Shown piece after piece: positions 1 to 64,000 of a stretch of 64,000 nt of DNA; the first letter of the stretch is position 1; every line of letters begins with the position of its first letter. A program made the translations under genes and the position numbers. The notes below the pieces were generated by a model. The model had not been told where the DNA came from and ran no database searches. It worked only from the letters and a program-made list of their open reading frames with translations. Source of the DNA: Candidatus Eiseniibacteriota bacterium (GTDB lineage: Bacteria; Eisenbacteria; RBG-16-71-46; CAVPCR01); contig CAWGMA010000003.1 of the NCBI GenBank assembly GCA_963823555.1, positions 384,001 through 448,000 on the forward strand. Direction: 5' to 3'.

Positions 1-53
1 GGGACGCACCTGCACACGGTCGCCAGTCCTGGCCCTGGGAGGTAGTCAAGCCA

Positions 54-1724
54 ATGTCAGCTAGCACACGCACAGGTCTCCTCGGTCTGCTTCTTGCCGT
101 CGTGGTCGCAGCCGGTGTTCTCACCGCCCCCCCACCGGCCCGCGCCGACCGCGTAGATTACTCCGAGGCCGAATGGATCGTCGCGCAGAGTGGTGGGCGG
201 CTGAAGCCGCTCGACAGCTACGCCCGAGAGACCTCCCGTGAGATCACCGGCAAGCTGAGCTTCGACGGCATGAGCTCGATGGACCTTCTCTTCACGCTCG
301 CCTTCGATGGCGAGTCGCTCCTCGACAAGGAAATGCTCAAGATCGGGTTCCAACCGTTCAAGGAGCGGGTCGGGCTCGATCTCAACCGGAAGCGCTTCTC
401 GTATCGGGAACTGGTCGAGAATCAGGAGCTGATGACGCTCGTCGATCAGGTGCGCGAGAAGCAGCACGGGGGCGGCGATCTCGATCGCCTCGAGCGCGAG
501 GTGTCGGCGGTCTACGGCCGCCTGGTCGAGATGAGCATGATCATGAACGGTGAGCTACCGCACCTGGTGCCGACCACGGGCCAGGGCCCGGGCGAGTGGC
601 TGTCGGTGCCCGCGGTGGCTTCCGCTCCGGCGATCGGCGGCAAGATCACCGGCCCCTGGGAGGCGATGCAGAGCGCCTTCCGCGCCGGGGACAGCTCCGG
701 ATTCCGCCAGGCGAGCGCCGAGCTACGGGCTGCGCTGCGGGAGATCGGCGGCCAGAGCTATCCGCAAGAGAGCCGACTGGGTCTCGAGCTCCAGTACAAC
801 CACATCCGGCCGCATCTCGTGGCCCAGCTACCCTATCTCCTGGCCGCGGTCGGCTTCCTGTTCGGGTTCGCGGTGAAGAAGCGCTGGCTCTACGTGAGCT
901 CGACCCTTCTTCTCCTCCTCGGCTTCGCCATCCAGACCTATGGTCTCGTGCTGCGCACGATCCTCACCGGCCGCGCTCCGGTCGGCAACATGTACGAGGC
1001 GCTGATCTTCATCGGCTGGGGAGTCGTCGGCCTGGCCATGTTCCTCGAGCTCATGAGCCGCACCCGGATCAACGGCGCGATGGCCGGCATCGCCGGCTTC
1101 GTGGTGCTCGTCCTGGCCAACTTCTTGCCGCTCGACTCGGCGATCAGTCCCCTGGTCGCCGTGCTCAACGCGACCTGGCTGCAATACCACGTCACCACCA
1201 TCCTCTTCGGGGATTCGGCGCTGACCCTGGCCGCGGCGGTGGCACACTTCATCATGTTCGCGCAGATCTTCGCGCCTCAGAAGCGAGATGTCCGGCGTCA
1301 TGCCATGAACATCATGTACCGGGCGATCCAGGTCGGGGTGCTCTGCCTCGCGGCCGGGATCATCTTCGGTGCCATCTGGGCCAACGCGTCGTGGGGCCGC
1401 TACTGGGGCTGGGATCCGAAGGAGACCTGGGCGCTGATCACGCTCATCGGCTTCCTGGTGGTTCTGCACGGGAGGCAGGCCGGATGGCTCCGTGAGCGCG
1501 GCCAGGTCCTGCTCACGGTCCTCGGCCTCCAGCTCCTGGTGTTCACGGTCTACGGCGTCAACTACTTCCTCGTCGGATTGCATAGCTACGCCGGCGGCAG
1601 CGCCTCATTGCAGATGCCGCCGCTTCTGGCCGGCTATCTCGTGATCGAGGCCATCATCGTGGTCGCCTATGTGCGGGCGTGCCGCAAGAGCAGCGAGCTG
1701 GTGCGGGCACCCATGGCCTCCTAG
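54..1724 (+). CDS. ccsA: cytochrome c biogenesis protein CcsA (system II, with N-terminal soluble domain)
   Basis: WWD-domain motif [24 protein letters not shown], multiple TM helices, N-terminal [11 protein letters not shown] motif. Confidence 0.9.
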
Positions 1725-1762
1725 CCGAGATGGAGCCGAGAGCCAGCAAGGAGAGAGTCGAC

Positions 1763-2353
1763 ATGGCAGGCGCATCGACCAGCACTCGGGGGACGATCCC
1801 GATCGCAACCTACGGCCAACCGGCGCCGCCAAAGGGCGAGGTCGCGGCCGGCATGCCCGGGCAATGGCTCACGACTCGCATCGATGACTTCATCAACTGG
1901 GCGCGGGGCAACTCCCTCTGGCCCATGACCTACGGCACGGCCTGCTGCGGGATCGAGGTCATGTCGGTCGTATCCTCGCACTACGATCTGGCCCGCTTCG
2001 GGTTCGAGGTCATCCGCTTCTCGCCGCGCCAGGCTGATCTCCTCATCGTCGCCGGGACGGTGGTCGACAAGCTGGCCCCGGTGATGAAGACCGTCTATCA
2101 GCAGATGCCCGATCCCAAGTGGGTGATCGCGATGGGCGCTTGCGCCACGTCAGGAGGCTTCTACCGCGCCTATCACGTGCTCCAGGGTGTGGACGAGATC
2201 ATCCCGGTCGATGTCTACGTGCCGGGATGCCCGCCGACGCCGGAGGGGCTCCTGTACGGCATTCTCGAGCTCAAGAAGAAGATCGAGCGCGGAGAGACCC
2301 GGCCGCAGATCCAGGCCCGCGAGCGCGCGGCCAAGGCCGAGCGCCAGGGGTAG
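1763..2353 (+). CDS. nuoB: NADH-quinone oxidoreductase subunit B
   Basis: [31 protein letters not shown] motifs; ATG 1763 after AAGGAG. Confidence 0.95.
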
Positions 2354-2401
2354 GTTCGTCCGTCGCCTCGGCGACCGGGCGTGGGGGAAGGAGGGGAAGG
2401 C

Positions 2402-2974
2402 GTGAACGAGATGATCGAGAACCCGGCGGGCGACGGAGCGCCGGGCGGCCCGGTGGCGAGCGAGCGCGTGACCGCGCGCCTGCTCCGGCAGGAGCTCGGT
2501 CACGGGGTGCTCGAGGCGAGCGAGACCCATGGCGATCTCGCCATCCGCCTCGATCCCGCGGCGCTGCTCGCGGCGGCCCGCCTCCTCAAGGAACACCCCG
2601 ATCTCGACTACAACTACCTCATGGATATCGCCGCGGTGGACTACATGGGTGAGGACCCGCGCTTCGAGGTGGTCTACAACCTCTACTCGCTCCGCCACGG
2701 CCACCGCGTCCGGCTCCGCGTGCGGGTGGCGGAGGACGAGCCGATCCTCGATTCGCTCTATCCCCTGTGGCCGGCGGCCGACTGGTTCGAGCGCGAGGCC
2801 TGGGATCTCATGGGGATCGTGTTCCGCGGCCATCCGCGCCTGGTGCGCATCCTGACTCACGCGGAGTTCATCGGGCACGCATTGCGCAAGGACTATCACC
2901 CGGCGGAGCGGCACAGATTGTCGCGACCGTACGATCTGTTCAGCGAGGAGAAGGCGGGGGCGCCGCCCGACTAG
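2402..2974 (+). CDS. nuoC: NADH-quinone oxidoreductase subunit C
   Basis: RFEVVYNL, ADWFEREAWDLMGIVFRGHP, GHALRKDY; start could be 2402 or 2411. Confidence 0.93.
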   Translation: MNEMIENPAGDGAPGGPVASERVTARLLRQELGHGVLEASETHGDLAIRLDPAALLAAARLLKEHPDLDYNYLMDIAAVDYMGEDPRFEVVYNLYSLRHGHRVRLRVRVAEDEPILDSLYPLWPAADWFEREAWDLMGIVFRGHPRLVRILTHAEFIGHALRKDYHPAERHRLSRPYDLFSEEKAGAPPD

Positions 2975-3042
2975 GCGCCACCCGGGCGACGGGGTCAGGC
3001 GCGCCGCATGAACCGCGGGGCGTCAGCGAGCGAAAGAAAGCC

Positions 3043-4248
3043 ATGACGACGACCACCAACCCGATCACGACCGAGTCCCCTTCCGAGCGGATGACCGTCA
3101 ACATCGGGCCGCAGCATCCGGCGACCCACGGCACGTTCCGTATCGAGTGCATCCTCGAAGGAGAGCGCATTCGCGAGTCGCGCACCGAGATCGGCTATCT
3201 CCATCGGTGCTTCGAGAAGATGTCGGAGACGCACGATTACTGGGGCGTCATCCCCTATACTGATCGCCTCAACTACTGCTCCTCGATGATCAACGGGGTC
3301 GGTTATGCGATGACCGTGGAGAAGCTCCTCGGCATCACCATCCCGGAGCGCGCCCAGGCCATCCGGGTCATCCTGAGCGAGCTGACGCGGATCATGGATC
3401 ACATGGTCTGCGTTGGCACCAACCTCGTCGATCTCGGCGCGATCACCAACTTCTGGTACTCGTTCCGCGCCCGCGAGGTGATCTACGATTTGCTCGAGGC
3501 CTGCTGTGGTTCGCGCCTCACCGTGAGCTATGTCCGGCTGGGCGGCCTCGCCTTCGATCTGCCCGCGGGCTGGGTCGAACGCTGCCGCAAGATGATCCGC
3601 AAGGACATCCCACAGGCGCTGAGCGAGCTCGAGAAGCTCAACACCAAGAACCCGATCTTCCGCCTGCGCGGCGCCGGGGTCGGGATCATGCCGCGCGAAC
3701 GGGCCATCGCCTGGGGCTGGACCGGACCCTGCGCGCGGGCCTCGGGGGTGGACTACGACGTCAGGCGCGACATTCCGTATTACGGCTACGACCAGTACGA
3801 GTGGCAGGTGCCGGTGGAGCCGGCGGGCGACGTCTATGCGCGCTATCTCGTGCGCATGGAGGAGATGCGGCAGAGCATCCGCATCATCGAACAGGCGCTC
3901 GACCATCTCCCCGGCGGCCCGGTGATCGTGACCAACCGCGAGGTGGCGCTGCCGCCCAAGCAGGAGGTCTACACGAACATCGAGGCCCTGATGGCGCACT
4001 TCAAGCTCATCATGCACGGCGTCCAGCCGCCGCCGGGCGAGGTCTACGGTTGTGTCGAGGGCGGCAACGGAGAGCTTGGCTTCTATATCGTCTCGGACGG
4101 AACGCGACGGCCCTACCGGGTCAAGGTGCGCCCGCCCTGTTTCGCCATCTTCCAGGCCTTCGATGAGATGCTGCGCGGCACGGTCATCGCCGATGTGGTC
4201 GCCATCCTCGGCAGCCTGAACATCATTGCCGGGGAGCTCGACCGGTAG
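3043..4248 (+). CDS. nuoD: NADH-quinone oxidoreductase subunit D
   Basis: NIGPQHPATHG, GYLHRCFEK, DRLNY, C-terminal GELDR. Confidence 0.95.
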   Translation: MTTTTNPITTESPSERMTVNIGPQHPATHGTFRIECILEGERIRESRTEIGYLHRCFEKMSETHDYWGVIPYTDRLNYCSSMINGVGYAMTVEKLLGITIPERAQAIRVILSELTRIMDHMVCVGTNLVDLGAITNFWYSFRAREVIYDLLEACCGSRLTVSYVRLGGLAFDLPAGWVERCRKMIRKDIPQALSELEKLNTKNPIFRLRGAGVGIMPRERAIAWGWTGPCARASGVDYDVRRDIPYYGYDQYEWQVPVEPAGDVYARYLVRMEEMRQSIRIIEQALDHLPGGPVIVTNREVALPPKQEVYTNIEALMAHFKLIMHGVQPPPGEVYGCVEGGNGELGFYIVSDGTRRPYRVKVRPPCFAIFQAFDEMLRGTVIADVVAILGSLNIIAGELDR

Positions 4249-4259
4249 CGGAGGGTAGG

Positions 4260-5594
4260 ATGAACGAGCGGCGCCCCAAGATCTTGACTCTCGGTCTCGA
4301 GCGCGAGGATTCGCATACGCTCGCGGCCTATCGCGCCCAGGGCGGTTACGAGACCCTCAAGAAGGTGCTCGCCACCATGACCCCCGACCAGGTGACCGCC
4401 GAGGTCAAGGAGTCGGGGATTCGCGGCCGCGGTGGTGCCGGGTTCCCGGCCGGCGTCAAGTGGGGCTTCATCGACAAGAAGTCGGGGAAGCCCATCTATC
4501 TCGTCGTCAATGCCGATGAATCGGAGCCCGGCACCTTCAAGGATCGCCTCATCCTCGAGCGGTTGCCGCATCGCATGATCGAGGGGATCGTGATCGCGAG
4601 CTTCGCCCTCGGCGTGCGCCACGCCTTCATCTATATCCGCGGCGAGTACGCGTCCCCGGCGCGGCGGGTGGCCGACGCCATCGCCGAGGCGGAGGCCGCC
4701 GGGTTCCTCGGCCAGAACATCCTGGGCTCGGGCATGGAGCTCAAGCTGACGCTGGCACGCGGCGCCGGCGCCTACATCTGTGGCGAGGAGACCGCGCTCC
4801 TCGAGTCGCTCGAGGGGAAGAAGGGCTACCCGCGCTTGAAGCCGCCGTTCCCGGCGGCGGTGGGCCTCTACGGCTGTCCGACCGTGATCAACAATGTGGA
4901 GACCATCGCCACCGTGCCCTGGATCGTGGCCCATGGCGGGGCCGCCTACAAGGCGATCGGCACCGAGAAGTCGACCGGCACGCGGCTCATGAGCGTGTCG
5001 GGGCGGGTCCAGCGTCCCGGCGTCTACGAGGTCCCGCTCGGTCTCCCGCTCCGCGAGTTCCTCGAGGACGATCTGGGCGGCATGCAGGACGGATTCGAGC
5101 TCAAGGGTGTGATCCCCGGCGGCTCCTCGACCAATATCCTGACGCCGGACGAGGTGGATCGGGCCAATCTCGATTTCGAATCGATCGCGCAGTTCGGTAC
5201 CTTCCTCGGTTCCGGCGGCATGATCGTCCTCGATCACACGATCTCGATCGTCGAGGCCGCCTATTCGGTAGCGCACTTCTTCGCTCACGAATCGTGCGGG
5301 CAGTGCTCGCCCTGCCGCGAAGGCACCGGCTGGATCGCGGGGATCATTCGCCGCATCCTGGCCGGACAGGGGCGCCTCGAAGATCTCGATCTCATCTGCG
5401 CGGTGGCGAAGGGAATGCTCGGCAACACGATCTGCCCGCTGGCCGATGCCGATGCCGCGCCGATGATCGCCTACGTCACCAAGTACAAGAGCGAATGGGA
5501 AGCATTCATCCAGAGCGGCAAGCGGCTCCTGGAGCCCGAGTCGCACGAACCGGCGCCGGATGCCGGGGAGCGGATCCCGATCGCTGTCGGCTAG
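4260..5594 (+). CDS. nuoF: NADH-quinone oxidoreductase subunit F
   Basis: GRGGAGFP, NADESEPGTFKDR, GAGAYICGEETALLESLEG, ESCGQCSPCREG. Confidence 0.95.
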   Translation: MNERRPKILTLGLEREDSHTLAAYRAQGGYETLKKVLATMTPDQVTAEVKESGIRGRGGAGFPAGVKWGFIDKKSGKPIYLVVNADESEPGTFKDRLILERLPHRMIEGIVIASFALGVRHAFIYIRGEYASPARRVADAIAEAEAAGFLGQNILGSGMELKLTLARGAGAYICGEETALLESLEGKKGYPRLKPPFPAAVGLYGCPTVINNVETIATVPWIVAHGGAAYKAIGTEKSTGTRLMSVSGRVQRPGVYEVPLGLPLREFLEDDLGGMQDGFELKGVIPGGSSTNILTPDEVDRANLDFESIAQFGTFLGSGGMIVLDHTISIVEAAYSVAHFFAHESCGQCSPCREGTGWIAGIIRRILAGQGRLEDLDLICAVAKGMLGNTICPLADADAAPMIAYVTKYKSEWEAFIQSGKRLLEPESHEPAPDAGERIPIAVG

Positions 5595-5625
5595 CCGGCG
5601 GCGGACGCGGCAAGGAGAAGCCAAG

Positions 5626-7290
5626 TTGGCGGACGAGCAAGACAAGCGGGTCACGATCACGGTCAACGGCCGGGAGCTCAATGTTCCCGCCGGCTATCCG
5701 GTGCTTCAGGCGGCGCTCGATAACAAGATCCATATCCCGCACTTCTGTTACCACCCCGATCTCGGCATCGACGGCAACTGCCGGATGTGCCTGGGTGAGC
5801 TCGAGGGAGCGCCCAAGCTGGTGGCAACGTGCACGCTCCGGGCCACCGAGGGAATGAAGGTGAGGACCGACACGCCGCGCGTCCACGAGGCGGTGCGCGG
5901 TGTGCTCGAGTTCATCCTCATCAACCATCCCATCGATTGCCCGATCTGCGATCAGGCGGGCGAGTGCGGCCTGCAGAACTTCTACATGGATTACGGTCTC
6001 TACGAGTCGCGGGTGCGTCTCGAGGACAAGGTGCGGAAGCACAAGGTCGTCGACCTCGGGCCCATGATCGTTCTCGATAGCGAGCGCTGCGTTCTATGCT
6101 CGCGTTGCACGCGCTTCTCCGACAGGGTGGACGGCGAGCGCGAGATCCGCTTCAAGCAGCGCGGCAACCACACCGAGATCACGACCTTCGACGACGAACC
6201 GCTCCGGAGCCGCTATGCGGGGAACCTCGCCGACCTCTGTCCGGTGGGGGCGCTGACCTCCAAGGACTTCCGGTTCAAGATGCGGGTGTGGTTCCTCAAG
6301 TCGGCGAACTCGGTGTGCGACCTCTGCTCGACCGGGTGCTCGATCCGCATCGACCAGAACCACGACCGCATCTACCGCTACGTGCCACGGCGAAACTCAG
6401 CGGTGAACGCGAGCTGGATGTGTGACGAGGGGCGGCTGTCCTACAAGCGGGTCGGGGCTCCGGCGCGCCTCGAGTCGCCTCTCCTGCGCGATGATAACCG
6501 GCTCGTCGCCATTCCCTGGGAGAAGGCGCTCGATATCGCGTCGCGCCGGATCAGGGAGGCGCGGGAGCATCCGTCCGAGATCCTGGCCATCGCCACGCCG
6601 GCGGTGACCACCGAAGAGCTCTACACCTTCGGCCGCTTCGCCCGCGCGGTGCTATCGACGCCGAACATCGACTACCGGGTGAGCTCGACCAACGAGCGCC
6701 CGGGCGAGATGGAAGACGACGTGCTCCGGCGGAAGGACCGTTTTCCGAACAGCCGCGGCGCCGAGTTCCTGGCGCTCCTCCCCCAGGCGGGTGGAGTGAG
6801 CCTCGCCGAGGCGGCGGGGCGCACGTTCCGCCTCGTCTATGTCCTCGGCGCCGATCGGATCGCCGAGGGCGATCGCCTGGGAACGATCCGCCAGATCCTC
6901 GAGCGCGCCGGGACCGTGATCGCGCACTCGGCGCACGAGGCGGATCTCCTCGAATTCGCCGATCTCGTCTTCCCGGTCACGATGGCGGCCGAGAAGCGCG
7001 GCACTCTCGTCAATCACCAGGGGCGCGTGCAGCGCGTCGAGCCCGCGGTGTCGCCTCCGGGCGAGGCCGAGGCCGACGGCACCGTGCTCGAGTTCATCGC
7101 CGAGAAGCTCGAGGAGCCCCTCGGCAAGTTCGATCCGGCCGCCGTGTTCGCCGCGATGGCGGCCCAGGTTCCGGCCTTCCACGGCCTCCGTTTCGACCGT
7201 CTGGGGGCGACTGGAGCGCAGGCCGCGGGGATCGCGCCCGAGCTGCCGCGGGTTTCCGCGGTCTCCGTGGCGTTGATGCCGGTGGGTTAG
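5626..7290 (+). CDS. nuoG: NADH-quinone oxidoreductase subunit G (short form)
   Basis: [55 protein letters not shown] start after AAGGAG. Confidence 0.9.
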
Positions 7291-7318
7291 CGCAAGCGAA
7301 GCACGGGAGAGGTTCACC

Positions 7319-7900
7319 ATGTCGCAGACCATGATGCCCGAGATCAAGCCAGCGCCCCCGACCGGACGCGAGCGCTCGCCCGGTATCGCCTCGACGCCGA
7401 CCAAGAGCACGATCGGCGCGATTCTCTCCGGCATGGCGCTCACCTTGAGCAAGTTCCTCGCGAGCGTGACCGGTCGTGACCGGCCGACGGTCCTCTACCC
7501 GCACCAGCACCGCGACTACTCGGGACGCTTCCGCGGGACGCACATTCTCACCAAGCGCGAGGACGGCCGCCCGCGCTGCGTGGCCTGCTTCCTTTGCGCG
7601 ACGATCTGTCCGGCCGAATGCATCACCATCGAGGCCGCCGAGACCGAGGACAAGTCGATCGAGAAATACCCGGTTCGCTTCGATATCGATAACCTGCGCT
7701 GCGTCTTCTGCGGGTTCTGCGTCGATGCCTGCCCCGAGGAGGCGATCATCATGAGCCGGGAGTTCGAGCAGGCGATCTTCGATCGCAAGGACTCGATCTG
7801 GGACATCGACTACCTGATGAACCGCAAGACCTTCACCGAGTCCGACTTGGGCTACCGGCCCCGCGAGGACCGCGATGGGCGATCCGGGACGCGGGGCTAG
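7319..7900 (+). CDS. nuoI: NADH-quinone oxidoreductase subunit I
   Basis: two CxxCxxCxxxCP motifs ([24 protein letters not shown]), RFRG motif. Confidence 0.9.
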
Positions 7901-8102
7901 GGCCGGGGCTCGCCGCGCCGGAGTCTTGACAGGAGGAACGGGAGAGGATGCCGGAGCTGACGGAATGTCCGGACCCGGGGGCGTGGCCAACGCTGCCGGA
8001 AGCCCTCAATCTGTTGTCACCATGAGGGTTGCAAATGCTCCTTGATGGGTCCGGTGCATGCTATAGTTCGCTTAGTGGACAAAGGGGGGAGGCGAAGCAC
8101 GA

Positions 8103-8321
8103 ATGCCAGCATACCGTTCCATCCGTGACCGGATGCTCTGCGAGTGCGATGTCGATGGTTTCCGGGCGGCGACTCCCGAGTTCGCGGCCTATTGCCCCAT
8201 CGAAAGGCGCAAGGTGCTCGCGGCGGATCATGCGGGGTGCGGCAACTTCGGCGGCTACCTCTACTCGGAGACTGGAGAGGCGGCCGGAGTCCGCTGCCTC
8301 CATCCTCTCCATCGCAGCTAG
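8103..8321 (+). CDS. small Cys-containing hypothetical protein
   Basis: GGAGG upstream, extended -10-like TGCTATAGT at ~8059, fills an intergenic gap. Confidence 0.4.
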   Translation: MPAYRSIRDRMLCECDVDGFRAATPEFAAYCPIERRKVLAADHAGCGNFGGYLYSETGEAAGVRCLHPLHRS

Positions 8322-8466
8322 CCCATCTCGCCCCTGACTCGAGTTTTTTCGGCGCCGGGTTGCAGGGCCTGGACGCGAGCGGCCCGCGTCCGGTTCTCCT
8401 CGGCGCCGATTCCTCTTGGACTCCCCGCTCTGCTCATCGCGAAAGCTCGACCGATTGGCGCCCGCG

Positions 8467-9408
8467 TCAGCCCACTCGCCCCGGGTTGAGACCCGGCCAG
8501 GTCGGGAGCAGGAACCCGCGCCGCGGCACATCGGTGCGCACGAGGCGCAGCGCTCCCGGGAGCACCTCCGCCGTGATGTGATCGGTGAGCCCGGCCACAT
8601 CGCCGTCCACCTCGCTGCGGAGCGCGCGGCTCAGCCTGGCCTCGACCCGAGCCCCGGAGAAGTAGCTGATGCCGGGATGCAATTCCATGGTGCCCTGCAG
8701 CACGTGCCCGGAGAGGGTCAGGAAGTCGCGCAGGTCGCCGAGGGTGAGCACCGCAACATCGACTCGCGCATCATCCGGGCGCGAATCGGGGAACAGATCG
8801 AACTCGCCGAAGAGCTTGCCGATGTTCGCCAGGAGGAGGCAGTGGCCCGCGATCCGCTGCGCAGGGCGATCGTCCACGGCCACTTCGAAGGTGGTGGTCT
8901 CGGTGGACCCAAGCTGCACGAGAGCGCCGTAGATGTAGGCGAGGAGACCGAAACGCCGCTTGAGCTGCGCATCCGCGGTGGCCATGACTTCCGAGTCGTA
9001 GCCGACACCGAAGGTCAGAAGCGAGATCCGACCATTCACCCGCAAGGCGTCGAAGGGACGCGGTTGCTCGAGGGCAGCGAAGCGAACCGCCTCCGTGGTG
9101 CGCAGGGGAACGCCTGCCACGCGAGCGATCACGTTGGCCGTGCCCCCGGGAAGGACGGCGAGCGGGATGCCGGTATTCAAGAGCGCGGAGCTGACCGCAT
9201 TCACCGAGCCGTCGCCGCCGTACACCCATACTCGATCCGGAGGGTTCCGGAGCACGCGCTCTACAGCCCAGTCGGCGTGCCGGCCTGGCCCGAGCATGAG
9301 GAGCTCGTAATCCACCTCGAGGTCGCGGCAGGCCGAGTGAATGGCGGCCAGACGCGAAGTCAGGTCGCGCGTGCCGGCAACCGGGTTGAAGATGAGAGTG
9401 ACGCGCAC
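8467..9408 (-). CDS. diacylglycerol/lipid kinase family protein (YegS/BmrU-like)
   Basis: FNPVAG, GGDGSV, LPGGTAN, VDGD motifs. Confidence 0.9.
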   Translation of the reverse strand: MRVTLIFNPVAGTRDLTSRLAAIHSACRDLEVDYELLMLGPGRHADWAVERVLRNPPDRVWVYGGDGSVNAVSSALLNTGIPLAVLPGGTANVIARVAGVPLRTTEAVRFAALEQPRPFDALRVNGRISLLTFGVGYDSEVMATADAQLKRRFGLLAYIYGALVQLGSTETTTFEVAVDDRPAQRIAGHCLLLANIGKLFGEFDLFPDSRPDDARVDVAVLTLGDLRDFLTLSGHVLQGTMELHPGISYFSGARVEARLSRALRSEVDGDVAGLTDHITAEVLPGALRLVRTDVPRRGFLLPTWPGLNPGRVG

Positions 9409-9523
9409 CGGCGGGGATCCTCTCCTGGCAGAGGGCTAGTCGCGGCCGCGGCACCCGCGGCCGGCGAGAAGTATGCCACATCGCCTTGACCGCGCGGCAG
9501 CGAGGGCGGCATGATGGCGCATC

Positions 9524-9769
9524 ATGCCCTTTCTGATCCGACTCGTGGACGGGCTCATCGAAGTGCTCGTCGTCCTGATCCTCATCGACGTCGTGGCGTC
9601 GTGGATCCCACCCCTCGACCGTCACGCCTTGATCCGCGAGCTCAGGCGGCTCACCGACCCCGTTCTCGCCCCGTTCCGGGCCATCGTGCCGCCGGAGCGG
9701 CTCGGGATCGACGTGTCGCCGATCCTGGCCATCGTCGCGCTCGAGATCCTGAGCCGGTTGATCGGCTAG
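9524..9769 (+). CDS. YggT family membrane protein
   Basis: SW..LTDPVLAPFR..IDVSPIL pattern. Confidence 0.88.
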   Translation: MPFLIRLVDGLIEVLVVLILIDVVASWIPPLDRHALIRELRRLTDPVLAPFRAIVPPERLGIDVSPILAIVALEILSRLIG

Positions 9770-9814
9770 CTCCGCGCCACCCCCTGGGTCGGATCCCCCG
9801 CTCCGGCCCCGACC

Positions 9815-9843
9815 TTGACTTTGCCCCCGGATGTGCCTACAAT
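9815..9843 (+). promoter_or_regulatory. sigma70-type promoter upstream of radical SAM gene
   Basis: TTGACT-N17-TACAAT. Confidence 0.6.
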
Positions 9844-10084
9844 ATCGGGCACTTGGGCGGATCTTGCCGCGCTGGTCCCGGCGCGCAGGTCGCCCCTTCC
9901 CACCTCACGGAGGGTTGTAGCTAAGCCCTTTAGCTAATGACTGCTCCGCCCACCGGGGCGAGCCGATAAGCAACCTGACGCATGGCCTCGGACCCCGCGG
10001 TCCAATCCGTGTCCGGGGTCCCTTCTCCATCATCCAGACCGGGGTGATCCGTGATCCCCGGAGCACCGGCGCCGGAGTCCTCTG

Positions 10085-11098
10085 TTGCGCACCCTTCGCC
10101 TCCTCAACTCGGCTGCCTTCAAGCGGCGCGCGCCCTACTGGATGCAGCGGCTGGCCCGGCGCAAGATCGTGGCCAGCTCCACCTTCGAGAGCATCTATCG
10201 CGCCCTGGTGGATCGTGAGATCGCCGAGCTCGAGCGCGGCGAACTGCCCGCGCCCAAGGTCGTCTACGCCGAATCCACCAACGCCTGCAACGCGACCTGC
10301 GTCATGTGCCCGCGCGACGAGATGCAGCGCTCGATCGGCATCATGCCGATGGATCTCTTCCGGAAGGTCGTCGATGAGTGCGCGGACTGGGGCGTCGAGG
10401 AAGTCCGGCTGCACAATTTCGGCGAGCCCCTCATCGACGTCAAGATCTACGACAAGATCGAGTACGCGAAACGCAAGGGCATCAGGACCACCACGATCTA
10501 CTCCAACGGCGCGCTCCTCAACAACGATCGCGCGCGGCGCCTGATCTCCGCCGGTCTCGACAAGCTCTACATCAGCTTCGACGGCGCCACCAAGAAGACG
10601 TTCGAGACCATCCGCCTGCCCTTGAGCTTCGATCAGGTATCGGAGAACGTGCGGAGCTTCCACGCACTGCGCGGCGAGATGCGTTCGCTCACGCCCCACA
10701 TCTACCTGACCTTCACCCACATCGATCAGCCGCGCGACGAGGTGGAGAAGTTCCGCCAGGACTGGACGCCGTACTCGGACAAGGTCTTCATCATCGACGC
10801 CCACGACTGGGCCGGGCAGGCCGAGGTGGCGCTCCACGAGAAGCAGGGCGGGCCGCGCTGGCCGTGCGTCTATCTATGGAAATCGATGACCGTCCTCTAT
10901 TCCGGACAGGTCACGCTCTGCTGTATGGACATCAAGGGTGCCGAGGCCGTCGGCAACGCGCGCGAGCAGTCGCTGCGCGAGATCGCGAACAGCCTGGTCA
11001 TGCGGGAGATCCGCGCCTCGCATCGCGCGCACCGCTACGATCAGGTCAAGCTGTGCAGCGGGTGTTCGCTCAACCGCATGTGGTCCTTGTACGATTGA
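10085..11098 (+). CDS. radical SAM / SPASM domain protein
   Basis: CNATCVMC, FGEPL, C-terminal PC..LCCMD..CSGC; start uncertain. Confidence 0.88.
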   Translation: MRTLRLLNSAAFKRRAPYWMQRLARRKIVASSTFESIYRALVDREIAELERGELPAPKVVYAESTNACNATCVMCPRDEMQRSIGIMPMDLFRKVVDECADWGVEEVRLHNFGEPLIDVKIYDKIEYAKRKGIRTTTIYSNGALLNNDRARRLISAGLDKLYISFDGATKKTFETIRLPLSFDQVSENVRSFHALRGEMRSLTPHIYLTFTHIDQPRDEVEKFRQDWTPYSDKVFIIDAHDWAGQAEVALHEKQGGPRWPCVYLWKSMTVLYSGQVTLCCMDIKGAEAVGNAREQSLREIANSLVMREIRASHRAHRYDQVKLCSGCSLNRMWSLYD

Positions 11099-11179
11099 AC
11101 CGGTGTCCCGGCTGGGGACCGACCGTCTGTGATCCTGAGCCGGGTTTTCTCATCGAACCGCCACGATGAGATGCACGAA

Positions 11180-11208
11180 GGGCCCGCCCCGTTCGGGGCG
11201 GGCCTCTT
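11180..11208. terminator. hairpin between convergent genes (probable bidirectional terminator)
   Basis: GGCCCGCCCCG-TT-CGGGGCGGGCC inverted repeat. Confidence 0.65.
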
Positions 11209-11229
11209 CATTTCGCGGGCGGGGCGCCG

Positions 11230-13254
11230 CTACACCAGCGCCTCGGCGACGATCTCGGCCAGGTCCTTGACCTCGACCTCGGCGCCCTGGTCCTTGACCC
11301 CGTCCGAGACCATGGTCATGCAGAAGGGACAGGCGGCGCCGATGGTCCGGGCCCCGGTGGCCAGGAGTTCCTCGGTGCGCTCGATGTTCACCTTCTGGCC
11401 ATGCTCCTCCATCCACATGCGCCCGCCGCCCGCCCCGCAGCAGAAGGACTTCTCGCGAATGCGCGTTCCTTCCCGCGGCGCCCGCCCGGTGGCGGCGGCG
11501 ATCGCTGCCCGCGGCTCGTCGTAGACCTGGTTGTAGCGGCCGAGATAGCAGGAGTCGTGGAAGACGACGTCGGCGCCGGAGGTCTTGAGCTTGAGCCGGC
11601 CGGCGGCGATCAGGCGGCTTATGAACTCGGAGTGGTGCACCACCTCGTAGTGGCCGCCGAAGGCCGGGTACTCGTTCTTGAGCGTGTTGAAGCAGTGCGG
11701 GCAGGTGGTGATGATCTTCTTCACCTTGTAACCGTTCAGGATCTCGGTGAGCTCGGTCATCATCGCCTGGGCCAGGTACTCGTTGCCGATGCGGCGGGCG
11801 CACTCCCCGTTGCAGCGCTCCTCGGTGCCGAGGACGGCGAAGTCGATCCCCGCGGCATCGAGGATGCGCACCATCGCCCGCGTCACCTTCTTGTTGCGCT
11901 CGTCGTAGGCGCCGGCGCAGCCGACGTAGAAGAGGTACTCGGCGTCGGCGTGATCGGCCATGGTGCGCACGGTCGAGCCCCTCGGCCCAGTCGAGCCGCT
12001 GCTCGACCGGGAGGCCCCAGGGATTCGACTGGGTCTCGAAACCGCGGAGCGCCGTCTCGGCCTCCTTGGGGAAGCTCGTCTCCATGAGCACGAGATGCCG
12101 CCGCTCCTCGATGATCTTGGGCACGTGCTCGATGAGGAGCGGGCAGGCCTCGACACAGGCACCGCAGGTGGTGCAGGCCCAGAGCTCCTCCTCGCTCGTG
12201 TAGGTGCGAATGATGCCCGGATCCTCGGCGCGGGGGACGCCGCCCGCCTTCCCGCCGTTGCCGCCGCCGTTGCCGCCGCCGGTCGCGCGCAGCGCCTGGC
12301 CGCGCGCCATGGCGTAATCCCTGACGTCGGTGATGATCTTCCGCGGGTCGAGGGGCTTCCCGGTTGCGTGGGCCGGGCACAGGCTCGTGCACCTGCCGCA
12401 CTCGGTGCAGGAGTAGCCGTCGAGGACATCGCGCCAGCTGAAGGTGGCGAGCTGATTGGCGCCGAAGGTCTCGATCGACTCGTCCTCGAGATCAGGCTTC
12501 GAGAGGCGGCCCACCGGCTCGAGCTTCCGGAAGTAGACATTGAACGTCGAAGCCATGATGTGGAGATGCTTCGACGACGGCAGATAGATGAGGAAGCCGA
12601 GCACGATGAGGACGTGCAACCACCAGGAGACATGGTGGAAGGCCGCGAGCGCCGACGCCGACATGCCGGCGAAGAGTGGCGCTGCGGCCGTGGAGAACGG
12701 TTGCCAGGCGATCCCCGGGCCCTCGGGCTCGCCGCGCGCGATCGCCGCGCCGCGCGTCGTGAGGATCGTGATCATGAGGGCGAGAATCAGAAGGAGGATG
12801 ATCAGGCCGTCGGTGCGCGCGTGCCGATCGAGGCCCTGCATGCGCGGCGGCAGGAAGAAGAGCCGGCGCGCGAGCGCATAGAAGATGGCGACCGTCACGA
12901 ACACGGCGAACAGGTCCTGTCCCAGGTAGAGGAGCCCGTAGAGCGGCATCCCCAGCCAGGAGAAATCCCAGTTCCGGTTGAGGCCGATGGCGAACGCCTC
13001 GAGGGTGCCCACGGTGAGGACCAGGAAACCCCAGAAGATGAGGAAGTGCATGAGGCCGGGGACCGGATCCTTGAACAGCTTCTTCTGGCCGAGGACGAAG
13101 GTGAAGACGCCCGAGAGGCGGCGCCCGTCTGATCGGTGCGGTGGGCCGGCGCCTGGGCGAGGAACATGGTCGCGATCAAGCGGCGGACCTGGAGGCCGAA
13201 GATGCCGAAGGCGGCGATGAGGAGGACGGCCATCGCAACGCTCTGCGCGGTCAT
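11230..13254 (-). pseudogene. FadF/HdrD-like membrane Fe-S oxidoreductase (TM region + 2x4Fe-4S + CCG domains) split by two frameshifts
   Basis: Three consecutive frames: N-term MTAQSVAM (13254), CTECGRC/CTTCGAC middle, CCG-domain C-term (TCPHC, HDSCYLGR, CCGAGGG, ACPFC). Shifts near 13123 and 11975; may be sequencing indels. Confidence 0.8.
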
Positions 13255-13507
13255 GGGTTTCCCTTCTTGTACACCCGGCAACGGAGCTGGGCGGATGGGT
13301 CGCGCGCGGCGAGTTGGGGACGGCGAGCGCCCGAAGCTAGCCCAAAGCTGCTGAGGTTGTCAATGTGGCGGCGGTCCCTTAAGATCACCGGCCGGAATCC
13401 CTGCTGTTCCGCTCGCATCTCAACGGATGGAGCCCCGGCCGGCATCGCCGCCGGCGATCACGATCTCTCACGGTTCAGTCCGCCCACGCGGCACAACGAG
13501 GAGCACG

Positions 13508-14470
13508 ATGGAGCCTCGCAACGTCATCATCATCGGATCCGGCCCGGCCGGTCTCACCGCCGCTCTGTACACCTCACGCGCCAACCTGGCGCCCCTCGTC
13601 TTGGAGGGAGCGGCCGCGGGCGGCCAGCTCATGACGACGACCGAGGTGGAGAACTTCCCGGGCTTCCCGGAAGGGGTGATGGGGCCGGTGCTCATGGATG
13701 ACATGCGCAAGCAGGCCGAACGGTTCGGGGCCGAGCTCCGGCGCCAGGATGCCGAGGTCGTGGACTTCTCCCGCCGGCCGTTCAAGGTGACCTCCGACGG
13801 CAAGGAGTATCTGGCGCGGACCGTGATCATCGCGACCGGCGCCTCGCCGCGTCACCTCGGTCTTCCCAATGAGGGCAAGCTCACCGGCCGCGGCGTCTCG
13901 ACCTGTGCGACCTGCGACGGAGCCTTCTTCCGCGACGAGGACATCGCGGTCGTCGGCGGCGGCGACTCGGCCATCGAGGAGGCCACCTTCCTCACGCGCT
14001 TCGGGAAGTCCGTGGTGCTGATCCATCGCCGCAACGAGCTTCGCGCCTCGAAGATCATGCAGGAACGGGCGCAGAAGACGCCCAAGCTATCCTTCCTCTG
14101 GGATTCGGTCGTCACCGAGCTCATCGAGGACGGCGGCAAGTTCGGCGGCATCAAGGTCAAGAACGTGAAGACGGGCGAGGAGAAGAAGCTCGCGATCGGC
14201 GGGCTCTTTGTGGCCATCGGCCACACCCCCACCACCCAGCTCTTCGCCGGCAAGCTCGAGCTCGACGATCAGGGTTACATCCTCACCCGCAAGGGCACCG
14301 CGACCAACGTCGACGGCGTGTTCGCCGCCGGTGACTGTGTCGATCACGTCTACCGGCAAGCGATCACCGCCGCCGGCATGGGGTGTCAGGCGGCGATCGA
14401 CGCCGAGCGTTGGCTCGCTGCTCACGAACACGAAGAGAGCGCGGTCGAGACCTCGACCGGCGGTCGCTAG
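13508..14470 (+). CDS. trxB: thioredoxin reductase
   Basis: GSGPAG, CATCDG, GGGDSA, YRQAITAAG. Confidence 0.96.
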   Translation: MEPRNVIIIGSGPAGLTAALYTSRANLAPLVLEGAAAGGQLMTTTEVENFPGFPEGVMGPVLMDDMRKQAERFGAELRRQDAEVVDFSRRPFKVTSDGKEYLARTVIIATGASPRHLGLPNEGKLTGRGVSTCATCDGAFFRDEDIAVVGGGDSAIEEATFLTRFGKSVVLIHRRNELRASKIMQERAQKTPKLSFLWDSVVTELIEDGGKFGGIKVKNVKTGEEKKLAIGGLFVAIGHTPTTQLFAGKLELDDQGYILTRKGTATNVDGVFAAGDCVDHVYRQAITAAGMGCQAAIDAERWLAAHEHEESAVETSTGGR

Positions 14471-14525
14471 CGGCGCGCGACCAGAGCGGCCCGTGCTCCT
14501 GGCGATTATCAGAGACGAACCCTAG

Positions 14526-15275
14526 ATGTCCGACGTCGACGTGCGCTCCGCCACGATCCTGATCGTCGGCGACGAGATCCTGAGCGGCGAGGTCACGGAC
14601 GAGAACGCCGCTTACATCGCCCGCCGCCTGACCGTCCTTGGCCTCCACGTGGTCTCGATTCACGTCGTGCCCGATTCCCTGACCGGGATCGTGACCGCCC
14701 TCGACCGGGCGCGGCAGGAGGCGGATCTCGTCTTCGTCACCGGTGGCATCGGTCCCACCCACGATGATCTCACGCGGCAGGCGGTAGCGATGGCGCTCCG
14801 CGTCGAGTGTGTCCGCCATGCCGATGCCGAAGAACGGCTGCGCGCGGGATACGGGTCGGTCATCACCGAATCCGAACTGGGCATGGCCGATCTACCCGCC
14901 GGCGCGCATCTCCTCCTCGGCGAGCGCTATGGCGCCTTCGGCTTCGGGGTCGGGCCCTTTGTCGTGTTACCGGGAATCCCGGCGCTCTTGCGCGACATCA
15001 TGGATCACATGACCGCGGAATGGCCGCTCGCCGACTACTTCTGCGAGGAGATCGTCACCAACCTGCGCGAGGGGAACGTGGCCGATGGGCTGCGGGCGAT
15101 CCAGGGCGAGTTCGCTTCAGTGGCGATCGGCTCCTACCCGGTGAAGACGGCCAAGGGCTATCAGGTGCGGATCGTCATGCGCGCGCGCGATCGGGATCTC
15201 CTCGCGCGCGTCAGGGACCGCGTGAGCGCGCTGGTGGCGGCGAGCGAGAGCGGATCGCCGGCACCGGGGGCGTGA
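14526..15275 (+). CDS. CinA-like molybdopterin-binding domain protein
   Basis: GDEILSG, TGGIGPTHDDLT, LPGIP. Confidence 0.85.
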   Translation: MSDVDVRSATILIVGDEILSGEVTDENAAYIARRLTVLGLHVVSIHVVPDSLTGIVTALDRARQEADLVFVTGGIGPTHDDLTRQAVAMALRVECVRHADAEERLRAGYGSVITESELGMADLPAGAHLLLGERYGAFGFGVGPFVVLPGIPALLRDIMDHMTAEWPLADYFCEEIVTNLREGNVADGLRAIQGEFASVAIGSYPVKTAKGYQVRIVMRARDRDLLARVRDRVSALVAASESGSPAPGA

Positions 15276-15291
15276 ACCCACGGCGCCCGGC

Positions 15292-16128
15292 GTGGCCCCG
15301 GCGTTCGATCTCACGAGGCTGCGCGCCGAGCGCCTGCGGCTGTGGCACCTCGCCGGCAATCCGATAACGGACGTCGATCAAGCGCTCGATTTCCTGCGCC
15401 ACACCGGGTTCGCGCTCTCGCACCGGGCCCGGACCTTTCTCCTTCCCTCCTTTGTCGAGGCCCTGGCCGGGGGCAAGGAAGGTGTTCCCGCCTATGGCGA
15501 CGCCGCGGGCCATCCGCTCTATGCGCGCTACGTCACGATCCGGCATCACCCTCGCGTCAAGAAGCTCGCCCTGGAGCTTCCGATCCTCAGGCGCCGGCAC
15601 GCCCTCGTCCTGCGCGAGCATGTGGTCGATTTCGCAGCACTCCTCGCCGAGCTCCGGAGGCCTGATCGCCGGAGCGAGGAGTCGCGCGCCGCGGCGCGGC
15701 GCGTCGTCGCCCTCATCGCCGATCGCGGTCCGACCTCCAAGCGCACGCTTCGTCTGGCACTCCTGGGCGGGCCGGCGGCCATGCGCGGCGCGAGTCTCGA
15801 TCGCGTGCTCCTCGATCTCGAGAGCCGGCTCGTGCTCGTGACCGTCGACTACACCGAAGCGGACGGCGCCTTCTTCGATCTCTTCGCGCGGGCTCATCGC
15901 GCGCTGGCGGTGCACGCCGCCAAGCAGAGCCGGGAGGAGAGCATCGAGCGACTCCTCGCGCGCTACGTGCGCTCGTCGCGCGCGGTCGAGCCGGCGCGAG
16001 TGCGCGAGGTGCTGCGCGGGTTCGCGGATCCGCCGGAGATCCGAGCCGCCCGGGACCGCCTTCTTGCCGCCGGCCGGATCGCCAGGGCGCGCGTGGGCGG
16101 CGGCGAGTGGCTCTGGGCGCCCGAGTAG
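15292..16128 (+). CDS. hypothetical protein, possibly AlkZ/YcaQ-like winged-helix DNA-binding
   Basis: Operonic ORF; GPTSKRTLR wHTH-like segment, LLARYVRS. Confidence 0.45.
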   Translation: MAPAFDLTRLRAERLRLWHLAGNPITDVDQALDFLRHTGFALSHRARTFLLPSFVEALAGGKEGVPAYGDAAGHPLYARYVTIRHHPRVKKLALELPILRRRHALVLREHVVDFAALLAELRRPDRRSEESRAAARRVVALIADRGPTSKRTLRLALLGGPAAMRGASLDRVLLDLESRLVLVTVDYTEADGAFFDLFARAHRALAVHAAKQSREESIERLLARYVRSSRAVEPARVREVLRGFADPPEIRAARDRLLAAGRIARARVGGGEWLWAPE

Positions 16129-16270
16129 ATCTACAACGAGGATTGTAGATCTGGATGTCTTTACAGCCGCCGCGCGTAGCTCCACGATTGGTGACAGATG
16201 AGCGAGGCTTCAGGCGCCCGTGAGCGGGCGGGGCGTGTCGGCCAGTCCCGAACTCGAAGGAGGTGCTTCG

Positions 16271-16558
16271 ATGACGCAGCCTCTGCGGACCCGGCTTCTG
16301 GTCGTCGTGGTGGTTGTGGCCGGCGCTCTCCTCGCCGCGACACCGGCGGCGGCACGAGCGATCATGCCCTCCGGCGTCGGACCCGAAGTGTCGAGCCCGG
16401 GCGCGCTCGACAACCTGCCCGGGATGACCGTGACCGACGGCAACCACACCGTCGGCCCGATTCGTCCCCGCCCGTCGACGTCGGCCTGGGATCCCGATCC
16501 CGATGGGGTCGAACCGGCAACCTGGGGTCAGATCAAGGTGCAGTTCGCCGCGCGCTAG
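16271..16558 (+). CDS. small secreted protein with C-terminal TWGxIK motif
   Basis: AAGGAGG RBS, signal peptide, ends VEPATWGQIKVQFAAR. Confidence 0.75.
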   Translation: MTQPLRTRLLVVVVVVAGALLAATPAAARAIMPSGVGPEVSSPGALDNLPGMTVTDGNHTVGPIRPRPSTSAWDPDPDGVEPATWGQIKVQFAAR

Positions 16559-17436
16559 TCGACTTCCAGGAGCAACAGCGACGCGTCATCGATGAGCGGT
16601 CGGCCGGCGCTGAAGCGCCGCGCCGCGTCCAGGATCGAGGCCACGCTCGCGGCCAGCGGGCGCCGCGCCGTCTCCTCGACGGCGGCAAGGAGCCGCTCGG
16701 TGCCGAAGGTCTCCTCTTCCTCGTTCATGGCGTCGGTGATCCCGTCGGTGTAGAGGAGGAGACGCGTCCCGGGGTCGAGATCGAGCCGATGCTCGTCGTG
16801 ATCGATGTCGCGCCTGACGCCGATCGGGAAGCCGTTCGCCGCGATCTCGGCCGGCGTTTCATCCGGGCGCAGGATGATCGGCGGGCAGTGACCGGCGGAG
16901 GCGAAGCGGAGCTCCCTCGCCCGCACATCGAGGATCCCGTAGAGGAGCGTGAAGTAGAGATGAAGCTCGGGATCCATCGGGAAGAGGGTGTTGAGCTCGC
17001 GGAGCACCGCGGCCGGCGCCAGGGCATCACCCGGGCCGCCTGAACCGTCGCGTGCCGCGACGATCGACGCGGGGCTTCCCGGCGGACTCAGGAACTTGTG
17101 CACGCTGAAACCGAGCATGGCGGCGGGAAGCCCGTGCCCGCTGACATCGAGGATGTAGAAGGCGAGCCGGCCGTCATCGAGCGGGAAGAGGTTGAGGCTG
17201 TCTCCGGCGAGCTCGGTGCTGGGCTCGACGTGCCATGCCAGGCGCACGCCCTTCAAGAGGGGGGATTGATTGGGGAGGAGCGAGCGCTGGATGCGCGCCG
17301 CTGCCTCGAGCTCCGATCGCATGCGATGGTTGGCGGCGCGGAGACGGGTTCTCTCCTCGCGCCACGCAGTGGCGGTCGCCAGCGGGACGCACTGCTGCGA
17401 GTTGAGCGCTACCGCGCCCGCCCTCAGCGAGTTCAT
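16555..17436 (-). CDS. SpoIIE/PP2C family phosphatase
   Basis: IQRSLLP, DVSGHG, ASAGH, YTDGITDA, DDASL. Confidence 0.9.
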   Translation of the reverse strand: MNSLRAGAVALNSQQCVPLATATAWREERTRLRAANHRMRSELEAAARIQRSLLPNQSPLLKGVRLAWHVEPSTELAGDSLNLFPLDDGRLAFYILDVSGHGLPAAMLGFSVHKFLSPPGSPASIVAARDGSGGPGDALAPAAVLRELNTLFPMDPELHLYFTLLYGILDVRARELRFASAGHCPPIILRPDETPAEIAANGFPIGVRRDIDHDEHRLDLDPGTRLLLYTDGITDAMNEEEETFGTERLLAAVEETARRPLAASVASILDAARRFSAGRPLIDDASLLLLEVD

Positions 17437-17459
17437 GGCTCCTCCCCGGGTTCGCGGGT

Positions 17460-17909
17460 TCAGTTCGAGTCGCCTGCCTTCTCCTCGCCGGGCCCGAAGA
17501 CCTCCTTGGCCCGGCGTTGCAGGCGCTCGCGGGCTTCATCGACCTCGCGCAGCGCGTCGCGCAGGCGATCGAGCTCGTCGGCGCGCACCTTGAGTCCCTC
17601 GCGGATGAAGAGCGCGGCCGCCTCGGAGCGGCTCTTGACCGCTCCGGTGGCGACCCACTCATCGAGCGCCTGACTCGTCTTCTCGTCGATGCGCACCATC
17701 ACCACCTGATCGCGCGCGGTCCGGCCCATCTCGCGCACCGAGTCAACGAGGCCGGGCGCGACACAGACCATCTTGACCTTGCCCTCGGGTGAGCAACAGG
17801 CCTCGACATCCCCGGTCAGGTCGATCGTGATGCCCTTCTCGCGGAGCTTCGCCTGGACCGTCTCCAGGATGCTCGCGATGTCGATCGGGCCCTTGGTCTT
17901 CTCGTTCAT
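17460..17909 (-). CDS. ribbon-helix-helix domain protein
   Basis: VVMVRIDE..LDEWV..KSRSEAAALFIREG. Confidence 0.65.
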   Translation of the reverse strand: MNEKTKGPIDIASILETVQAKLREKGITIDLTGDVEACCSPEGKVKMVCVAPGLVDSVREMGRTARDQVVMVRIDEKTSQALDEWVATGAVKSRSEAAALFIREGLKVRADELDRLRDALREVDEARERLQRRAKEVFGPGEEKAGDSN

Positions 17910-17920
17910 GGTTCTCTCTT

Positions 17921-18109
17921 CTACCTCTTGTCGACGCAGATGCAGATGCAGGTCGGAGTCCTGCCGGCGGCGACCCGGGGCTCGGCTTCCCCGGTCTCGG
18001 GGCCGCAGCAGCCGACCGTCCCCTGTGACTTCTCCGTCTTCTCGTCGCCCGCCTGGCGGAGAGCGGCGGCGACGGCCTCGGTCACCTTGCGGATCAGTTC
18101 CTCGTTCAT
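17921..18109 (-). CDS. small Cys-rich hypothetical protein
   Basis: AAGGAGG RBS; CCG and CICIC motifs; directly upstream of the RHH gene. Confidence 0.55.
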   Translation of the reverse strand: MNEELIRKVTEAVAAALRQAGDEKTEKSQGTVGCCGPETGEAEPRVAAGRTPTCICICVDKR

Positions 18110-18134
18110 GGCTACCTCCTTTACGCTGGGATGC

Positions 18135-18153
18135 ATTACATATTACGTGTAAT
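18135..18153. promoter_or_regulatory. inverted-repeat operator candidate
   Basis: ATTACA-N7-TGTAAT in an AT-rich segment upstream of the RHH operon. Confidence 0.45.
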
Positions 18154-18227
18154 TCAGCTAGAAGTTGAGAGATTTCTTCCGCGCCCGCAAAAATCTCTAA
18201 CTCATTTACTGGCTATTTGTTGCGAGA

Positions 18228-18683
18228 TCACACGGCGGGATTCAAGCGCTTCCGGAGATAGAGGATCCCCGGGACCTGCTCGTAGCCAGAGGCCTGGAAG
18301 AGGCCGATGGAGGGCGCGTTCTCCACTTCGATGAGGGCGGTGACGAGGAGGGCGCCGCGGGCGAGGAGCGTCTCCTCGACTGCAGCGAGCAGGCAGGCGG
18401 CAAGCCCCTGCCGCCGGTAGCGGGGATCGACGGCCAGGCGGTTGACCCAGCCCTTCTGCCGGCCGTCGATCGACCCGAGGACGGTGCCGACGAGGACGCC
18501 CTCGACCTCGGCCCCGAGGAAGAGGCCGGCGGCCGCCGCGATCTGGGCGGCCAGGGCCTCCGGGCGGTCGCGCCCGGCGGGCTTGTGCTCGAGCCCGGCG
18601 GCGCGCCAGAGGGCGAGGATCGCCTCGACATCCGCCGCGACGAGCGGGCGCAGGATCACGTCGGGGGTGTCGCGCGTGTTCAA
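18228..18683 (-). CDS. GNAT family acetyltransferase
   Basis: LAVDPRYRRQGLA acetyl-CoA motif; TTG start overlaps upstream TGA. Confidence 0.88.
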   Translation of the reverse strand: MNTRDTPDVILRPLVAADVEAILALWRAAGLEHKPAGRDRPEALAAQIAAAAGLFLGAEVEGVLVGTVLGSIDGRQKGWVNRLAVDPRYRRQGLAACLLAAVEETLLARGALLVTALIEVENAPSIGLFQASGYEQVPGILYLRKRLNPAV

Positions 18684-19798
18684 TCGATCCAGTCCGCGAT
18701 GAAGATGTTGGTCTCGTGCGTTTCCTGGCTCATGCGGTTCGATCCCCACACCAGCCGCTTCCCGTCGGGGCTCCACATCGGGAACCCGTCGAAGGCCGGA
18801 GCCGTGGTGACGCGCTCGAGTCCGGTGCCGTCCACGTTGATCATGTAGAGGTCGAACTCGCGCGAGTTGGGGTCGTCCATGTTGGAGGAGAAGATCACCT
18901 TCTTTCCCGACGGGTCCATGAACGGACAGAAGTTGGCCTTGCCGTTGTGCGTGAGCTGGGTCTTGCCGCTGCCGTCGGCGTTCATGATGAAGATCTCGAG
19001 CGTGGTCGGGCGGATGAGGCCGTCCTTCAAGAGCGCCTTGAAGTCCGCGATCTTCTCCGGATCGGTGGGGTGATGGGCCCGGTAGATGATCTTCTTCCCA
19101 TCCGCGGAGAAGAAGGCGCCGCCGTCGTAGCCGATCTCGTCGGTCAGGCGGCGGACGTTCTTCCCGTCGGGGGACATGGTGTAGAGATCGATGTCGCCGT
19201 CGCGCGCCGAGGTGAAGACGATCGTGCCGTCGGGGCCCACCGTGGCCTCGGCGTCATAGCCGGGCGTGTCGGTCAGGCGCTCGATGTCCGAGCCGTCCGG
19301 GGTGCAGGTGAACAGATCGTAGCTGTGATAGATGGGCCAGACGTAGCCGCGCGAGTAATCGGGCGTGGGCGGACACTCGGCACCGCCGAGGTGGGTCGAG
19401 GCATAGATGATGCGCTTGCCGTCGGGCATGAAGTAGGCGCAGGTCGTCCGCCCGCGGCCGGTCGAGACCAGGCGGACCTCGGTGCCGTCGGGCTTCATGG
19501 TGAAGATCTGATCGCATGGGAAGCTGTCGCGCGTCGCCTGGAAGACGAGCCACTTGCCGTCGAAGGAGAAGTAGGCCTCGGCATTCTCACCGCCGAAGGT
19601 GAGCTGGCGGATGTTGGCGAGATGGCGCTCGCCGGGGAATGGGCCGAGGGCGTTCCCGCTGGGTTCGCCGGCGCGGGCCGCGGGGCCCGCGCCGGGGACG
19701 GCGGCGGCGAAGGCGAGGGCGGCGAAGCCGAGGACGAGCGCCGAGCGGCGATTCATGACATCAGCGGCCAGACGCGACAATCTGCGAGAACGGGGCAT
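18680..19798 (-). CDS. TolB-like PD40 beta-propeller secreted protein
   Basis: LTFGGENAEAYFS, repeated SPDG/SADG units, signal peptide. Confidence 0.85.
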   Translation of the reverse strand: MPRSRRLSRLAADVMNRRSALVLGFAALAFAAAVPGAGPAARAGEPSGNALGPFPGERHLANIRQLTFGGENAEAYFSFDGKWLVFQATRDSFPCDQIFTMKPDGTEVRLVSTGRGRTTCAYFMPDGKRIIYASTHLGGAECPPTPDYSRGYVWPIYHSYDLFTCTPDGSDIERLTDTPGYDAEATVGPDGTIVFTSARDGDIDLYTMSPDGKNVRRLTDEIGYDGGAFFSADGKKIIYRAHHPTDPEKIADFKALLKDGLIRPTTLEIFIMNADGSGKTQLTHNGKANFCPFMDPSGKKVIFSSNMDDPNSREFDLYMINVDGTGLERVTTAPAFDGFPMWSPDGKRLVWGSNRMSQETHETNIFIADWID

Positions 19799-19801
19799 GC
19801 A

Positions 19802-20728
19802 TCACTCCTTGCTCGAAGCGGTGTGCTGCGGCGGATGAAGGCCATCCACCGCAGCCCGCACCGCGGCGATGTGGGCGGGGGTGGTCCCGCAGCAGCCGCC
19901 CACGATCCGGGCTCCGGCCTGGACCCAGCCCGCGGCATGGCGGGCGAAGTCGGCGGGGCCGAGGTCCCGTGAAAACTCCCAGCCGCCGGGGTGCGGGTAG
20001 CCGATGTTGGCATAAGCGCCGAACGGCGTCGAGCCGGCGAGGGCGGCGAGCGCGGGGAGAACGCGCTCGGTGGTCGAAACGGGTGTGCAGTTGACAAGGA
20101 CGGCGGCGGCCCCGGTGGCGATGAGCGCGGGGACGAGAGTCGAGAGCGGCTCGCCGTCGAAGAGGTTGCCATCCGCCCCGGCGATGAAGCTCGCGAGCAC
20201 CGGGAGCCCGGTCTCCCACGCTGCGGCGACGGCAACCGTGGCCTCGCGCCGGGTGTTCATGGTCTCGATGAGGATGGCGTCCACGCCGGCGCCGGCCAGG
20301 TTCCGGGCGTGCTCCTGGTGCTCGGCGGCGAGAGCCTCCGGCTCCGGCACGAGATCGGGGCGGTAGCAGTCCTCGAGCGGCGCCATCGAGCCGAGGACCC
20401 AGACCGGACGGGACGCATCCGCCGCGGCCTCGCGGGCGAGGCGCACCGCGAGCTGGGTGAGCTCGGCCGCCCGCTCCGCGGCACCGGCGGCCGCGAGCGC
20501 GCGCCGCGTGGTCCGAAAAGTGGCGGTGGTGAGGAGGTCGGCTCCTGCCGCCACATATTCGCGGTGGATCGCGAGCACGGCCGCGGGAACGGCGACGAGC
20601 GCGGCCGCGGTCCACGCCGGGAGCGGGGTCGCCACCTGCCGGCGCTCGAGCTCGGTGCCCATCGCGCCGTCGAGAACGAGAGGCGGGCCGTGACGGAGCC
20701 TGTCGAGGAGTGAAGCGGACATCGGCAC
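19802..20728 (-). CDS. homocysteine S-methyltransferase family protein
   Basis: LDGAMGTEL, VNC, GGCCGTTPAHI. Confidence 0.92.
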   Translation of the reverse strand: MPMSASLLDRLRHGPPLVLDGAMGTELERRQVATPLPAWTAAALVAVPAAVLAIHREYVAAGADLLTTATFRTTRRALAAAGAAERAAELTQLAVRLAREAAADASRPVWVLGSMAPLEDCYRPDLVPEPEALAAEHQEHARNLAGAGVDAILIETMNTRREATVAVAAAWETGLPVLASFIAGADGNLFDGEPLSTLVPALIATGAAAVLVNCTPVSTTERVLPALAALAGSTPFGAYANIGYPHPGGWEFSRDLGPADFARHAAGWVQAGARIVGGCCGTTPAHIAAVRAAVDGLHPPQHTASSKE

Positions 20729-20776
20729 GGGCCTCGTGGTGCGGAGATCGCTCCTGCTGGATTGCGCTCCGCGCCG

Positions 20777-22594
<1,818 letters not shown>

Positions 22595-22721
22595 GACAAC
22601 CGTGGTACCATGCGCGCCGCTTCCAAGGCAAGCCCCAGGAGGGTGATGGGGTCGGGGCCGGTCGCCGCCCGGCCGATCGCCGGTCAGCGCCACCCGGGAC
22701 TGCCCGCAGACACAACAGCGC

Positions 22722-23168
22722 GTGAAGCGCTTTCCGGAGCCACGATCCTTGCCACCGGTCCACCTGCCCGCAGCCGCCAGAGAGGGTATCCGCCTCTTCA
22801 ACGATGGTTACTACTTCGAGGCGCATGACCTGCTCGAGGAGGTGTGGATCGAGCGCGCCGGGCGCGAGAAGACGTTCTATCAAGGGCTGATCCAGATCGC
22901 GTCCGGCTTCTACAAGGTCGCGATGCAGAACCAGGGCGGCGCTCGGAGCCTCGTCAAGAAAGGGCTCGAGAAGCTGCGCGCGGTGCGCGATCTCGCAACC
23001 CCGCTCGATCTCGAGCGCCTGATCACGGAGGCCGAGGCCGCGCTCGCACGTATCGATGAGCTGGGACAGGCGAGGATCGCGGAGTTCGATCTCGCCACTC
23101 TGCCGCGGATTCACCACCGGGAGCCGGCGGCGCCCGATGATGCGGCGCCTCGCGACAACCAGACGTGA
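22722..23168 (+). CDS. DUF309 domain protein
   Basis: FNDGYYFEAHDLLEEVW, QGLIQ. Confidence 0.85.
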   Translation: MKRFPEPRSLPPVHLPAAAREGIRLFNDGYYFEAHDLLEEVWIERAGREKTFYQGLIQIASGFYKVAMQNQGGARSLVKKGLEKLRAVRDLATPLDLERLITEAEAALARIDELGQARIAEFDLATLPRIHHREPAAPDDAAPRDNQT

Positions 23169-24583
23169 AACCCAGGGAACTGACGCGGGCGCTCCGCTTC
23201 TCGGTCCTCGACGGCTGCGCCTACTCCTTCATGGCCGGCGGGGCCGAGTCGTATCTGACGGCGTTCGCCGTCCACCTCGGCGTTCCGCCCTATCAGGTCG
23301 GGCTCCTGAGCTCCGTGCCGCAGCTTGTTGGAGCAGCTGCGCAATTATTGACGCCGTTCGGCGTGCGCCTGGTGCGCGGGCTCAAGCGCTGGGTGGTGGG
23401 CCTCGCCACCCTGCAGGCGCTCCTCCTGGCCTCGGTGGCGCTCGTGCCTCTCGTCTCCGGACCCGCATTCCCGCCGCTCCTCGTCCTCCTCACCGGCTAC
23501 TGGACCGTGGTGCTCGCCATCGGCCCGGCGTGGACGCACTGGATGGCGCTCCTCGTGCCCGCCGATCGACGCTCGACCTACTTCGCGCGGCGGAACCTCT
23601 GGGTGAACGTCTGCATGGTGGTCGCGCTCGCCGGCGGGGGCGTGGCCCTCGAGCGCGCCGCCCGCGCCGGTGCGGCCACCGCCGGCTTCGCCGGGCTCGT
23701 GATCTTCGGCGCCGCCATGCGCCTGGTCTCGGTGGTCTTCCTCTCGCTCCAGGCCGGACCGGCGGTCAAGGAACTCAAGCGCGCCGAGACCTTCGTCACC
23801 TTTCTCAAGAATCTGCGCCATAGGAGAGAAGTTCGCCTCCTGCCTTTCCTGTGGGCGATGAACTTCGGGGTCATGATCGCGGCTCCCTACTTCGTTCCCT
23901 ACATGCTCAAGGATCTCGGGCTCTCCTACTGGACCTTCATGGTGATCAACGCCACGGCGTTTCTCTCGAAGTCGCTGGCGATGGGGCTCTGGGGGCGGCT
24001 GGCGCGCCGCCTCGGCCCGCGCCGGGGCTTCGCGCTCGCCGCGCTCCTCATCTCGCCGGCCCCGGCGCTGTGGGCCCTCTCGAGCGAGCTACATCATCTC
24101 CTGGTCTTGCAGGTGTTCTCCGGGTTCGCCTGGGCCGGGTTCGAGCTCTGCCAGCTTCTCCTCTTCTATGAGTTCGTCGACGAGGACCGGCTCTCGGACG
24201 CCTTCAGCTATCACAGCCTGGTCAACGGTTTCGCCATGCTGGCCGGAACCGCGCTCGGGGGAATCTTCATCGCCCATCCGTTCCTGTTCCATAGCGGGTA
24301 TCACGAGGTCTTCGTGCTGTCGACGGCGGTGCGGATCTTCCCGATCATCACCATCTTCCCGACCTTGCGCGGGCTCGCCATCCGCCACGTGCGGCCGCCC
24401 GTGACGCGGGTGATGGGGCTCCGGCCCGGGCTCGGGAGCCTGACCGCGCCGTTCTGGTTCCTGACGACCGCCGGGGGGCGAGCGATCGAGCGGCGGCGGG
24501 CGCGCATCGCAGCCCGGCGGCGGGCCACGGAGGTCGATCCGGGTCGAGCTCCTGGCGAAACGGACGGTGACACAAAAGGTTGA
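23165..24583 (+). CDS. MFS transporter
   Basis: ~12 hydrophobic segments, WGRLARRLG loop. Confidence 0.85.
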   Translation: MKPRELTRALRFSVLDGCAYSFMAGGAESYLTAFAVHLGVPPYQVGLLSSVPQLVGAAAQLLTPFGVRLVRGLKRWVVGLATLQALLLASVALVPLVSGPAFPPLLVLLTGYWTVVLAIGPAWTHWMALLVPADRRSTYFARRNLWVNVCMVVALAGGGVALERAARAGAATAGFAGLVIFGAAMRLVSVVFLSLQAGPAVKELKRAETFVTFLKNLRHRREVRLLPFLWAMNFGVMIAAPYFVPYMLKDLGLSYWTFMVINATAFLSKSLAMGLWGRLARRLGPRRGFALAALLISPAPALWALSSELHHLLVLQVFSGFAWAGFELCQLLLFYEFVDEDRLSDAFSYHSLVNGFAMLAGTALGGIFIAHPFLFHSGYHEVFVLSTAVRIFPIITIFPTLRGLAIRHVRPPVTRVMGLRPGLGSLTAPFWFLTTAGGRAIERRRARIAARRRATEVDPGRAPGETDGDTKG

Positions 24584-24587
24584 GTCG

Positions 24588-24616
24588 TTGACGCAGGCGC
24601 AGCGCGGGCATACGAT
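24588..24616 (+). promoter_or_regulatory. sigma70-type promoter for NusG paralog
   Basis: TTGACG-N17-TACGAT. Confidence 0.55.
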
Positions 24617-24701
24617 TTTCCTGTGTGGGGCCAGCATGGCCCTGGCGGCCGCGCCCGGCGGCGCGGCTGCCAACATCCCCGTGACGGAAGGGGAGTGCCC
24701 C

Positions 24702-25322
24702 ATGGCCGCGGATTCTGGGATCGCACCCAGCGCGGACTCGAACGGGGCCGCCGGGGTCACCGGCGGTGGGGCGTTGCTGCGCCCCGATGACATCCTTCGC
24801 CCCGCCGGCCCCGACGAGCGCTGGACCCTCCTCTACACGCGCTCCCGTTGCGAGAAGATCCTCGGTCGGGCCTGCGCCCGGCTCGGCATTCGCCATTATC
24901 TTCCGCTCCAGCCGCACTCGACCTTCACCGGACGGCGCCGTGTCTACGCGCTGCCGCTCTTTCCGAGCTATCTCTTCGCCTGCCTCGATGAACACGCGCG
25001 TCTCGACGTGCTGCAGACGAACGTCGTCGTGCATGTCTTCCGCGTCGACCGGCCGGATGTGATGCTCGATGAGCTGCGGCAGATCCGTCAGGCGCTCGCG
25101 GCAGGAGCAGAGCTGACGGTGGGTCCGGAGCTCGGGCGCGGCGATCTCGTGCGTGTCGTGCGCGGCCCGCTCGCCGGTCTCGAGGGATACGTGCTCATGC
25201 GGCGGCGGCGGGCCGGGTGCCCGCGCCTCGTGCTCAATGTCTCGATCCTCGGGCAATCGGCCGCGACCGAGATCGATCCGTTCGATGTGATTCGCGTCGC
25301 CGAGGGCGCGCGGGCCGCCTGA
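24702..25322 (+). CDS. specialised NusG paralog (RfaH/UpxY-like antiterminator)
   Basis: WTLLYTRSRCEK, PLFPSYLF NGN motif, KOW motif GDLVRVVRGPLAGLEG. Confidence 0.85.
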   Translation: MAADSGIAPSADSNGAAGVTGGGALLRPDDILRPAGPDERWTLLYTRSRCEKILGRACARLGIRHYLPLQPHSTFTGRRRVYALPLFPSYLFACLDEHARLDVLQTNVVVHVFRVDRPDVMLDELRQIRQALAAGAELTVGPELGRGDLVRVVRGPLAGLEGYVLMRRRRAGCPRLVLNVSILGQSAATEIDPFDVIRVAEGARAA

Positions 25323-26850
25323 GGAAGTGGAAATCGCCTGATGGAGAAGCCGCGGGCGTGAAGCGCCGCCCGCCCCGACCGTGAGTCCGTCCGGTCCTCC
25401 ATCCGGCCCGGTCCCCGGTAGCGGGCAGGTTCGGCCTGCCGGTGAAGGGGACGGAGTCCGCCCGGGGAGCGAGCGCTGGTCGATCGGTGGAGGCGGGCGC
25501 CGCGAGGGCCACCTCGGCGGATGGACGCAGGCGAACGACGCCGGCCGAGGTTTCGCCGAGACGAACGCGCACCGGGTCCGCGAGGGGATCGATGAACACG
25601 CGCCACAACCAGGCGCCGCGACGGCTCGGGTGGTTCAGGCGACGCTCGGCTTCGGCGACGGGGATCCCGAGGAGGCTGAGGTAGGGGCCGAGCGCCTCGC
25701 GATCCGGGATCTCGAGGATCTCCTCGACCGTGATCATGAGTTCCGCGGTGAGCGGTGGCGCGCCCTGGGGAGCGGTTGCGGTGGGCATGAGCAGGAAGTG
25801 ACGGGCGACGGGCATCGGTCGGGGAGCCGTGGCGATGAGGCCGCCCTTCCTGAGGAGCAGCCCCTCGCCGCGCGCACGGAGGGCCGCAATCGCCTCGGGA
25901 ATCTCGCGTAAGGCGTAGGTGACAAGGAGTCTCGGGCCGACGGGCTGGCCGGAAGGAGCGAGCGTGGGCGGGCTCGATGCGGGAGGCAGCATCGTGAGCG
26001 GGCTCGTCGCGAGCTCCGCTTGCGGCTTCGCGAGGTGCGTGTAGCGCGTGGTGGTGTTGACGCTCGTGTGACCGAGCAGCGCCTGGATGACACGGAGATT
26101 GGTGCCGGCCTCGAGGAGGTGGGTGGCGAAGCTGTGACGGAGGGTGTGTGGCGTGGCCCGGCCTTCGAGCCTGGCCTTGACGACCGCCGTCGTGAACGCG
26201 CGCTGCGCCGCCCGCTCGGTCAGGTGGCCGCGACGATGCGGGCGATCCGCGCGTCGCGCTCCCAGGAACAGCCACTCGGAGCCCGGGCGCCCGGCGGAGA
26301 TCCTGTCGAGGAGGGGAAAGAGGCAGGCCGGGAGCAGCGAGAAGCGATCCTTCCTGCCCTTCCCCTGGCGGACTCGGATCTGGCCGCGATCGGTGCTGAG
26401 ATCCGCGATGCGAAGACGAACCGCCTCACCGATCCGAAGTCCCGAAGCGTACATGATGCCGAAGAAGAGGCGGTAACGTGGATCCTCGAATGCGGCGAGC
26501 AGTCGGAGCACTTCATCCCTGGAGAGCACGTGCGGGGCGACACGCTTCTCGCGCATCGGAGGCAGGCTCCCTCCCAGTTCGCGGTTGAGCACCGAGCGAT
26601 AGGCGAAGCGAACCGCGTTCCGGGCGAGCCGCATCTTGCTGGAGCCGTCCTCGCTGGTGTTGGCCACGGCCAGCAGGTAGTCGCGGATGTCGTCCTCCGT
26701 CACATCCTCGGGCGCCTTGCCAAGCGAGCCGAGAAAACGGCGCAGTGAGCCGAGATAGGTCTTGATGGTCTTCCTGCTGAAGCGACGGAGGAGCATCTCG
26801 TCGCGGACCGCATCGAGGAAGGGTTGGAGTTCGGTCCTGGGCGCTCGCAC
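25234..26850 (-). CDS. integron-like tyrosine recombinase with C-terminal extension
   Basis: N-terminal SAM-like FSRKTIKTY; catalytic GLRIGE, GKGRKDR, HTLRHSFATHLLE, LLGH, TRYTH; divergent from the cassette array. Confidence 0.9.
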   Translation of the reverse strand: MRAPRTELQPFLDAVRDEMLLRRFSRKTIKTYLGSLRRFLGSLGKAPEDVTEDDIRDYLLAVANTSEDGSSKMRLARNAVRFAYRSVLNRELGGSLPPMREKRVAPHVLSRDEVLRLLAAFEDPRYRLFFGIMYASGLRIGEAVRLRIADLSTDRGQIRVRQGKGRKDRFSLLPACLFPLLDRISAGRPGSEWLFLGARRADRPHRRGHLTERAAQRAFTTAVVKARLEGRATPHTLRHSFATHLLEAGTNLRVIQALLGHTSVNTTTRYTHLAKPQAELATSPLTMLPPASSPPTLAPSGQPVGPRLLVTYALREIPEAIAALRARGEGLLLRKGGLIATAPRPMPVARHFLLMPTATAPQGAPPLTAELMITVEEILEIPDREALGPYLSLLGIPVAEAERRLNHPSRRGAWLWRVFIDPLADPVRVRLGETSAGVVRLRPSAEVALAAPASTDRPALAPRADSVPFTGRPNLPATGDRAGWRTGRTHGRGGRRFTPAASPSGDFHFLRRPARPRRRESHRTDRSRSRPIARGSRH

Positions 26851-27010
26851 GTTGGAGGCGGCGGAGCAAGCGGCGTGCCGGAAGGTGGCCCTTCCCTCCA
26901 GGCGGGGGCTGGCTTGCGAGTGGCGGGGATGGGAGTATCCTTGATAGGGGCGATTGGTTCACGGCCGGTCTCCCAGGCAACGCTGTTGCCGGTTCTGCAA
27001 CCTCCGTTCG

Positions 27011-27024
27011 CGAACCATGGTTCG
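27011..27024. promoter_or_regulatory. candidate LexA (SOS) box upstream of integrase
   Basis: perfect palindrome CGAAC-CATG-GTTCG matching GAAC-N4-GTTC. Confidence 0.55.
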
Positions 27025-27163
27025 TAGAGCCCGTTTCGGCAGCCCCTGGCAAAAGCGAACCGGCCGAAGCTTAGTGATTGGTTCGGAAGCGGTTGAGAGG
27101 AGTGGGCCGGACCTGCAGCAGTGCCCCAACAGTCGGCCTGAATGCCCTTCCTCAACCGACCTT

Positions 27164-27182
27164 CGCCAATGGGCAGTTAAGC
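27164..27182 (+). other. candidate attI site
   Basis: CGCCAAT-GGGCA-GTTAAGC; the first cassette starts at G27176 with no attC in front, unlike its other four copies. Confidence 0.75.
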
Positions 27183-27515
27183 GCAGCTACGGGTCTTCGT
27201 TGAGCGCCGTGCCATTGGGGCTTGGGAGAGGTTCCGGGCGCAGCGACGGGAGCTTCGTTGTGGCAAGAGAAGGGTCCATGAGTCCCGTTGCGAGGCTTGA
27301 TCGGGAGCGCTGCGAACGATCGCTCGCCGTCTGAAGCTCGTGCCGCCCGGGCTTGAGGCACGCGTTTTGGGCGGAGAGTGCGCTGGTGTAGCCAGCTCCC
27401 GCCGCTCGTGCTTCGGCGAGGAAGAAGTGGGGAGAGGTGTAACGGTAGGGGCGGAGTTCAGGAGAGCCGAGATTTCTGGGAGTTGTCGGGAGAGGGCGTC
27501 GTCGCTGCGCCTAAC
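27176..27515 (+). repeat. gene-less cassette copy 1
   Basis: 340 bp unit, near-identical to 28994, 29487 and 31841. Confidence 0.9.
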
Positions 27516-27666
27516 GCGCGGCTAGGCGGCTCCGCTCGCTGCGCTCGCTTCGCGCAACCCGGCGCTTTCCGTCACGGCGCTTGCCGTGACGGGCGCGCTG
27601 GAGTCGACCTTGCTGCGGCAAGCGCCGCGCCGGGCGCCGGGTTCGCCAGCCGCGGTATCGTTAAGC
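27509..27666 (+). repeat. attC-like site 1
   Basis: GCCTAAC...GGTATC-GTTAAGC, imperfect palindrome. Confidence 0.85.
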
Positions 27667-27912
27667 GCAGCTACGGGAGTCCCGTTGCGAGGCTTGATCG
27701 GGAGCGCTGCGAACGACCGCTCGCCGTCTGAAGCTCGTGCCGCCCGGGCTTGAGGCACGCGTTTTGGGCGGAGAGTGCGCTGGTGTAGCCAGCTCCCGCC
27801 GCTCGTGCTTCGGCGAGGAAGAAGTGGGGAGAGGTGTAACGGTAGGGGCGGAGTTCAGGAGAGCCGAGATTTCTGGGAGTTGTCGGGAGAGGGCGTCGTC
27901 GCTGCGCCTAAC
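27660..27912 (+). repeat. gene-less cassette copy 2 (87 bp internal deletion)
   Basis: 253 bp; CTACGG joined directly to GAGTCCCG. Confidence 0.88.
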
Positions 27913-28070
27913 GCGCGGCTAGGCGGCTCCGCTCACTCGCTGCGCTCGCATCGCTTCGCCCAACCCGGTCGTCCGTCACGGCGCTTGCGGCCGGGGCGGG
28001 GTTGAGGTTCACCTTGCTGCGGCAAGCGCCGCGCCGGGCGCCGGGTTCGCCAGCCGCGGTATCGTTTTGC
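27906..28070 (+). repeat. attC-like site 2
   Basis: GCCTAAC...GTTTTGC. Confidence 0.85.
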
Positions 28071-28154
28071 GGCAAGCGAGAGCAGACCATTCGCGAACAC
28101 TAAGAAGCACTACCAGCCAGCAGCGCAGCCTGCTGGGACCAGGGAGCACAGTCT

Positions 28155-28819
28155 GTGAGTAACTTGCCCGCACGTCGCGTGGCATCCTTGCCAGCCGCGA
28201 TCCTGCTCGTTGCGGTTGCCGGCTCTGCCCCAGCGCAGGACATTGTCATTGAGGCCGAGTTCTACCCGACCTGGGCCTGCTTCCCGACCAATGGCGCAGA
28301 GTCTCACCGTCCGATTCTCTGGCATCCTCGCTTACATCCACCGACCCCTTGCCGAAGTGCTCGCAGCATTCCCTGATGAGTGGGAGCGGGAAACCACGCA
28401 TCCGTGTTGGTCTGGATGTTCGACCGCCCGGTTTGCGGCTTCGCTTCGCCAACAGCACCTCCATATATCCCCCTTACATTCCAGGATACGTCGAGCGTCT
28501 GACGTTCGAGCCGCAACCTCCGGTCACAGTCGATTCCGTTCATGTGAATTGGTACCCCTTGCCAGGACAGGAGTCCCCTCCTTTCACGTTCTTTCCACCT
28601 TCATGCATGTTCGTCCTCGACGCTGATTCACAAGTCCTAGTCAATGCCGACGCCGTCATCAACTTGGTCGGAGTATACGCCTCTCTTGGCGGATACCATT
28701 GCTGTTTGGGGCTCGGAGGTGGGAATCTCCTGACGTTGCTCTCCATGACGAAGGCGTCACCATGCCTAATCGCAGTCGAGGAAGCCACGTGGGGGGCAAT
28801 CAAGGCCACATGGAAATGA
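28155..28819 (+). pseudogene. secreted protein with TWGxIK tail, frameshifted (cassette 3)
   Basis: Signal peptide in ORF 28155-28376; tail VEEATWGAIKATWK in overlapping ORF ending 28819. Confidence 0.6.
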
Positions 28820-28840
28820 TGATGTTGCCATTCGCTTGCC

Positions 28841-29000
28841 GCATAACACGCGGCCTGGCGGCTCCGCTCGCTGCGCTCGCTCCGCTGCAACCCGGCGCCT
28901 TCCGTCACGGCGCTTGCCGTGACGGGCAGCGCTGGAGGTTCCTCTTGCTGCGGCAAGCGCCGTGCCGGCGCCGGGTTCGCCAGCCGCGGTATCGTTAAGC
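28841..29000 (+). repeat. attC-like site 3
   Basis: GCATAAC...GTTAAGC. Confidence 0.85.
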
Positions 29001-29333
29001 GCAGCTACGGGTCTTCGTTGAGCGCCGTGCCATTGGGGCTTGGGAGAGGTTCCGGGCGCAGCGACGGGAGCTTCGTTGTGGCAAGAGAAGGGTCCATGAG
29101 TCCCGTTGCGAGGCTTGATCGGGAGCGCTGCGAACGATCGCTCGCCGTCTGAAGCTCGTGCCGCCCGGGCTTGAGGCACGCGTTTTGGGCGGAGAGTGCG
29201 CTGGTGTAGCCAGCTCCCGCCGCTCGTGCTTCGGCGAGGAAGAAGTGGGGAGAGGTGTAACGGTAGGGGCGGAGTACAGGAGAGCCGAGATTTCTGGGAG
29301 TTGTCGGGAGAGGGCGTCGTCGCTGCGCCTAAC
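28994..29333 (+). repeat. gene-less cassette copy 3
   Basis: 340 bp repeat unit. Confidence 0.9.
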
Positions 29334-29493
29334 GCGCGGCTAGGCGGCTCCGCTCACTCGCTGCGCTCGCATCGCTTCGCCCAACCCGGTCGTCCGTCAC
29401 GGCGCTTGCGGCCGGAGGCGGGGTTGAGGTTCGACCTTTCTGCGGCAAGCGCCGCGCCGGGCGCCGGGTTCGCCAGCCGCGGTATCGTTAAGC
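29327..29493 (+). repeat. attC-like site 4
   Basis: GCCTAAC...GTTAAGC. Confidence 0.85.
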
Positions 29494-29826
29494 GCAGCTA
29501 CGGGTCTTCGTTGAGCGCCGTGCCATTGGGGCTTGGGAGAGGTTCCGGGCGCAGCGACGGGAGCTTCGTTGTGGCAAGAGAAGGGTCCATGAGTCCCGTT
29601 GCGAGGCTTGATCGGGAGCGCTGCGAACGACCGCTCGCCGTCTGAAGCTCGTGCCGCCCGGGCTTGAGGCACGCGTTTTGGGCGGAGAGTGCGCTGGTGT
29701 AGCCAGCTCCCGCCGCTCGTGCTTCGGCGAGGAAGAAGTGGGGAGAGGTGTAACGGTAGGGGCGGAGTTCAGGAGAGCCGAGATTTCTGGGAGTTGTCGG
29801 GAGAGGGCGTCGTCGCTGCGCCTAAC
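29487..29826 (+). repeat. gene-less cassette copy 4
   Basis: 340 bp repeat unit. Confidence 0.9.
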
Positions 29827-29986
29827 GCGCGGCTAGGCGGCTCCGCTCACTCGCTGCGCTCGCATCGCTTCGCCCAACCCGGTCGTCCGTCACGGCGCTT
29901 GCGGCCGGAGGCGGGGTTGAGGTTCGACCTTTCTGCGGCAAGCGCCGCGCCGGGCGCCGGGTTCGCCAGCCGCGGTATCGTTATGT
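29820..29986 (+). repeat. attC-like site 5
   Basis: GCCTAAC...GTTATGT. Confidence 0.85.
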
Positions 29987-30024
29987 GCCCTGCACACCTG
30001 ACCATTGGGAGAAAGGGACTCGAC

Positions 30025-30732
30025 ATGAGGCCTCGCGCTAGCGCGCTCATCATCTCTATTCCTCTGCTTGTCTCGTTGGCGCTCTTCGTTCCCTCCTGCG
30101 GGGACGATGATGGCCCCGCGGCTCCCGATCTCGCCAGCGCTTACCTCATTCAAGCAACCCTCGTGCTCAGCACGGAAACTGCCACCGTCGCCGTCTCCCG
30201 CCTCGATGCCAGCGACCCTTCGGCTGCCACTGCTGTAGTCCTGCTCGATGGTCACGGCATGCAGCACTCGGCAAACAACACACCAGACCAGGCAACCTTC
30301 CTGTCGCAGGTTCCCACGAATCCCGGCCACGCCTACGCCTTTTCCGTCACCGTCGACGGCGTCAGCGCCTCAGGCACCCTCGCTACTCCTGATCAGCCAT
30401 GCACGGTTGCCATCACGCAACCGCCGCCTGGGAATCTGACGTTCTCGTCGGGCACCGATCTCGCTCTTCAATGGGAATACGTCGGCTCCGAACCAGGGGA
30501 GTTTGGCGTCTTTGGATCGAGTGTCGCCTTTCCCCCTCGCGTCTTCTCAGATACTCTACAGGCGAGTGCACGGTCGGCCGTTGTCGAGACATCGCAGTGG
30601 TCGCTCGCATCCCAGGTGTTCCTGCGAGTCACGGCCCGGACACGAGCGGAGATCTCCGGAGACCTTGCTGCCCCAACAAGCTCATCATTTGTTGACTTCG
30701 CTACATCGGAGGTCATTCTCACCCGTAGGTAG
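30025..30732 (+). CDS. putative lipoprotein (cassette 6)
   Basis: Hydrophobic leader ending VPSC-GDDD; fills the cassette. Confidence 0.75.
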   Translation: MRPRASALIISIPLLVSLALFVPSCGDDDGPAAPDLASAYLIQATLVLSTETATVAVSRLDASDPSAATAVVLLDGHGMQHSANNTPDQATFLSQVPTNPGHAYAFSVTVDGVSASGTLATPDQPCTVAITQPPPGNLTFSSGTDLALQWEYVGSEPGEFGVFGSSVAFPPRVFSDTLQASARSAVVETSQWSLASQVFLRVTARTRAEISGDLAAPTSSSFVDFATSEVILTRR

Positions 30733-30754
30733 CAGGTCCCCGCGAGTGCAGGGC

Positions 30755-30915
30755 ACATAACACGCGGCCTGGCGGCTCCGCTCGCTGCGCTCGCGTCGCC
30801 CAACCCGGCGCTTTCCGTCACGGCGCTTGCCGTGACGGGGCCGCGCTGGAGGTCCACTTTGCTGCGGCAAGCGCCGTGCCGGGCGCCGGGTTCGCCAGCC
30901 GCGGTATCGTTTTGC
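30755..30915 (+). repeat. attC-like site 6
   Basis: ACATAAC...GTTTTGC. Confidence 0.85.
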
Positions 30916-30984
30916 GACGGGCGCGTACGGACCTCCATCTTAGCGCATGCGGCTAACACTCCTGTCGCAAGGAGGTGAGATACC

Positions 30985-31659
30985 TTGATCTTTGGCAGTA
31001 ATCTTGGTCTTGCCGGCGTGGCGTTGCTGGCGCTTAGCCTCACCATGCGAGTTGCCGAGGCAGTTGACAACGAGCCACCCACCTGCGATCACGGCGGACC
31101 CTACGAGTGCATTCCCCAGCACGCTGTGGAGTTTGATGGCCGTGGATCCTACGACCCCGACGGTGTCATCGTGAGCTACGTCTGGTCGTTTGGTGATGGG
31201 CACACCGCCACCGGCGCGCTGGTCACGCACAGATACGAGGTCGTCGGCTCCTTCACCGTCGCGCTTCTCGTCACGGATAATGATGACAACTTCAGCGTCT
31301 GCGAGACCATTGCCCGCATCGTCGAACCGTGCCCTGGCAATTGCCCCCCGATCTGCGACGCTGGTGGCCCTTACCACGGCATAGCTGGTGTCCCGATTCA
31401 ATTCGATGGGTCGGGCTCGCTCCCCGTCATCGCTTGCATCCCGCTGGTCCAATTCGCATGGACATTTGGAGACGGGGCGACCGCCGTCGGCCCGCAACCG
31501 CTGCGCACTTACACGACGCCCGGCGACTTCAATATCACGCTCACGATCGTGGACTCTGACGGAGCCACCTCATCCTGTTCCTCCGTCGCAGTGGTTGCGG
31601 AACCCTCTGGAGTCGACCCCACCACATGGGGACGCATCAAGAACACAGTCCTGGAATGA
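30985..31659 (+). CDS. secreted tandem PKD domain protein with TWGxIK tail (cassette 7)
   Basis: FDGRGSYDPDG, WSFGDG and WTFGDG motifs; AAGGAGG RBS; VDPTTWGRIK. Confidence 0.85.
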   Translation: MIFGSNLGLAGVALLALSLTMRVAEAVDNEPPTCDHGGPYECIPQHAVEFDGRGSYDPDGVIVSYVWSFGDGHTATGALVTHRYEVVGSFTVALLVTDNDDNFSVCETIARIVEPCPGNCPPICDAGGPYHGIAGVPIQFDGSGSLPVIACIPLVQFAWTFGDGATAVGPQPLRTYTTPGDFNITLTIVDSDGATSSCSSVAVVAEPSGVDPTTWGRIKNTVLE

Positions 31660-31689
31660 CCTTCACGGCAGGACTCTCCCGTGTCCGTC

Positions 31690-31847
31690 GCAAAACACGC
31701 GGCCGGCGGCTCCGCTCGCTGCGCTCGCTTCGCCTAACCCGGCGCTTTCCGTCACGGCGCTTGCAGTGACGGGCCGCGCTGGAGTCCATCTTGCTGCGGC
31801 AAGCGCCGTGCCCGGCGCCGGGTTCGCCAGCCGCGGTATCGTTAAGC
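31690..31847 (+). repeat. attC-like site 7
   Basis: GCAAAAC...GTTAAGC. Confidence 0.85.
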
Positions 31848-32180
31848 GCAGCTACGGGTCTTCGTTGAGCGCCGTGCCATTGGGGCTTGGGAGAGGTTCC
31901 GGGCGCAGCGACGGGAGCTTCGTTGTGGCAAGAGAAGGGTCCATGAGTCCCGTTGCGAGGCTTGATCGGGAGCGCTGCGAACGACCGCTCGCCGTCTGAA
32001 GCTCGTGCCGCCCGGGCTTGAGGCACGCGTTTTGGGCGGAGAGTGCGCTGGTGTAGCCAGCTCCCGCCGCTCGTGCTTCGGCGAGGAAGAAGTGGGGAGA
32101 GGTGTAACGGTAGGGGCGGAGTTCAGGAGAGCCGAGATTTCTGGGAGTTGTCGGGAGAGGGCGTCGTCGCTGCGCCTAAC
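31841..32180 (+). repeat. gene-less cassette copy 5
   Basis: 340 bp repeat unit. Confidence 0.9.
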
Positions 32181-32341
32181 GCGCGGCTAGGCGGCTCCGC
32201 TCACTCGCTGCGCTCGCATCGCTTCGCCCAACCCGGCGCTTCCGTCACGGCGCTTGCGGCCGGGGGCGATGTTGAGGTTCGACCTTTCTGCGGCAAGCGC
32301 CGCGCCGGGCGCCGGGTTCGCCAGCCGCGGTATCGTTTGGC
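32174..32341 (+). repeat. attC-like site 8
   Basis: GCCTAAC...GTTTGGC. Confidence 0.85.
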
Positions 32342-32362
32342 GCCACGCTACATCTAGCTCAT

Positions 32363-33001
32363 ATGAGAGACTTCATGCAGCATCTTTGGATGTCCATGTG
32401 GGTCGCATGCTACCTTGCATGCGTCGTTGGCTGCCATCGGGACGATCACGAAGTGTCCGCCATCTCGTTGAGAATCGAGCGCCGCCTCGGACTCAAGTTG
32501 CCCTGCGAAATCCATAGCGCCCAAGAGTACGATGATGGGGGGTCAATTGGCGGGACAATCCTGGACGCTACCGGGCAACAACTCCAGTTCTGGTGGGATG
32601 GCGGCATGCGCCTTCGTCCTGAGGATGTTAGCCACTTAGGCGATCGATTCGGTACTACAGATCCCGTAACCTCAGGTCCACGTTTGGTGTACTTGGGCGC
32701 CCATCATCGAGAAGACCGCCAGGCGCGCGCACTTCTAGTTGGCAGCGCGGAGGAAAGTGCCTTCGTTGATGTGCTGCGTCTGGCTGTGTCGAAACACTTC
32801 CCATTAGCCACTCAGGACAGCATTGCGGCCATCTGGATGGACCACCGCCCACTTTCCGGCAGAACCGCTTTGGCAGATCATCTTTCCCGTTCAGAGACTC
32901 ATGAACTCGAAGCCATTCGCCTTGCGGTCCTTCTGAGAATGCAGCGTTCGGGCACCACAATCGATCCAATGTCGTGCCCGTCGGCGACGGTTCCCCAATG
33001 A
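32363..33001 (+). CDS. hypothetical protein, possible lipoprotein (cassette 9)
   Basis: ORF fills the cassette; VVGC lipobox-like motif. Confidence 0.65.
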   Translation: MRDFMQHLWMSMWVACYLACVVGCHRDDHEVSAISLRIERRLGLKLPCEIHSAQEYDDGGSIGGTILDATGQQLQFWWDGGMRLRPEDVSHLGDRFGTTDPVTSGPRLVYLGAHHREDRQARALLVGSAEESAFVDVLRLAVSKHFPLATQDSIAAIWMDHRPLSGRTALADHLSRSETHELEAIRLAVLLRMQRSGTTIDPMSCPSATVPQ

Positions 33002-33021
33002 TAGAACAAGTTACGCGTGGC

Positions 33022-33180
33022 GCCAAACACGCGGCCTGGCGGCTCCGCTCGCTACGCTCGCTTCGCCTAACCCGGCGCTTTCCGTCACGGCGCTTGCAGT
33101 GACGGGCCGCGCTGGAGTCCATCTTGCTGCGGCAAGCGCCGTGCCGGGCGCCGGGTTCGCCAGCCGCGGTATCGTTAGCC
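33022..33180 (+). repeat. attC-like site 9
   Basis: GCCAAAC...GTTAGCC. Confidence 0.85.
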
Positions 33181-33202
33181 GCCCGCCCGGGGAAGCACCT
33201 TG

Positions 33203-33756
33203 ATGAAGTTCGGCTTGGCCTCGTCGCCCTCATTCGCCGCACTGCACCTGGTGTTGACCATTGCGCATCGGGCCCAGCGGTTGGCTACAGCCAGGAGCCA
33301 GGCGACGCAACCTACGTATTCGTTGCGCGCGCCAGCGGTTGCTATCGTCTCGAAGTGCTCGGCCGTTCAAGAGTCCTCCCCCGCGGGGCGCCGCCGGGGT
33401 TCCCCCAGGCGTCACTTCCTCGGGTGTTTCGCTTGCTCCCACAGCGAGATCAGCGTCGCATCGTTGACTTCGAGGGCATCGGCTCGCGATCATCGACCCG
33501 CTCTGACGCACTCGGAGCATGGCAAGTAGCGCCTCTACCATTCCCGCCCAATTCATCATCGTGGAGCCATTCTGGTTGGGAACCCTTCGCTGAGGGCGAC
33601 AGCATCAAGGTCACATGGGTGTGGGGCTACGAAGCCAGCGTGCTCCTCCTCGGTGTAGCTCCGGATACTCTCCACGGCGTGCTAGAACGGCGCGCCGACA
33701 TTGGTGGACCACAGAGCATCGAAAGAGTCATCGCCATTCGCATGAAATGCCAGTGA
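33203..33756 (+). pseudogene. hypothetical exported protein, probably frameshifted (cassette 10)
   Basis: Leader MKFGLASS..LHLVLTI in one frame, body CASGPA..IRMKCQ in another ending just before the attC. Confidence 0.45.
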
Positions 33757-33772
33757 TGGTGTTCCACAGGGC

Positions 33773-33937
33773 GGCTAACGCGCGGCTAGGCGGCTCCGCT
33801 CGCTCGCTCCGCTCGCATCGCTACGCCCAACCCGCCGTCCGTCACGGCGCTTGCGATCGGAGACGGGTTGAGGTTCGCTCTTGCTGCGGCAAGCGCCGCG
33901 CCGGCCGCCGGGTTCGCCAGGCCGCGAAACGTTATAC
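33773..33937 (+). repeat. attC-like site 10
   Basis: GGCTAAC...GAAAC-GTTATAC. Confidence 0.85.
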
Positions 33938-33966
33938 GCCCGCACGCTAACCACCGGGAGGTGGTG

Positions 33967-34862
33967 ATGATCAGACATCTCTCCTTGTTGGGATGCATCC
34001 TGCTCTCGGTCCTTCCAGTGGCAGCGGCTGTAGTGCCGACCAATGCCTTCGCAGACGGCACCTGGCAATTCCTAAGTTCGTTTCTCTGTAATGCCGACGA
34101 CATCGCAATTGACTCGCAACACAACGTCTACGTCCTAGACATGGGCGAGTACCCTACGATAAAGGTCTTCAATTTCCAGGGCGACCTCTTGCGTGAAGAA
34201 TGGGGCTTCGCCTATGCAAGGGCCATCGCTATCGATGACGATGACTTTCTCTATGTCTTGAACTACCTTCACGAGGGCTACTCCCGGCGAGGTTGGGTTG
34301 AAACGGTACGACCTGAACTTCCAACCGCATGGAGGCTGGGACTATGCCAGTAGCGATCTCGAGATGGGCACAGCAATCGACGTACACGGTGGGATTGCCT
34401 ATATAGCCACGGTGCAATAGTCTACTCAAGTTTTCGACCAGCGGGGTACTGCTCGATACCTTCGCCTGGGGCTGGTGGCGGGTCGCGGTCGCAATCGACG
34501 GAAGCGTATGGGTCGCGCAGTACTACGGAGGCTTGGTGCGACACTACTCCGCCGACGGCGACATCCTCCACGAGTGGCGCACGATTCTTCCAGGGGAGCA
34601 ATACAGTGCCCCGAACGACATCGCAGTCGACTCGCGGCAGCGCGTCATCGTTGCAGATTTGGAGGCAATGCTGGTGAAGGTCTTTCGCGCGGATGGCATT
34701 CTCGATAGCACGATTGAGCTCTGGCCCTTTTCTATCGCTCTGGATGGCGACAACATCCTCCATGTCGGTGCGTCGGAGCCAATGTACCTTATGAAGTTTG
34801 TATACGTCCCAGTTTCGGTGGATCAGTCATCGTGGGGCAGGATCAAGGCCGCATTCAAGTAG
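33967..34862 (+). pseudogene. NHL-repeat beta-propeller secreted protein with SWGRIK tail, frameshifted (cassette 11)
   Basis: DIAIDSQHNVYVLD and PNDIAVDSRQRVIVAD repeats split over ORFs ending 34353 and 34862. Confidence 0.7.
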
Positions 34863-34912
34863 ATGACAACGCGAGCGAAAGAACAGCCCGATTCTGGTCC
34901 CTTCGTGCGGGC

Positions 34913-35077
34913 GCATAACGCGCGGCTGGGCGGCTCCGCTCGCTCGCTGCGCTCGCATCGCTTCGCCCAACCCGCCGTCCGTCACGGCGCTTGCCGTGAC
35001 GGGCCGCGCTGGAGGTCACCTTGCTCCGGCAAGCGCCGTGCCGTCCGCCGGGTTCGCCAGCCACGGTATCGTTATGC
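34913..35077 (+). repeat. attC-like site 11
   Basis: GCATAAC...GTTATGC. Confidence 0.85.
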
Positions 35078-35159
35078 GTCCGGCACCTCCGCCGACAGGG
35101 GTCTTTGAACTACCGGCTTTGTCGAGTACTCTCTTCGCCCGGAGGCCAGCCAGGAATCC

Positions 35160-35504
35160 ATGCCACCCATCGCCAACGCGGACCGGGCCGTCATCGAGCC
35201 GCAAAAGCTCAGGGGCTATCTCCTCTCCCGAACTCACGCCGTCGGGCGCTTCAAAGCCATCTTCTTTCGGTCGCTCGGCTATTCCGCCTCTCGCTGGCAA
35301 CGTCTCGAGGCCGACCTCCGGGCTCACCTCTTGGCCAATGACCCCGCCTTCGAGGAGGAGTCTCCCTACGGCCGCAAGTACCTCATTCGTGGTACCCTTC
35401 GTGGACCCAATGGCCGCCAGGCGGAGGTCGTCGCCATCTGGATCCTCCTCGCCGGGGACACCATCCCTCGCTTCGTAACCGCCTATCCGGGGGAACGGAA
35501 ATGA
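35160..35504 (+). CDS. DUF6883-like putative toxin
   Basis: KLRGYLLSRTHAVGRFKA, YGRKY, PRFVTAYP; ATGA overlap with partner gene. Confidence 0.7.
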   Translation: MPPIANADRAVIEPQKLRGYLLSRTHAVGRFKAIFFRSLGYSASRWQRLEADLRAHLLANDPAFEEESPYGRKYLIRGTLRGPNGRQAEVVAIWILLAGDTIPRFVTAYPGERK

Positions 35505-35734
35505 GCTTTCACACCCTCGATACCGTCGTCCTCAACAAGGACCTGCCCGAGCACAGCCTGAGGGCTGGCGATCTCGGTGCCGTTGTCCAGGTCTACGAAC
35601 CTGACGGCCTCGAGGTCGAATTCGTCACCGCCTCTGGGAAGACCGAAGCCGTGGTCACACTTCATGCCTCCGATGTCCGCCACGTCGAGGACAGCGACAT
35701 CATCGCCGTTCGACGCCTTAAGCGCTCTGCATAG
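35501..35734 (+). CDS. DUF4926 domain protein (putative antitoxin)
   Basis: LDTVVL..DLPE..GDLGAVV..EVEF. Confidence 0.8.
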   Translation: MSFHTLDTVVLNKDLPEHSLRAGDLGAVVQVYEPDGLEVEFVTASGKTEAVVTLHASDVRHVEDSDIIAVRRLKRSA

Positions 35735-35808
35735 CGTCAAGCTCCCCGCGAGCCGCGCTCTCCGCTTCTCAACAGAGATCATCGGGCGACATTGAAGGGG
35801 TGCCGGAC

Positions 35809-35968
35809 GCATAACACGCGGCCTGGCGGCTCCGCTCGCTGCGCTTGCTCCGCCCAACCCGGCGCTTTCCGTCACGGCGCTTGCCGTCAGGGGCTGGGTT
35901 GGGATTCAGTCTTTCTGCGGCAAGCGCCGCGCCGGCCACCGGGTTCGCCAGCCGCGGTATCGTTTTGC
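35809..35968 (+). repeat. attC-like site 12
   Basis: GCATAAC...GTTTTGC. Confidence 0.85.
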
Positions 35969-36015
35969 GTCAACCCCTGCCACCAGCTGCACCACAACCG
36001 GGGCCCGCGGCTCTC

Positions 36016-36044
36016 TTGATGTGGCGAGGCGATCTCGCTACAAT
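36016..36044 (+). promoter_or_regulatory. cassette-internal promoter
   Basis: TTGATG-N17-TACAAT. Confidence 0.65.
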
Positions 36045-36064
36045 CGCGCCACGAGGTGAATCCA

Positions 36065-36259
36065 ATGGAACTGTCTCTCAAGCTCACACAGGCTCAGGAG
36101 CGCCAGCTGGCGGATATCGCCGCTCGCCTTCACGTCTCACCATCCGACCTCGCCGCCGCTGCGATCCGCGACCTCCTATCACACCCCGACGACGCTTTCA
36201 CCGAGGCTGCCGAGCGCGTGCTGGCCAAGAATCTCGAGCTCTATAGACGGTTGGCGTAA
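36065..36259 (+). CDS. putative antitoxin (RHH-like)
   Basis: Small gene abutting doc; ends KNLELYRRLA. Confidence 0.75.
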   Translation: MELSLKLTQAQERQLADIAARLHVSPSDLAAAAIRDLLSHPDDAFTEAAERVLAKNLELYRRLA

Positions 36260-36658
36260 GTGCGCTACCTCACGCTGGCCGAAGTCCTTGAACTCCACCA
36301 GTTGCTCGTTCAACGCACTGGCGGCGCTGCTGGCGTTCGGGACTTCGGGGCACTCGAGTCAGCCATCGCCCAGGCGCGGCTGTCTTTCCAAGGTGCCGAT
36401 TTCTACCCCGAGATCGAGGACAAGGCGGCAGCTCTCGGCTACTTCATCATCAGCGGGCACCCCTTTGTTGACGGCAACAAGAGGGTCGGGCATGCCGCCA
36501 TGGAGGTTCTGCTGCTTCTCAACAACAGGCGTTTGGATGCGTCCGTCGACGACAGCGAGCACATCGTTCTCGAGATCGCTAACGGCCGCTGCTCACGCGA
36601 TCAGCTCGCGCATTGGCTTCGCGCACACACCTCGCCTATCTCGACCGAATCTCCCTGA
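36260..36658 (+). CDS. doc: death-on-curing (Fic/Doc) toxin
   Basis: HPFVDGNKRVG, GVRDFGALESA. Confidence 0.9.
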   Translation: MRYLTLAEVLELHQLLVQRTGGAAGVRDFGALESAIAQARLSFQGADFYPEIEDKAAALGYFIISGHPFVDGNKRVGHAAMEVLLLLNNRRLDASVDDSEHIVLEIANGRCSRDQLAHWLRAHTSPISTESP

Positions 36659-36709
36659 AGCGCAGGCCTTCGCCTCTCAGCCTCTCTGTGTCTTCCTCCC
36701 GGGGTTGGC

Positions 36710-36884
36710 GCAAAACACGTGGCCTGCTGGCTCCCCGTGCGCCGGCTGCGCCGGCCACGGGGTCGCGCAACCCGCCGCTGTCCGTCACGGCGCTTGCTTG
36801 CTTGGTTGCTGCTGCCTTCTCCGCCTCCGTCGCGGCAAGCGCCGCGCCGGGGCGGCGGGTTCAGCAGCCGCGGTATCGTTAGGC
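36710..36884 (+). repeat. attC-like site 13 (divergent, with compensatory changes)
   Basis: GCAAAAC...GTTAGGC; TGCTG/CAGCA and AACCCGCCGC/GCGGCGGGTT pairs. Confidence 0.8.
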
Positions 36885-36929
36885 GCACGCCGGACGCCGA
36901 TTCTCCTGGCGATCCGAGGAGGAAGAGAG

Positions 36930-38255
36930 ATGCTGTTGTTTGGCAAAGGCGCGGTTTTGCTTGGACTGGCAGCCTTGCTCCAAGTCTCGCCGGGCGAGGC
37001 GCGCACATTGATCGTCCCTGACCAGTACCCGACCATCCAGCAGGCGGTAAATGCGAGCGCCCAGGGCGATACGGTGCTCGTTCGACCGGGGACATACTTC
37101 GGCACGGTCGTGCTCGACGAACGCGGACTCACTCTCACGAGTGAACAGGGTGCGGAGGCGACCGTCCTCGATGGCCAGCAGTCCGGCCCCGTCCTGGCGT
37201 TCTCCTATGCCGGAGTTACCATCGAGGGATTCACCATCCGTAACGCTGGCGACAACGGCATTCGCGGGATCAACTCGACGGTCACCGTCCGCGACTGCGC
37301 CATCATCGACAATCAGGGGGCCGGAAACGATGGTGGTGGCGTTATGTTTCGCGCCTGCATCATCACATTCGTGAACAACCGAGTCATTGGCAACGTAGCC
37401 ATGCTCGATGGTGGCGGCTTGTATCTGTATGCCTGTCAGGGCCTCATCGATGGTTGCATCATCGCAGACAATCGAGCGAGTTCCGGCGGCGGCGTCATTT
37501 TCAACGTCTCCACATTTCCATATCTACATCTGCGGAACACCGTGATCGCGCGGAACACCGCCATGTTGTATGGCGGGGGTGTGCTAGTCAACAGCGGCGC
37601 GCGGCCTCATCTGTGGAACGCGACCATAGTGGGGAATTCTGCCGAGCATTCCGGCGGTGGCATATGGCTCAACGCTACCTCTGCTCCTTATGTCTGGCTG
37701 ACCCTCGTGGCCATAAACGCGGCACCGGTGGGCGGTGGCGTTCACGGATTCCAGCCTGGCGCGAATCCTACCTACTATTGCAGCGACCTTTGGGGGAACG
37801 CTGGCGGCAATTTCGGCGGCTACTTACAGAACCCGATCGGCATTAATGGCAACATCTCACTGGACCCGCAGTTCTGCGATGCGGACGCCGGGGACTACCG
37901 GGTTCTACCGTCTTCGCCTTGCCTGCCGGAGAATCACCCGGGCGGCTGCGGCCCAATCGGTGCCCTCGGTGCTTGCCCTGCAAGCGCTCTCGAACTCCCT
38001 GCCTCTGAACAGATGCTCCATCTGACCGTCTCGCCGAATCCGAGTCGGGCGTCGGTGACAATCGCGACGCCAGCCAGATTCCTCCCGGCGATGGCCGAGC
38101 TGTACGATGCCAGCGGCCGGCACCACGGACGACGGCTGCTACGTTCGGAGCATGAGGAATGGGTACTCGATACCACTGCCCCGGGAGGCGTGTACTTTCT
38201 TGTGGTCCAGCACGGCGCCGCAACCTCGACCGTCAAGGTTGTCGTGGTACGGTGA
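36930..38255 (+). CDS. secreted right-handed beta-helix (pectin lyase-like) protein with T9SS-like C-terminal domain (cassette 14)
   Basis: VPDQYPTIQQAV, GGG/N repeats, VSPNP..GVYFLVV..KVVVVR tail; GAGGAGG RBS. Confidence 0.82.
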   Translation: MLLFGKGAVLLGLAALLQVSPGEARTLIVPDQYPTIQQAVNASAQGDTVLVRPGTYFGTVVLDERGLTLTSEQGAEATVLDGQQSGPVLAFSYAGVTIEGFTIRNAGDNGIRGINSTVTVRDCAIIDNQGAGNDGGGVMFRACIITFVNNRVIGNVAMLDGGGLYLYACQGLIDGCIIADNRASSGGGVIFNVSTFPYLHLRNTVIARNTAMLYGGGVLVNSGARPHLWNATIVGNSAEHSGGGIWLNATSAPYVWLTLVAINAAPVGGGVHGFQPGANPTYYCSDLWGNAGGNFGGYLQNPIGINGNISLDPQFCDADAGDYRVLPSSPCLPENHPGGCGPIGALGACPASALELPASEQMLHLTVSPNPSRASVTIATPARFLPAMAELYDASGRHHGRRLLRSEHEEWVLDTTAPGGVYFLVVQHGAATSTVKVVVVR

Positions 38256-38297
38256 TCGCTTCGTTGCTTTCGGCGTGTCTTTGAGTTGCCCGCGTGC

Positions 38298-38456
38298 GCC
38301 TAACACGCGGCCTGGCGGCTCCGCTCGCTGCGCTCGCTTCGCCCAACCCGGCGCTCTCCGTCACGGCGCTTGCCGTGACGGGCCGTGCTGGAGGCCACCT
38401 TGCTGCGGCAAGCGCCGTGCCGGGCGCCGGGTTCGCCAGTCGCGGTATCGTTATAC
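38298..38456 (+). repeat. attC-like site 14
   Basis: GCCTAAC...GTTATAC. Confidence 0.85.
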
Positions 38457-38551
38457 GGCAGACGAGTGCCCTGTCGATCTCCTAACGACCCGCTGTCGGA
38501 GACAAGGCGGACGTACTTGCCAAAGCCCTGATGCTCCGCTAGTCTCGCTGC

Positions 38552-38833
38552 GTGGAGCTTCGGTTCTACATCGACCCAGAAACCGGCGAGCCGCATATCA
38601 ACGGTCACGGTGTTTCGGACATTGAGGTGTCCGACGTGATGGCCCGTCCACTCGAGGATCGACCCGGCCGCGAGGGGGCTCGAGTCACCCTCGGTCAGAC
38701 TCGCGGCGGTCGCTACCTTCGGGTCATCTATGTCCCGGACCCCGTTCCCGGCTCGGTGTTCGTGATCACTGCCTACGAGGTTGGGCCAAAGGTGCGGCAC
38801 GCGTTGCGGCGGCGCCTCAAGAAGAGACAATGA
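38552..38833 (+). CDS. DUF4258/BrnT-like putative toxin
   Basis: PHINGHGV, GQTRGGRYLRVIY, VITAY; promoter TTGCCA-N17-TAGTCT at 38517-38545. Confidence 0.75.
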   Translation: MELRFYIDPETGEPHINGHGVSDIEVSDVMARPLEDRPGREGARVTLGQTRGGRYLRVIYVPDPVPGSVFVITAYEVGPKVRHALRRRLKKRQ

Positions 38834-39039
38834 GCCAAACACAAGACAGCAGGTTCCCCCCGGGCTGGGATGAGGAGCGGGTACGCCGAGTGCTGGAGCA
38901 TTACGCTTCGCAGACGGATGAAGAAGCCCTTGCTGAGGACGAAGCGGCCTACGAGGAAACTACCCACACGACGATCAGTATCCCCGTCGAACTGGTGCCC
39001 GAGGTCCGCGAGCTTCTTGCCAAGCGAAAGCTCGCCTAG
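38830..39039 (+). CDS. putative antitoxin
   Basis: Acidic 69 aa protein, ATGA overlap with toxin gene. Confidence 0.7.
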   Translation: MSQTQDSRFPPGWDEERVRRVLEHYASQTDEEALAEDEAAYEETTHTTISIPVELVPEVRELLAKRKLA

Positions 39040-39144
39040 CGCCTCAGGTGCCCTCAGCGCGGCATCACCACAGCCGAGCCACTTCGTGCCTCGAGTGACA
39101 CGCGGCGCGCAACCGAGCCTGCGCTGTCCCATTCCACGCCGCTC

Positions 39145-39310
39145 GCATAACACGCGGCTGGGCGGCTCCGCTCGCTCGCTACGCTCGCATCGCTCCGCCC
39201 AACCCGGTCGTCCGTCACGGCGCTTGCCGTGACGGGCCGCGCTGGAGGCCACCTTGCTGCGGCAAGCGCCGTGCCGGGCGCCGGGTTCGCCAGCCGCGGT
39301 ATCGTTATAC
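39145..39310 (+). repeat. attC-like site 15
   Basis: GCATAAC...GTTATAC. Confidence 0.85.
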
Positions 39311-39367
39311 GGCAGACGAGTGCCATAGCCAGCCCCCGAAGCGCCAATCCAGCCGCTAGCTGAACTA

Positions 39368-39403
39368 ATAACGCTTGCCGTTATGTCCAGCGATTGCTAC
39401 CCT
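39368..39403 (+). promoter_or_regulatory. higBA promoter with overlapping operator
   Basis: TTGCCG-N17-TACCCT; palindrome ATAACG-N5-CGTTAT over the -35. Confidence 0.65.
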
Positions 39404-39410
39404 CGGTGGC

Positions 39411-39692
39411 GTGATTCGCAGCTTTGGCGACCGCGAGACCGAGAGGGTCTTCCGTGGAGGGCATTCGCGCAGGCTCCCGACTGACTTGCAGCGCATTGCC
39501 CAGCGAAAGCTCGCTATGCTGGACGCTGCCCAGAACCTGCATGACCTTCGGGTGCCCCCAGGCAATCGCTTGGAGCGGCTCTCCGGAGATCGCGCGGGCC
39601 AGTATAGTATTCGAATCAATGACCAGTGGCGCATCTGCTTCGTCTGGGCAGAGGGAGATGCGCACGACGTTGAAATCGTCGACTACCACTGA
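39411..39692 (+). CDS. higB: HigB (RelE family) toxin
   Basis: DLRVPPGNRLERL, SIRINDQWRICF, IVDYH. Confidence 0.92.
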   Translation: MIRSFGDRETERVFRGGHSRRLPTDLQRIAQRKLAMLDAAQNLHDLRVPPGNRLERLSGDRAGQYSIRINDQWRICFVWAEGDAHDVEIVDYH

Positions 39693-39704
39693 GAAGCGTA
39701 AGCA

Positions 39705-40010
39705 ATGCCTAAGAAGAACCGACCACCAGTTCACCCCGGTGAGATCTTGCTGGAGGAGTTCCTCAATCCAATGGGGATCAGCCAGTACCGGCTTGCGCGG
39801 GACATCAGTGTCCCTCCCCGCCGAATCAACGAGATCGTGCATGGCAAGCGAGCGGTCACTGCGGATACGGCGCTTCGGCTGTCACGGTACTTCGGTACCT
39901 CGGATCGGTTCTGGCTCAATCTGCAGGTGAGATACGATCTGGAGGTTGAGCGTGCCCGTCTTCGGGGTCGGCTCACTCGGGAAGTGACTGTCCTGCGGAA
40001 GGCGGGATAG
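39705..40010 (+). CDS. higA: HigA antitoxin
   Basis: HPGEILLEEFL, RINEIVHGKR, FWLNLQ. Confidence 0.93.
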   Translation: MPKKNRPPVHPGEILLEEFLNPMGISQYRLARDISVPPRRINEIVHGKRAVTADTALRLSRYFGTSDRFWLNLQVRYDLEVERARLRGRLTREVTVLRKAG

Positions 40011-40045
40011 CACAGGGCGCTGCGCGGGCTCTTGGTTCGTCTGCC

Positions 40046-40063
40046 GCATAAGGGCAGTTAGCC
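40046..40063 (+). other. truncated attC / attI-like hybrid junction
   Basis: GCATAA-GGGCA-GTTAGCC in place of a 160 bp attC; GGGCAGTTA is identical to 27171-27179. Confidence 0.75.
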
Positions 40064-40099
40064 GAACCCCACGGGTCCCGAGCACATGAGGCTACGTCC

Positions 40100-40723
40100 A
40101 TGCTGTGTAGATGCCCTCTTCCGCACTTGCTCGTGGTCGCCATCGCTATTGGCTTCACCGCGGCCATGGACGCCGAGGCAGTGCCGACGATCGTGATGGA
40201 CGTGCAGGGTGAACTCGTCTTCTGCCCTGCAGTAGACCCCTGTGTCGCACCGAATCAGCCGCGGGTGAATATCCCGGCGATTGAGCAGTGGTTCTATGCC
40301 TACGTCTTCGCGCGCAACTACGACGATGTCGCCGCGATCCAGTGGGCCTTTGACTGGCCTCCGACCTTGGTCGTCGGCGGTGGCTTCTGGCTGTGCCCTC
40401 CCGGCTCCATCGGGATTCCCGAGCAGCCACCGTATGGTCCCGGCCCGATCGCCGGCAGCTGCGGTGCCATCTTCAATTGCGTCTCCGGCGGGGCTTCGAT
40501 GTTGATCGGGTGGGTTGGCGTGCGCCCCGGAACTGGATGCCTCGAGATCATTGAATCCGGGTTTCCAAATGGCACGCATATTGTCACATGCTCCGGGGCG
40601 ATCGTACCCGTCCCACCTGCCAACCGAGGCAAGATCTGCGTCGGTGAGGGCGGCATTGACGCCTGCAAGTCTCTGGTTCCTGTCACGCCAGCAACCTGGG
40701 GTGCAATCAAGAACACCTATTGA
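40100..40723 (+). CDS. secreted Cys-rich protein with TWGxIK tail (cassette 17)
   Basis: Signal peptide, ARNYDDVAAIQWAFDW, VTPATWGAIKNTY. Confidence 0.8.
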   Translation: MLCRCPLPHLLVVAIAIGFTAAMDAEAVPTIVMDVQGELVFCPAVDPCVAPNQPRVNIPAIEQWFYAYVFARNYDDVAAIQWAFDWPPTLVVGGGFWLCPPGSIGIPEQPPYGPGPIAGSCGAIFNCVSGGASMLIGWVGVRPGTGCLEIIESGFPNGTHIVTCSGAIVPVPPANRGKICVGEGGIDACKSLVPVTPATWGAIKNTY

Positions 40724-40759
40724 TCTGTCGTGAGAGCGCACTATGGTGGGGTGGGGTTC

Positions 40760-40917
40760 GGCTAACGCGTGGCCGGCGGCTCCGCTTGCTGCGCTCGCTA
40801 CGCCCAACCCGGCGCTTTCCGTCACGGCGCTTGCAGTGACGGGCCGCGCTGGAGGCTCCCTTGCTGCGGCAAGCGCCGCGCCGGGCGCCGGGTTCGCCAG
40901 CCGCGGTATCGTTAAGC
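40760..40917 (+). repeat. attC-like site 17
   Basis: GGCTAAC...GTTAAGC. Confidence 0.85.
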
Positions 40918-40958
40918 GCCCTACGCCATTGGTCTTAAGAAGAACCGGCCTGGAGTCC

Positions 40959-41441
40959 ATGAAGCCCCTTTGCCTTACGTTAGCCTTCGCACTCTGCCTC
41001 TGCACATTCCCAACCGCAGTCCCGGGGCAGATTCTCTCTGGCTTTCCCCTGCATGCGATTCAGCTCGGCGCGGGCGAGTGCGACATCACTGACCCCTGCG
41101 CCTTTGGCATCAGCACAACGGTTCTTCCTGGATTCCTCACGGTCATCTACATCTGGACTCGCAACACCGGTCCGATCGCTGGAATCCAAACCGCTTTCGA
41201 TTGGGACCCCGGCACCTGGACCCTCGCCTACAGCGAGTGGGACTGCCAGCAAGGCCAACTCACAACGCATGTTCCTTCGGGACCGGGGCCCGTTGATGGC
41301 ACCATCTCGACCGTGTTCGACTGCGCGACCTACGGTGCTAGCTCGTGGATCATCGGAAAGCTCTACATGATCCCCTCATCTGGCTGCTTGCGACAGGTTC
41401 AATCCGCCCTGGCCTTCGGGACCTGTGTTTGCTTGTCCTGA
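40959..41441 (+). CDS. secreted Cys-rich protein, same family as 40100; C-terminus probably frameshifted (cassette 18)
   Basis: AGIQTAFDW motif; homologous GTICV segment continues in another frame after ~41425. Confidence 0.65.
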   Translation: MKPLCLTLAFALCLCTFPTAVPGQILSGFPLHAIQLGAGECDITDPCAFGISTTVLPGFLTVIYIWTRNTGPIAGIQTAFDWDPGTWTLAYSEWDCQQGQLTTHVPSGPGPVDGTISTVFDCATYGASSWIIGKLYMIPSSGCLRQVQSALAFGTCVCLS

Positions 41442-41585
41442 GGGTGCATGGCCGATCTACCCAGAGGCCTGCGGTACCATTTGCGTCAACGAGCCTGGCA
41501 TGATCGCCTGCTGGCCTGGACGAGGAACCGGCGAGCGTGAGGGCCACGAGGCGCAGTACTGCCAGTGGTTTGCGTGCGTAGGGCG

Positions 41586-41745
41586 TCATAACACGCGGCC
41601 TGGCGGCTCCGCTCGCTGCGCTCGCTCCGCTGCAACCCGGCGCTTTCCGTCACGGCGCTTGCCGTGACGGGCTGCGCTGGAGTACCCCTTGCTGCGGCAA
41701 GCGCCGCGCCGGGCGCCGGGTTCGCCAGCCGCGGAGACGTCATAC
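41586..41745 (+). repeat. attC-like site 18
   Basis: TCATAAC...GGAGAC-GTCATAC (GTC core). Confidence 0.8.
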
Positions 41746-41773
41746 GCCCTTGGCCGTGGGTCGTAGGAGAAAG

Positions 41774-42190
41774 TCACGCTGGGCGATCACCGAGGTACTT
41801 GTCCGCAAACTCCCTCGGGCGCTGGACGCTTATCCCTCGATATCCGCTGACCTTTAAGAGATGCCTGTCGCCACTGATAACGCGCCTCGCTCGGCCGGCC
41901 ACGGCGCAGGCCAGAAACTTGTCGTCGGCCCTGTCTTCGCACACAGGCAGCGGGAGAGCTGGGGCGACAACGATCGTGGCCTTTGAGATGAGCAGGACCA
42001 GTATTGGCGTGACATCAACTCCAGGGAAACGCTGGGCAATCCTCTGCGCCGTGCCCCAGTACTCATCGACAATCTCTGGCGACACAACCACATCCAGCTC
42101 ATCGTCTCTCCACGCCAAGACGATCCGGTACGGTGCGCCACCGAAGAAGATCCCCGAAATCAGCACGTTGGTGTCGACCACGATCCTCAC
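41774..42190 (-). CDS. PIN domain toxin
   Basis: VVDTNVLISG, DDKFLACA, ISGDRHLL. Confidence 0.9.
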   Translation of the reverse strand: MRIVVDTNVLISGIFFGGAPYRIVLAWRDDELDVVVSPEIVDEYWGTAQRIAQRFPGVDVTPILVLLISKATIVVAPALPLPVCEDRADDKFLACAVAGRARRVISGDRHLLKVSGYRGISVQRPREFADKYLGDRPA

Positions 42191-42450
42191 TGCCGGCCTC
42201 GGGTCGCGGCTACCGCTCGCGTGATGTCCGAGCGCTTCACCTTTGCGCGGCGCGCGGCCTTGCGCGTCTCGGCCACCAAGTCATCAAACTCAGCGACCGA
42301 GGGCGGAGCGATGACCTTGAGGATTACGACATCCCCATTGCCGATCACGACGAACTGGGCGCCGGGCTGCAACCCGAGTCGTTTGCGGATATTCTCGGGA
42401 ATGACGACCTGTCCCTTGGCAGACATTTTGGTTGTAGCGAGCGTAGGCAT
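42187..42450 (-). CDS. AbrB/MazE family antitoxin
   Basis: KGQVVIPENIRKRLGL. Confidence 0.9.
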   Translation of the reverse strand: MPTLATTKMSAKGQVVIPENIRKRLGLQPGAQFVVIGNGDVVILKVIAPPSVAEFDDLVAETRKAARRAKVKRSDITRAVAATRGRQ

Positions 42451-42464
42451 CTGGTTCCTCCCCT

Positions 42465-42488
42465 GGTAGTCTTACCAGTAAGACTACC
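42465..42488. promoter_or_regulatory. operator of the AbrB/PIN operon
   Basis: perfect inverted repeat GGTAGTCTTAC-CA-GTAAGACTACC just upstream of the antitoxin. Confidence 0.65.
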
Positions 42489-42712
42489 CCAAGCACCGAG
42501 GCCCCGCAAGGGGCGGTTTTCTGTGACCGGAGTGCGGGTGCCCGTGAGCAAAGGAACCCGATGTGCTACGGGTTGGCCAAGGGCGCATAACGCGCGGCTG
42601 TCAACGAACATTGAAAACTGGTCCAAGGTGAACGGCGAAAAGTGGACCACCCCTGCTGAGGATCCGGGCTGATCACGGTAAGTTCTGACCTCCTTTCTGG
42701 TTCCGAGTCTGC

Positions 42713-43168
42713 TCAGGCCGGGGCGAGAGCAGGGGCCTGGGTCGTGGCCAGGGTGCGTTCCCGCAGCCGGTAGCTGTGTCCCTTGATCGATAACACATGG
42801 CTGTGATGGAGTCGCCGATCGAGGATGGCGGTGGCGATGGCGTGATCGCCGAAGACCTCTGGCCACTCGGTCACGGACTTGTTCGAGGTGAGGATCACAC
42901 TCGAGCGTTCGTAGCGGTAGGCGACGACCTGGAAGAGGTAGTTGGCTTCGGCACGCGAGAGCGGTAGGTACCCGACCTCATCGAGCACCTTGATCCGCCG
43001 CTCCTCCCGCGCCGCGATCTCTTCTTCGAGCAGCTGGTCGAGGAAAGCCGCATACCCGAGCTCGCTGTCTTCAGCACTCTTGAGCGCCTCAGGCAGGGTG
43101 TCCTTGACGCGCCACAGCCCGAGTCGATCGAGTTGCGTGACCAGGCGATCGTAGGTGGGCTGGCTCAT
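42713..43168 (-). pseudogene. istB: IstB helper ATPase with internal in-frame deletion
   Basis: ERRIK joined directly to VLDEVGYL (Walker A missing); ILTSN, AILDR motifs. Confidence 0.85.
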
Positions 43169-44277
43169 CGCACACCTCCGAGGACGGAGACATACTCCGC
43201 GATCGGGCGCTGCTCGACCTCGGCCGCGGCCCAGGGCACCACCGAGAGCAGGTGGACGCGACGGGTGACCGGTCGGCGTTTCGCTGCCCGTTCCTGCAGC
43301 CGTTCGAACCGGGGGCGTCGCAGGGCAGCCACATGCTCCTCGATGATCGAGCGCTCACCCTTGGCCACCTGGCGGTGTTCGGCTACACGCTCGGCTTGCG
43401 AGAAGATCTCGATCGCATCGCCCAGCGGATCGATCTTGACGACCACGCGAGAGCCGACTAGATGATGCGGAACCGAGTAACGTCCGGCATGGAAGCTCAC
43501 GGTGCAATCGCTCAGCACCCGTCGGGTCTCCGGCAACCGTGGATCAAAGCTGATCTCCGGCAGCGCCAGAAGTTCCGGTCGCTCCCGTTCCAGACGCGCC
43601 CAGGGCACTTCGCCCGTGGTGCCGTGAACGCGTCCGTTGCGGGCCCGATCGAGCGCGGTCACGGCATCTTGCAGTGCGTACAGGCCCGGGTACTGCTCTT
43701 CGAGCAGGCCGGCATCCTCGATATCCCGGTAGCTCCGTTCGGTCTTCCCCTTCCGTTCGGGGTGATACGGCCAGGCCGGGTCCGGCTCGCAGCCATAGTG
43801 TCGACAGACGTCCAGGAAGAAGGGCTGGAGCTCGAGCTGCGGGCGCGGCCGCAAGACCGCCGCCTTCGTGTTGTCGAACAACACTCGCGCCGGCACACCC
43901 CCGGCTGCGATGAACGCCCAGCGCAACGCCGCCAGGAGGGCGGGCAGATTGATGCTGCGCACGACGAGTGTCCACTGTGCCCGCGACCACCCGAGCAGAA
44001 AGCGGAAGAAGTGCACGCTGGTCTCGGGCTCGGCGCGGAGCAGACCACGTGCCGGTCCTTTCCAGTCGAACTGGCCTTCGAGTCCGGGCGCGGTCTCGAA
44101 CCGCACGCAGGCGCGCCGACGAGCGCGCTCCAGGCGCCGCCGCTCGCGCACCCAACACTTCACCCGTTCGTAATGCCCCTGGTAGCCCTCGCGCACAATC
44201 AGCGCATGGAGCACCGTCGCCGGTGCCGCCGGCCGTGCCGCCAGCAACTCTTCGAGACGACCTACGAACGGTTCGAG
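43165..44277 (-). pseudogene. istA: IstA transposase, 5'-truncated
   Basis: RFETAPG..QFDW, FDNTK, KGKTER, VHGTTGE, YSVP; N-terminal HTH absent. Confidence 0.88.
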
Positions 44278-44467
44278 CGCCGGCCGCCGGGTTCGCCAGC
44301 CGCGGTATCGTTATGTGCACGGCCTCGGATCGCCTTGGTCTAGCTCTCAGCGTCGCCATGGAGCACCCTCGATGGCGATCTCGCGACGCCCCTTGTCCGG
44401 GCCATCGTGGCCGTCGAACGCACGTCCCCGGCTGGCATGATCGTGGCTGCGGTGCTACTCTCGTCCC

Positions 44468-44737
44468 ATGCCCGAACTGTCGCGGTTCTTTGGGATCATC
44501 GTCCGAATGTTCGCTGAGGCTGGAGAACCACATCACGCGGCTCATTTCCATGCCTACTACCAGGACCATATCGGCGTCTTCGGCATTGACCCCGTCGAGT
44601 TGCTCGCTGGCTCTTTCCCTCGCCGCCAGCAGCGGCTGGTTGAGGCATGGGCGGAGCTCCATCAGCAGGAGCTTCTTCAGGACTGGGAGCGCCTGCAGGC
44701 AGGCCAGCGGCCTTTGCCCATCGATCCACTTCGCTAA
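44468..44737 (+). CDS. DUF4160 domain protein (putative toxin)
   Basis: MPELSRFFGI, HFHAYY, WAELHQQEL; TG-n-TACTCT just upstream. Confidence 0.85.
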   Translation: MPELSRFFGIIVRMFAEAGEPHHAAHFHAYYQDHIGVFGIDPVELLAGSFPRRQQRLVEAWAELHQQELLQDWERLQAGQRPLPIDPLR

Positions 44738-44746
44738 CGAGGCCAT

Positions 44747-45043
44747 ATGAAGCACCCAATCGTCCGCGTCGAGTCCTTCGAGATCGTTGGGCCTTATACC
44801 CTGCGTGTCGCCTTCGACGATGGTTCTGCACAGGTCATTGATTTCCGCCCGGTCCTCTTCGGCGAGCTATTTGGACCGCTTCAGGACCTCACGCTGTTCA
44901 ATCGTGTTGGCATCGACCCCGAGGTTAGAACCCTCGTTTGGCCCAACGGCGCCGACTTCGACCCTGCTACACTTCACGGATGGCCGCAGCACGCTCGCGC
45001 CATGGAGCAACTGGCTCGTCGCTGGGAGCGCGGCGCTGCTTGA
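44747..45043 (+). CDS. DUF2442 domain protein (putative antitoxin)
   Basis: LRVAFDDG, WPNGADFDPATL. Confidence 0.85.
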   Translation: MKHPIVRVESFEIVGPYTLRVAFDDGSAQVIDFRPVLFGELFGPLQDLTLFNRVGIDPEVRTLVWPNGADFDPATLHGWPQHARAMEQLARRWERGAA

Positions 45044-46059
<1,016 letters not shown>

Positions 46060-46117
46060 CCATCGCAGGCTGAGGCCTTCTCGTCCTGGGCTTCATCGCA
46101 GTTTCCCTTCGCTCCTC

Positions 46118-46277
46118 GCATAACACGCGGCCTGGCGGCTCCGCTCGCTGCGCTCGCTTCGCTGCAACCCGGCGCTCTCCGTCACGGCGCTTGCCGTGAC
46201 GGGCCGCGCTGGAGGCCCCCTTGCTGCGGCAAGCGCCGCGCCGGCCGCTGGGTTCTCCAGCCGCGGAAACGTTATGC
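46118..46277 (+). repeat. attC-like site 21
   Basis: GCATAAC...GGAAAC-GTTATGC. Confidence 0.85.
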
Positions 46278-46311
46278 GCGCAGCAAGGACGCAGTCCGGA
46301 GGTGCATCCCA

Positions 46312-47691
46312 ATGAAAGCAGCGATCCCCCTCGTGGCTCTTGCCCTGCTCGTGGGTGCCAACCCCCTGAGCGCGGCGACCCTCGTCGTCCCTGACCAGTA
46401 CGCATCGATCGGTGCCGCCATCCTCGCGGCCACCAATGGCGACACAGTCTTCGTCCGTGCTGGGACCTATGTCGAGAATCTGAACTTCATGGGCAAGGGC
46501 ATCTCCCTGGTCAGCGAGGACGGACCGGTGGCCACCATCATTGATGGATCGAACCCATCGCACCCCGACTCGGGGAGCGTGCTCTTCATTCCGCCCGCGC
46601 CGACGCCAATCCTCGTGAGAGGTTTCACCATCACTGGGGGCAGCGGAACGCTCGATCAGAACATGTTCTCCAGAAGAGCCGGTGGCATCTATCTCCTGAC
46701 GGCTGGGGCTATCAAGGACAGCTGGATCACCGAGAATCACGCCGCTAGCATCACTGGAGTTGCGGGCGGGATCGAAGTGGCCGCCCAAGGCGTGACACTC
46801 CAGGGGAACCGCATCTACTCGAACACCGCGGGCTTGTCGTCCAGCGGTTCACGAGGCGGCGGGATCCTCATCAACGGATCCGACACAATCATCGAAGACA
46901 ATGTGGTGTTTGCCAATCAGGCTCTGGGGGAGCCAGGCACGGGTGGTGGTTGCTACGCGGACGGTATCACCACATTCCTTCATAACGTCTTTGCGTGCAA
47001 CCGAGGGTCGAACCGCGGAACTGCCATCAACGGCGCGTATCTCATCGAGAACTGCACGATTGTCGGAAACAGCGGCCTCCATCCCGCTTTCGATTCGGCG
47101 CTCGGCCGAGTCCAGACGGTCCGTCGTTCGAGCATCACCAGCAACGTGGGCCCGGGGATCGATGCTTGCAACCATCTCACGACTCCCTGCAACAACTTCT
47201 TCGATAACATTGGCGACGATCCAGCCTGCTATGACGCTGGCAACGGGAACATATCGGTCGAGCCTCTCTATGAGGAAACCCAGTGCGGCAGCACGTTCTG
47301 CCTCTTGCCGGAGTCACCTCTCCTGCCTGAGAACTCGCCACCTGGGTGCGGGCTCATCGGGGCGAGCGAGCAGTGCGTGTCAACGGCAATCGACGCGCCG
47401 ACAAGTCCCGATTACGCCTCTGGGCCGCTGGTTGCGCGACCGAATCCGTTCAACCCCGCGACTACCATTGCGTTCGTGCTCCCGGGTCGGCGCAGCCTCA
47501 CACTCGCCGTGTATGACACGTCCGGGCGTGCGGTGCGGATTCTCTTTGACGGTACCCTGCCGTCCGGGCCGCACGAGATCGTCTGGGACGGCCGTGACTC
47601 TCGCGGCACCTTGGTCGAGTCCGGGGCGTACATCGCAGTGCTGCAATCACCGGAGGCACGCTGGAGCCAGAAGCTGCTTCTCGTGAAATGA
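46312..47691 (+). CDS. secreted beta-helix protein with FlgD-Ig/T9SS-like C-terminal domain (cassette 22)
   Basis: VPDQYASIGAAI; PNPFNPATTI..YDTSGRAVR..WDGRD..SGAY..KLLLVK. Confidence 0.85.
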   Translation: MKAAIPLVALALLVGANPLSAATLVVPDQYASIGAAILAATNGDTVFVRAGTYVENLNFMGKGISLVSEDGPVATIIDGSNPSHPDSGSVLFIPPAPTPILVRGFTITGGSGTLDQNMFSRRAGGIYLLTAGAIKDSWITENHAASITGVAGGIEVAAQGVTLQGNRIYSNTAGLSSSGSRGGGILINGSDTIIEDNVVFANQALGEPGTGGGCYADGITTFLHNVFACNRGSNRGTAINGAYLIENCTIVGNSGLHPAFDSALGRVQTVRRSSITSNVGPGIDACNHLTTPCNNFFDNIGDDPACYDAGNGNISVEPLYEETQCGSTFCLLPESPLLPENSPPGCGLIGASEQCVSTAIDAPTSPDYASGPLVARPNPFNPATTIAFVLPGRRSLTLAVYDTSGRAVRILFDGTLPSGPHEIVWDGRDSRGTLVESGAYIAVLQSPEARWSQKLLLVK

Positions 47692-47725
47692 GGGCGAGTG
47701 TCCAGTAGCCTATCTATGGCGGCGC

Positions 47726-47884
47726 GCACAACCCGCGTCCTGGTGGCTCCGCTCGCTGCGCTCGCTGCGTCCAACCCGGCGCTCTCCGTCACGGCGCTTG
47801 CCGTGACGGGCCGCGCTGGAGTCCTCCTTGCTGCGGCAAGCGCCGCGCCGGGCGCCGGGTTCGCCAGCCGCGGTATCGTTAAGC
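47726..47884 (+). repeat. attC-like site 22
   Basis: GCACAAC...GTTAAGC. Confidence 0.8.
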
Positions 47885-48069
47885 GCACCTCGCTCCCGGG
47901 GTCACGCGTGCAGGAGGGGTCCGAGCCCCCTTTCACTGACAGCTTGGTGGAGGGGACCCGTTTGCGTACACTGGAGTCGGGCTCGGAGACGCCCGAGCCC
48001 CCTATGGCGGGCGAGCGGTTGGAACTGATGGCTGCCACTCCTGGCACCGGTGGGCCGCGGAGGTAGAAG

Positions 48070-48327
48070 CTGCGACGGCGAGAGTGGCCCCTCTGGTGTG
48101 CCTGGGAACTCGAACTGAGCCCGCACCTGGTCAAGCGCATGATTGATCGCCGGTTCTCCGAGATCGATCTCAGGACGATGCTTGAGCGCGCATCAGGCTA
48201 TGAGAGAGACGTGGTTGTCGGGCGGTGGGTCATCGAAACGCGGTTACGGAGACGGCGATGGCAAGTCATCGTCGAGCCTGATATTGCTACGGAGAGGCTC
48301 GTTGTCGTCACGGCCTATCCACTCTGA
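48070..48327 (+). CDS. DUF4258-like putative toxin
   Basis: LSPHLVKRMIDR, VVVTAYP; start is either CTG 48070 (GGAGG 6 nt upstream) or ATG 48139. Confidence 0.7.
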   Translation: MRRREWPLWCAWELELSPHLVKRMIDRRFSEIDLRTMLERASGYERDVVVGRWVIETRLRRRRWQVIVEPDIATERLVVVTAYPL

Positions 48328-48338
48328 GAAAGAGCGCA

Positions 48339-48608
48339 ATGCATGAGCCATACTTGGAAGTGACCTTTCGTCACGGTCGCCCGCTGGCGGCCTATCTGTA
48401 CCTGCCACGACGACCGGGGCAACGCAGCTTTCGAAGTCGACCTGTGGACCCCGGCATGGTTATCGACTTCAGCCGCGGTGGTCACCCCATCGGCATCGAG
48501 ATAACCGCACCAGATAGAGTCTCGCTTGCGGCAATCAACCGCGTCCTCCGTTCCCTTGGCTGCGCCCCCGTCAAGAAGGCCGATCTTGCGCCGCTGCGCG
48601 CTGCCTAG
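48339..48608 (+). CDS. DUF2283-like putative antitoxin
   Basis: AAYLYL, VIDF..GHPIGIEI. Confidence 0.75.
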   Translation: MHEPYLEVTFRHGRPLAAYLYLPRRPGQRSFRSRPVDPGMVIDFSRGGHPIGIEITAPDRVSLAAINRVLRSLGCAPVKKADLAPLRAA

Positions 48609-48692
48609 GCAGGTGTCACACCGAGTCCGGTCCGGCAAGCGAATACGACGACGGTGACAGCCAACCTCGAATATGGCCGCCATGCGAGGTGC

Positions 48693-48859
48693 GCTTAACG
48701 CGCGGCTAGGCGGCTCCGCTCGCTCGCTGCGCTCGCATCGCTTCGCCCAACCCGGTCGTCCGTCACGGCGCTTGCGGTCGGGGGCGGGGTTGAGGTTCGA
48801 TCTTGCTGCGGCAAGCGCCGTGCCGGGCGCCGGGTTCGCCAGCCGCGGTATCGTCATAC
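48693..48859 (+). repeat. attC-like site 23 (last)
   Basis: GCTTAAC...GGTATC-GTCATAC. Confidence 0.82.
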
Positions 48860-48917
48860 GCGCGGCCGCAGCACTTGGGGTGTGGCAAGCTTCGCTCACC
48901 GGAAGGTGGTGGATGCC

Positions 48918-50369
48918 ATGCGTGTATTGTTCCCGCTCCTTCTCCTCGCTGTTTGGCTCCCTGGATCGGCGACGGCGGCGATCATCCGCGTCCCCGCCGA
49001 CCATCCCACCATCCAGGCCGCGATCGACGCCGCGGTCACCGGCGACGAGGTGCTCGTGGCGCCGGGCACCTACACCGGCCCCGGGAACAAGAACCTCCGC
49101 ATCGAGCTCAAGGACATCGCGGTGCGCTCTGAAGGCGGGCCGGAGATGACCATCATCGATTGCGAGGGGAGCGGCCGGGGGTTCACCATCGCGGGCGTCT
49201 ATCCGCCCCTGGGGATCGTCGAGGGCTTCACCGTCCAGAACGGCGATGGCGATGGCGGCGATCTGACCGGCGGCGGCGCACTCTTCATCGCCGGCGGATC
49301 GCCGACGATCCGGAGCTGTGTCTTCCGGTACAACACGGGAGGGGGGCCGCCCAACTCCCCCCAGGTTGGCGGCGGTGGTGGTGCGGTCTGCTACGGATCC
49401 TTCTCCCTCTTCGAGGACTGCACCTTCGAGGCCAACGCCGCACCCTATGGCGGGGCCCTGGCGCTGCATGGGTCGGGACTGGTGATCCGGGACTGCCGGT
49501 TCGTGGGTAACACGGCGGCCTGGGATGGAGGTGGAATCACGACGGAGTACGACGTGAACCTCCCCAAGACCTGGATCGAGGGTTGCGACTTCATCGAGAA
49601 TCTGGCGCGGGATGGGGGCGGGGCCACCCTCACCCGATGCCGGGTGGAAGACTGCAGCTTTGTGCGAAACATCGCGCGGGCCGGAAGTGGGGCGGGGCTT
49701 TCGGCTTACGCATCCTCAGTGGTCGGATGCAGGTTCGAGGAGAATACGTCGCAGGGAAGGGGTGGCGGTGTCGTCATCCATCGTACTCAGCTCATCGGCT
49801 GCACCATCTCCGGCAACCGGGCCGAGCAAGGCGGTGGCGTTGGGATCGGCGGCGAATCGACCGTCGAGAACTGCACGATCACCGATAACGTGGCCGAGGA
49901 GCTGGGCGGTGGACTCCACTCCTCCGCCAGGGGGGAGACCGTGATCAAGTTATGCACGTTCGCCCGCAACTCGGCACCGCTCGGCAGCGGACTCGCCTTC
50001 GAGTTTGCGACCGCGAACATCATCGAAACGTCAATCGTGGCGTTCGGCCTTGGCGCTGCCATCGAGTGCATCGGTTCCCCCATGAGCCTGAGCTGCACCG
50101 ACATCTACGGGAACGAAGGCGGCGACTGGGTGGGATGCATCGCCGAGTTCGCCAGCATCAACGGTAACCTCGAGGCCGATCCGCGCTTCTGCGATCCGGA
50201 GGCTGACAACTGGCTCCTGTGCGAGGATTCGCCGTGCGCGCCCGGGGAGACCGGCGACTGTGGCCTCATCGGTGCATTCGGCGTGGGCTGCTCCTGTCCG
50301 AACGCGGTCGAACCCGCGACCTGGGGCCGGATCAAGGCACAGGGTCGGAACGGGGCGCCAAACCCGTAA
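48918..50369 (+). CDS. secreted beta-helix protein with TWGxIK tail
   Basis: VPADHPTIQAAID, repeated N.A..GGG units, GNLEADPRFC, VEPATWGRIK. Confidence 0.85.
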   Translation: MRVLFPLLLLAVWLPGSATAAIIRVPADHPTIQAAIDAAVTGDEVLVAPGTYTGPGNKNLRIELKDIAVRSEGGPEMTIIDCEGSGRGFTIAGVYPPLGIVEGFTVQNGDGDGGDLTGGGALFIAGGSPTIRSCVFRYNTGGGPPNSPQVGGGGGAVCYGSFSLFEDCTFEANAAPYGGALALHGSGLVIRDCRFVGNTAAWDGGGITTEYDVNLPKTWIEGCDFIENLARDGGGATLTRCRVEDCSFVRNIARAGSGAGLSAYASSVVGCRFEENTSQGRGGGVVIHRTQLIGCTISGNRAEQGGGVGIGGESTVENCTITDNVAEELGGGLHSSARGETVIKLCTFARNSAPLGSGLAFEFATANIIETSIVAFGLGAAIECIGSPMSLSCTDIYGNEGGDWVGCIAEFASINGNLEADPRFCDPEADNWLLCEDSPCAPGETGDCGLIGAFGVGCSCPNAVEPATWGRIKAQGRNGAPNP

Positions 50370-50426
50370 CGGCACTCGCCGGCAGGAGGCCATGCCTCAA
50401 GCCCGCCCATTCCCAGAATCATCGCC

Positions 50427-51065
50427 ATGATCTCGTCCTTCCGATATCGAGTCGCAGCTCTCATCCTTGCCGCTCTCCTCCTCAACGCGGGCGATGGCGC
50501 GGGAGCGGGACCCAACCATCGCACCACCCTCGTCATGCACGCGCAGACCGAGTTCGTTCACTGCGCCCTCGCGGATCCCTGCCTCGCCCCGGCCGGGCCC
50601 AGCGTCACCATCACCGATCCGGGCAGGCTCGTGAACATCTACGTCGTCGCTCGCAACTACGACCATCTCGCCGGCATCCAGTGGGCCTTCGACTGGCATC
50701 CCTCGTGGATCGTCTACGGCGGAGGCTGGACCTGTCCTCCCGGCGCCCTCGGCATTCCCTTCCCGCCGCCATACGGCCCTGGTCCCGTCCAGGGAAGCTG
50801 CACTTCAGCCTTCGACTGCCTCTCCGGCGGTTCCTCGCAGGTCATCGGATCCCTGCAGGCGGTGCCCGGCGAGGGATGTCTGGAGATCATCGAATCCGCG
50901 CTTCCCGATGGCACGCATGCCCTGAGCTGCTCCTATGAGGTGGATCCCATCGCGCCGGCCAACCGCGCTCGGGTCTGCGTCGGCTCCGGTGGCCTGAACA
51001 CCTGCGAGTCAGCCGTTCCGGTCGAGCCGGCGACCTGGGGGACGGTGAAGGCCCTCTATCGCTAG
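50427..51065 (+). CDS. secreted Cys-rich protein with TWGxVK tail, paralog of 40100
   Basis: ARNYDHLAGIQWAFDW, VEPATWGTVKALYR. Confidence 0.82.
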   Translation: MISSFRYRVAALILAALLLNAGDGAGAGPNHRTTLVMHAQTEFVHCALADPCLAPAGPSVTITDPGRLVNIYVVARNYDHLAGIQWAFDWHPSWIVYGGGWTCPPGALGIPFPPPYGPGPVQGSCTSAFDCLSGGSSQVIGSLQAVPGEGCLEIIESALPDGTHALSCSYEVDPIAPANRARVCVGSGGLNTCESAVPVEPATWGTVKALYR

Positions 51066-51083
51066 GCTCTGGTCGGAGTCCAG

Positions 51084-51698
51084 ATGAGGCTCTCCTTCAA
51101 AGCGATGGTTCTCGCCTGGGGCCTGGGCGCATGTCCTGCCGCGGCCGGTCCCAATGCCAACTTCACCCTCCCTCTTCACGCCATGCCTTCCTACTCCTGC
51201 GGTGATCCACTGCCGATCGACTGCCGCGACTCGCGGCCCACGACGACCATCCCCGCCCATGCCGCGAGCACCATCCTCCTCTTCATCGCCAACCACTCCG
51301 AGGTCATGCTCGTTCAGGCTGCCGTCTCATGGGACCGCTCGTGGACGCTCTGCTGCGTCGACTTCGAATGCCAGCCGTCCCAGGGGCACGCCCTCGTGCT
51401 CGATGACATCACGCTCTCCTTTGCGACGATCGTCCCCTGCCTCACCGGCCCGAGCCTCACCATCCTCGGCACCCTTTCCTACGAGACGGCCGAGGCGGGG
51501 TGTCTGCGCTTTGTCGAGCCCTCGTACTCCGGCGGCATCTATGCGGAGGACTGCGCTCTGCACGATGACAGGATCTCCGACCTCGAGTCCCCGCGGCTCG
51601 GGCGGATCTGCGTCGGGCAGGCAGGGCATGACGCATGCGATCCGCTGACGCCCGTAACGCTCACGACCTGGGGCGCGATCAAGGAATCCTATCGGTGA
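51084..51698 (+). CDS. secreted Cys-rich protein with TWGxIK tail
   Basis: AGPNANFTLPLHA, GRICVG, TTWGAIKESYR. Confidence 0.8.
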   Translation: MRLSFKAMVLAWGLGACPAAAGPNANFTLPLHAMPSYSCGDPLPIDCRDSRPTTTIPAHAASTILLFIANHSEVMLVQAAVSWDRSWTLCCVDFECQPSQGHALVLDDITLSFATIVPCLTGPSLTILGTLSYETAEAGCLRFVEPSYSGGIYAEDCALHDDRISDLESPRLGRICVGQAGHDACDPLTPVTLTTWGAIKESYR

Positions 51699-51712
51699 TT
51701 CGGCTGAGCCAG

Positions 51713-52285
51713 ATGATCCGCCTCGCACGGATCGTCATCATCGTGCCTCTGCTGATCTCGGCCTTGCCCGCCGCGGGCCGGGCGAGCCCTCCCGATTCGG
51801 TGCCGGCCTTCCGCGACGCGCAGATCACCCTCTTCGACGGCACCAGGTTCGAGGCCGACATGATCCGGGTCACCCGGGATACGGTGACCGCCTATGAGCA
51901 CCGATCCCGGCCGGCCGACGCGCTCATCTGGCCGCGCGACCTCGTGCCCGTGCAGTCGCTGGACATGCCGGAGGTCGCTCGTCTCGAGGTATCGAAGAAC
52001 GACGCGGGCAAGGGAGCGGTGATCGGCGCCGTCGCCGGTGCCGGTGCGCTTTGTGTGTGGTTCGGAACGTCGGACGATGAATGGGGTCAACTATCCGGCG
52101 CTGGTATCGTCATCCTGCTCGCTCTCTTCACCGGCGCCGGTGCTGGAGTCGGGGCGACCACCGGCGCCTTCTTCCACCATTGGGAGACCGTCTACGAGCC
52201 GGAATCCGGCCTCCGCGTCGAAGAGGCGGTCGAGTACACATCCGGAGTTGGATACCAGCCGATCCGGGCTCCAGGCAGCGAGTGA
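51713..52285 (+). CDS. exported protein with glycine-zipper segment
   Basis: Signal peptide, GAVIGAVAGAG..GAGAGVGA; start 51695 or 51713. Confidence 0.65.
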   Translation: MIRLARIVIIVPLLISALPAAGRASPPDSVPAFRDAQITLFDGTRFEADMIRVTRDTVTAYEHRSRPADALIWPRDLVPVQSLDMPEVARLEVSKNDAGKGAVIGAVAGAGALCVWFGTSDDEWGQLSGAGIVILLALFTGAGAGVGATTGAFFHHWETVYEPESGLRVEEAVEYTSGVGYQPIRAPGSE

Positions 52286-52433
52286 GCGCGCCTCCGGGAT
52301 CCGGAGAATATGGGCCATCGAGATTGGCGCCACAGAACCGGCGACGCCCGGCCAGGAACCGGGCGCAGCCCCCACGGTACTATTCCTCATAGCGTCCACC
52401 CTTCCGATCGCCCCGCACGTGGGATGGAGTGCG

Positions 52434-53555
52434 ATGGATCGTCGCAGAGTGGGATTCGCCGCCTTCGTGGCCGTCGGCGTCTCAGCGGGGTTCCTTTCCA
52501 GCTGCTCGGACGATGACATCATCCTGTGTCCCGATGGCCGCACGCTCGCCTTCGCGGATGCGGACTACGAGGCCCGCCGCTTCTTCTTCGTCGTCGATCC
52601 GGTGGATCCACTTCTCACCGGACGGCTGGTCCCGCCCGGTGATCCCGACTGGATTGCCCCGCCCGAGATAACGGACCTTCGCCTCTGGCACGACGACCGG
52701 AATGCGGCCAACAACGGGGCCGCCCTCCGTGGCGTCGCGTATCTCGACCCGCGCCCCGGTGCCCTGGCGGCCCTCGACTCGGTGATCGGGTTCTTCGATC
52801 CGCTCACCGCGGGCGTCGACTTCACGATCCTCGAAGATCTCTACCCGGTGGATGCCGGATCGGCGCGGGGCGCGAGCGCCGCGCCCCGCTCGTACCTCGT
52901 CGTCGACATCACGGACCGCGTGCGGCCCGGAGAGGCGCTGGCGGCCACCTTCACGGCGACCTACACGATTCCGGGTGAGCCCGATCCTCTGGTCATCCGC
53001 TACGGCACGGAGGTCGACACCGGCCCGACCCCGGACACGATCCTCTTGAAGGCGCTCCGTATCCCGGATGCGAGGTACACGCAGTTCGACGGCGAGTATG
53101 TGAGTCGAGATGATTTCTGGTATCCCACACGACGCCTCGAGATCAGGAGCATCTACCCGTTCGAGCTCGTCGCAGATGAGGAGCTCGTCGGGGCCCGGGT
53201 CGCGGAGAACACGAGCCACAGCGCGCACTTTCCCGGCGCCAGCGAGGAGGCCACCTATCTCCGGGGCCTGGGAATCGACAAGGAGGATGCTTCGGGACAG
53301 CCCGGCTTCGACCATGTGATCGACCGCGCCTACCAGCGCCGCGATCTCTCGCTCATCGTGTTGCCCGACCTGCGTCCGTTCGCCCCGGCCGCCGAGGATT
53401 CGGTGTGGCCGTTCTTCCATGCGGACCTGTCGCAGCGCGAGGCTCGGCCGGCCTACTTCGTCGGTGCCGATGCCAACCGCGCTCTCTATGACCGGCTCGT
53501 CATGGCCCCGGAAACCGATTCCCGATACACCTTCGACCTGAACCTGTCGCCATGA
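52434..53555 (+). CDS. lipoprotein with region reminiscent of the SprA N-terminal part
   Basis: LSSC lipobox; TYLRGLGID, LPDLRPF motifs. Confidence 0.6.
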   Translation: MDRRRVGFAAFVAVGVSAGFLSSCSDDDIILCPDGRTLAFADADYEARRFFFVVDPVDPLLTGRLVPPGDPDWIAPPEITDLRLWHDDRNAANNGAALRGVAYLDPRPGALAALDSVIGFFDPLTAGVDFTILEDLYPVDAGSARGASAAPRSYLVVDITDRVRPGEALAATFTATYTIPGEPDPLVIRYGTEVDTGPTPDTILLKALRIPDARYTQFDGEYVSRDDFWYPTRRLEIRSIYPFELVADEELVGARVAENTSHSAHFPGASEEATYLRGLGIDKEDASGQPGFDHVIDRAYQRRDLSLIVLPDLRPFAPAAEDSVWPFFHADLSQREARPAYFVGADANRALYDRLVMAPETDSRYTFDLNLSP

Positions 53556-54004
53556 TCTCCTGTCCTCGCGGCAATTCGCCGCCCCTCTCCAGCTTTCTTC
53601 TTGCCGTCATGCTGGCGGTGCTGGCGGCCATCGCGCTCTCCTCGCCCGGATGCGACGATGAGGACTCCGAGGCCAGAGACATCGCCCGCCTCGAGGCCAT
53701 GGAAGAGGAGATTCGCGAGCTCATCGGTGACGCGCCCTGTGCCGACTCCACCGATTGCGCAGTCATCGCGCTGGGCACGAAGCCCTGTGGCGGGCCCTGG
53801 GGCTATCTCGTCTACGCGAGGTCGGCGGTCGACTCCCTCGAGCTCATCGCCCGGGTTCGCGAATACACCGCCTACAACGACGAGCTCAATCGCCGCTGGG
53901 GCTGGGTTTCCACCTGCGACCTGGCCCCGCTGCCGCGCGTCGCCTGTGTCGATGGCCATTGCGTGGACACGCTCCACCTCTATGACCACGGGATCCCTCC
54001 CTAG
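53552..54004 (+). CDS. Cys-rich putative lipoprotein
   Basis: SPGC, C..STDC..IALGTKPCGGPWGYLVY. Confidence 0.7.
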   Translation: MISCPRGNSPPLSSFLLAVMLAVLAAIALSSPGCDDEDSEARDIARLEAMEEEIRELIGDAPCADSTDCAVIALGTKPCGGPWGYLVYARSAVDSLELIARVREYTAYNDELNRRWGWVSTCDLAPLPRVACVDGHCVDTLHLYDHGIPP

Positions 54005-54135
54005 GCGAGATCCCGCTTCAGGGGCGTAAACGGCGAAGCCGGGGATGGAGAATCCACCCCCGGCTTTGCTTCTGCCAGTCATTGGCAACAGCTCTACGAC
54101 CACACCGGTCCATTCCCTGGACCAGCGCGATCCTG

Positions 54136-54747
54136 CTAGAAGTGCATGCGCATGCCGCCACGGACCGGGATGAAGGTCGAGCTCTCGCCGTCGGTGAACG
54201 CGGTCGTGATCCGGAGCTCGGTGAAGGCCGAGGCCTTCTCGCTGACCATGCCCTCGACGCCGCCGCCCAGGCTGATCCCGAGCGCGTTCTCCGAGTAGCC
54301 GAAGAACTCCTGGGAGCTGACGCCATCGGTCACGGTCAGATCATCGATCGAGGCGTGAACGAGACCCGCGTTGAACCCGACGTACGGGGTGAACCCCTGC
54401 GGGATGAAGCGGACCCGGAGGCCGCTCATGAGGGAGACCATGCTGATGCTGGCGCCGGAGGCGCCAAGGCCGGTCTCGCTCGCGAACTGGTTGCTATCCA
54501 GCCCGAACCGGTCGTAGCCGACCGACATGACATCGATGGCCAGGTGCTTGTTGAGCTGATACGCCATCCCGCCGCCGATCGAGAATCCCATGCTGTGATA
54601 GTCGGTCATCGAACCGGTCGGGGAGGACATGCCGCCGTACATGGATACGGAAGTTCTGGGCTGACCATAGAGGTCATCGGCCGCCGCCGCGCCGTAACAG
54701 AACACCACGGCCGCCGCCGCAACGCAGATCGTGACTAGCAGTTTCAT
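54136..54747 (-). CDS. outer membrane beta-barrel protein (OmpA-like 8-strand)
   Basis: Signal peptide, TPYVGFNAG, terminal Phe. Confidence 0.8.
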   Translation of the reverse strand: MKLLVTICVAAAAVVFCYGAAAADDLYGQPRTSVSMYGGMSSPTGSMTDYHSMGFSIGGGMAYQLNKHLAIDVMSVGYDRFGLDSNQFASETGLGASGASISMVSLMSGLRVRFIPQGFTPYVGFNAGLVHASIDDLTVTDGVSSQEFFGYSENALGISLGGGVEGMVSEKASAFTELRITTAFTDGESSTFIPVRGGMRMHF

Positions 54748-55000
54748 TGCCTTCTCCCGGTGACTGACAGACGAAAGGACTCGATCCCGAGTCCACGAGG
54801 TATCCGATGACGTTTTCGGTTATCCGCCGCCAGTCAATGAGCCGGGCCTGAGGTGGCTTTCCAGGTGTCTCATGCTGGCACACAGGACTGGCGATCAGCC
54901 CCAGAAGGGCCTATGCTCTTCCGCCAGGCCGCTGCTGATACCCGCGTGGTGACCGCCGTGCCACTCGCCACCACCGAAATCGGAGCCGGGAGGGGAATTC

Positions 55001-55168
55001 GTGGGGACACTCGAGCTCACGCCCATGCAGACCGCGCTCGTCGTCGCGGTCGGGCTCATCGCTTTCTACGTCGCCTTTCGCACAAGGAAGCGCATCCTGA
55101 AGGTGTTCTTCTGGGCGGTCGCGCTCCTCGTCGCCGCCTGGGCGGCGTGGCGGCTCTTTCAGGGCTGA
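55001..55168 (+). CDS. small two-helix membrane protein (55 aa, not in ORF track)
   Basis: GGAGG RBS, GTG start, MGTLELTPMQTALVVAVGLIAFYVAFRTRKRILKVFFWAVALLVAAWAAWRLFQG. Confidence 0.6.
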   Translation: MGTLELTPMQTALVVAVGLIAFYVAFRTRKRILKVFFWAVALLVAAWAAWRLFQG

Positions 55169-55177
55169 GCCGGCTCC

Positions 55178-57577
55178 TCAGCGTGCAACGGGTGACGGCG
55201 GCAAGTCGGCAGTCATCTCGATCAGGCTGCCGCCCATGACATCGTCGGCGGTGATCTCGGGAAGCGGTAACCGGATCTCCGGAGATGTGGCGACGAGGAT
55301 CTCGCCGCGGTCGAAGTGGCTCTCGCCGGGCGATGCCGGGGCCAGGTCCGTCGTGTCCGCGCGACGCCGTGTGGACGCGGTCGGATAGGGCACGACGATC
55401 TCGATCACGCCGTTCCGATCGGCGGCCAGCGGCGACACGTAGGGGAAGAGCCGGCCGTCGGGTGAGCGGACGGCGGCGAGCAAGACCCCTTCCGTGGATG
55501 CAGGGAGGCCGTTCACGCGGAGGCGTGCTCCCGGGACGATCTCGAAGAGCTTGACGAAGGGGGTCGTGCTGCCCTCAGGGAGCGTCTCGAGCGAATCGCT
55601 CGCCGCCACGAGCCGGAGCCATCCGATCGGGGGAATGAAGCGGCTCTGCCCCTGGAAGCCGCTGCCGAAGCGCCGCGAGAGCCGATAGAGCATCGTCTCC
55701 TCGATCTCGGGGGTGAACTCGATCGTGGCCTGTCCCGGTGCGCTGAGCGTGGCGCTCGCCAGGTAGCGCCGGCGCGTTGCGTCATCCGGCACCAGTCCGT
55801 CGAAGCCCCCGGCGAGGTCCCGCACCAGCACGTAGCGCACGCGCAGGGAATCGGCCACCGCGTGCGCCTCGTTCTCGCTCGTCGCCAGGAAGAACTGCTG
55901 CACGCGGCGCGGATCGCCGGCGTGATCGCCGAAGTTGTCGGTGACCGCCGGCCTTCTTGCGTGGTACTGGATGAAGTGTCCGAACGACCATTCGGCGAGC
56001 ACACCGCCGGCCGGTTCGCGGGCGGCGAGATCGCGCAGCACCGCGCGCGCGCGATCGAAGCCGAGATTCGCCTCTTCCTCGCGCCCGAAACCGGCAGCAC
56101 AGGGCAGCACAGCGACGAGCACCAAGACGAGGATGATCGCCATGCCGAGCGCTCGCGGGCGCGGGGTGCCGCGGCCCAGGCGCGCGATGATCGGCTCGGC
56201 CGCGATCGCGGCGCCGAAGCCGATGAAGAGGGAGAGGTGCGGCATGAACCGGATCTGCTGCACGGCGAGCGCGGCAAAGAGGATCGATGTCAGCAGGAAG
56301 AGCCGGCGCCTGGGGTCGGCGTGCTCGATCTGCGGGGCCAGACGCCACCAGGCCACGGGGAGGAGCAGAGCGAGAGCGGAGAGGGCGATCACCGCCTGGC
56401 GAAGGCCGCTGGCGATACCGGTAGCGAACAGCGGGCGACTCTCGCCGATCGTCGCCTGCCACGGCGCGAAGCGGCGAGTGACGTAACCGAGGCCGCTCAG
56501 GAGCTCGCGGCCGAGGATGGCGATGAGGACGACGAAGAGAACGGCGGCCGCGACGAGGAGGAGGTCGCGGCGCGAATCCCCCGCCGGCTCGCGGTCCCGA
56601 GCGCGCCGCCGCCGCGCATCCCGCGGCCGCTGGCTGAAGAGCGCGCTTGCGAGGTAGGTGCCGAGGGCGACGGCCGCGGTCAGAGCCGGCTGGAAGAGCC
56701 CGAACTGATAGTGGTGGAACGGAGCTCCCGCGAGCGCGTAGGCAAGCGCCCAGGGCAGGAGCACGAGGGTGGCGATCCCCAGGCTCGTCGCTGTCATCTC
56801 GAGCGCGCGCCCGCGCTCTCGACCGGGAGCGAGAACAGCGGCGAGCACGGCGAGCCCGAGCAGGATCACGAGCGTGAGCTGGGTGAGAAGGGCCGCGGCC
56901 AACGCCAAGCCGGGGACGATGGCGGTGCGCAAGAGCGGAGCTCCCGCTGCCGTGCGGGCGAGTGCCGTTCCGAGCGCCATCACCGCGAGCACGACGGCGA
57001 GCAGCTCGGCGGCATGGTGGTCGAGGAGCCCGAGCGTCGTATAGGGATAGTTGGCGGGGAGGAGGATGGGCAGCGCTGCCACCGCCAGCGCGAGCGCAAG
57101 GCGACCCGGCCACATGGCGCGCGCCAGGAAGAACAGCGCGACCACGGTGAGAGCGAAGAGCGCGGGCGGAAGGAGCGCCACTGCCAGGCTCGGTCCCACC
57201 TCGCTCGCGCCGGCGGGCGCGGGGAAGAGCCGGGTCATTGCCGCCAGCACGAGATCGTAGAGCGGCGGCCAGATCACAGAGGCGCCGCGAGGATGATTGA
57301 TGAAGCGATCGAAGACAGCCAGATCGGGGAAGCGTTCGGCGATGAGCTCGGCCCGCCGGAGGTGATAGCAGGCATCGGGGTCGCGGATGATCGCGATGCC
57401 CCCCTCCATCACCGCGCCGAGCCGGGGCACGGCGCGGGCGATGACGGCAGTGGCCATGAGGAAGAGCGCGGCCAACGCCACCCCGGGGCCGCTGCTCGCT
57501 TGCGGCGCGGAGCCCGTCAGCGGCTCGGGTGCCGGAAGGGATCCCGGCGCCGAGGGCGAAGGCTGGTCCTCGTTCAC
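55178..57577 (-). CDS. STT3/AglB/PglB-family oligosaccharyltransferase
   Basis: DPDACYHLRR, WPPLYD, DHHAAE, TIGES, EWSFGH, DNFG; many TM helices. Confidence 0.82.
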   Translation of the reverse strand: MNEDQPSPSAPGSLPAPEPLTGSAPQASSGPGVALAALFLMATAVIARAVPRLGAVMEGGIAIIRDPDACYHLRRAELIAERFPDLAVFDRFINHPRGASVIWPPLYDLVLAAMTRLFPAPAGASEVGPSLAVALLPPALFALTVVALFFLARAMWPGRLALALAVAALPILLPANYPYTTLGLLDHHAAELLAVVLAVMALGTALARTAAGAPLLRTAIVPGLALAAALLTQLTLVILLGLAVLAAVLAPGRERGRALEMTATSLGIATLVLLPWALAYALAGAPFHHYQFGLFQPALTAAVALGTYLASALFSQRPRDARRRRARDREPAGDSRRDLLLVAAAVLFVVLIAILGRELLSGLGYVTRRFAPWQATIGESRPLFATGIASGLRQAVIALSALALLLPVAWWRLAPQIEHADPRRRLFLLTSILFAALAVQQIRFMPHLSLFIGFGAAIAAEPIIARLGRGTPRPRALGMAIILVLVLVAVLPCAAGFGREEEANLGFDRARAVLRDLAAREPAGGVLAEWSFGHFIQYHARRPAVTDNFGDHAGDPRRVQQFFLATSENEAHAVADSLRVRYVLVRDLAGGFDGLVPDDATRRRYLASATLSAPGQATIEFTPEIEETMLYRLSRRFGSGFQGQSRFIPPIGWLRLVAASDSLETLPEGSTTPFVKLFEIVPGARLRVNGLPASTEGVLLAAVRSPDGRLFPYVSPLAADRNGVIEIVVPYPTASTRRRADTTDLAPASPGESHFDRGEILVATSPEIRLPLPEITADDVMGGSLIEMTADLPPSPVAR

Positions 57578-58056
57578 GCCTGGTCTTCGCCGGCGGCACG
57601 CGCCAGATCGTCGCCGTCGAGGTTGAATATGCGGCCGAAGCCGGCGACGAAGCGCGCGCTTGCGGGCTCGATCCGGAAGATGGCGAAATCGCCCAGCGCG
57701 AAGAGCGGGGCAGCTTCCGGGAAGCGGGAGACATAGAGCTGGCGCGCGGCTTCGAGACCCGGATCCCCGGCAGGCATCTCCCGGGCTCGACCGACGACCG
57801 AGAAGCGAGCCAACGTCTGCGGGTCGCCTGTGCCCGGGTCCGGCTCGCTGATCATGAGCGAGGCCCGAGGATCGGCGAGGAGATCTTGCGTGTGGTAGGC
57901 CAGCCGGCTCACATGGATCAGGAAGGCGGAGAAGTCGGCTACCGGCGCATAGGCCACGAGCGACACGAACGGCGTCCCTTCGCGCAGCGTGCCGAGGGCG
58001 GCGACGCGCTGGGACCGGACGAGCTCGGCGAGGGTGAGGCGCGACTGGCGATCCAT
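57574..58056 (-). CDS. pyridoxamine 5'-phosphate oxidase / HugZ-like protein
   Basis: PFVSLV, SRLAYHTQDL, DFAIFRI, FVAGFGR. Confidence 0.85.
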   Translation of the reverse strand: MDRQSRLTLAELVRSQRVAALGTLREGTPFVSLVAYAPVADFSAFLIHVSRLAYHTQDLLADPRASLMISEPDPGTGDPQTLARFSVVGRAREMPAGDPGLEAARQLYVSRFPEAAPLFALGDFAIFRIEPASARFVAGFGRIFNLDGDDLARAAGEDQA

Positions 58057-58373
58057 TCAGGGAACTCCTCGAGTGATGTGGGCCGGCCGCGAGGCCGGAG
58101 ATGCTCTTGTTGCCGGCGAGCGCGGCCGGCCGAGCGTCGCTATGGAGCGCGGCCGGCCGAGCGTCGCATGGCGCGCGGCCGGCGTCCAGGGTCGGAACCC
58201 CGGCCGGAATCGAGTCGGGGCGCCGCATTCGCCGCCGCCCGGCGGCCCGGCGCTGGCTCGACCCGGGTCAACTGGCGGCACCCTCAGGGCGAACTCTCCC
58301 AGCCCCGGTCCTCCGCGAGCGGGATCGCGCCCATAACCCATTGCCAGATCGTGGGCACGCGACTGTCTCGAAC

Positions 58374-58389
58374 TGGCATGGCGAGTGCA
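58374..58389 (+). promoter_or_regulatory. possible sigma54 promoter
   Basis: TGGCATG-GCGA-GTGCA (GG-N10-GC) about 95 bp before the Zn-ribbon gene. Confidence 0.35.
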
Positions 58390-58482
58390 CAAGCGGTCAG
58401 CGGGGCGATAGCGCCGATCACGCGCGCCTGGGTCACTCCGACCCCGGCGCGGCGTGGTTCACGGCGTCATGCCTATAACTGG

Positions 58483-58809
58483 ATGGATTCGCTAATCAGC
58501 CTTCTCTTCCAGATCGAGACCATCGAGACCGCATTGGCCGGCGCCCAGGGGCTCGAGGCCGAGGAGGCGCGAGTCCAGCTGAGCCTCCTTCTGGCCCAGC
58601 TACCCAAGCCGATTCGCGATCAGTACGAATGGCTGCGCACGTGGACGAGCTACCCGATCGCCCGACTGCGCAGCCGGACGTGTACCGGATGTGGCGCTGT
58701 CTACCCCGCGGACCATGCTTTCATCATGGCCCATGAGACCCGGGTCACCTACTGCGAGCACTGCCTGCGGGTGCTCCTGATTCGCGACCTGGGGCTGGTA
58801 GCCGCTTGA
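58483..58809 (+). CDS. C4 zinc-ribbon domain protein
   Basis: CTGC...CEHCLRVL. Confidence 0.7.
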   Translation: MDSLISLLFQIETIETALAGAQGLEAEEARVQLSLLLAQLPKPIRDQYEWLRTWTSYPIARLRSRTCTGCGAVYPADHAFIMAHETRVTYCEHCLRVLLIRDLGLVAA

Positions 58810-58969
58810 GCAGGGGGGAGCAAGGGGGAGTATAATTGAGCGAGGAGCCGCAAGAGTCTGCGGTTCCGTCATGACGAGATGGCGGGCGCCCGGCGCTGGA
58901 GGTGGCGCAGGGGGTTAAGGCGTTTCTTTCCGGCGGGCGCCCGACCATTCTCGCGAGGAAGGTGAGCCC

Positions 58970-59305
58970 ATGTCTCGTGCAGTTCGTCTGTGGATTCTCA
59001 TCGTTGTTCTCTTCATCGCCGTTGCCGCAGCGTTCCTGCCGCGGGCCGGGGCATCGGAAGATCCTGAGCGCACCGCGCTCCTGGAGGACCTGCGGGCCTT
59101 CCAGCGGGGGCAGGTCGGGCCGATCGGGGATGACATCTTCCATCACCCCGAGCGCCCCGGCAAGGTGGTGCGCGTCGTGCCGTGGTTCGGCGCCGATGGT
59201 CACTACGCGATCGTCGCCATCACCGAGGTGGGCTGGGTCTATCGCACCAACGACCTCTCCAACTGGGAGCTGGTCGGGAAGATCCTGGAGACGCCGGAGT
59301 TCTAG
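58970..59305 (+). CDS. small secreted hypothetical protein
   Basis: Signal peptide, RBS-like AAGGTGAG. Confidence 0.6.
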   Translation: MSRAVRLWILIVVLFIAVAAAFLPRAGASEDPERTALLEDLRAFQRGQVGPIGDDIFHHPERPGKVVRVVPWFGADGHYAIVAITEVGWVYRTNDLSNWELVGKILETPEF

Positions 59306-59456
59306 GAAGGCTGGCTCGAGTTCCGGGGCGCCGAGCCTCTGCTCGGTCCCCGATCGCGGGTAGCCCGCGTGCTAGCATGCGGGAGGCGCCAGGCGCCTCC
59401 CGGGTTGGTGGGCTCCCGGTTGCGCTCGCGCGCGACCGGGAGCCCTTTCCTTTGCT

Positions 59457-61766
59457 GTGACCGCTAGCTCAAGCGAGGTCATCGTGCCCTTGCCTTCCCT
59501 CGCCATCGAACCGAACGAGGTGCTCTTCGGCGCCGATCCGAGCCCCGGGATCCTGGCCGTGGAAATGCTGGATGACCGCACGATGGAGCTCTTCATCCGG
59601 AGCGGAAAGCCCGCCCGCGGCGCGGCGCCGCCGGCTGTCGAGCGCGTGCGCCAGGAGTTCCGGCCCTGTCTCTGGATCGCCGACCGGGATCTCCTCACCG
59701 GTTACTCGGGAACGACCGCCGTCGAGGAGCTCAGCGGCGAGGGGGAGCTGCGCTACCTCGTGACCGTGCCCGGCGGCCGCGAGCTCGAGGCGCTCCGCCG
59801 GCACCTGCGGACCGCGAGCGGGGAGACCTCCTCGAGCCGGAGCGCACCCTATCTGTACATCGGCGATCGCGTTCACCTGCACCTCCTGCGCACCGGGCAG
59901 ACGCTCTTCAAGGGCATGACGTTCACCGACCTGAACCGAGTCCAGATCGACATCGAGACCGACTGCCAGGAGGGATTCGAGTTCTCGAACCCGGAGCGGG
60001 AAACCGATCGCATTCTCTCGATCGCGGTCACCGATTCGACCGGCTTCGAGGAGGTGATCTGGGGCGGCGATGGGGATGAGAAGGCCATGATCGAGCGCCT
60101 CGCCACGGTGATCAGGGAACGGGATCCCGATGTCATCGAGGGGCACAATCTCTTCAAGTTCGATCTCGAGTACCTGCGCGTGCGCGCCAAGCGCTACAAG
60201 CTCGATCTCGAGTGGGGCCGTGACGGCTCCCCGGCGCGGAGCCGGCCGTCGCGGGTCCAGATCGCCGAGCGCATCATCGACTACCCGCGCTGGGAGGTCC
60301 GGGGCCGCCATCTCGTCGACACCTGGCTTCTCGTCCAGTTCTACGATGTCAGCGCGCGCGAGCTCGAGAGCTACGGGCTCAAGGACGTGGCGAGCCACTT
60401 CGGCCTGGCTGCACCGGATCGCGAGATCGTCGACGGCCTCGATGTGTCCCGGGTCTTTCGCACCGACCCCGAGCGGCTCCGCCGCTACAACCTGGCCGAC
60501 GCCCAGGACGTGGGGAAGCTCGCCGAGCTCCTCTCCGGGAGCTATTTCATCCAGACCCAGATCTTCCCCTATGACTACCAGAGCGTGGTCGTGCGCGGGA
60601 ACGCGACCAAGATCAACGCGCTCTTCCTGCGCGAGCACCTGCGCCGGGGGCAATCGATCCCGCTCTTACCCGACGTCGATCGCGAGATCGCGGGCGGCAT
60701 GACGGCGGTCTACCGCCAGGGTGTCGTGTCGCCGGTGCTGCATGCCGACGTGCGCTCCCTCTATCCCTCGGTGATGCTCGCCTACGGACTCCGCCCGGAG
60801 CGCGATGATCTCGATCTCTTCCTCGGATTGCTGCGCGACCTGCGTGAGTTCCGCCTCAAGGCGCGCGCCGCCATGGCCAAGGCCCAATCGCCGGCCGAGC
60901 GCCATCACTTCGACGCGCTCCAGTCCACGTTCAAGATCCTCATCAACTCGTTCTATGGCTACCTGGGGAGCGGCTTCGCCCACTGGGCCGACACCAAGGC
61001 GGCGAACGAGGTCACGCGGCGGGGCCGGGAGATCATCCAGCAGATGATCGACTGGCTCAAAGGCCGGGGCGCCGAGCCGATCGAGGTCGACACCGACGGT
61101 GTCTACTTCGTGCCGCCGCCGGGGGTCGGCGGCGACGAGGCGAGCGCGGAGGCCTTCATCGCGGAGCTCTCCACGGAGCTGCCGGAGGGAATCCAGGTCG
61201 AGCTCGCCGGCCGCTATCGCGCCATGCTGAGCTACAAGATGAAGAACTACGCGCTCCTCGACGAGGATGGGCGGCTGGCGATCACCGGATCGGGGCTCCG
61301 CTCGCGTGGTCTCGAGCGTTTCCAGCGCGATTTCCTCCGCGACATGCTACGGCTCGCGCTCGAGGGGCGGGCGGCGGAGATCCCCGCGCTCCATGCGCAG
61401 CTCGACGAGAAGTTCGCGCGCCACGAGCTCCACGTGCGCGACTTCATGAAGACCGAGACCCTGGCCGATTCGCTCGCCGCCTATCGCAACAAGGTCGGAG
61501 GCGGATCGCGCAACCGGTCGGCGGCCTACGAGCTGGCGCTCGCGTCGGGGCGCGACCTGCGTCCCGGCGATCAGGTCTCCTACTACGTGACCGGGGACTC
61601 GAAGCGGGTGACCGTGGCCAAGGCGGCGCGCCTCGCCGCGGAGTGGAATCCGGAACAGCCGGACGAGAACGTGGCCTATTACCAGGCCAAGCTCGCCGAT
61701 CTCTATGCGAAGTTCGCACCCATCTGCGGTGTCGAGGCGGGTGGCCAGGGCGAGCTCGGGCTGTAG
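59457..61766 (+). CDS. polB: family B DNA polymerase (Pol II-like)
   Basis: DIET exonuclease motif, GHNLFKFD, DVRSLYPS, KILINSFYG, DTDG. Confidence 0.92.
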   Translation: MTASSSEVIVPLPSLAIEPNEVLFGADPSPGILAVEMLDDRTMELFIRSGKPARGAAPPAVERVRQEFRPCLWIADRDLLTGYSGTTAVEELSGEGELRYLVTVPGGRELEALRRHLRTASGETSSSRSAPYLYIGDRVHLHLLRTGQTLFKGMTFTDLNRVQIDIETDCQEGFEFSNPERETDRILSIAVTDSTGFEEVIWGGDGDEKAMIERLATVIRERDPDVIEGHNLFKFDLEYLRVRAKRYKLDLEWGRDGSPARSRPSRVQIAERIIDYPRWEVRGRHLVDTWLLVQFYDVSARELESYGLKDVASHFGLAAPDREIVDGLDVSRVFRTDPERLRRYNLADAQDVGKLAELLSGSYFIQTQIFPYDYQSVVVRGNATKINALFLREHLRRGQSIPLLPDVDREIAGGMTAVYRQGVVSPVLHADVRSLYPSVMLAYGLRPERDDLDLFLGLLRDLREFRLKARAAMAKAQSPAERHHFDALQSTFKILINSFYGYLGSGFAHWADTKAANEVTRRGREIIQQMIDWLKGRGAEPIEVDTDGVYFVPPPGVGGDEASAEAFIAELSTELPEGIQVELAGRYRAMLSYKMKNYALLDEDGRLAITGSGLRSRGLERFQRDFLRDMLRLALEGRAAEIPALHAQLDEKFARHELHVRDFMKTETLADSLAAYRNKVGGGSRNRSAAYELALASGRDLRPGDQVSYYVTGDSKRVTVAKAARLAAEWNPEQPDENVAYYQAKLADLYAKFAPICGVEAGGQGELGL

Positions 61767-61782
61767 CGTGGGTCAGGGGCGC

Positions 61783-62247
61783 TCACGTCTTCAAGCGCGC
61801 CGATCCGGGCTCCTCGAAGGCGAGGATGGCGGCGCGCTGCGCCTCGCTCAAGGGTTTCGACCTCTCGGCGGCGTAATCGTACATGACCTGGACGCTCTCG
61901 GCGCGCACCGCCAGGCGATCCCCGGCATAGAGCTCGTACGCGAAGCGGAAGCTCCTCTTGCCGATCTCGTTCACCCGGATCCATACCGTGCACTCGTGCT
62001 GCACCTTCACCGGCGCCACGAAGTCGATCTCGACGCGGGCCAGGATGAAATCAACTTCATTGTAGGATGGGATGGCGAACAGGCGGTCCCAGTAGGCGGT
62101 CCGCGCTATCTCGAGATAGGTCAGGTAGACGGCGTTGTTGACGTGCCCCATGGCGTCGGTGTCGCGGAACCGCACCTGCACGGGGGTCGAGAAGCGGAAC
62201 GGCGGGCGCGGCGGCAGGGCCGTTGATGGCTTGTGGACGGGTGTCAT
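61783..62247 (-). CDS. acyl-CoA thioesterase (4HBT family)
   Basis: RFRDTDAMGHVNNAVYLTYLE. Confidence 0.9.
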   Translation of the reverse strand: MTPVHKPSTALPPRPPFRFSTPVQVRFRDTDAMGHVNNAVYLTYLEIARTAYWDRLFAIPSYNEVDFILARVEIDFVAPVKVQHECTVWIRVNEIGKRSFRFAYELYAGDRLAVRAESVQVMYDYAAERSKPLSEAQRAAILAFEEPGSARLKT

Positions 62248-62376
62248 GAGCGTAAAATAGGCGATTCGCGCTTTGCGGGCCAACGGGATCTTCGCCGGCG
62301 CCGGACTCACGCTTCCGGCGCTCGTTGCGCCCCAGGACAGGATGGCCCCCGCACCAGGGGCCGCTGGGAGGACGGG

Positions 62377-63384
62377 ATGGAATATCGAAAGCTCGGTTCG
62401 GCCGGGGCCAAGGTGAGCGTCATCGGCCTCGGCACCTGGATCACGTTCGCGAAGCAGGTCGATGACAAGACCGCCGCCGCTCTGGTCGGCCGCGCCCTCG
62501 ATCTCGGCATCCAGTTCATCGACACCGCCGATGTCTACGCCAGCGGAGCCGCCGAGGAGATGCTCGGCCGCGCCCTCGCCAAGCATCGCCGGTCGGACAT
62601 CTTTCTCGCCACCAAGGTGTACGGGGAGATGGGCACCGGTCCCAACGACCGCGGGCTCTCGCGCAAGCACATCGTCGAGGCGTGCGAGGCCTCGCTCCGC
62701 CGGCTCAAGACCGAGTACATCGATCTCTATCAGTGCCACCGCCACGATCCCGATACCCCCCTCGGGGAAGTGATCGCGGCCATGGACACGCTCGTGCGCC
62801 AGGGCAAGATCTTCTACTGGGGCGTGAGCCAGTGGTCCGCGGTCCAGATCGCCGAGTGCGTGCATCTGGCCCGCGCCCGCAACATGGCCCAGCCCGTCTC
62901 GAATCAGCCCATCTACAACCTGATGAACCGCAGTCTCGAGGTCGATGTCATGCGCACCTGCGAGGACCTGGGACTCGGCATCGTCTGCTACTCGCCTCTC
63001 GCCCAGGGCATCTTGACTGCCAAGTACTCGGGCGGGAAGGTGCCGCGCGGAAGTCGTGCCGCCGACAAGGAAGCCTCGATGTTCATGCAGCGGCGGATGA
63101 CCGAGGAGAACTTCTCGCGCGCTGATCGCCTGGCCCGGATCGCCGCCGGCATGGGCATCACCGCGGCCCAGCTCGCCCTCGCCTGGTGCCTGCGCCTCCC
63201 GGCCATGTCGAGCGCCATCATCGGCGCCCGCACCGTGAAGCAGCTCGAGGAGAACGCCGGAGCGGCCGGCGTCACCTTGCCGGCGGAGGTCGAGGCCGAG
63301 ATCGAGGAGATCTTCCAGAGCGCACCGCGCGACCAGTACACCGGGCAGCGGGTCGGCTATGGCCATGAGCCCACGGGGTGGTAG
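62377..63384 (+). CDS. aldo/keto reductase
   Basis: IDTADVY, GLSRKHI, IDLYQCH, YSPLAQG. Confidence 0.93.
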   Translation: MEYRKLGSAGAKVSVIGLGTWITFAKQVDDKTAAALVGRALDLGIQFIDTADVYASGAAEEMLGRALAKHRRSDIFLATKVYGEMGTGPNDRGLSRKHIVEACEASLRRLKTEYIDLYQCHRHDPDTPLGEVIAAMDTLVRQGKIFYWGVSQWSAVQIAECVHLARARNMAQPVSNQPIYNLMNRSLEVDVMRTCEDLGLGIVCYSPLAQGILTAKYSGGKVPRGSRAADKEASMFMQRRMTEENFSRADRLARIAAGMGITAAQLALAWCLRLPAMSSAIIGARTVKQLEENAGAAGVTLPAEVEAEIEEIFQSAPRDQYTGQRVGYGHEPTGW

Positions 63385-63431
63385 CCGGCCACCCGCGGGC
63401 CGGGTCCTGGGCGCCGGGTCGGGAAGGGGGG

Positions 63432-63507
63432 TGGTAGCGGCGGAGGGACTTGAACCCCCGACACGCGGATTATGATTCCGCTGCTCTACCAGCTGAGCTA
63501 CGCCGCC
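63432..63507 (-). tRNA. tRNA-Met (CAT), elongator type
   Basis: GGCGGCGTAGCTCAGCTGGTAGAGCAGCGGAATCATAATCCGCGTGTCGGGGGTTCAAGTCCCTCCGCCGCTACCA cloverleaf, encoded CCA. Confidence 0.95.
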
Positions 63508-63641
63508 ACCGAGACTGAAGCGCCGGCAAGGTTATCACAGGTCCGGGCGGGGAGGCAGGCCCCGGCCACCTCCCCGGCTCGGTGCCGGCCCGGGCCGGCG
63601 GGTCCCACGGGCCCCGGCCCTCCAGGGTGGGCGGGCCTACC

Positions 63642-63670
63642 TTGACAATCGGGAGGGGGATCCTTAGATT
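63642..63670 (+). promoter_or_regulatory. sigma70-type promoter
   Basis: TTGACA-N17-TAGATT. Confidence 0.65.
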
Positions 63671-63738
63671 CAGTCATTCCCAATTCCCCCACCGTTATGC
63701 GCGACCTCGAAGCCTCTCACCGTAAAGGAGCCGGTCTC

Positions 63739-64000
63739 ATGGGAAAGGGGGCGGGCAGCCGCCTGCTGCAAGTGGTGGTTGCCGCCGGCCTCGCTCTGGG
63801 CCTCGCGGGCCAGGTGCGGGCGGCGGATCTGACGGGCCGGTTGGGACTGGGTGGCAGCATCGGCAGCTCCCTTCTTATCGGCGACTACGATTACCGTAAG
63901 CACGCGCGTCCGCGCCTCACCCTCGACGCGCTCTTCAAGTACGGCTTCCGGCCGCGGTGGGCTCTCGTCGGGCAGTTCGGGTACGGGTGGAACTCCTACG
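63739..64000 (+). CDS. probable outer membrane beta-barrel protein (partial, runs off window)
   Basis: AAGGAG RBS, signal peptide ending VRA-AD, alternating strands GLGGSIG, FKYGF. Confidence 0.6.
   Translation, partial: MGKGAGSRLLQVVVAAGLALGLAGQVRAADLTGRLGLGGSIGSSLLIGDYDYRKHARPRLTLDALFKYGFRPRWALVGQFGYGWNSY

Follow-up and report, generated by a model that had tools for sequence, protein, structure and literature searches.

The 64-kb window (the whole stretch of DNA that was analysed) carries on its minus strand a gene for a tyrosine recombinase of 538 aa (25234-26850; Pfam PF13495 and PF00589) that is related to IntI but devoid of the I2 insertion. The gene diverges from a 21.7-kb array of 22 cassettes on the plus strand (27177-48853), all in one orientation. 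The recombinase core (25984-26850, minus strand) was delimited from profile scores, PDB alignment and catalytic residues and is followed by a DUF1802-like C-terminal domain (~25441-25953, minus strand). The exact 3' end of the gene is uncertain because its final ~30 codons overlap a convergent NusG-paralog gene with an NGN domain (24567-25322, plus strand; Pfam PF02357, 31.4 bits). The first-pass annotation had already described a tyrosine recombinase divergent from a 21.7-kb array, and this layout is borne out; its count of 23 cassettes is not, since one attI and 22 attC sites delimit 22.

Between the two lies an attI-like region (26851-27178, plus strand) ending in the junction GGGCAG/TTAAGC, with the crossover placed at GGGCAG|TTAAGC. 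The GTT of this junction ends at position 27178, 327 nt upstream of the recombinase start codon, and the junction opens the array as expected of the entry point proposed earlier. The region holds five copies of GTTCG/CGAAC in 327 nt, as compared with 1.1-1.6 per kb outside the array. A sigma-70-like promoter was looked for near attI and none was found.

The attC-like sites were placed by a search for the 3' motif, the AAC-to-GTT boundaries and the predicted DNA fold. All are on the plus strand, and the 21 of 22 that are complete have an AAC-to-GTT length of 150-167 nt. Sites 1 to 6 lie at 27513-27662, 27910-28066, 28845-28996, 29331-29489, 29824-29982 and 30759-30911; sites 7 to 12 at 31694-31843, 32178-32337, 33026-33176, 33777-33933, 34917-35073 and 35813-35964; and sites 14 to 16 at 38302-38452, 39149-39306 and 40764-40913. 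Site 13 (36714-36880) is a variant with compensatory stem changes, and site 17 (41590-41741) ends in GTC, as does site 22 (48697-48855), the last of the array; sites 19 to 21 are at 45137-45296, 46122-46273 and 47730-47880. Site 18 is split into a 5' stub (42581-42600; repeat family D11) and a 3' part (44275-44312) by an IS21-family remnant on the minus strand (42601-44274), in which fragments of IstB (42713-43168; Pfam PF01695, 142.6 bits) and IstA (43165-44247; Pfam PF22483, 56.6 bits), both on the minus strand, are recognizable. A 24-nt 3' repeat motif occurs in the window in 22 plus-strand copies and no minus-strand copy, all within 27639-48855. Across the 4.6-Mb genome, at up to 3 mismatches, it was found 20 times forward and never in reverse, all in this array, and a reversed-pattern control gave 0 and 0 matches over the whole genome.

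The cassettes range from 404 to 2571 nt (n = 22), and the GC content of the array is 61-65%. Most cassettes hold one or two small genes encoded on the strand of the array, among which toxin-antitoxin pairs or DUFs are frequent; Pfam content comprises toxin-antitoxin pairs, PKD, beta-helix and DUF proteins. Some cassettes are ORF-less or duplicated, and one ORF-less cassette is present in three copies that are 100% identical over 300 nt (repeat family D3). The only minus-strand cassette content with Pfam support is a toxin-antitoxin pair in cassette 18, composed of PIN_3 (41774-42190) and a MazE/AbrB-type antitoxin (42187-42450).

The sites of the array are conserved imperfect palindromes bounded by RYYYAAC and GTTRRRY. 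DNA minimum-free-energy folds, which are predictions for naked single strands, range from -46.9 to -66.3 kcal/mol over 21 sites, and most of them share one outer architecture. For a set of 48 sites drawn from three sources, pairing holds in 92.0% of cells, as compared with 32-47% when partners are slid, and changes on both sides were seen in six pairs and 17 cells. The long-site fold modelled from these data would consist of an R box of 4 bp and an L box of 6-7 bp, separated by an asymmetric spacer (1 x 5 nt) and followed by only one net extra base, its inner part being predicted to be branched. The earlier statement that the sites are longer than, and spaced differently from, ordinary attC is in line with this. 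Further, the 12 nt following GTT at the start of each cassette were compared with the reverse-complemented 12 nt that precede AAC in its own attC; the mean match was 9.9 of 12, in comparison to 6.3 when the preceding attC was used and 5.9 with unrelated cassettes. Because the initial bases of a cassette are complementary to the outer arm of the attC that it carries, strand exchange is placed at G|TT. The private terminal inverted repeats reported in the first-pass annotation are therefore present, but they are not non-canonical, as such repeats are the normal footprint of G|TT crossover in any integron cassette.

Two relatives of the recombinase, one in a genome of the same genus (G001; the genome of the window is G000) and one on a metagenome contig (L049), allowed comparison of the whole module. 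The G001 recombinase is 67% identical to that of the window (70% for the gene) and lies at a contig end, which stops at ..CGCCTAATGGCAGT, while 31 long-attC matches of this genome are on contig C4; in L049 the recombinase is 69% identical and has five long attCs upstream, in divergent arrangement. Counterpart junctions read ..TGGCAGT at the G001 contig end and GACCAG|TTATACGG in L049. The module of NusG paralog, recombinase, attI and long-attC array is found at 3/3 loci of the clade, as had been asked of the closest homologs, and the DUF1802-like domain is common to all three recombinases. Cassette content in both relatives is largely different and shuffled: G000 and G001 have only ~5 cassettes in common, in changed order, three being 84-93% and two only 66-73% identical at the nucleotide level. 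These observations bear on the reading that the repeats are a dispersed palindromic REP- or MITE-like element that spread between genes with no tie to a recombinase. Long GC-rich imperfect palindromes between genes do resemble such elements; yet the 22 copies form a single block in one orientation, the remainder of the 4.6-Mb genome has none, each unit's flank is complementary to its own site a full cassette away, and the block begins at a fixed junction beside the recombinase gene in three genomes, so that we regard this origin as extremely improbable.

With regard to family, the recombinase scores best against the NCBIfam integron-integrase profile TIGR02249, at 208.9 bits in two stretches, which is below the cut-off of 265 bits and not the score of an ordinary IntI. 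The Xer models give 171.8 (XerA), 144.5 (XerC) and 138 bits (XerD) against curated cut-offs of 220, 335 and 329.6 bits, respectively, and the protein thus falls under every curated NCBIfam cut-off. In a PDB search, residues 182-205 lie opposite residues 178-237 of VchIntIA (2a3v), and XerA matches in one unbroken stretch (117.5 bits). The ~37 additional residues of canonical IntIs, the ALxxKYP stretch included, are absent by alignment, which confirms the proposed lack of the IntI signature insertion. The catalytic residues R139, K164, H235, R238, H261 and Y270 are all present, and dN/dS relative to the G001 and L049 genes is 0.16-0.31. Published work reports that I2 is needed for cassette capture and that its deletion abolishes the activity of IntI1 (PMC7790495). 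This requirement counts against activity of an I2-less recombinase such as that of the window.

In quick tree searches, in which long branches meet, the window recombinase and its relatives form a separate clade outside the monophyletic IntI clade, i.e. beside IntI and not inside it, and an AU test (log-likelihood difference 41.9, p 0.008) rejects nesting them among canonical IntIs of the resident type. The Xer-like genes of G000 are separate and root at a great distance in the tree. The neighbourhood of the window clade also holds other I2-less recombinases, from three Bacteroidales loci (L105, L106 and L125) and from L062, which flank arrays following the same cassette logic. Together, the sub-cut-off scores, the clade of its own and the synteny at 3/3 loci uphold the earlier suggestion of a distinct integron-type lineage, with an integrase that ordinary IntI models do not accept.

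One could nevertheless envisage the array as a fossil, once active, whose recombinase lost I2 together with its function and whose cassettes are now fixed. Consistent with this are the attC destroyed by the IS21 remnant, the last two residual cores reading GTC instead of GTT and the reported inactivation of IntI1 by I2 deletion (PMC7790495). We consider it improbable, as I2 is absent from all three lineages (67-70% identity), in which the catalytic residues are retained and dN/dS is 0.16-0.31, a position among the canonical enzymes of the resident type is rejected by the AU test, the G000 and G001 arrays share so few cassettes in reordered positions, and the presence of duplicated cassettes with identical sequence speaks for events in the recent past.

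An intact-looking canonical IntI with classical short attCs is also present in both genomes, in G000 (462.9 bits) ~395 kb from the array and in G001 (467.1 bits) at a distance of 54 kb. In the short attCs of G000 the spacer is 5 x 5, and two bulges of a single base each are separated by 6 bp; in this genome, site type is matched to enzyme type, with short attCs at the canonical IntI and long sites only in the window array. The NusG paralog adjoins the recombinase in G001 and L049 as well as the canonical IntI in G000 and G001, and is present at 5/5 Eisenbacteria integrase loci examined. Among 61 genomes of the class, 31 have a canonical IntI above cut-off, while the long attC and a close I2-less homolog each occur in two, the same two genomes; none of the 29 other genomes with a canonical IntI has a long attC. 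Because G000 and G001 belong to one genus, this co-occurrence amounts to about a single event, and the argument from co-distribution is weakened additionally by attC sequences of sedentary integrons being lineage-specific anyway. The canonical enzyme may act in trans, as proposed for integrase-less attC clusters, with the I2-less neighbour resolving, regulating or idling. Such an activity is conceivable because the long sites keep RYYYAAC/GTTRRRY cores and G|TT crossover, and it would accommodate the reported need of IntI1 for I2 (PMC7790495). On the other hand, the attI-like junction and array start adjoin the I2-less gene at all three loci; the distance to the canonical gene varies between the two genomes; the canonical IntI has neighbouring attCs of a different fold; long attCs are missing from those 29 genomes; and I2-less recombinases of the rAID-1 type accompany cassette arrays elsewhere (10.1101/471110). 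Service in trans is the strongest alternative, though in our view an unlikely one.

Judged from sequence, we favor the interpretation that the locus is a chromosomal array of integron design which is probably serviced by the adjacent I2-less IntI relative with its DUF1802-like domain. By analogy with IntI, the substrates bound by the recombinase would be attI and the attC-like sites in a folded or cruciform state; exchange between two attC would release a cassette, and insertion would take place at attI. An I2-less enzyme likely to move cassettes would, if true, bear on how integrons first arose.

The similarities to classical integrons, including sedentary chromosomal ones such as those of Vibrio and Xanthomonas, are extensive: a recombinase divergent from a one-orientation array with attI adjoining the gene; imperfect-palindrome sites with RYYYAAC/GTTRRRY ends and G|TT crossover; cassettes mostly of one or two small genes in array orientation, including toxin-antitoxin pairs, DUFs, ORF-less units and duplicates; and a SAM_4 plus catalytic architecture for which the IntI model is the best-scoring family. 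In contrast to classical IntI, the window recombinase lacks the ~37 I2-region residues with ALxxKYP, scores below cut-off and has an additional DUF1802-like C-terminal domain. Classical attC sites usually measure 57-141 nt, so that those of the window exceed the range, and the predicted fold of the window sites differs by an asymmetric 1 x 5 spacer where classical sites have a symmetric one, by a single net extra base in place of the two extrahelical bases, and by a branched interior. The NusG paralog is a further difference, although here it also stands beside canonical IntI. XerC, XerD and XerA share the fold family and the lack of I2, but the window recombinase is below their cut-offs and its target is a hairpin cassette array, not dif. 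In the classification of IntegronFinder, CALINs are clusters of attC sites without a nearby integron integrase. Because the neighbouring recombinase has no IntI-specific region, a standard pipeline would probably give the array this label, if its attC model finds the sites; unlike a CALIN, however, the array has a conserved syntenic recombinase and an attI-like junction.

The closest counterpart in print is rAID-1 of Bacteroidales, described as a XerD-like tyrosine recombinase adjoining an array of short genes with repeats "reminiscent of integrons" (10.1101/471110), i.e. likewise an I2-less recombinase beside a cassette array. L105, L106 and L125 probably belong to this type, judging from their architecture and Bacteroidales names: they have short hairpin repeats in a TAAC...ATTA frame, cassette flanks that pair with their own site and a fixed junction after the recombinase stop codon, and neither the DUF1802-like domain nor the NusG paralog was found at these three loci. 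Their recombinases share the unresolved tree neighbourhood of IntI and the window clade, but are only 35% identical to that of the window and form separate clades. They are co-directional with the array, whereas the window gene is divergent, and their sites measure 45-52 nt as opposed to 150-167 nt. By its published definition, rAID-1 GC is at most 41%, in comparison to 61-65% in the window array, and its cargo consists of orphan T6SS immunity genes in place of toxin-antitoxin pairs, PKD, beta-helix and DUF proteins (10.1101/471110). As to whether the system had been described before, which the first-pass annotation left undecided, the same logic is thus in print for rAID-1 (10.1101/471110), while the window array is set apart from it by site length, orientation and cargo.

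The tyrosine recombinase encoded at 25234-26850 on the minus strand is a protein of 538 aa in which a SAM_4 domain at the N-terminus precedes a catalytic domain. Among the NCBIfam families it scores highest on the integron integrase model, TIGR02249, with 208.9 bits (curated cut-off 265 bits) in two stretches that skip profile positions 175-215. The score for XerA was 171.8 bits, below cut-off, and neither equivalog model of the Xer pair was passed (XerC, 144.5 vs. a cut-off of 335.15 bits; XerD, 138 vs. 329.6). Aligned with IntI1 and two other canonical IntIs, from this genome and from a cyanobacterium, the protein is missing ~37 residues, including the ALxxKYP stretch, and residues 182-205 face chain residues 178-237 of VchIntIA (2a3v). 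The insertion specific to IntI, referred to as I2, is therefore absent, as the first-pass annotation had noticed. Residues R139, K164, H235, R238, H261 and Y270 are retained, and the core is under purifying selection (dN/dS 0.16-0.31, approximate values with dS near saturation). An extra C-terminal domain is conserved in the homolog from the same genus; here Pfam DUF1802 scored 28.2 bits, and 18.1 in the window's protein, below the cut-off of 25. In the metagenome contig L049 this domain is also present, encoded after the recombinase in a different frame. The top three language-model look-alikes of this domain were likewise DUF1802 clusters (0.83-0.84), which we regard as a lead only. An exhaustive profile search of 1.84 billion representatives returned just four relatives of the domain, its AlphaFold2 model built from six sequences was too uncertain for interpretation (mean pLDDT 52.0, pTM 0.39), and our search of the literature on DUF1802 yielded nothing relevant.

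Divergent from the recombinase gene, a plus-strand array of cassettes separated by repeat sites occupies 27177-48853. It holds 22 cassettes of 404-2571 nt, one fewer than first counted, and its GC content (0.61-0.65) is lower than that of the flanks (0.66-0.72). A 24-nt motif from the 3' arm of the repeat was found 22 times on the plus and 0 times on the minus strand of the window, all within 27639-48855, and 20 times forward and 0 times reverse across the 4.6-Mb genome when up to 3 mismatches were allowed, all inside the array; the reversed-pattern control gave 0 and 0. The sites are imperfect palindromes framed, like integron attC sites, by RYYYAAC and GTTRRRY; 21 of the 22 are complete, with an AAC-to-GTT length of 150-167 nt. 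A decayed IS21-family element (fragments of IstB and IstA) lies inside the remaining attC-like site (42581-44312) and splits it; the site has lost ~100 nt and IstA its N-terminal part. At gathering thresholds, no Rfam family matched in the window apart from a tRNA; this tRNA-Met gene (CAT anticodon; 63432-63507, minus strand) is also the sole ARAGORN match.

The boundaries of the cassettes follow a simple rule. When the 12 nt after GTT were compared with the reverse complement of the 12 nt before the AAC of the cassette's own downstream site, on average 9.9 of 12 positions matched, vs. 6.3 for the preceding site and 5.9 for unrelated cassettes, the high values for preceding sites stemming from duplicate cassettes. 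Own-site terminal inverted repeats are a hallmark of integron cassettes. In the sequence, this pairing reads as the footprint of strand exchange at G|TT, and in a circular cassette the two halves would join into one site. Hence the "private" inverted repeats that had been listed as a departure from integrons are instead what such an exchange would leave behind. Cassettes 15 and 16 (starts 38451-38470 and 39305-39324) have identical first 12 bases and match their own attC poorly, at 7 and 4 of 12 positions, which suggests that a past exchange or deletion broke the rule there. A generic scan for GTT+u ... rc(u)+AAC produced 27-28 matches in the real sequence and likewise in the reversed control, which keeps inverted repeats; no count was taken from it, and its matches served solely for the reading of single junctions.

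The junction GGGCAG|TTAAGC marks the start of the array. It lies upstream of the recombinase gene, 327 nt from the start codon, and at the sequence level an attI-like site thus adjoins this gene where the array begins. In the genome of the same genus (G001), the recombinase gene lies 207 nt from a contig end, and this end stops at ..CGCCTAATGGCAGT, the attI-like junction; in the related metagenome contig (L049), the junction reads GACCAG|TTATACGG and the first cassette follows the own-site rule. Because the three attI regions differ in length, their MAFFT alignment was poor, and the junctions were read by eye and with the own-site rule. Scanning of 26700-28200 detected 0 sigma-70-like promoters and one terminator-like site, which is the chance level. 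The motif GTTCG/CGAAC occurs five times in the 327-nt attI region (window 26950-27100), compared with 1.1-1.6 per kb outside the array, and two to three times in the attI regions of G001 (locus L020) and L049; GGGTTCGCC is held in the 3' arm of every attC. Judged from this distribution, GTTCG/CGAAC is a possible accessory binding motif.

Minimum-free-energy folds, calculated with DNA parameters for both strands of 21 sites, ranged from -46.9 to -66.3 kcal/mol; these and all other site folds are predictions for naked strands. On the top strand the predicted outer architecture starts with an R box (TAAC/GTTA), followed by a spacer (5' arm, 0-1 nt; 3' arm, 4-5 nt; 1 x 5 or 0 x 4) in which a 4-nt bulge is fixed in length and variable in sequence (GTAT, GAAA, GAGA, AAAT). 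Next come a 6-7-bp L box, CGCGGC(T)/(A)GCCGCG, then one net extra base on the 5' arm and, inward of it, a 4-bp stem and a branched inner part. When 48 sites were aligned (window, 20; G001, 24; L049, 4), 92.0% of cells were paired vs. 32-47% with slid partners, and changes on both sides were seen at six pairs and in 17 cells; columns 22/174, for instance, show GC replaced by CG six times. The classical attC fold, in which the unpaired central spacer is ~5 x 5 and one arm carries two or three extrahelical bases, is not what the long sites are predicted to form. The short attCs beside the canonical IntI of the same genome are predicted to fold classically: their unpaired spacer is 5 x 5, and 6 bp separate two single-base bulges.

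That canonical integron (locus L017) spans 8500-17100 of contig C3, ~395 kb from the window's array. Its IntI (15024-16235, minus strand; TIGR02249 459-463 bits) is 53.9% identical to IntI1 over the full length, and its close relatives are annotated as integron integrases. Short classical attCs lie at ~8567, 9586, 12430-12566 and 13520-13645, on the 3' side of intI, so that this integrase points toward its cassettes. It is conceivable that the canonical IntI, which is present both here (462.9 bits) and in G001 (467.1 bits), acts on the window's array in trans. Among 61 genomes of the class, a canonical IntI scored above cut-off in 31, and the long attC and a close I2-less homolog each occurred in two, the same two genomes. 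This co-occurrence speaks weakly against action in trans: both genomes belong to one genus, and each lineage of sedentary integrons has attC sequences of its own. More weight against it comes from the junction, which stays fixed beside the I2-less gene, and from the way in which, in a single genome, each type of site goes with its own type of enzyme. The neighbouring I2-less recombinase is the likely enzyme of the long sites.

A search of 5.8 billion clustered proteins identified only two close homologs of this recombinase, P0003 (70% identity), which corresponds to the metagenome contig L049, and P0004 (67%), encoded in G001; the next was at 47%. The module of recombinase, junction and long-site array is present in all three loci of the clade. 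On contig C4 of G001 the long site is matched 31 times, within 356-39291, and L049 carries five long sites, 77-81% identical to those of the window, upstream of and divergent from the gene. Two more long-attC matches were noted outside the main array of G001, on the minus strand of contig C1 (1378045-1379026), ~165 kb from the I2-less recombinase of this genome. A NusG paralog with an NGN domain adjoins the integrase gene in 5/5 Eisenbacteria loci, three with the I2-less enzyme and two with the canonical IntI of the window's genome and of G001 (window, 24567-25322; L017, 16293-17075, directly upstream of IntI and on the same minus strand; L020, 70-599; L049, 7804-8322; L134, another Eisenbacteria integrase locus, 2901-3410). 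The two paralogs of the window's genome are 56% identical to each other. Such a protein might help transcription through hairpin-rich arrays; a literature search combining integron and NusG found nothing on point.

The arrays of the two genomes share only about five cassettes, in a different order and with nucleotide identities of 84-93% for three and 66-73% for two, with the recombinase genes being 70% and the NusG-like genes 67% identical. This turnover fits exchange with a common cassette pool and does not in itself prove which enzyme is responsible. The four sequencing runs examined provided short contigs over parts of the array. In one of them, the metagenome run X2, a contig joins 41691 to 29440 via 43 shared attC bases, which hints at another cassette neighbourhood and is also a join that an assembler can create across a repeat. 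This contig, the shuffling between the two genomes and the identical duplicate cassettes are indirect signs of cassette excision and insertion.

Genes with Pfam support were found in 11/22 cassettes, in 10 of them on the array strand, the single exception being a PIN_3/MazE pair. They include Fic/DOC, DUF4258, DUF4160 with DUF2442, DUF433 with DUF5615, DUF6883, DUF2283, PKD, NHL and two beta-helix proteins, and toxin-antitoxin (TA) pairs are among the content. Six further cassettes contain ORFs without a Pfam match, and the rest are five copies (cassettes 1, 2, 4, 5 and 8) of an ORF-less unit of ~400-494 nt, at 27177-28064, 28995-29980 and 31842-32335. Over 300 nt, three of the copies show 100% identity, and all that the unit contains is an ORF of 18 codons. 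The unit has no match in Rfam and was not seen in the G001 and L049 arrays at a length of at least 250 nt. Overall, the cargo looks like that of sedentary chromosomal integrons.

To place the enzyme, quick maximum-likelihood trees were computed (LG+C20 by PMSF, with SH-aLRT support), in which the canonical IntIs formed one clade (100), the window's three proteins another (100), two Bacteroidales-type proteins a third (100), and the recombinase of the metagenome contig L062 together with two other proteins a fourth (97). The separation of the window's clade from IntI thus bears out the distinct lineage suspected at first pass, as far as quick trees can. The four clades share a group of unresolved branching order (84), itself part of a set of 19 rows with good support (96); they stand apart from the Xer genes of this genome and from the bulk of Xer-like proteins of ~40% identity. 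The AU test rejected a tree with the window's clade nested in canonical IntIs of the resident type (log-likelihood difference 41.9, p 0.008), so the enzyme is not a recent derivative of the neighbouring integron that arose by deletion of I2. A sister relationship of the window's clade to IntI is a lead from quick trees in which long branches meet at this point.

A self-BLAST repeat screen of 66 loci of relatives, each of at least 3 kb, flagged seven. On inspection, real arrays were present in L049, L062, L105 and L125, and by reading of junctions also in L106; L061 turned out to be a tandem repeat, L069 had one two-copy repeat family, and L045 was also among the flagged. With 91-97 residues between box I and box II, none of the recombinases of L049, L062, L105, L106 and L125 has I2. 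In L062 (1393-8896; GC 60%), attC-like repeats of 130-210 nt lie on both sides of the recombinase gene (~5052-5885), as if the gene were inside the array. L105, L106 and L125 are low-GC contigs whose recombinase has thousands of close relatives, the few with a named source being from Bacteroides, Paraprevotella and "Bacteroidales". Here the gene is co-directional with the array (L105, 1766-11660; L106, 10855-12112; L125, 6598-12792), and a conserved attI-like junction, ..GTATAAC|GTTAT.., follows 45-65 nt after the stop codon. The sites, 45-52 nt long and of several sequence types, have the common frame TAAC...ATTA, which creates a C.A mismatch at the position of the C-G pair of classical sites. 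The own-site rule is visible in L125 as well (6.4/9 vs. 3.8).

Cumulatively, the system is integron-like by sequence criteria. The early description of it as an integron of non-canonical parts stands for the enzyme, which lacks I2 and remains under the curated cut-off, and for the long sites with their different predicted fold; it does not stand for the terminal inverted repeats, which are canonical. Statements on I2 in PMC4792948 and PMC7790495 reflect the view of the field that this insertion enables an integrase to handle folded attC sites; they describe it as a requirement for the capture of cassettes and as unique to IntI, and present its origin as a chicken-and-egg problem with attC, a paradox that in the words of Escudero et al. 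2016 calls for an "intermediary form". We tentatively propose, at somewhat less than even confidence, that integron-type capture does not need I2 and that the window contains a living I2-less sister lineage of integron integrases, which runs its own long-hairpin array while the genome also has a canonical integron; with Bacteroidales rAID-1 and one or more other lineages (L062), this would place hairpin arrays before, or make them independent of, I2. If true, the proposal would supply the "intermediary form". What we describe is an array with the sequence hallmarks of integron cassettes, paired with a conserved, selected, IntI-like recombinase without I2, and the classical integron of the same genome serves as an internal control. 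Should the I2-less enzyme be active on the long sites, single-strand or hairpin cassette recombination would be achievable in another way, surveys requiring the I2 signature would undercount integron-like systems, and the question of origin would become testable with two enzymes and two site types of one organism. The value of this genome is that it offers both for a direct test.

The literature searched contained nothing on this system, and outside rAID no I2-less integrase with attC-type arrays was found. In its published description (10.1101/471110), rAID-1 is defined by a recombinase that shares 44% identity or more with the B. fragilis reference and two or more co-directional downstream genes with a GC content of <=41%, and its cargo consists of orphan immunity genes. 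L105, L106 and L125 match the published clusters and are probably rAID-1, and some features of their sites may already be shown by the motif figures (Fig. S4) of the rAID paper. In the 2025 rAID preprint, none of the terms excision, hairpin, attC, circular or cassette is used; phylogeny and crossover logic tie rAID-1 to integrons, a link that we did not find in the rAID literature searched. The window's recombinase is 35% identical to the Bacteroidales-type enzyme of L125. Its array is divergent from the gene, with a GC content of 0.61-0.65, whereas rAID-1 genes are co-directional and low in GC, and its sites are three times longer than the 45-52 nt of L105, L106 and L125. In place of orphan immunity genes, its cassettes carry, at the Pfam level and in 11/22 cassettes, TA pairs, PKD, NHL, beta-helix and DUF proteins. 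With these differences, and with a DUF1802-like domain and a NusG paralog that set it further apart, the window's system is not rAID-1.

Follow-up and report, generated by a model that had tools for sequence, protein, structure and literature searches.

The window, a 64-kb stretch (64,000 nucleotides) from a Candidatus Eiseniibacteriota bacterium, carries a tyrosine recombinase gene on the minus strand and, divergent from it, an integron-like array on the plus strand (27176..48855). We mapped 23 cassettes in the array (27176-48853), with attC repeats of 150-167 nt between them. Cassette borders were set at the conserved edges of the attC repeat, with an invariant ...CGTT at the right edge and AAC(A/G)CG(C/T)GGC at the left one. 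As in a cassette array, each cassette ends in an imperfect palindrome bounded by ...AAC and GTT.... The predicted attC folds (-41 to -55 kcal/mol) pair AAC to GTT, and they contain an inner AAC...GTT hairpin, a one-sided 4-nt bulge beside AAC that we predict to be the spacer, and single bulged bases further in. The attCs of the array are ~90-95% alike, and no other occurrence of this attC type was found in the rest of the genome. An attI-side junction lies at 27160..27178 on the plus strand (...AATGGGCA/GTTAAGC, where the first cassette starts after the break, with the conserved start of the 27176 family).

The integrase core (25990..26850, minus strand; Pfam Phage_integrase and SAM_4) is Xer-like and, as the first-pass annotation had recognized, lacks the IntI-specific segment. 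Against TIGR02249 it scored 208.9 bits (cut-off 265), with only profile positions 1-174 and 216-314 matched, and relative to IntI1 and five other IntIs it has an alignment gap of ~30 aa at the site of their ALERKYPNA patch. The array's integrase is thus without the additional domain of IntIs (ALERKYPNA patch; I2 helix). In an unrooted tree of 32 rows, the 12 IntIs formed one clade with 100/100 support, and the window integrase and two relatives fell outside that clade, among the Xer-like rows; the Xer rows in this tree had been selected as the best hits of the integrase. Fused to the core is a DUF1802-like C-terminal domain (25498..25935, minus strand). PF08819 matches all three members that we compared (best E 6.8e-7), although the window copy, at 18.5 bits, is below the cut-off of 25. 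The domain is conserved at 53-58% identity in the orthologue from a same-genus genome (G001, a sister species) and in a metagenome contig (L188); it carries an Atlas lead of 0.89, and its predicted structure is poor (pLDDT 58.8).

The locus resembles sedentary chromosomal integrons, for example the Vibrio superintegrons, in its divergent integrase, its attI-side junction, its near-identical attC repeats, its 23 cassettes, most of them without a promoter, and its cassette contents, which are rich in toxin-antitoxin pairs and secreted proteins. It differs from them in an integrase that lacks the IntI insertion, scores below the TIGR02249 cut-off, stands outside the IntI clade and bears the DUF1802-like domain, and also in its attC, with a length of 150-167 nt, the inner AAC...GTT hairpin and a predicted spacer formed by the one-sided 4-nt bulge.

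The first-pass annotation had noticed that cassettes of this array have terminal inverted repeats of their own, and all 13 values it quoted were reproduced; the five ORF-less copies and the cassettes at 38450, 39304, 40911, 41739 and 46271 were not in its list. In 22 of the 23 cassettes, the 16 bases that end at the cassette's own AAC are approximately the reverse complement of its first 16, with scores that vary from cassette to cassette. We refer to these two 16-base stretches as arms. Own pairs matched with a frequency of 0.74-0.95 at positions 9-16 and of 0.26, the background level, at position 17, so the arm has a defined length of ~16 bp. Non-own identity at positions 9-16 was 0.25-0.58, which bears out the earlier observation that arm sequences vary while pairing persists. 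Over positions 8-16, own pairs averaged 7.7 of 9 matches compared with 3.65 for 509 non-own pairs. The comparison with shuffled pairings, which had been suggested as a check, was run on the 19 distinct cassettes: own pairs summed to 145, permuted sets averaged 77.7 (sd 6.6, max 115), and none of 100,000 permutations reached the own sum. When each start 16-mer was searched for in the window as its reverse complement (≤2 mismatches), the end of the same cassette was the only place that matched. We conclude that chance is excluded as the source of own-end pairing, and that the arm is 16 ± 1 bp long and private to each cassette. Terminal inverted repeats of a transposon or MITE were also considered and are ruled out, because the arms differ between cassettes and abut a shared attC; no flanking duplication was seen at the arms in the sequence.

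Pairing is described here over 16 positions, cassette by cassette, all on the plus strand. An ORF-less cassette is present as five copies with 14/16 each: cassette 1 (27176..27660; arms 27176-27191 and 27500-27515), the shorter cassette 2 (27660..28064; arms 27660-27675 and 27897-27912), cassette 4 (28994..29487; end arm 29318-29333), cassette 5 (29487..29980; end arm 29811-29826) and cassette 8 (31841..32335; end arm 32165-32180). Perfect 16/16 pairing was found in cassette 6 (29980..30909; arms 29980-29995 and 30746-30761), cassette 17 (40057..40911; end arm 40751-40766), cassette 21, a DUF5615 pair (45294..46271; end arm 46109-46124), and cassette 23 (47878..48853; end arm 48684-48699). Long perfect runs also occur in cassette 9 (32335..33174; end arm 33013-33028; run 14), cassette 12 with a DUF6883/DUF4926 pair by Pfam (35071..35962; end arm 35800-35815; run 17), cassette 14 encoding a beta-helix secreted protein (36878..38450; end arm 38289-38304; run 13, 15/16) and cassette 20 with DUF4160/DUF2442 (44310..45294; end arm 45124-45139; run 15). 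Three cassettes score 15/16: cassette 3 (28064..28994; arms 28064-28079 and 28832-28847), cassette 11 (33931..35071; end arm 34904-34919), in which the mismatch at position 6 is a G.T on the bottom strand, and cassette 13 with a Fic/Doc pair (35962..36878; end arm 36701-36716), for which the perfect run in the G001 orthologue is 15. Cassette 7, for a PKD-domain protein by Pfam (30909..31841; end arm 31681-31696), has a perfect run of 12 and 14/16, and its relative in a second metagenome contig, L191, has a run of 18. The perfect run is 11 in cassette 10 (33174..33931; end arm 33764-33779; 12/16), and 13/16 positions pair in cassette 22, which encodes a beta-helix protein with a FlgD_ig tail (46271..47878; end arm 47717-47732).

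The remaining cassettes have unusual ends. Cassette 15 (38450..39304), at 10/16, is the sole real exception to own-end pairing; its first 21 nt are those of cassette 16, and its start finds its partner at 40037, at the end of cassette 16. Cassette 16, a HigB/HigA-like pair (39304..40057; end arm 40037-40052; 14/16), has an attC cut down to 10 nt (CATAAG GGCA GTT). Cassette 18 (40911..41739; end arm 41577-41592) pairs at 7/16 in register, a 1-nt offset restores a 10-nt match, and its predicted fold has an R stem of 14 bp. Cassette 19 (41739..44310; end arm 42576-42591; 14/16) carries a PIN/MazE-like pair on the minus strand, and its attC is split at ~42601-44276 by IS21-like istA/istB remnants (Pfam IstB_IS21 and Mu-transpos_C_2).

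Pairing between the two ends of one cassette is known from integrons. There, RYYYAAC to the left of attC (R'', inverse core) pairs with GTTRRRY to the right (R', core), and the crossover lies in GTT, between its G and TT, so the right side of an attC travels at the 5' end of a cassette and pairs with the left side of the same cassette. We found the same arrangement here: the start of a cassette pairs with the left end of the attC in its own cassette and not with the upstream attC. An arm lying just after an attC has its partner at the end of the next cassette rather than in the left flank of that attC, which indicates that the units moved with a crossover in or beside GTT, like integron cassettes. 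Shared sequence gives way to private sequence immediately beyond the invariant CGTT; because CGTT does not vary, the sequence places the crossover in or beside GTT but not at a single base.

The first-pass annotation had placed the repeats far beyond a 7-bp core, which overlooks how far ordinary cassettes pair with themselves. A passage in Bouvier et al. (2009, PMC2727003), citing Rowe-Magnus 2003 and Sundstrom 1991, states that in most cassettes self-pairing goes past 7 nt to 9-11 consecutive nt, and one in Loot et al. (2017, PMC5371416) notes that R' can differ from R'' in its variable 4 bp when cassettes stand in arrays. Our canonical control comprised four class 1 cassettes and genomes belonging to a single class. 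In the genomes, 13 of 20 regions beside canonical integron integrases yielded 51 cassettes, whose longest perfect run was 12; 24 of the 51 had runs <7 that probably reflect missed sites. The 27 validated cassettes had a median run of 9, and their pairing was 0.93, 0.67 and 0.33 at positions 8, 9 and 10 and ~0.2 from position 13. Among the class 1 cassettes the runs were 8 for arr-3, 12 for aadB, 4-5 for aadA1 and 4 for dfrA14. The canonical arrays sampled thus do not show the extension routinely, an outcome that the first-pass annotation had named as refuting its observation: no run exceeded 12 in the 51 control cassettes, and the class 1 runs spanned 4-12. The arm here measures 16 ± 1 bp, its perfect runs reach 17-18, positions 9-16 (eight in all) are free in sequence, and pairing drops at position 17 rather than at 10. 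Against the 9-11 nt given in that passage of Bouvier et al., the excess is therefore ~5-7 bp, not 10, and in comparison with cassettes next to canonical IntIs the arm is ~7 bp longer. Our literature search found no description in print of private cassette arms beside a recombinase without the IntI segment.

The private arms are present in two species and two metagenome contigs. In G001, 26 cassettes gave an observed sum of 171 compared with a permuted mean of 101.3 (sd 6.9), which 0 of 100,000 permutations reached, and pairing was down to background at positions 16-17. Four cassettes in L188 had 15/16 each, and L191 had 16/16 with a perfect run of 18; the cassettes of both contigs adjoin integrases that are ~60-69% identical. 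We compared G000/G001 cassette pairs with bodies 96, 83, 73, 58 and 55% identical and found 14-16 of 16 bases kept per arm. Conservation ended at the arm edge, and the bases just outside the arms were unrelated in the 55-73% pairs. Both arms of cassette 17 recur unchanged in a G001 cassette with 55% body identity. For the two most diverged pairs (55-58% body identity), the alignment covers only 40-143 aa at 50-59% identity; these may not be orthologues, in which case the same arms around a different body could stem from gene replacement inside the cassette. One clean compensatory change was found, T-A to C-G at position 10 between G001 7363 and 16096. The clear orthologues compared showed no compensatory change and 12 one-sided changes, all weakening the pairing, so selection for pairing rests mainly on conservation. 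Examples of one-sided mutations in resident copies are 30909 relative to L191, 35962 relative to G001, and G001 19875 relative to 44310.

We compared predicted folds of 21 attCs in the excised circle and in the array. The circle form was more stable by a mean ddG of -7.8 kcal/mol, its R stem had a median of 15 bp compared with 9 bp in the array, and 7 of the 21 in-array sites had no R stem in the predicted fold. The earlier proposal of a longer stem in the circle is thus upheld for the typical site, but its wording of about 10 bp more than at any junction between different cassettes was too strong: three in-array junctions equal the circle form and another six keep 11-14 bp, because of duplicated cassettes or semi-conserved positions 4-8.

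We consider it probable, at roughly 0.7, that the recombination hairpin of each attC has one long R arm with the 16-base halves as its two sides, rejoined in the circle for the Xer-like integrase. The halves would be separated in the array as a result of cutting and joining inside the invariant GTT. After excision, the single-stranded attC would close with a G plus a 15-bp arm, which is about the footprint of one tyrosine recombinase monomer at Xer and Cre sites. The rejoined arm is predicted to give the integrase, which lacks the IntI insertion, a full-length duplex binding site on the excised circle. Circles should then be better substrates than in-array sites with their mismatched outer arm, and this difference may favor insertion at attI while resident cassettes stay quiet. 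Lacking the segment by which extrahelical bases are read, a recombinase probably leans more on a regular duplex arm, and we infer that the long arm likely meets the needs of a recombinase missing the usual hairpin-reading segment; arm length and absence of the insertion are linked only by a correlation, seen across two groups. Bias toward integration and compensation for the missing helix were among the candidate roles that the first-pass annotation had put forward.

One point against a rejoined R arm is that excision has to begin from array sites whose arms are mismatched. The same difficulty exists in canonical integrons, but it is larger here.

A rival reading is that the private arms act in the array as well as in the circle: in a single-stranded stretch, the two ends of a cassette would pair over ~1 kb and loop out what lies between them. 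The upstream attC would then contribute its right half and the downstream attC its left half to a circle-like, fully paired site in a shifted register, and excision would start from such sites. Minimum-energy single-strand folds of attC(i-1), the cassette and attC(i) hold own-arm pairing for 10 of 18 cassettes when the bottom strand is folded and for 11 of 18 with the top strand, and the folds with own-arm pairing do not contain local R boxes. In three cases that we inspected, 30-83 pairs join the neighboring attCs in trans, contiguous with the arm, and attCs that are ~90-95% alike have interchangeable halves. However, these are equilibrium folds of a cut-out segment that leave aside kinetics, SSB and the extent of single-stranded DNA, and the segment ends force some of the pairings. 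The structure is also absent in 7-8 of 18 cassettes, namely all short ORF-less copies and 38450, 40911 and 46271, and we found no report of it for homogeneous arrays in a literature search that did not address that form specifically. We regard looping-out within the array as unlikely.

Another possibility, raised in the first-pass annotation as a scar of cassette creation and rated somewhat lower still, is that the joining of gene to attC made a 13-nt inverted duplication beside GTT/AAC, leaving the arms as neutral relics without a role in recombination. Such a generative process could also give a fixed length with cassette-specific sequence, and one-sided mutations in several resident copies are as expected under weak in-array selection. 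This idea is weakened by arm conservation in pairs whose bodies have diverged to 55-58% identity: across the 55-73% pairs, arms still match at 14-16/16 while the flanking bases are unrelated. Canonical cassettes have no such relic past ~9-12 bp, and we know of no cassette-forming mechanism that predicts a 13-nt inverted duplication.

A role in RNA, with the arms pairing the 5' leader to the 3' trailer of cassette transcripts to stabilize or regulate the mRNA independently of DNA recombination, is very improbable: the arms do lie outside reading frames, one ahead of the ribosome-binding region and the other beyond the stop codon, but they begin right at the GTT/AAC recombination core and form one continuous stretch with it, they also occur on ORF-less cassettes and on the cassette with opposite-strand genes (41739), they match no Rfam family, and transcripts of promoterless cassettes in integrons would not start at cassette borders.

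The long R arm that we favor has a parallel in the CTX phage attP, where a single-stranded hairpin mimics a duplex site with full-length arms for XerCD at dif. There too, an Xer-type recombinase without the IntI insertion acts on folded single-stranded DNA. CTX attP has no cassettes, and its arm sequences are fixed and recognized by XerC and XerD, whereas the outer arm sequence here is free and different in every cassette.

The window is G000:C3:384001-448000, and its array consists of 23 units running rightwards from 27176 and separated by GC-rich attC repeats of 150-167 nt, which begin with AAC(A/G)CG(C/T)GGC, end with GCCGCGGTATCGTT, and fold at -41 to -55 kcal/mol when the AAC is constrained to pair with the GTT. 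Each unit carries one or two small genes, coding for toxin-antitoxin-like pairs (HigB/HTH, PIN/MazE, Fic/Doc, DUF4160/DUF2442, DUF5615 and DUF6883/DUF4926) or for secreted proteins (PKD, beta-helix, FlgD_ig tail), and the layout is the same as that of a sedentary chromosomal integron. No second array of this attC type was found in the genome, as all 21 matches fall in the window array. Nested in every attC is a further hairpin, about 89 nt long and bounded by AAC and GTT (GCCCAAC...GTTCGCC; for example, 30802-30892), whose fold is tighter, per base, than that of the complete site; the cassette borders are the outer AAC/GTT pair. Because an automatic attC caller selects this nested hairpin in each attC of the window, we set the borders by hand for the window and for a sister species of the same genus (G001), and used the automatic caller for control arrays only.

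We compared the start of each cassette with the reverse complement of its end, anchoring the comparison on the start GTT and on the AAC of the cassette's own attC. All 13 values of start/end complementarity in the first-pass annotation were reproduced. A recognisable private arm, formed by the first 16 nt of a cassette and the 16 nt ending at its own AAC, was present in 22 of the 23 cassettes, with perfect runs of 13-17 in eight and runs of 12-19 in seventeen when one mismatch was allowed. The arm of cassette 40911 pairs with a 1-nt offset, and in cassette 38450 own-end pairing is absent, the first 21 nt duplicating those of the next cassette. Among 19 distinct cassettes, own starts and ends paired at a frequency of 0.74-0.95 over positions 9-16, dropping to 0.26 at position 17; starts and ends of different cassettes gave 0.25-0.58 over positions 9-16. 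Sequence is semi-conserved at positions 4-8 (GTT-W-D-V-Y-G) and free at 9-16; the suggestion that pairing is conserved, and not sequence, stands. In the comparison with shuffled pairings that the annotation had proposed, the permuted sums over positions 8-16 averaged 77.7 (sd 6.6), and none of 100,000 permutations reached the own sum of 145. Together with the matrix of non-own pairs, this rules out chance or shared sequence as the source of the pairing. The reverse complement of each cassette start was absent elsewhere in the window.

The identical first 21 nt of cassettes 15 and 16 (38450-38470 and 39304-39324) have their pairing partner solely at the end of cassette 16, suggesting that cassette 15 acquired its neighbor's start through a crossover outside the GTT or a slippage event. 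The attC between cassettes 16 and 17 (40037-40060) is cut down to 10 nt (CATAAG GGCA GTT), and the GGGCAGTT here recurs at the attI-side junction (27170-27178). Cassette 16 looks as though it is terminated by a piece of attI rather than by an attC; cassettes of a delta-attI type are described in a 2026 paper (PMC12901181).

Pairing of a cassette with itself is an established feature of integrons. Passages in Bouvier et al. 2009 (PMC2727003) report that most cassettes self-pair beyond the 7-nt R'/R'' (the outer, or R, arm of the attC hairpin), to 9-11 consecutive nt, and a passage in Loot et al. 2017 (PMC5371416) indicates that, in arrays, R' can differ from R'' across its variable 4 bp. As a control, we applied the IntI model to 401 genomes from the class to which a gammaproteobacterial MAG belongs; 157 of the genomes had a match above the cut-off. 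We took the DNA beside 20 of these integrases that lie on long contigs. Of the 20 regions, 19 were scanned together with one class 1 region, and the remaining one (L180), 1.3 kb long, was left out. Hairpins resembling attC were located by constrained folding and the RYYYAAC/GTTRRRY motif. The resulting 51 cassettes from 13 regions had perfect own-arm runs of 3-12, with none reaching 13, and the 27 cassettes (9 arrays) pairing over at least the 7-bp core had a median run of 9; canonical arrays therefore do not routinely show the long extension. The remaining 24 cassettes had runs under 7, probably because sites were missed, which would lower the control figures and make the validated 27 the fairer comparison. 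In that subset the pairing frequency fell from 0.93 at position 8 to 0.67 at position 9 and 0.33 at position 10, and was about 0.2 from position 13. In four class 1 cassettes we used the best-matching AAC after the gene, a choice that favors long arms, and obtained arms of 8 (arr-3), 12 (aadB), 4-5 (aadA1) and 4 (dfrA14). The genome's second, canonical intI (G000:C3:15024-15962, outside the window, locus L001; 462.9 bits, 54% identical to IntI1, one in-frame TGA) was rejected as an in-genome control, with no repeat array visible in the 26 kb beside it.

We conclude that the extension is real and exceeds the arms of ordinary integrons by about 5-7 bp, but that the principle was already known. 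The description of the arms as reaching far beyond the 7 bp core leaves out of account that self-pairing over 9-11 nt had already been published (PMC2727003). The R''/R' pairing within a cassette is common to both systems, and what the window array adds is the length, the sharp 16-bp limit and the company it keeps. In the literature that we searched, no paper described arms this long or a recombinase lacking the IntI domain at work on a cassette array.

The same arms were found in related DNA. The G001 integrase, at a contig end, is 67% identical to that of the window, and an attC array of the same type lies on another contig. For the 26 measurable G001 cassettes the observed sum was 171 against a permuted 101.3 (sd 6.9; 0 of 100,000 permutations), with decay to background at positions 16-17. 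A metagenome scan with both integrases returned four loci, including a contig with four cassettes pairing at 15/16 each (L188), one with a single cassette and a perfect run of 18 (L191), and one repeating the first part of L188 (L189). Since the pattern recurs in G001, L188 and L191, long arms are a property of a lineage rather than of one assembly. Pairs of AAC...GTT hairpins with cassette arms of at least 8 were found in none of the regions upstream of 51 Xer-like loci (of 80 matches listed), which adds no further lineages and is not evidence of absence.

Cassettes are common to the two species and reshuffled between them. The bodies of five common pairs are 96, 83, 73, 58 and 55% identical in global alignment, and their arms each keep 14-16 of 16 bases, the similarity ending at the arm edge. 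Such retention argues against the arms being a decaying relic. In the two most diverged pairs only 40-143 aa align, at 50-59% identity, so these may be different genes with the same arms. Arm differences between clear orthologues were one-sided in 12 of 12 cases, and one clean compensatory change, at position 10, separates two related G001 cassettes. Across 40 distinct cassettes (window, G001, L188 and L191), the arm mismatches comprised 13 G.T on the bottom strand, 4 G.T on the top strand and 23 others, with A against G at position 6 recurring; the bottom-strand excess hints weakly at a bias between the strands. The 23 public sequence runs listed as matching the window were all represented by contigs, the best having 0.31 of the words, and these are short, break at attCs and cannot reveal either circles or excision. 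In a few of them other neighbors lie at cassette borders (for example, loose ends at 29986, 32344 and 33020 and a joint 41691>29440 in X5), at low depth and with joints in repeats, and were not counted as evidence.

The array lies beside a tyrosine recombinase encoded in an open frame at 25234-26850 (minus strand), with its catalytic core in the first 287 residues. The integron-integrase model matches this protein in two pieces, skipping profile positions 175-215, and scores 208.9 bits, below the cut-off of 265. When we aligned the protein and its G001 orthologue with five canonical IntIs, IntI1 among them, and with the second intI of the genome, the catalytic residues aligned and a block of about 30 residues including the ALERKYPNA patch was missing from both, which bears out the absence of the integrase helix noted earlier. 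In a tree of 32 rows, 12 IntIs formed a clade with 100/100 support, and the window family lay on a long branch opposite to it among Xer-like recombinases (the tree is unrooted and the Xer rows are the family's best matches). A conserved domain of about 146 aa follows a Pro/Ala-rich linker. It resembles DUF1802 (window 25498-25935, minus strand; L188 6920-7522; L189 2988-3590), a match that is weak but present in all three relatives (best E 6.8e-7; window copy 18.5 bits, below the cut-off of 25), and an Atlas lead also pointed to DUF1802 (0.89). The structure model of the domain (pLDDT 58.8) was too poor for fold searching. The domain is fused in frame in the source genome and in G001. In L188 and L189 it occupies a different frame from the recombinase and overlaps the end of the latter; a frameshift, an assembly error or a separate protein could each account for this.

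The private sequence after an attC has its pairing partner at the next cassette's end and not in the left flank of that attC, an arrangement that a crossover in or next to the GTT produces; the switch from shared to private sequence falls directly after the invariant CGTT. With such a crossover, the right side of each site's outer arm rides at the cassette 5' end and rejoins its partner only in the excised circle. Joining the cassette ends in silico gave a bottom-strand attC whose stability exceeded that of the in-array form by 7.8 kcal/mol on average. The hairpin predicted for it consists of a 16-17-bp stem, a one-sided 4-nt bulge and the inner stems, in that order. Seven of 21 in-array sites had no R stem at all in the minimum-energy fold. 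The expectation of a circle stem about 10 bp longer than any junction was right in direction, the median predicted R stem being 15 bp in the circle form against 9 bp in the array, and too broad in its "any", as three junctions, at consecutive duplicated cassettes, equal the circle form.

On the reading that fits the evidence best, the R arm of this lineage's attC is 16 bp long, consisting of G and 15 bp outward from the cleavage point. The duplex covered by one tyrosine recombinase monomer at Xer and Cre sites is about the length of this arm. Contact at the outer half, where sequence is free, would be with the backbone; the ability to pair is what is kept. On this reading, circles are predicted to be better substrates than resident array sites, which would agree with the idea of a bias toward insertion put forward in the first-pass annotation. 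A long arm would also suit a recombinase unable to read extrahelical bases through the IntI insertion.

A broader proposal is that the array represents a separate, undescribed gene-capture class, in which an Xer-like recombinase with a DUF1802-like tail and without the hairpin-reading segment recognises a sequence-free 16-bp duplex arm split between the two ends of each cassette, and private arms refold the single-stranded array so that every cassette is looped out as a fully paired site; we consider this unlikely. Also unlikely is the alternative that the arms act within the single-stranded array and not only in the circle, own arms pairing across about 1 kb while the facing halves of neighboring attCs pair in trans to make the circle's site in a shifted register. 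Folding attC(i-1), cassette and attC(i) as one single strand did give own-arm pairing across about 1 kb in 10 of 18 cassettes on the bottom strand and 11 of 18 on the top strand, with the two neighboring attCs paired in trans in the three cases inspected; these folds describe equilibrium, and for segments taken out of the array.

If the 16-bp R arm does stand in for the missing domain, the consequences reach beyond this lineage. Escudero et al. 2016 present the IntI insertion as a specific domain for the single-strand pathway, and integron integrases are thought to need this extra domain to recombine the folded single-stranded attC. Here a working-looking cassette array lies beside a recombinase without it, and the private arm is the most obvious difference in the sites. 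A second way of recognising hairpin recombination sites would bear on the origin of integrons from Xer-like enzymes and could be useful for sequence-free recombination tools. For annotation, software that insists on the IntI domain would probably report arrays of this kind as lacking an integrase.

The array has several further features. An ORF-less cassette of about 490 nt occurs five times (27176-27660, 27660-28064, 28994-29487, 29487-29980 and 31841-32335), the second copy being about 80 nt shorter than the others, and no Rfam family reached its gathering score over 26800-52000, these cassettes included. Short ORF-less cassettes also occur in G001, as separate families with GGCCTCGTCTC in common after the arm. 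IS21-like remnants on the minus strand (about 42601-44276; an istB fragment of 151 aa and an istA fragment of 360 aa) take the place of the central part of the cassette 19 attC. The attCs at 41739 and 48853 end in GTC instead of GTT. No further attC of the window type was found beyond 48853; proteins encoded in the following 3 kb are related (43-63% aa) to G001 cassette proteins, so the array may extend there as fixed genes without attC sites. Finally, four cassette proteins share a C-terminal motif, (T/S)WG(R/A)IK followed by 3-5 residues before the stop (28785-28819, 31621-31659, 34828-34862 and 40693-40723), which may be a sorting signal.
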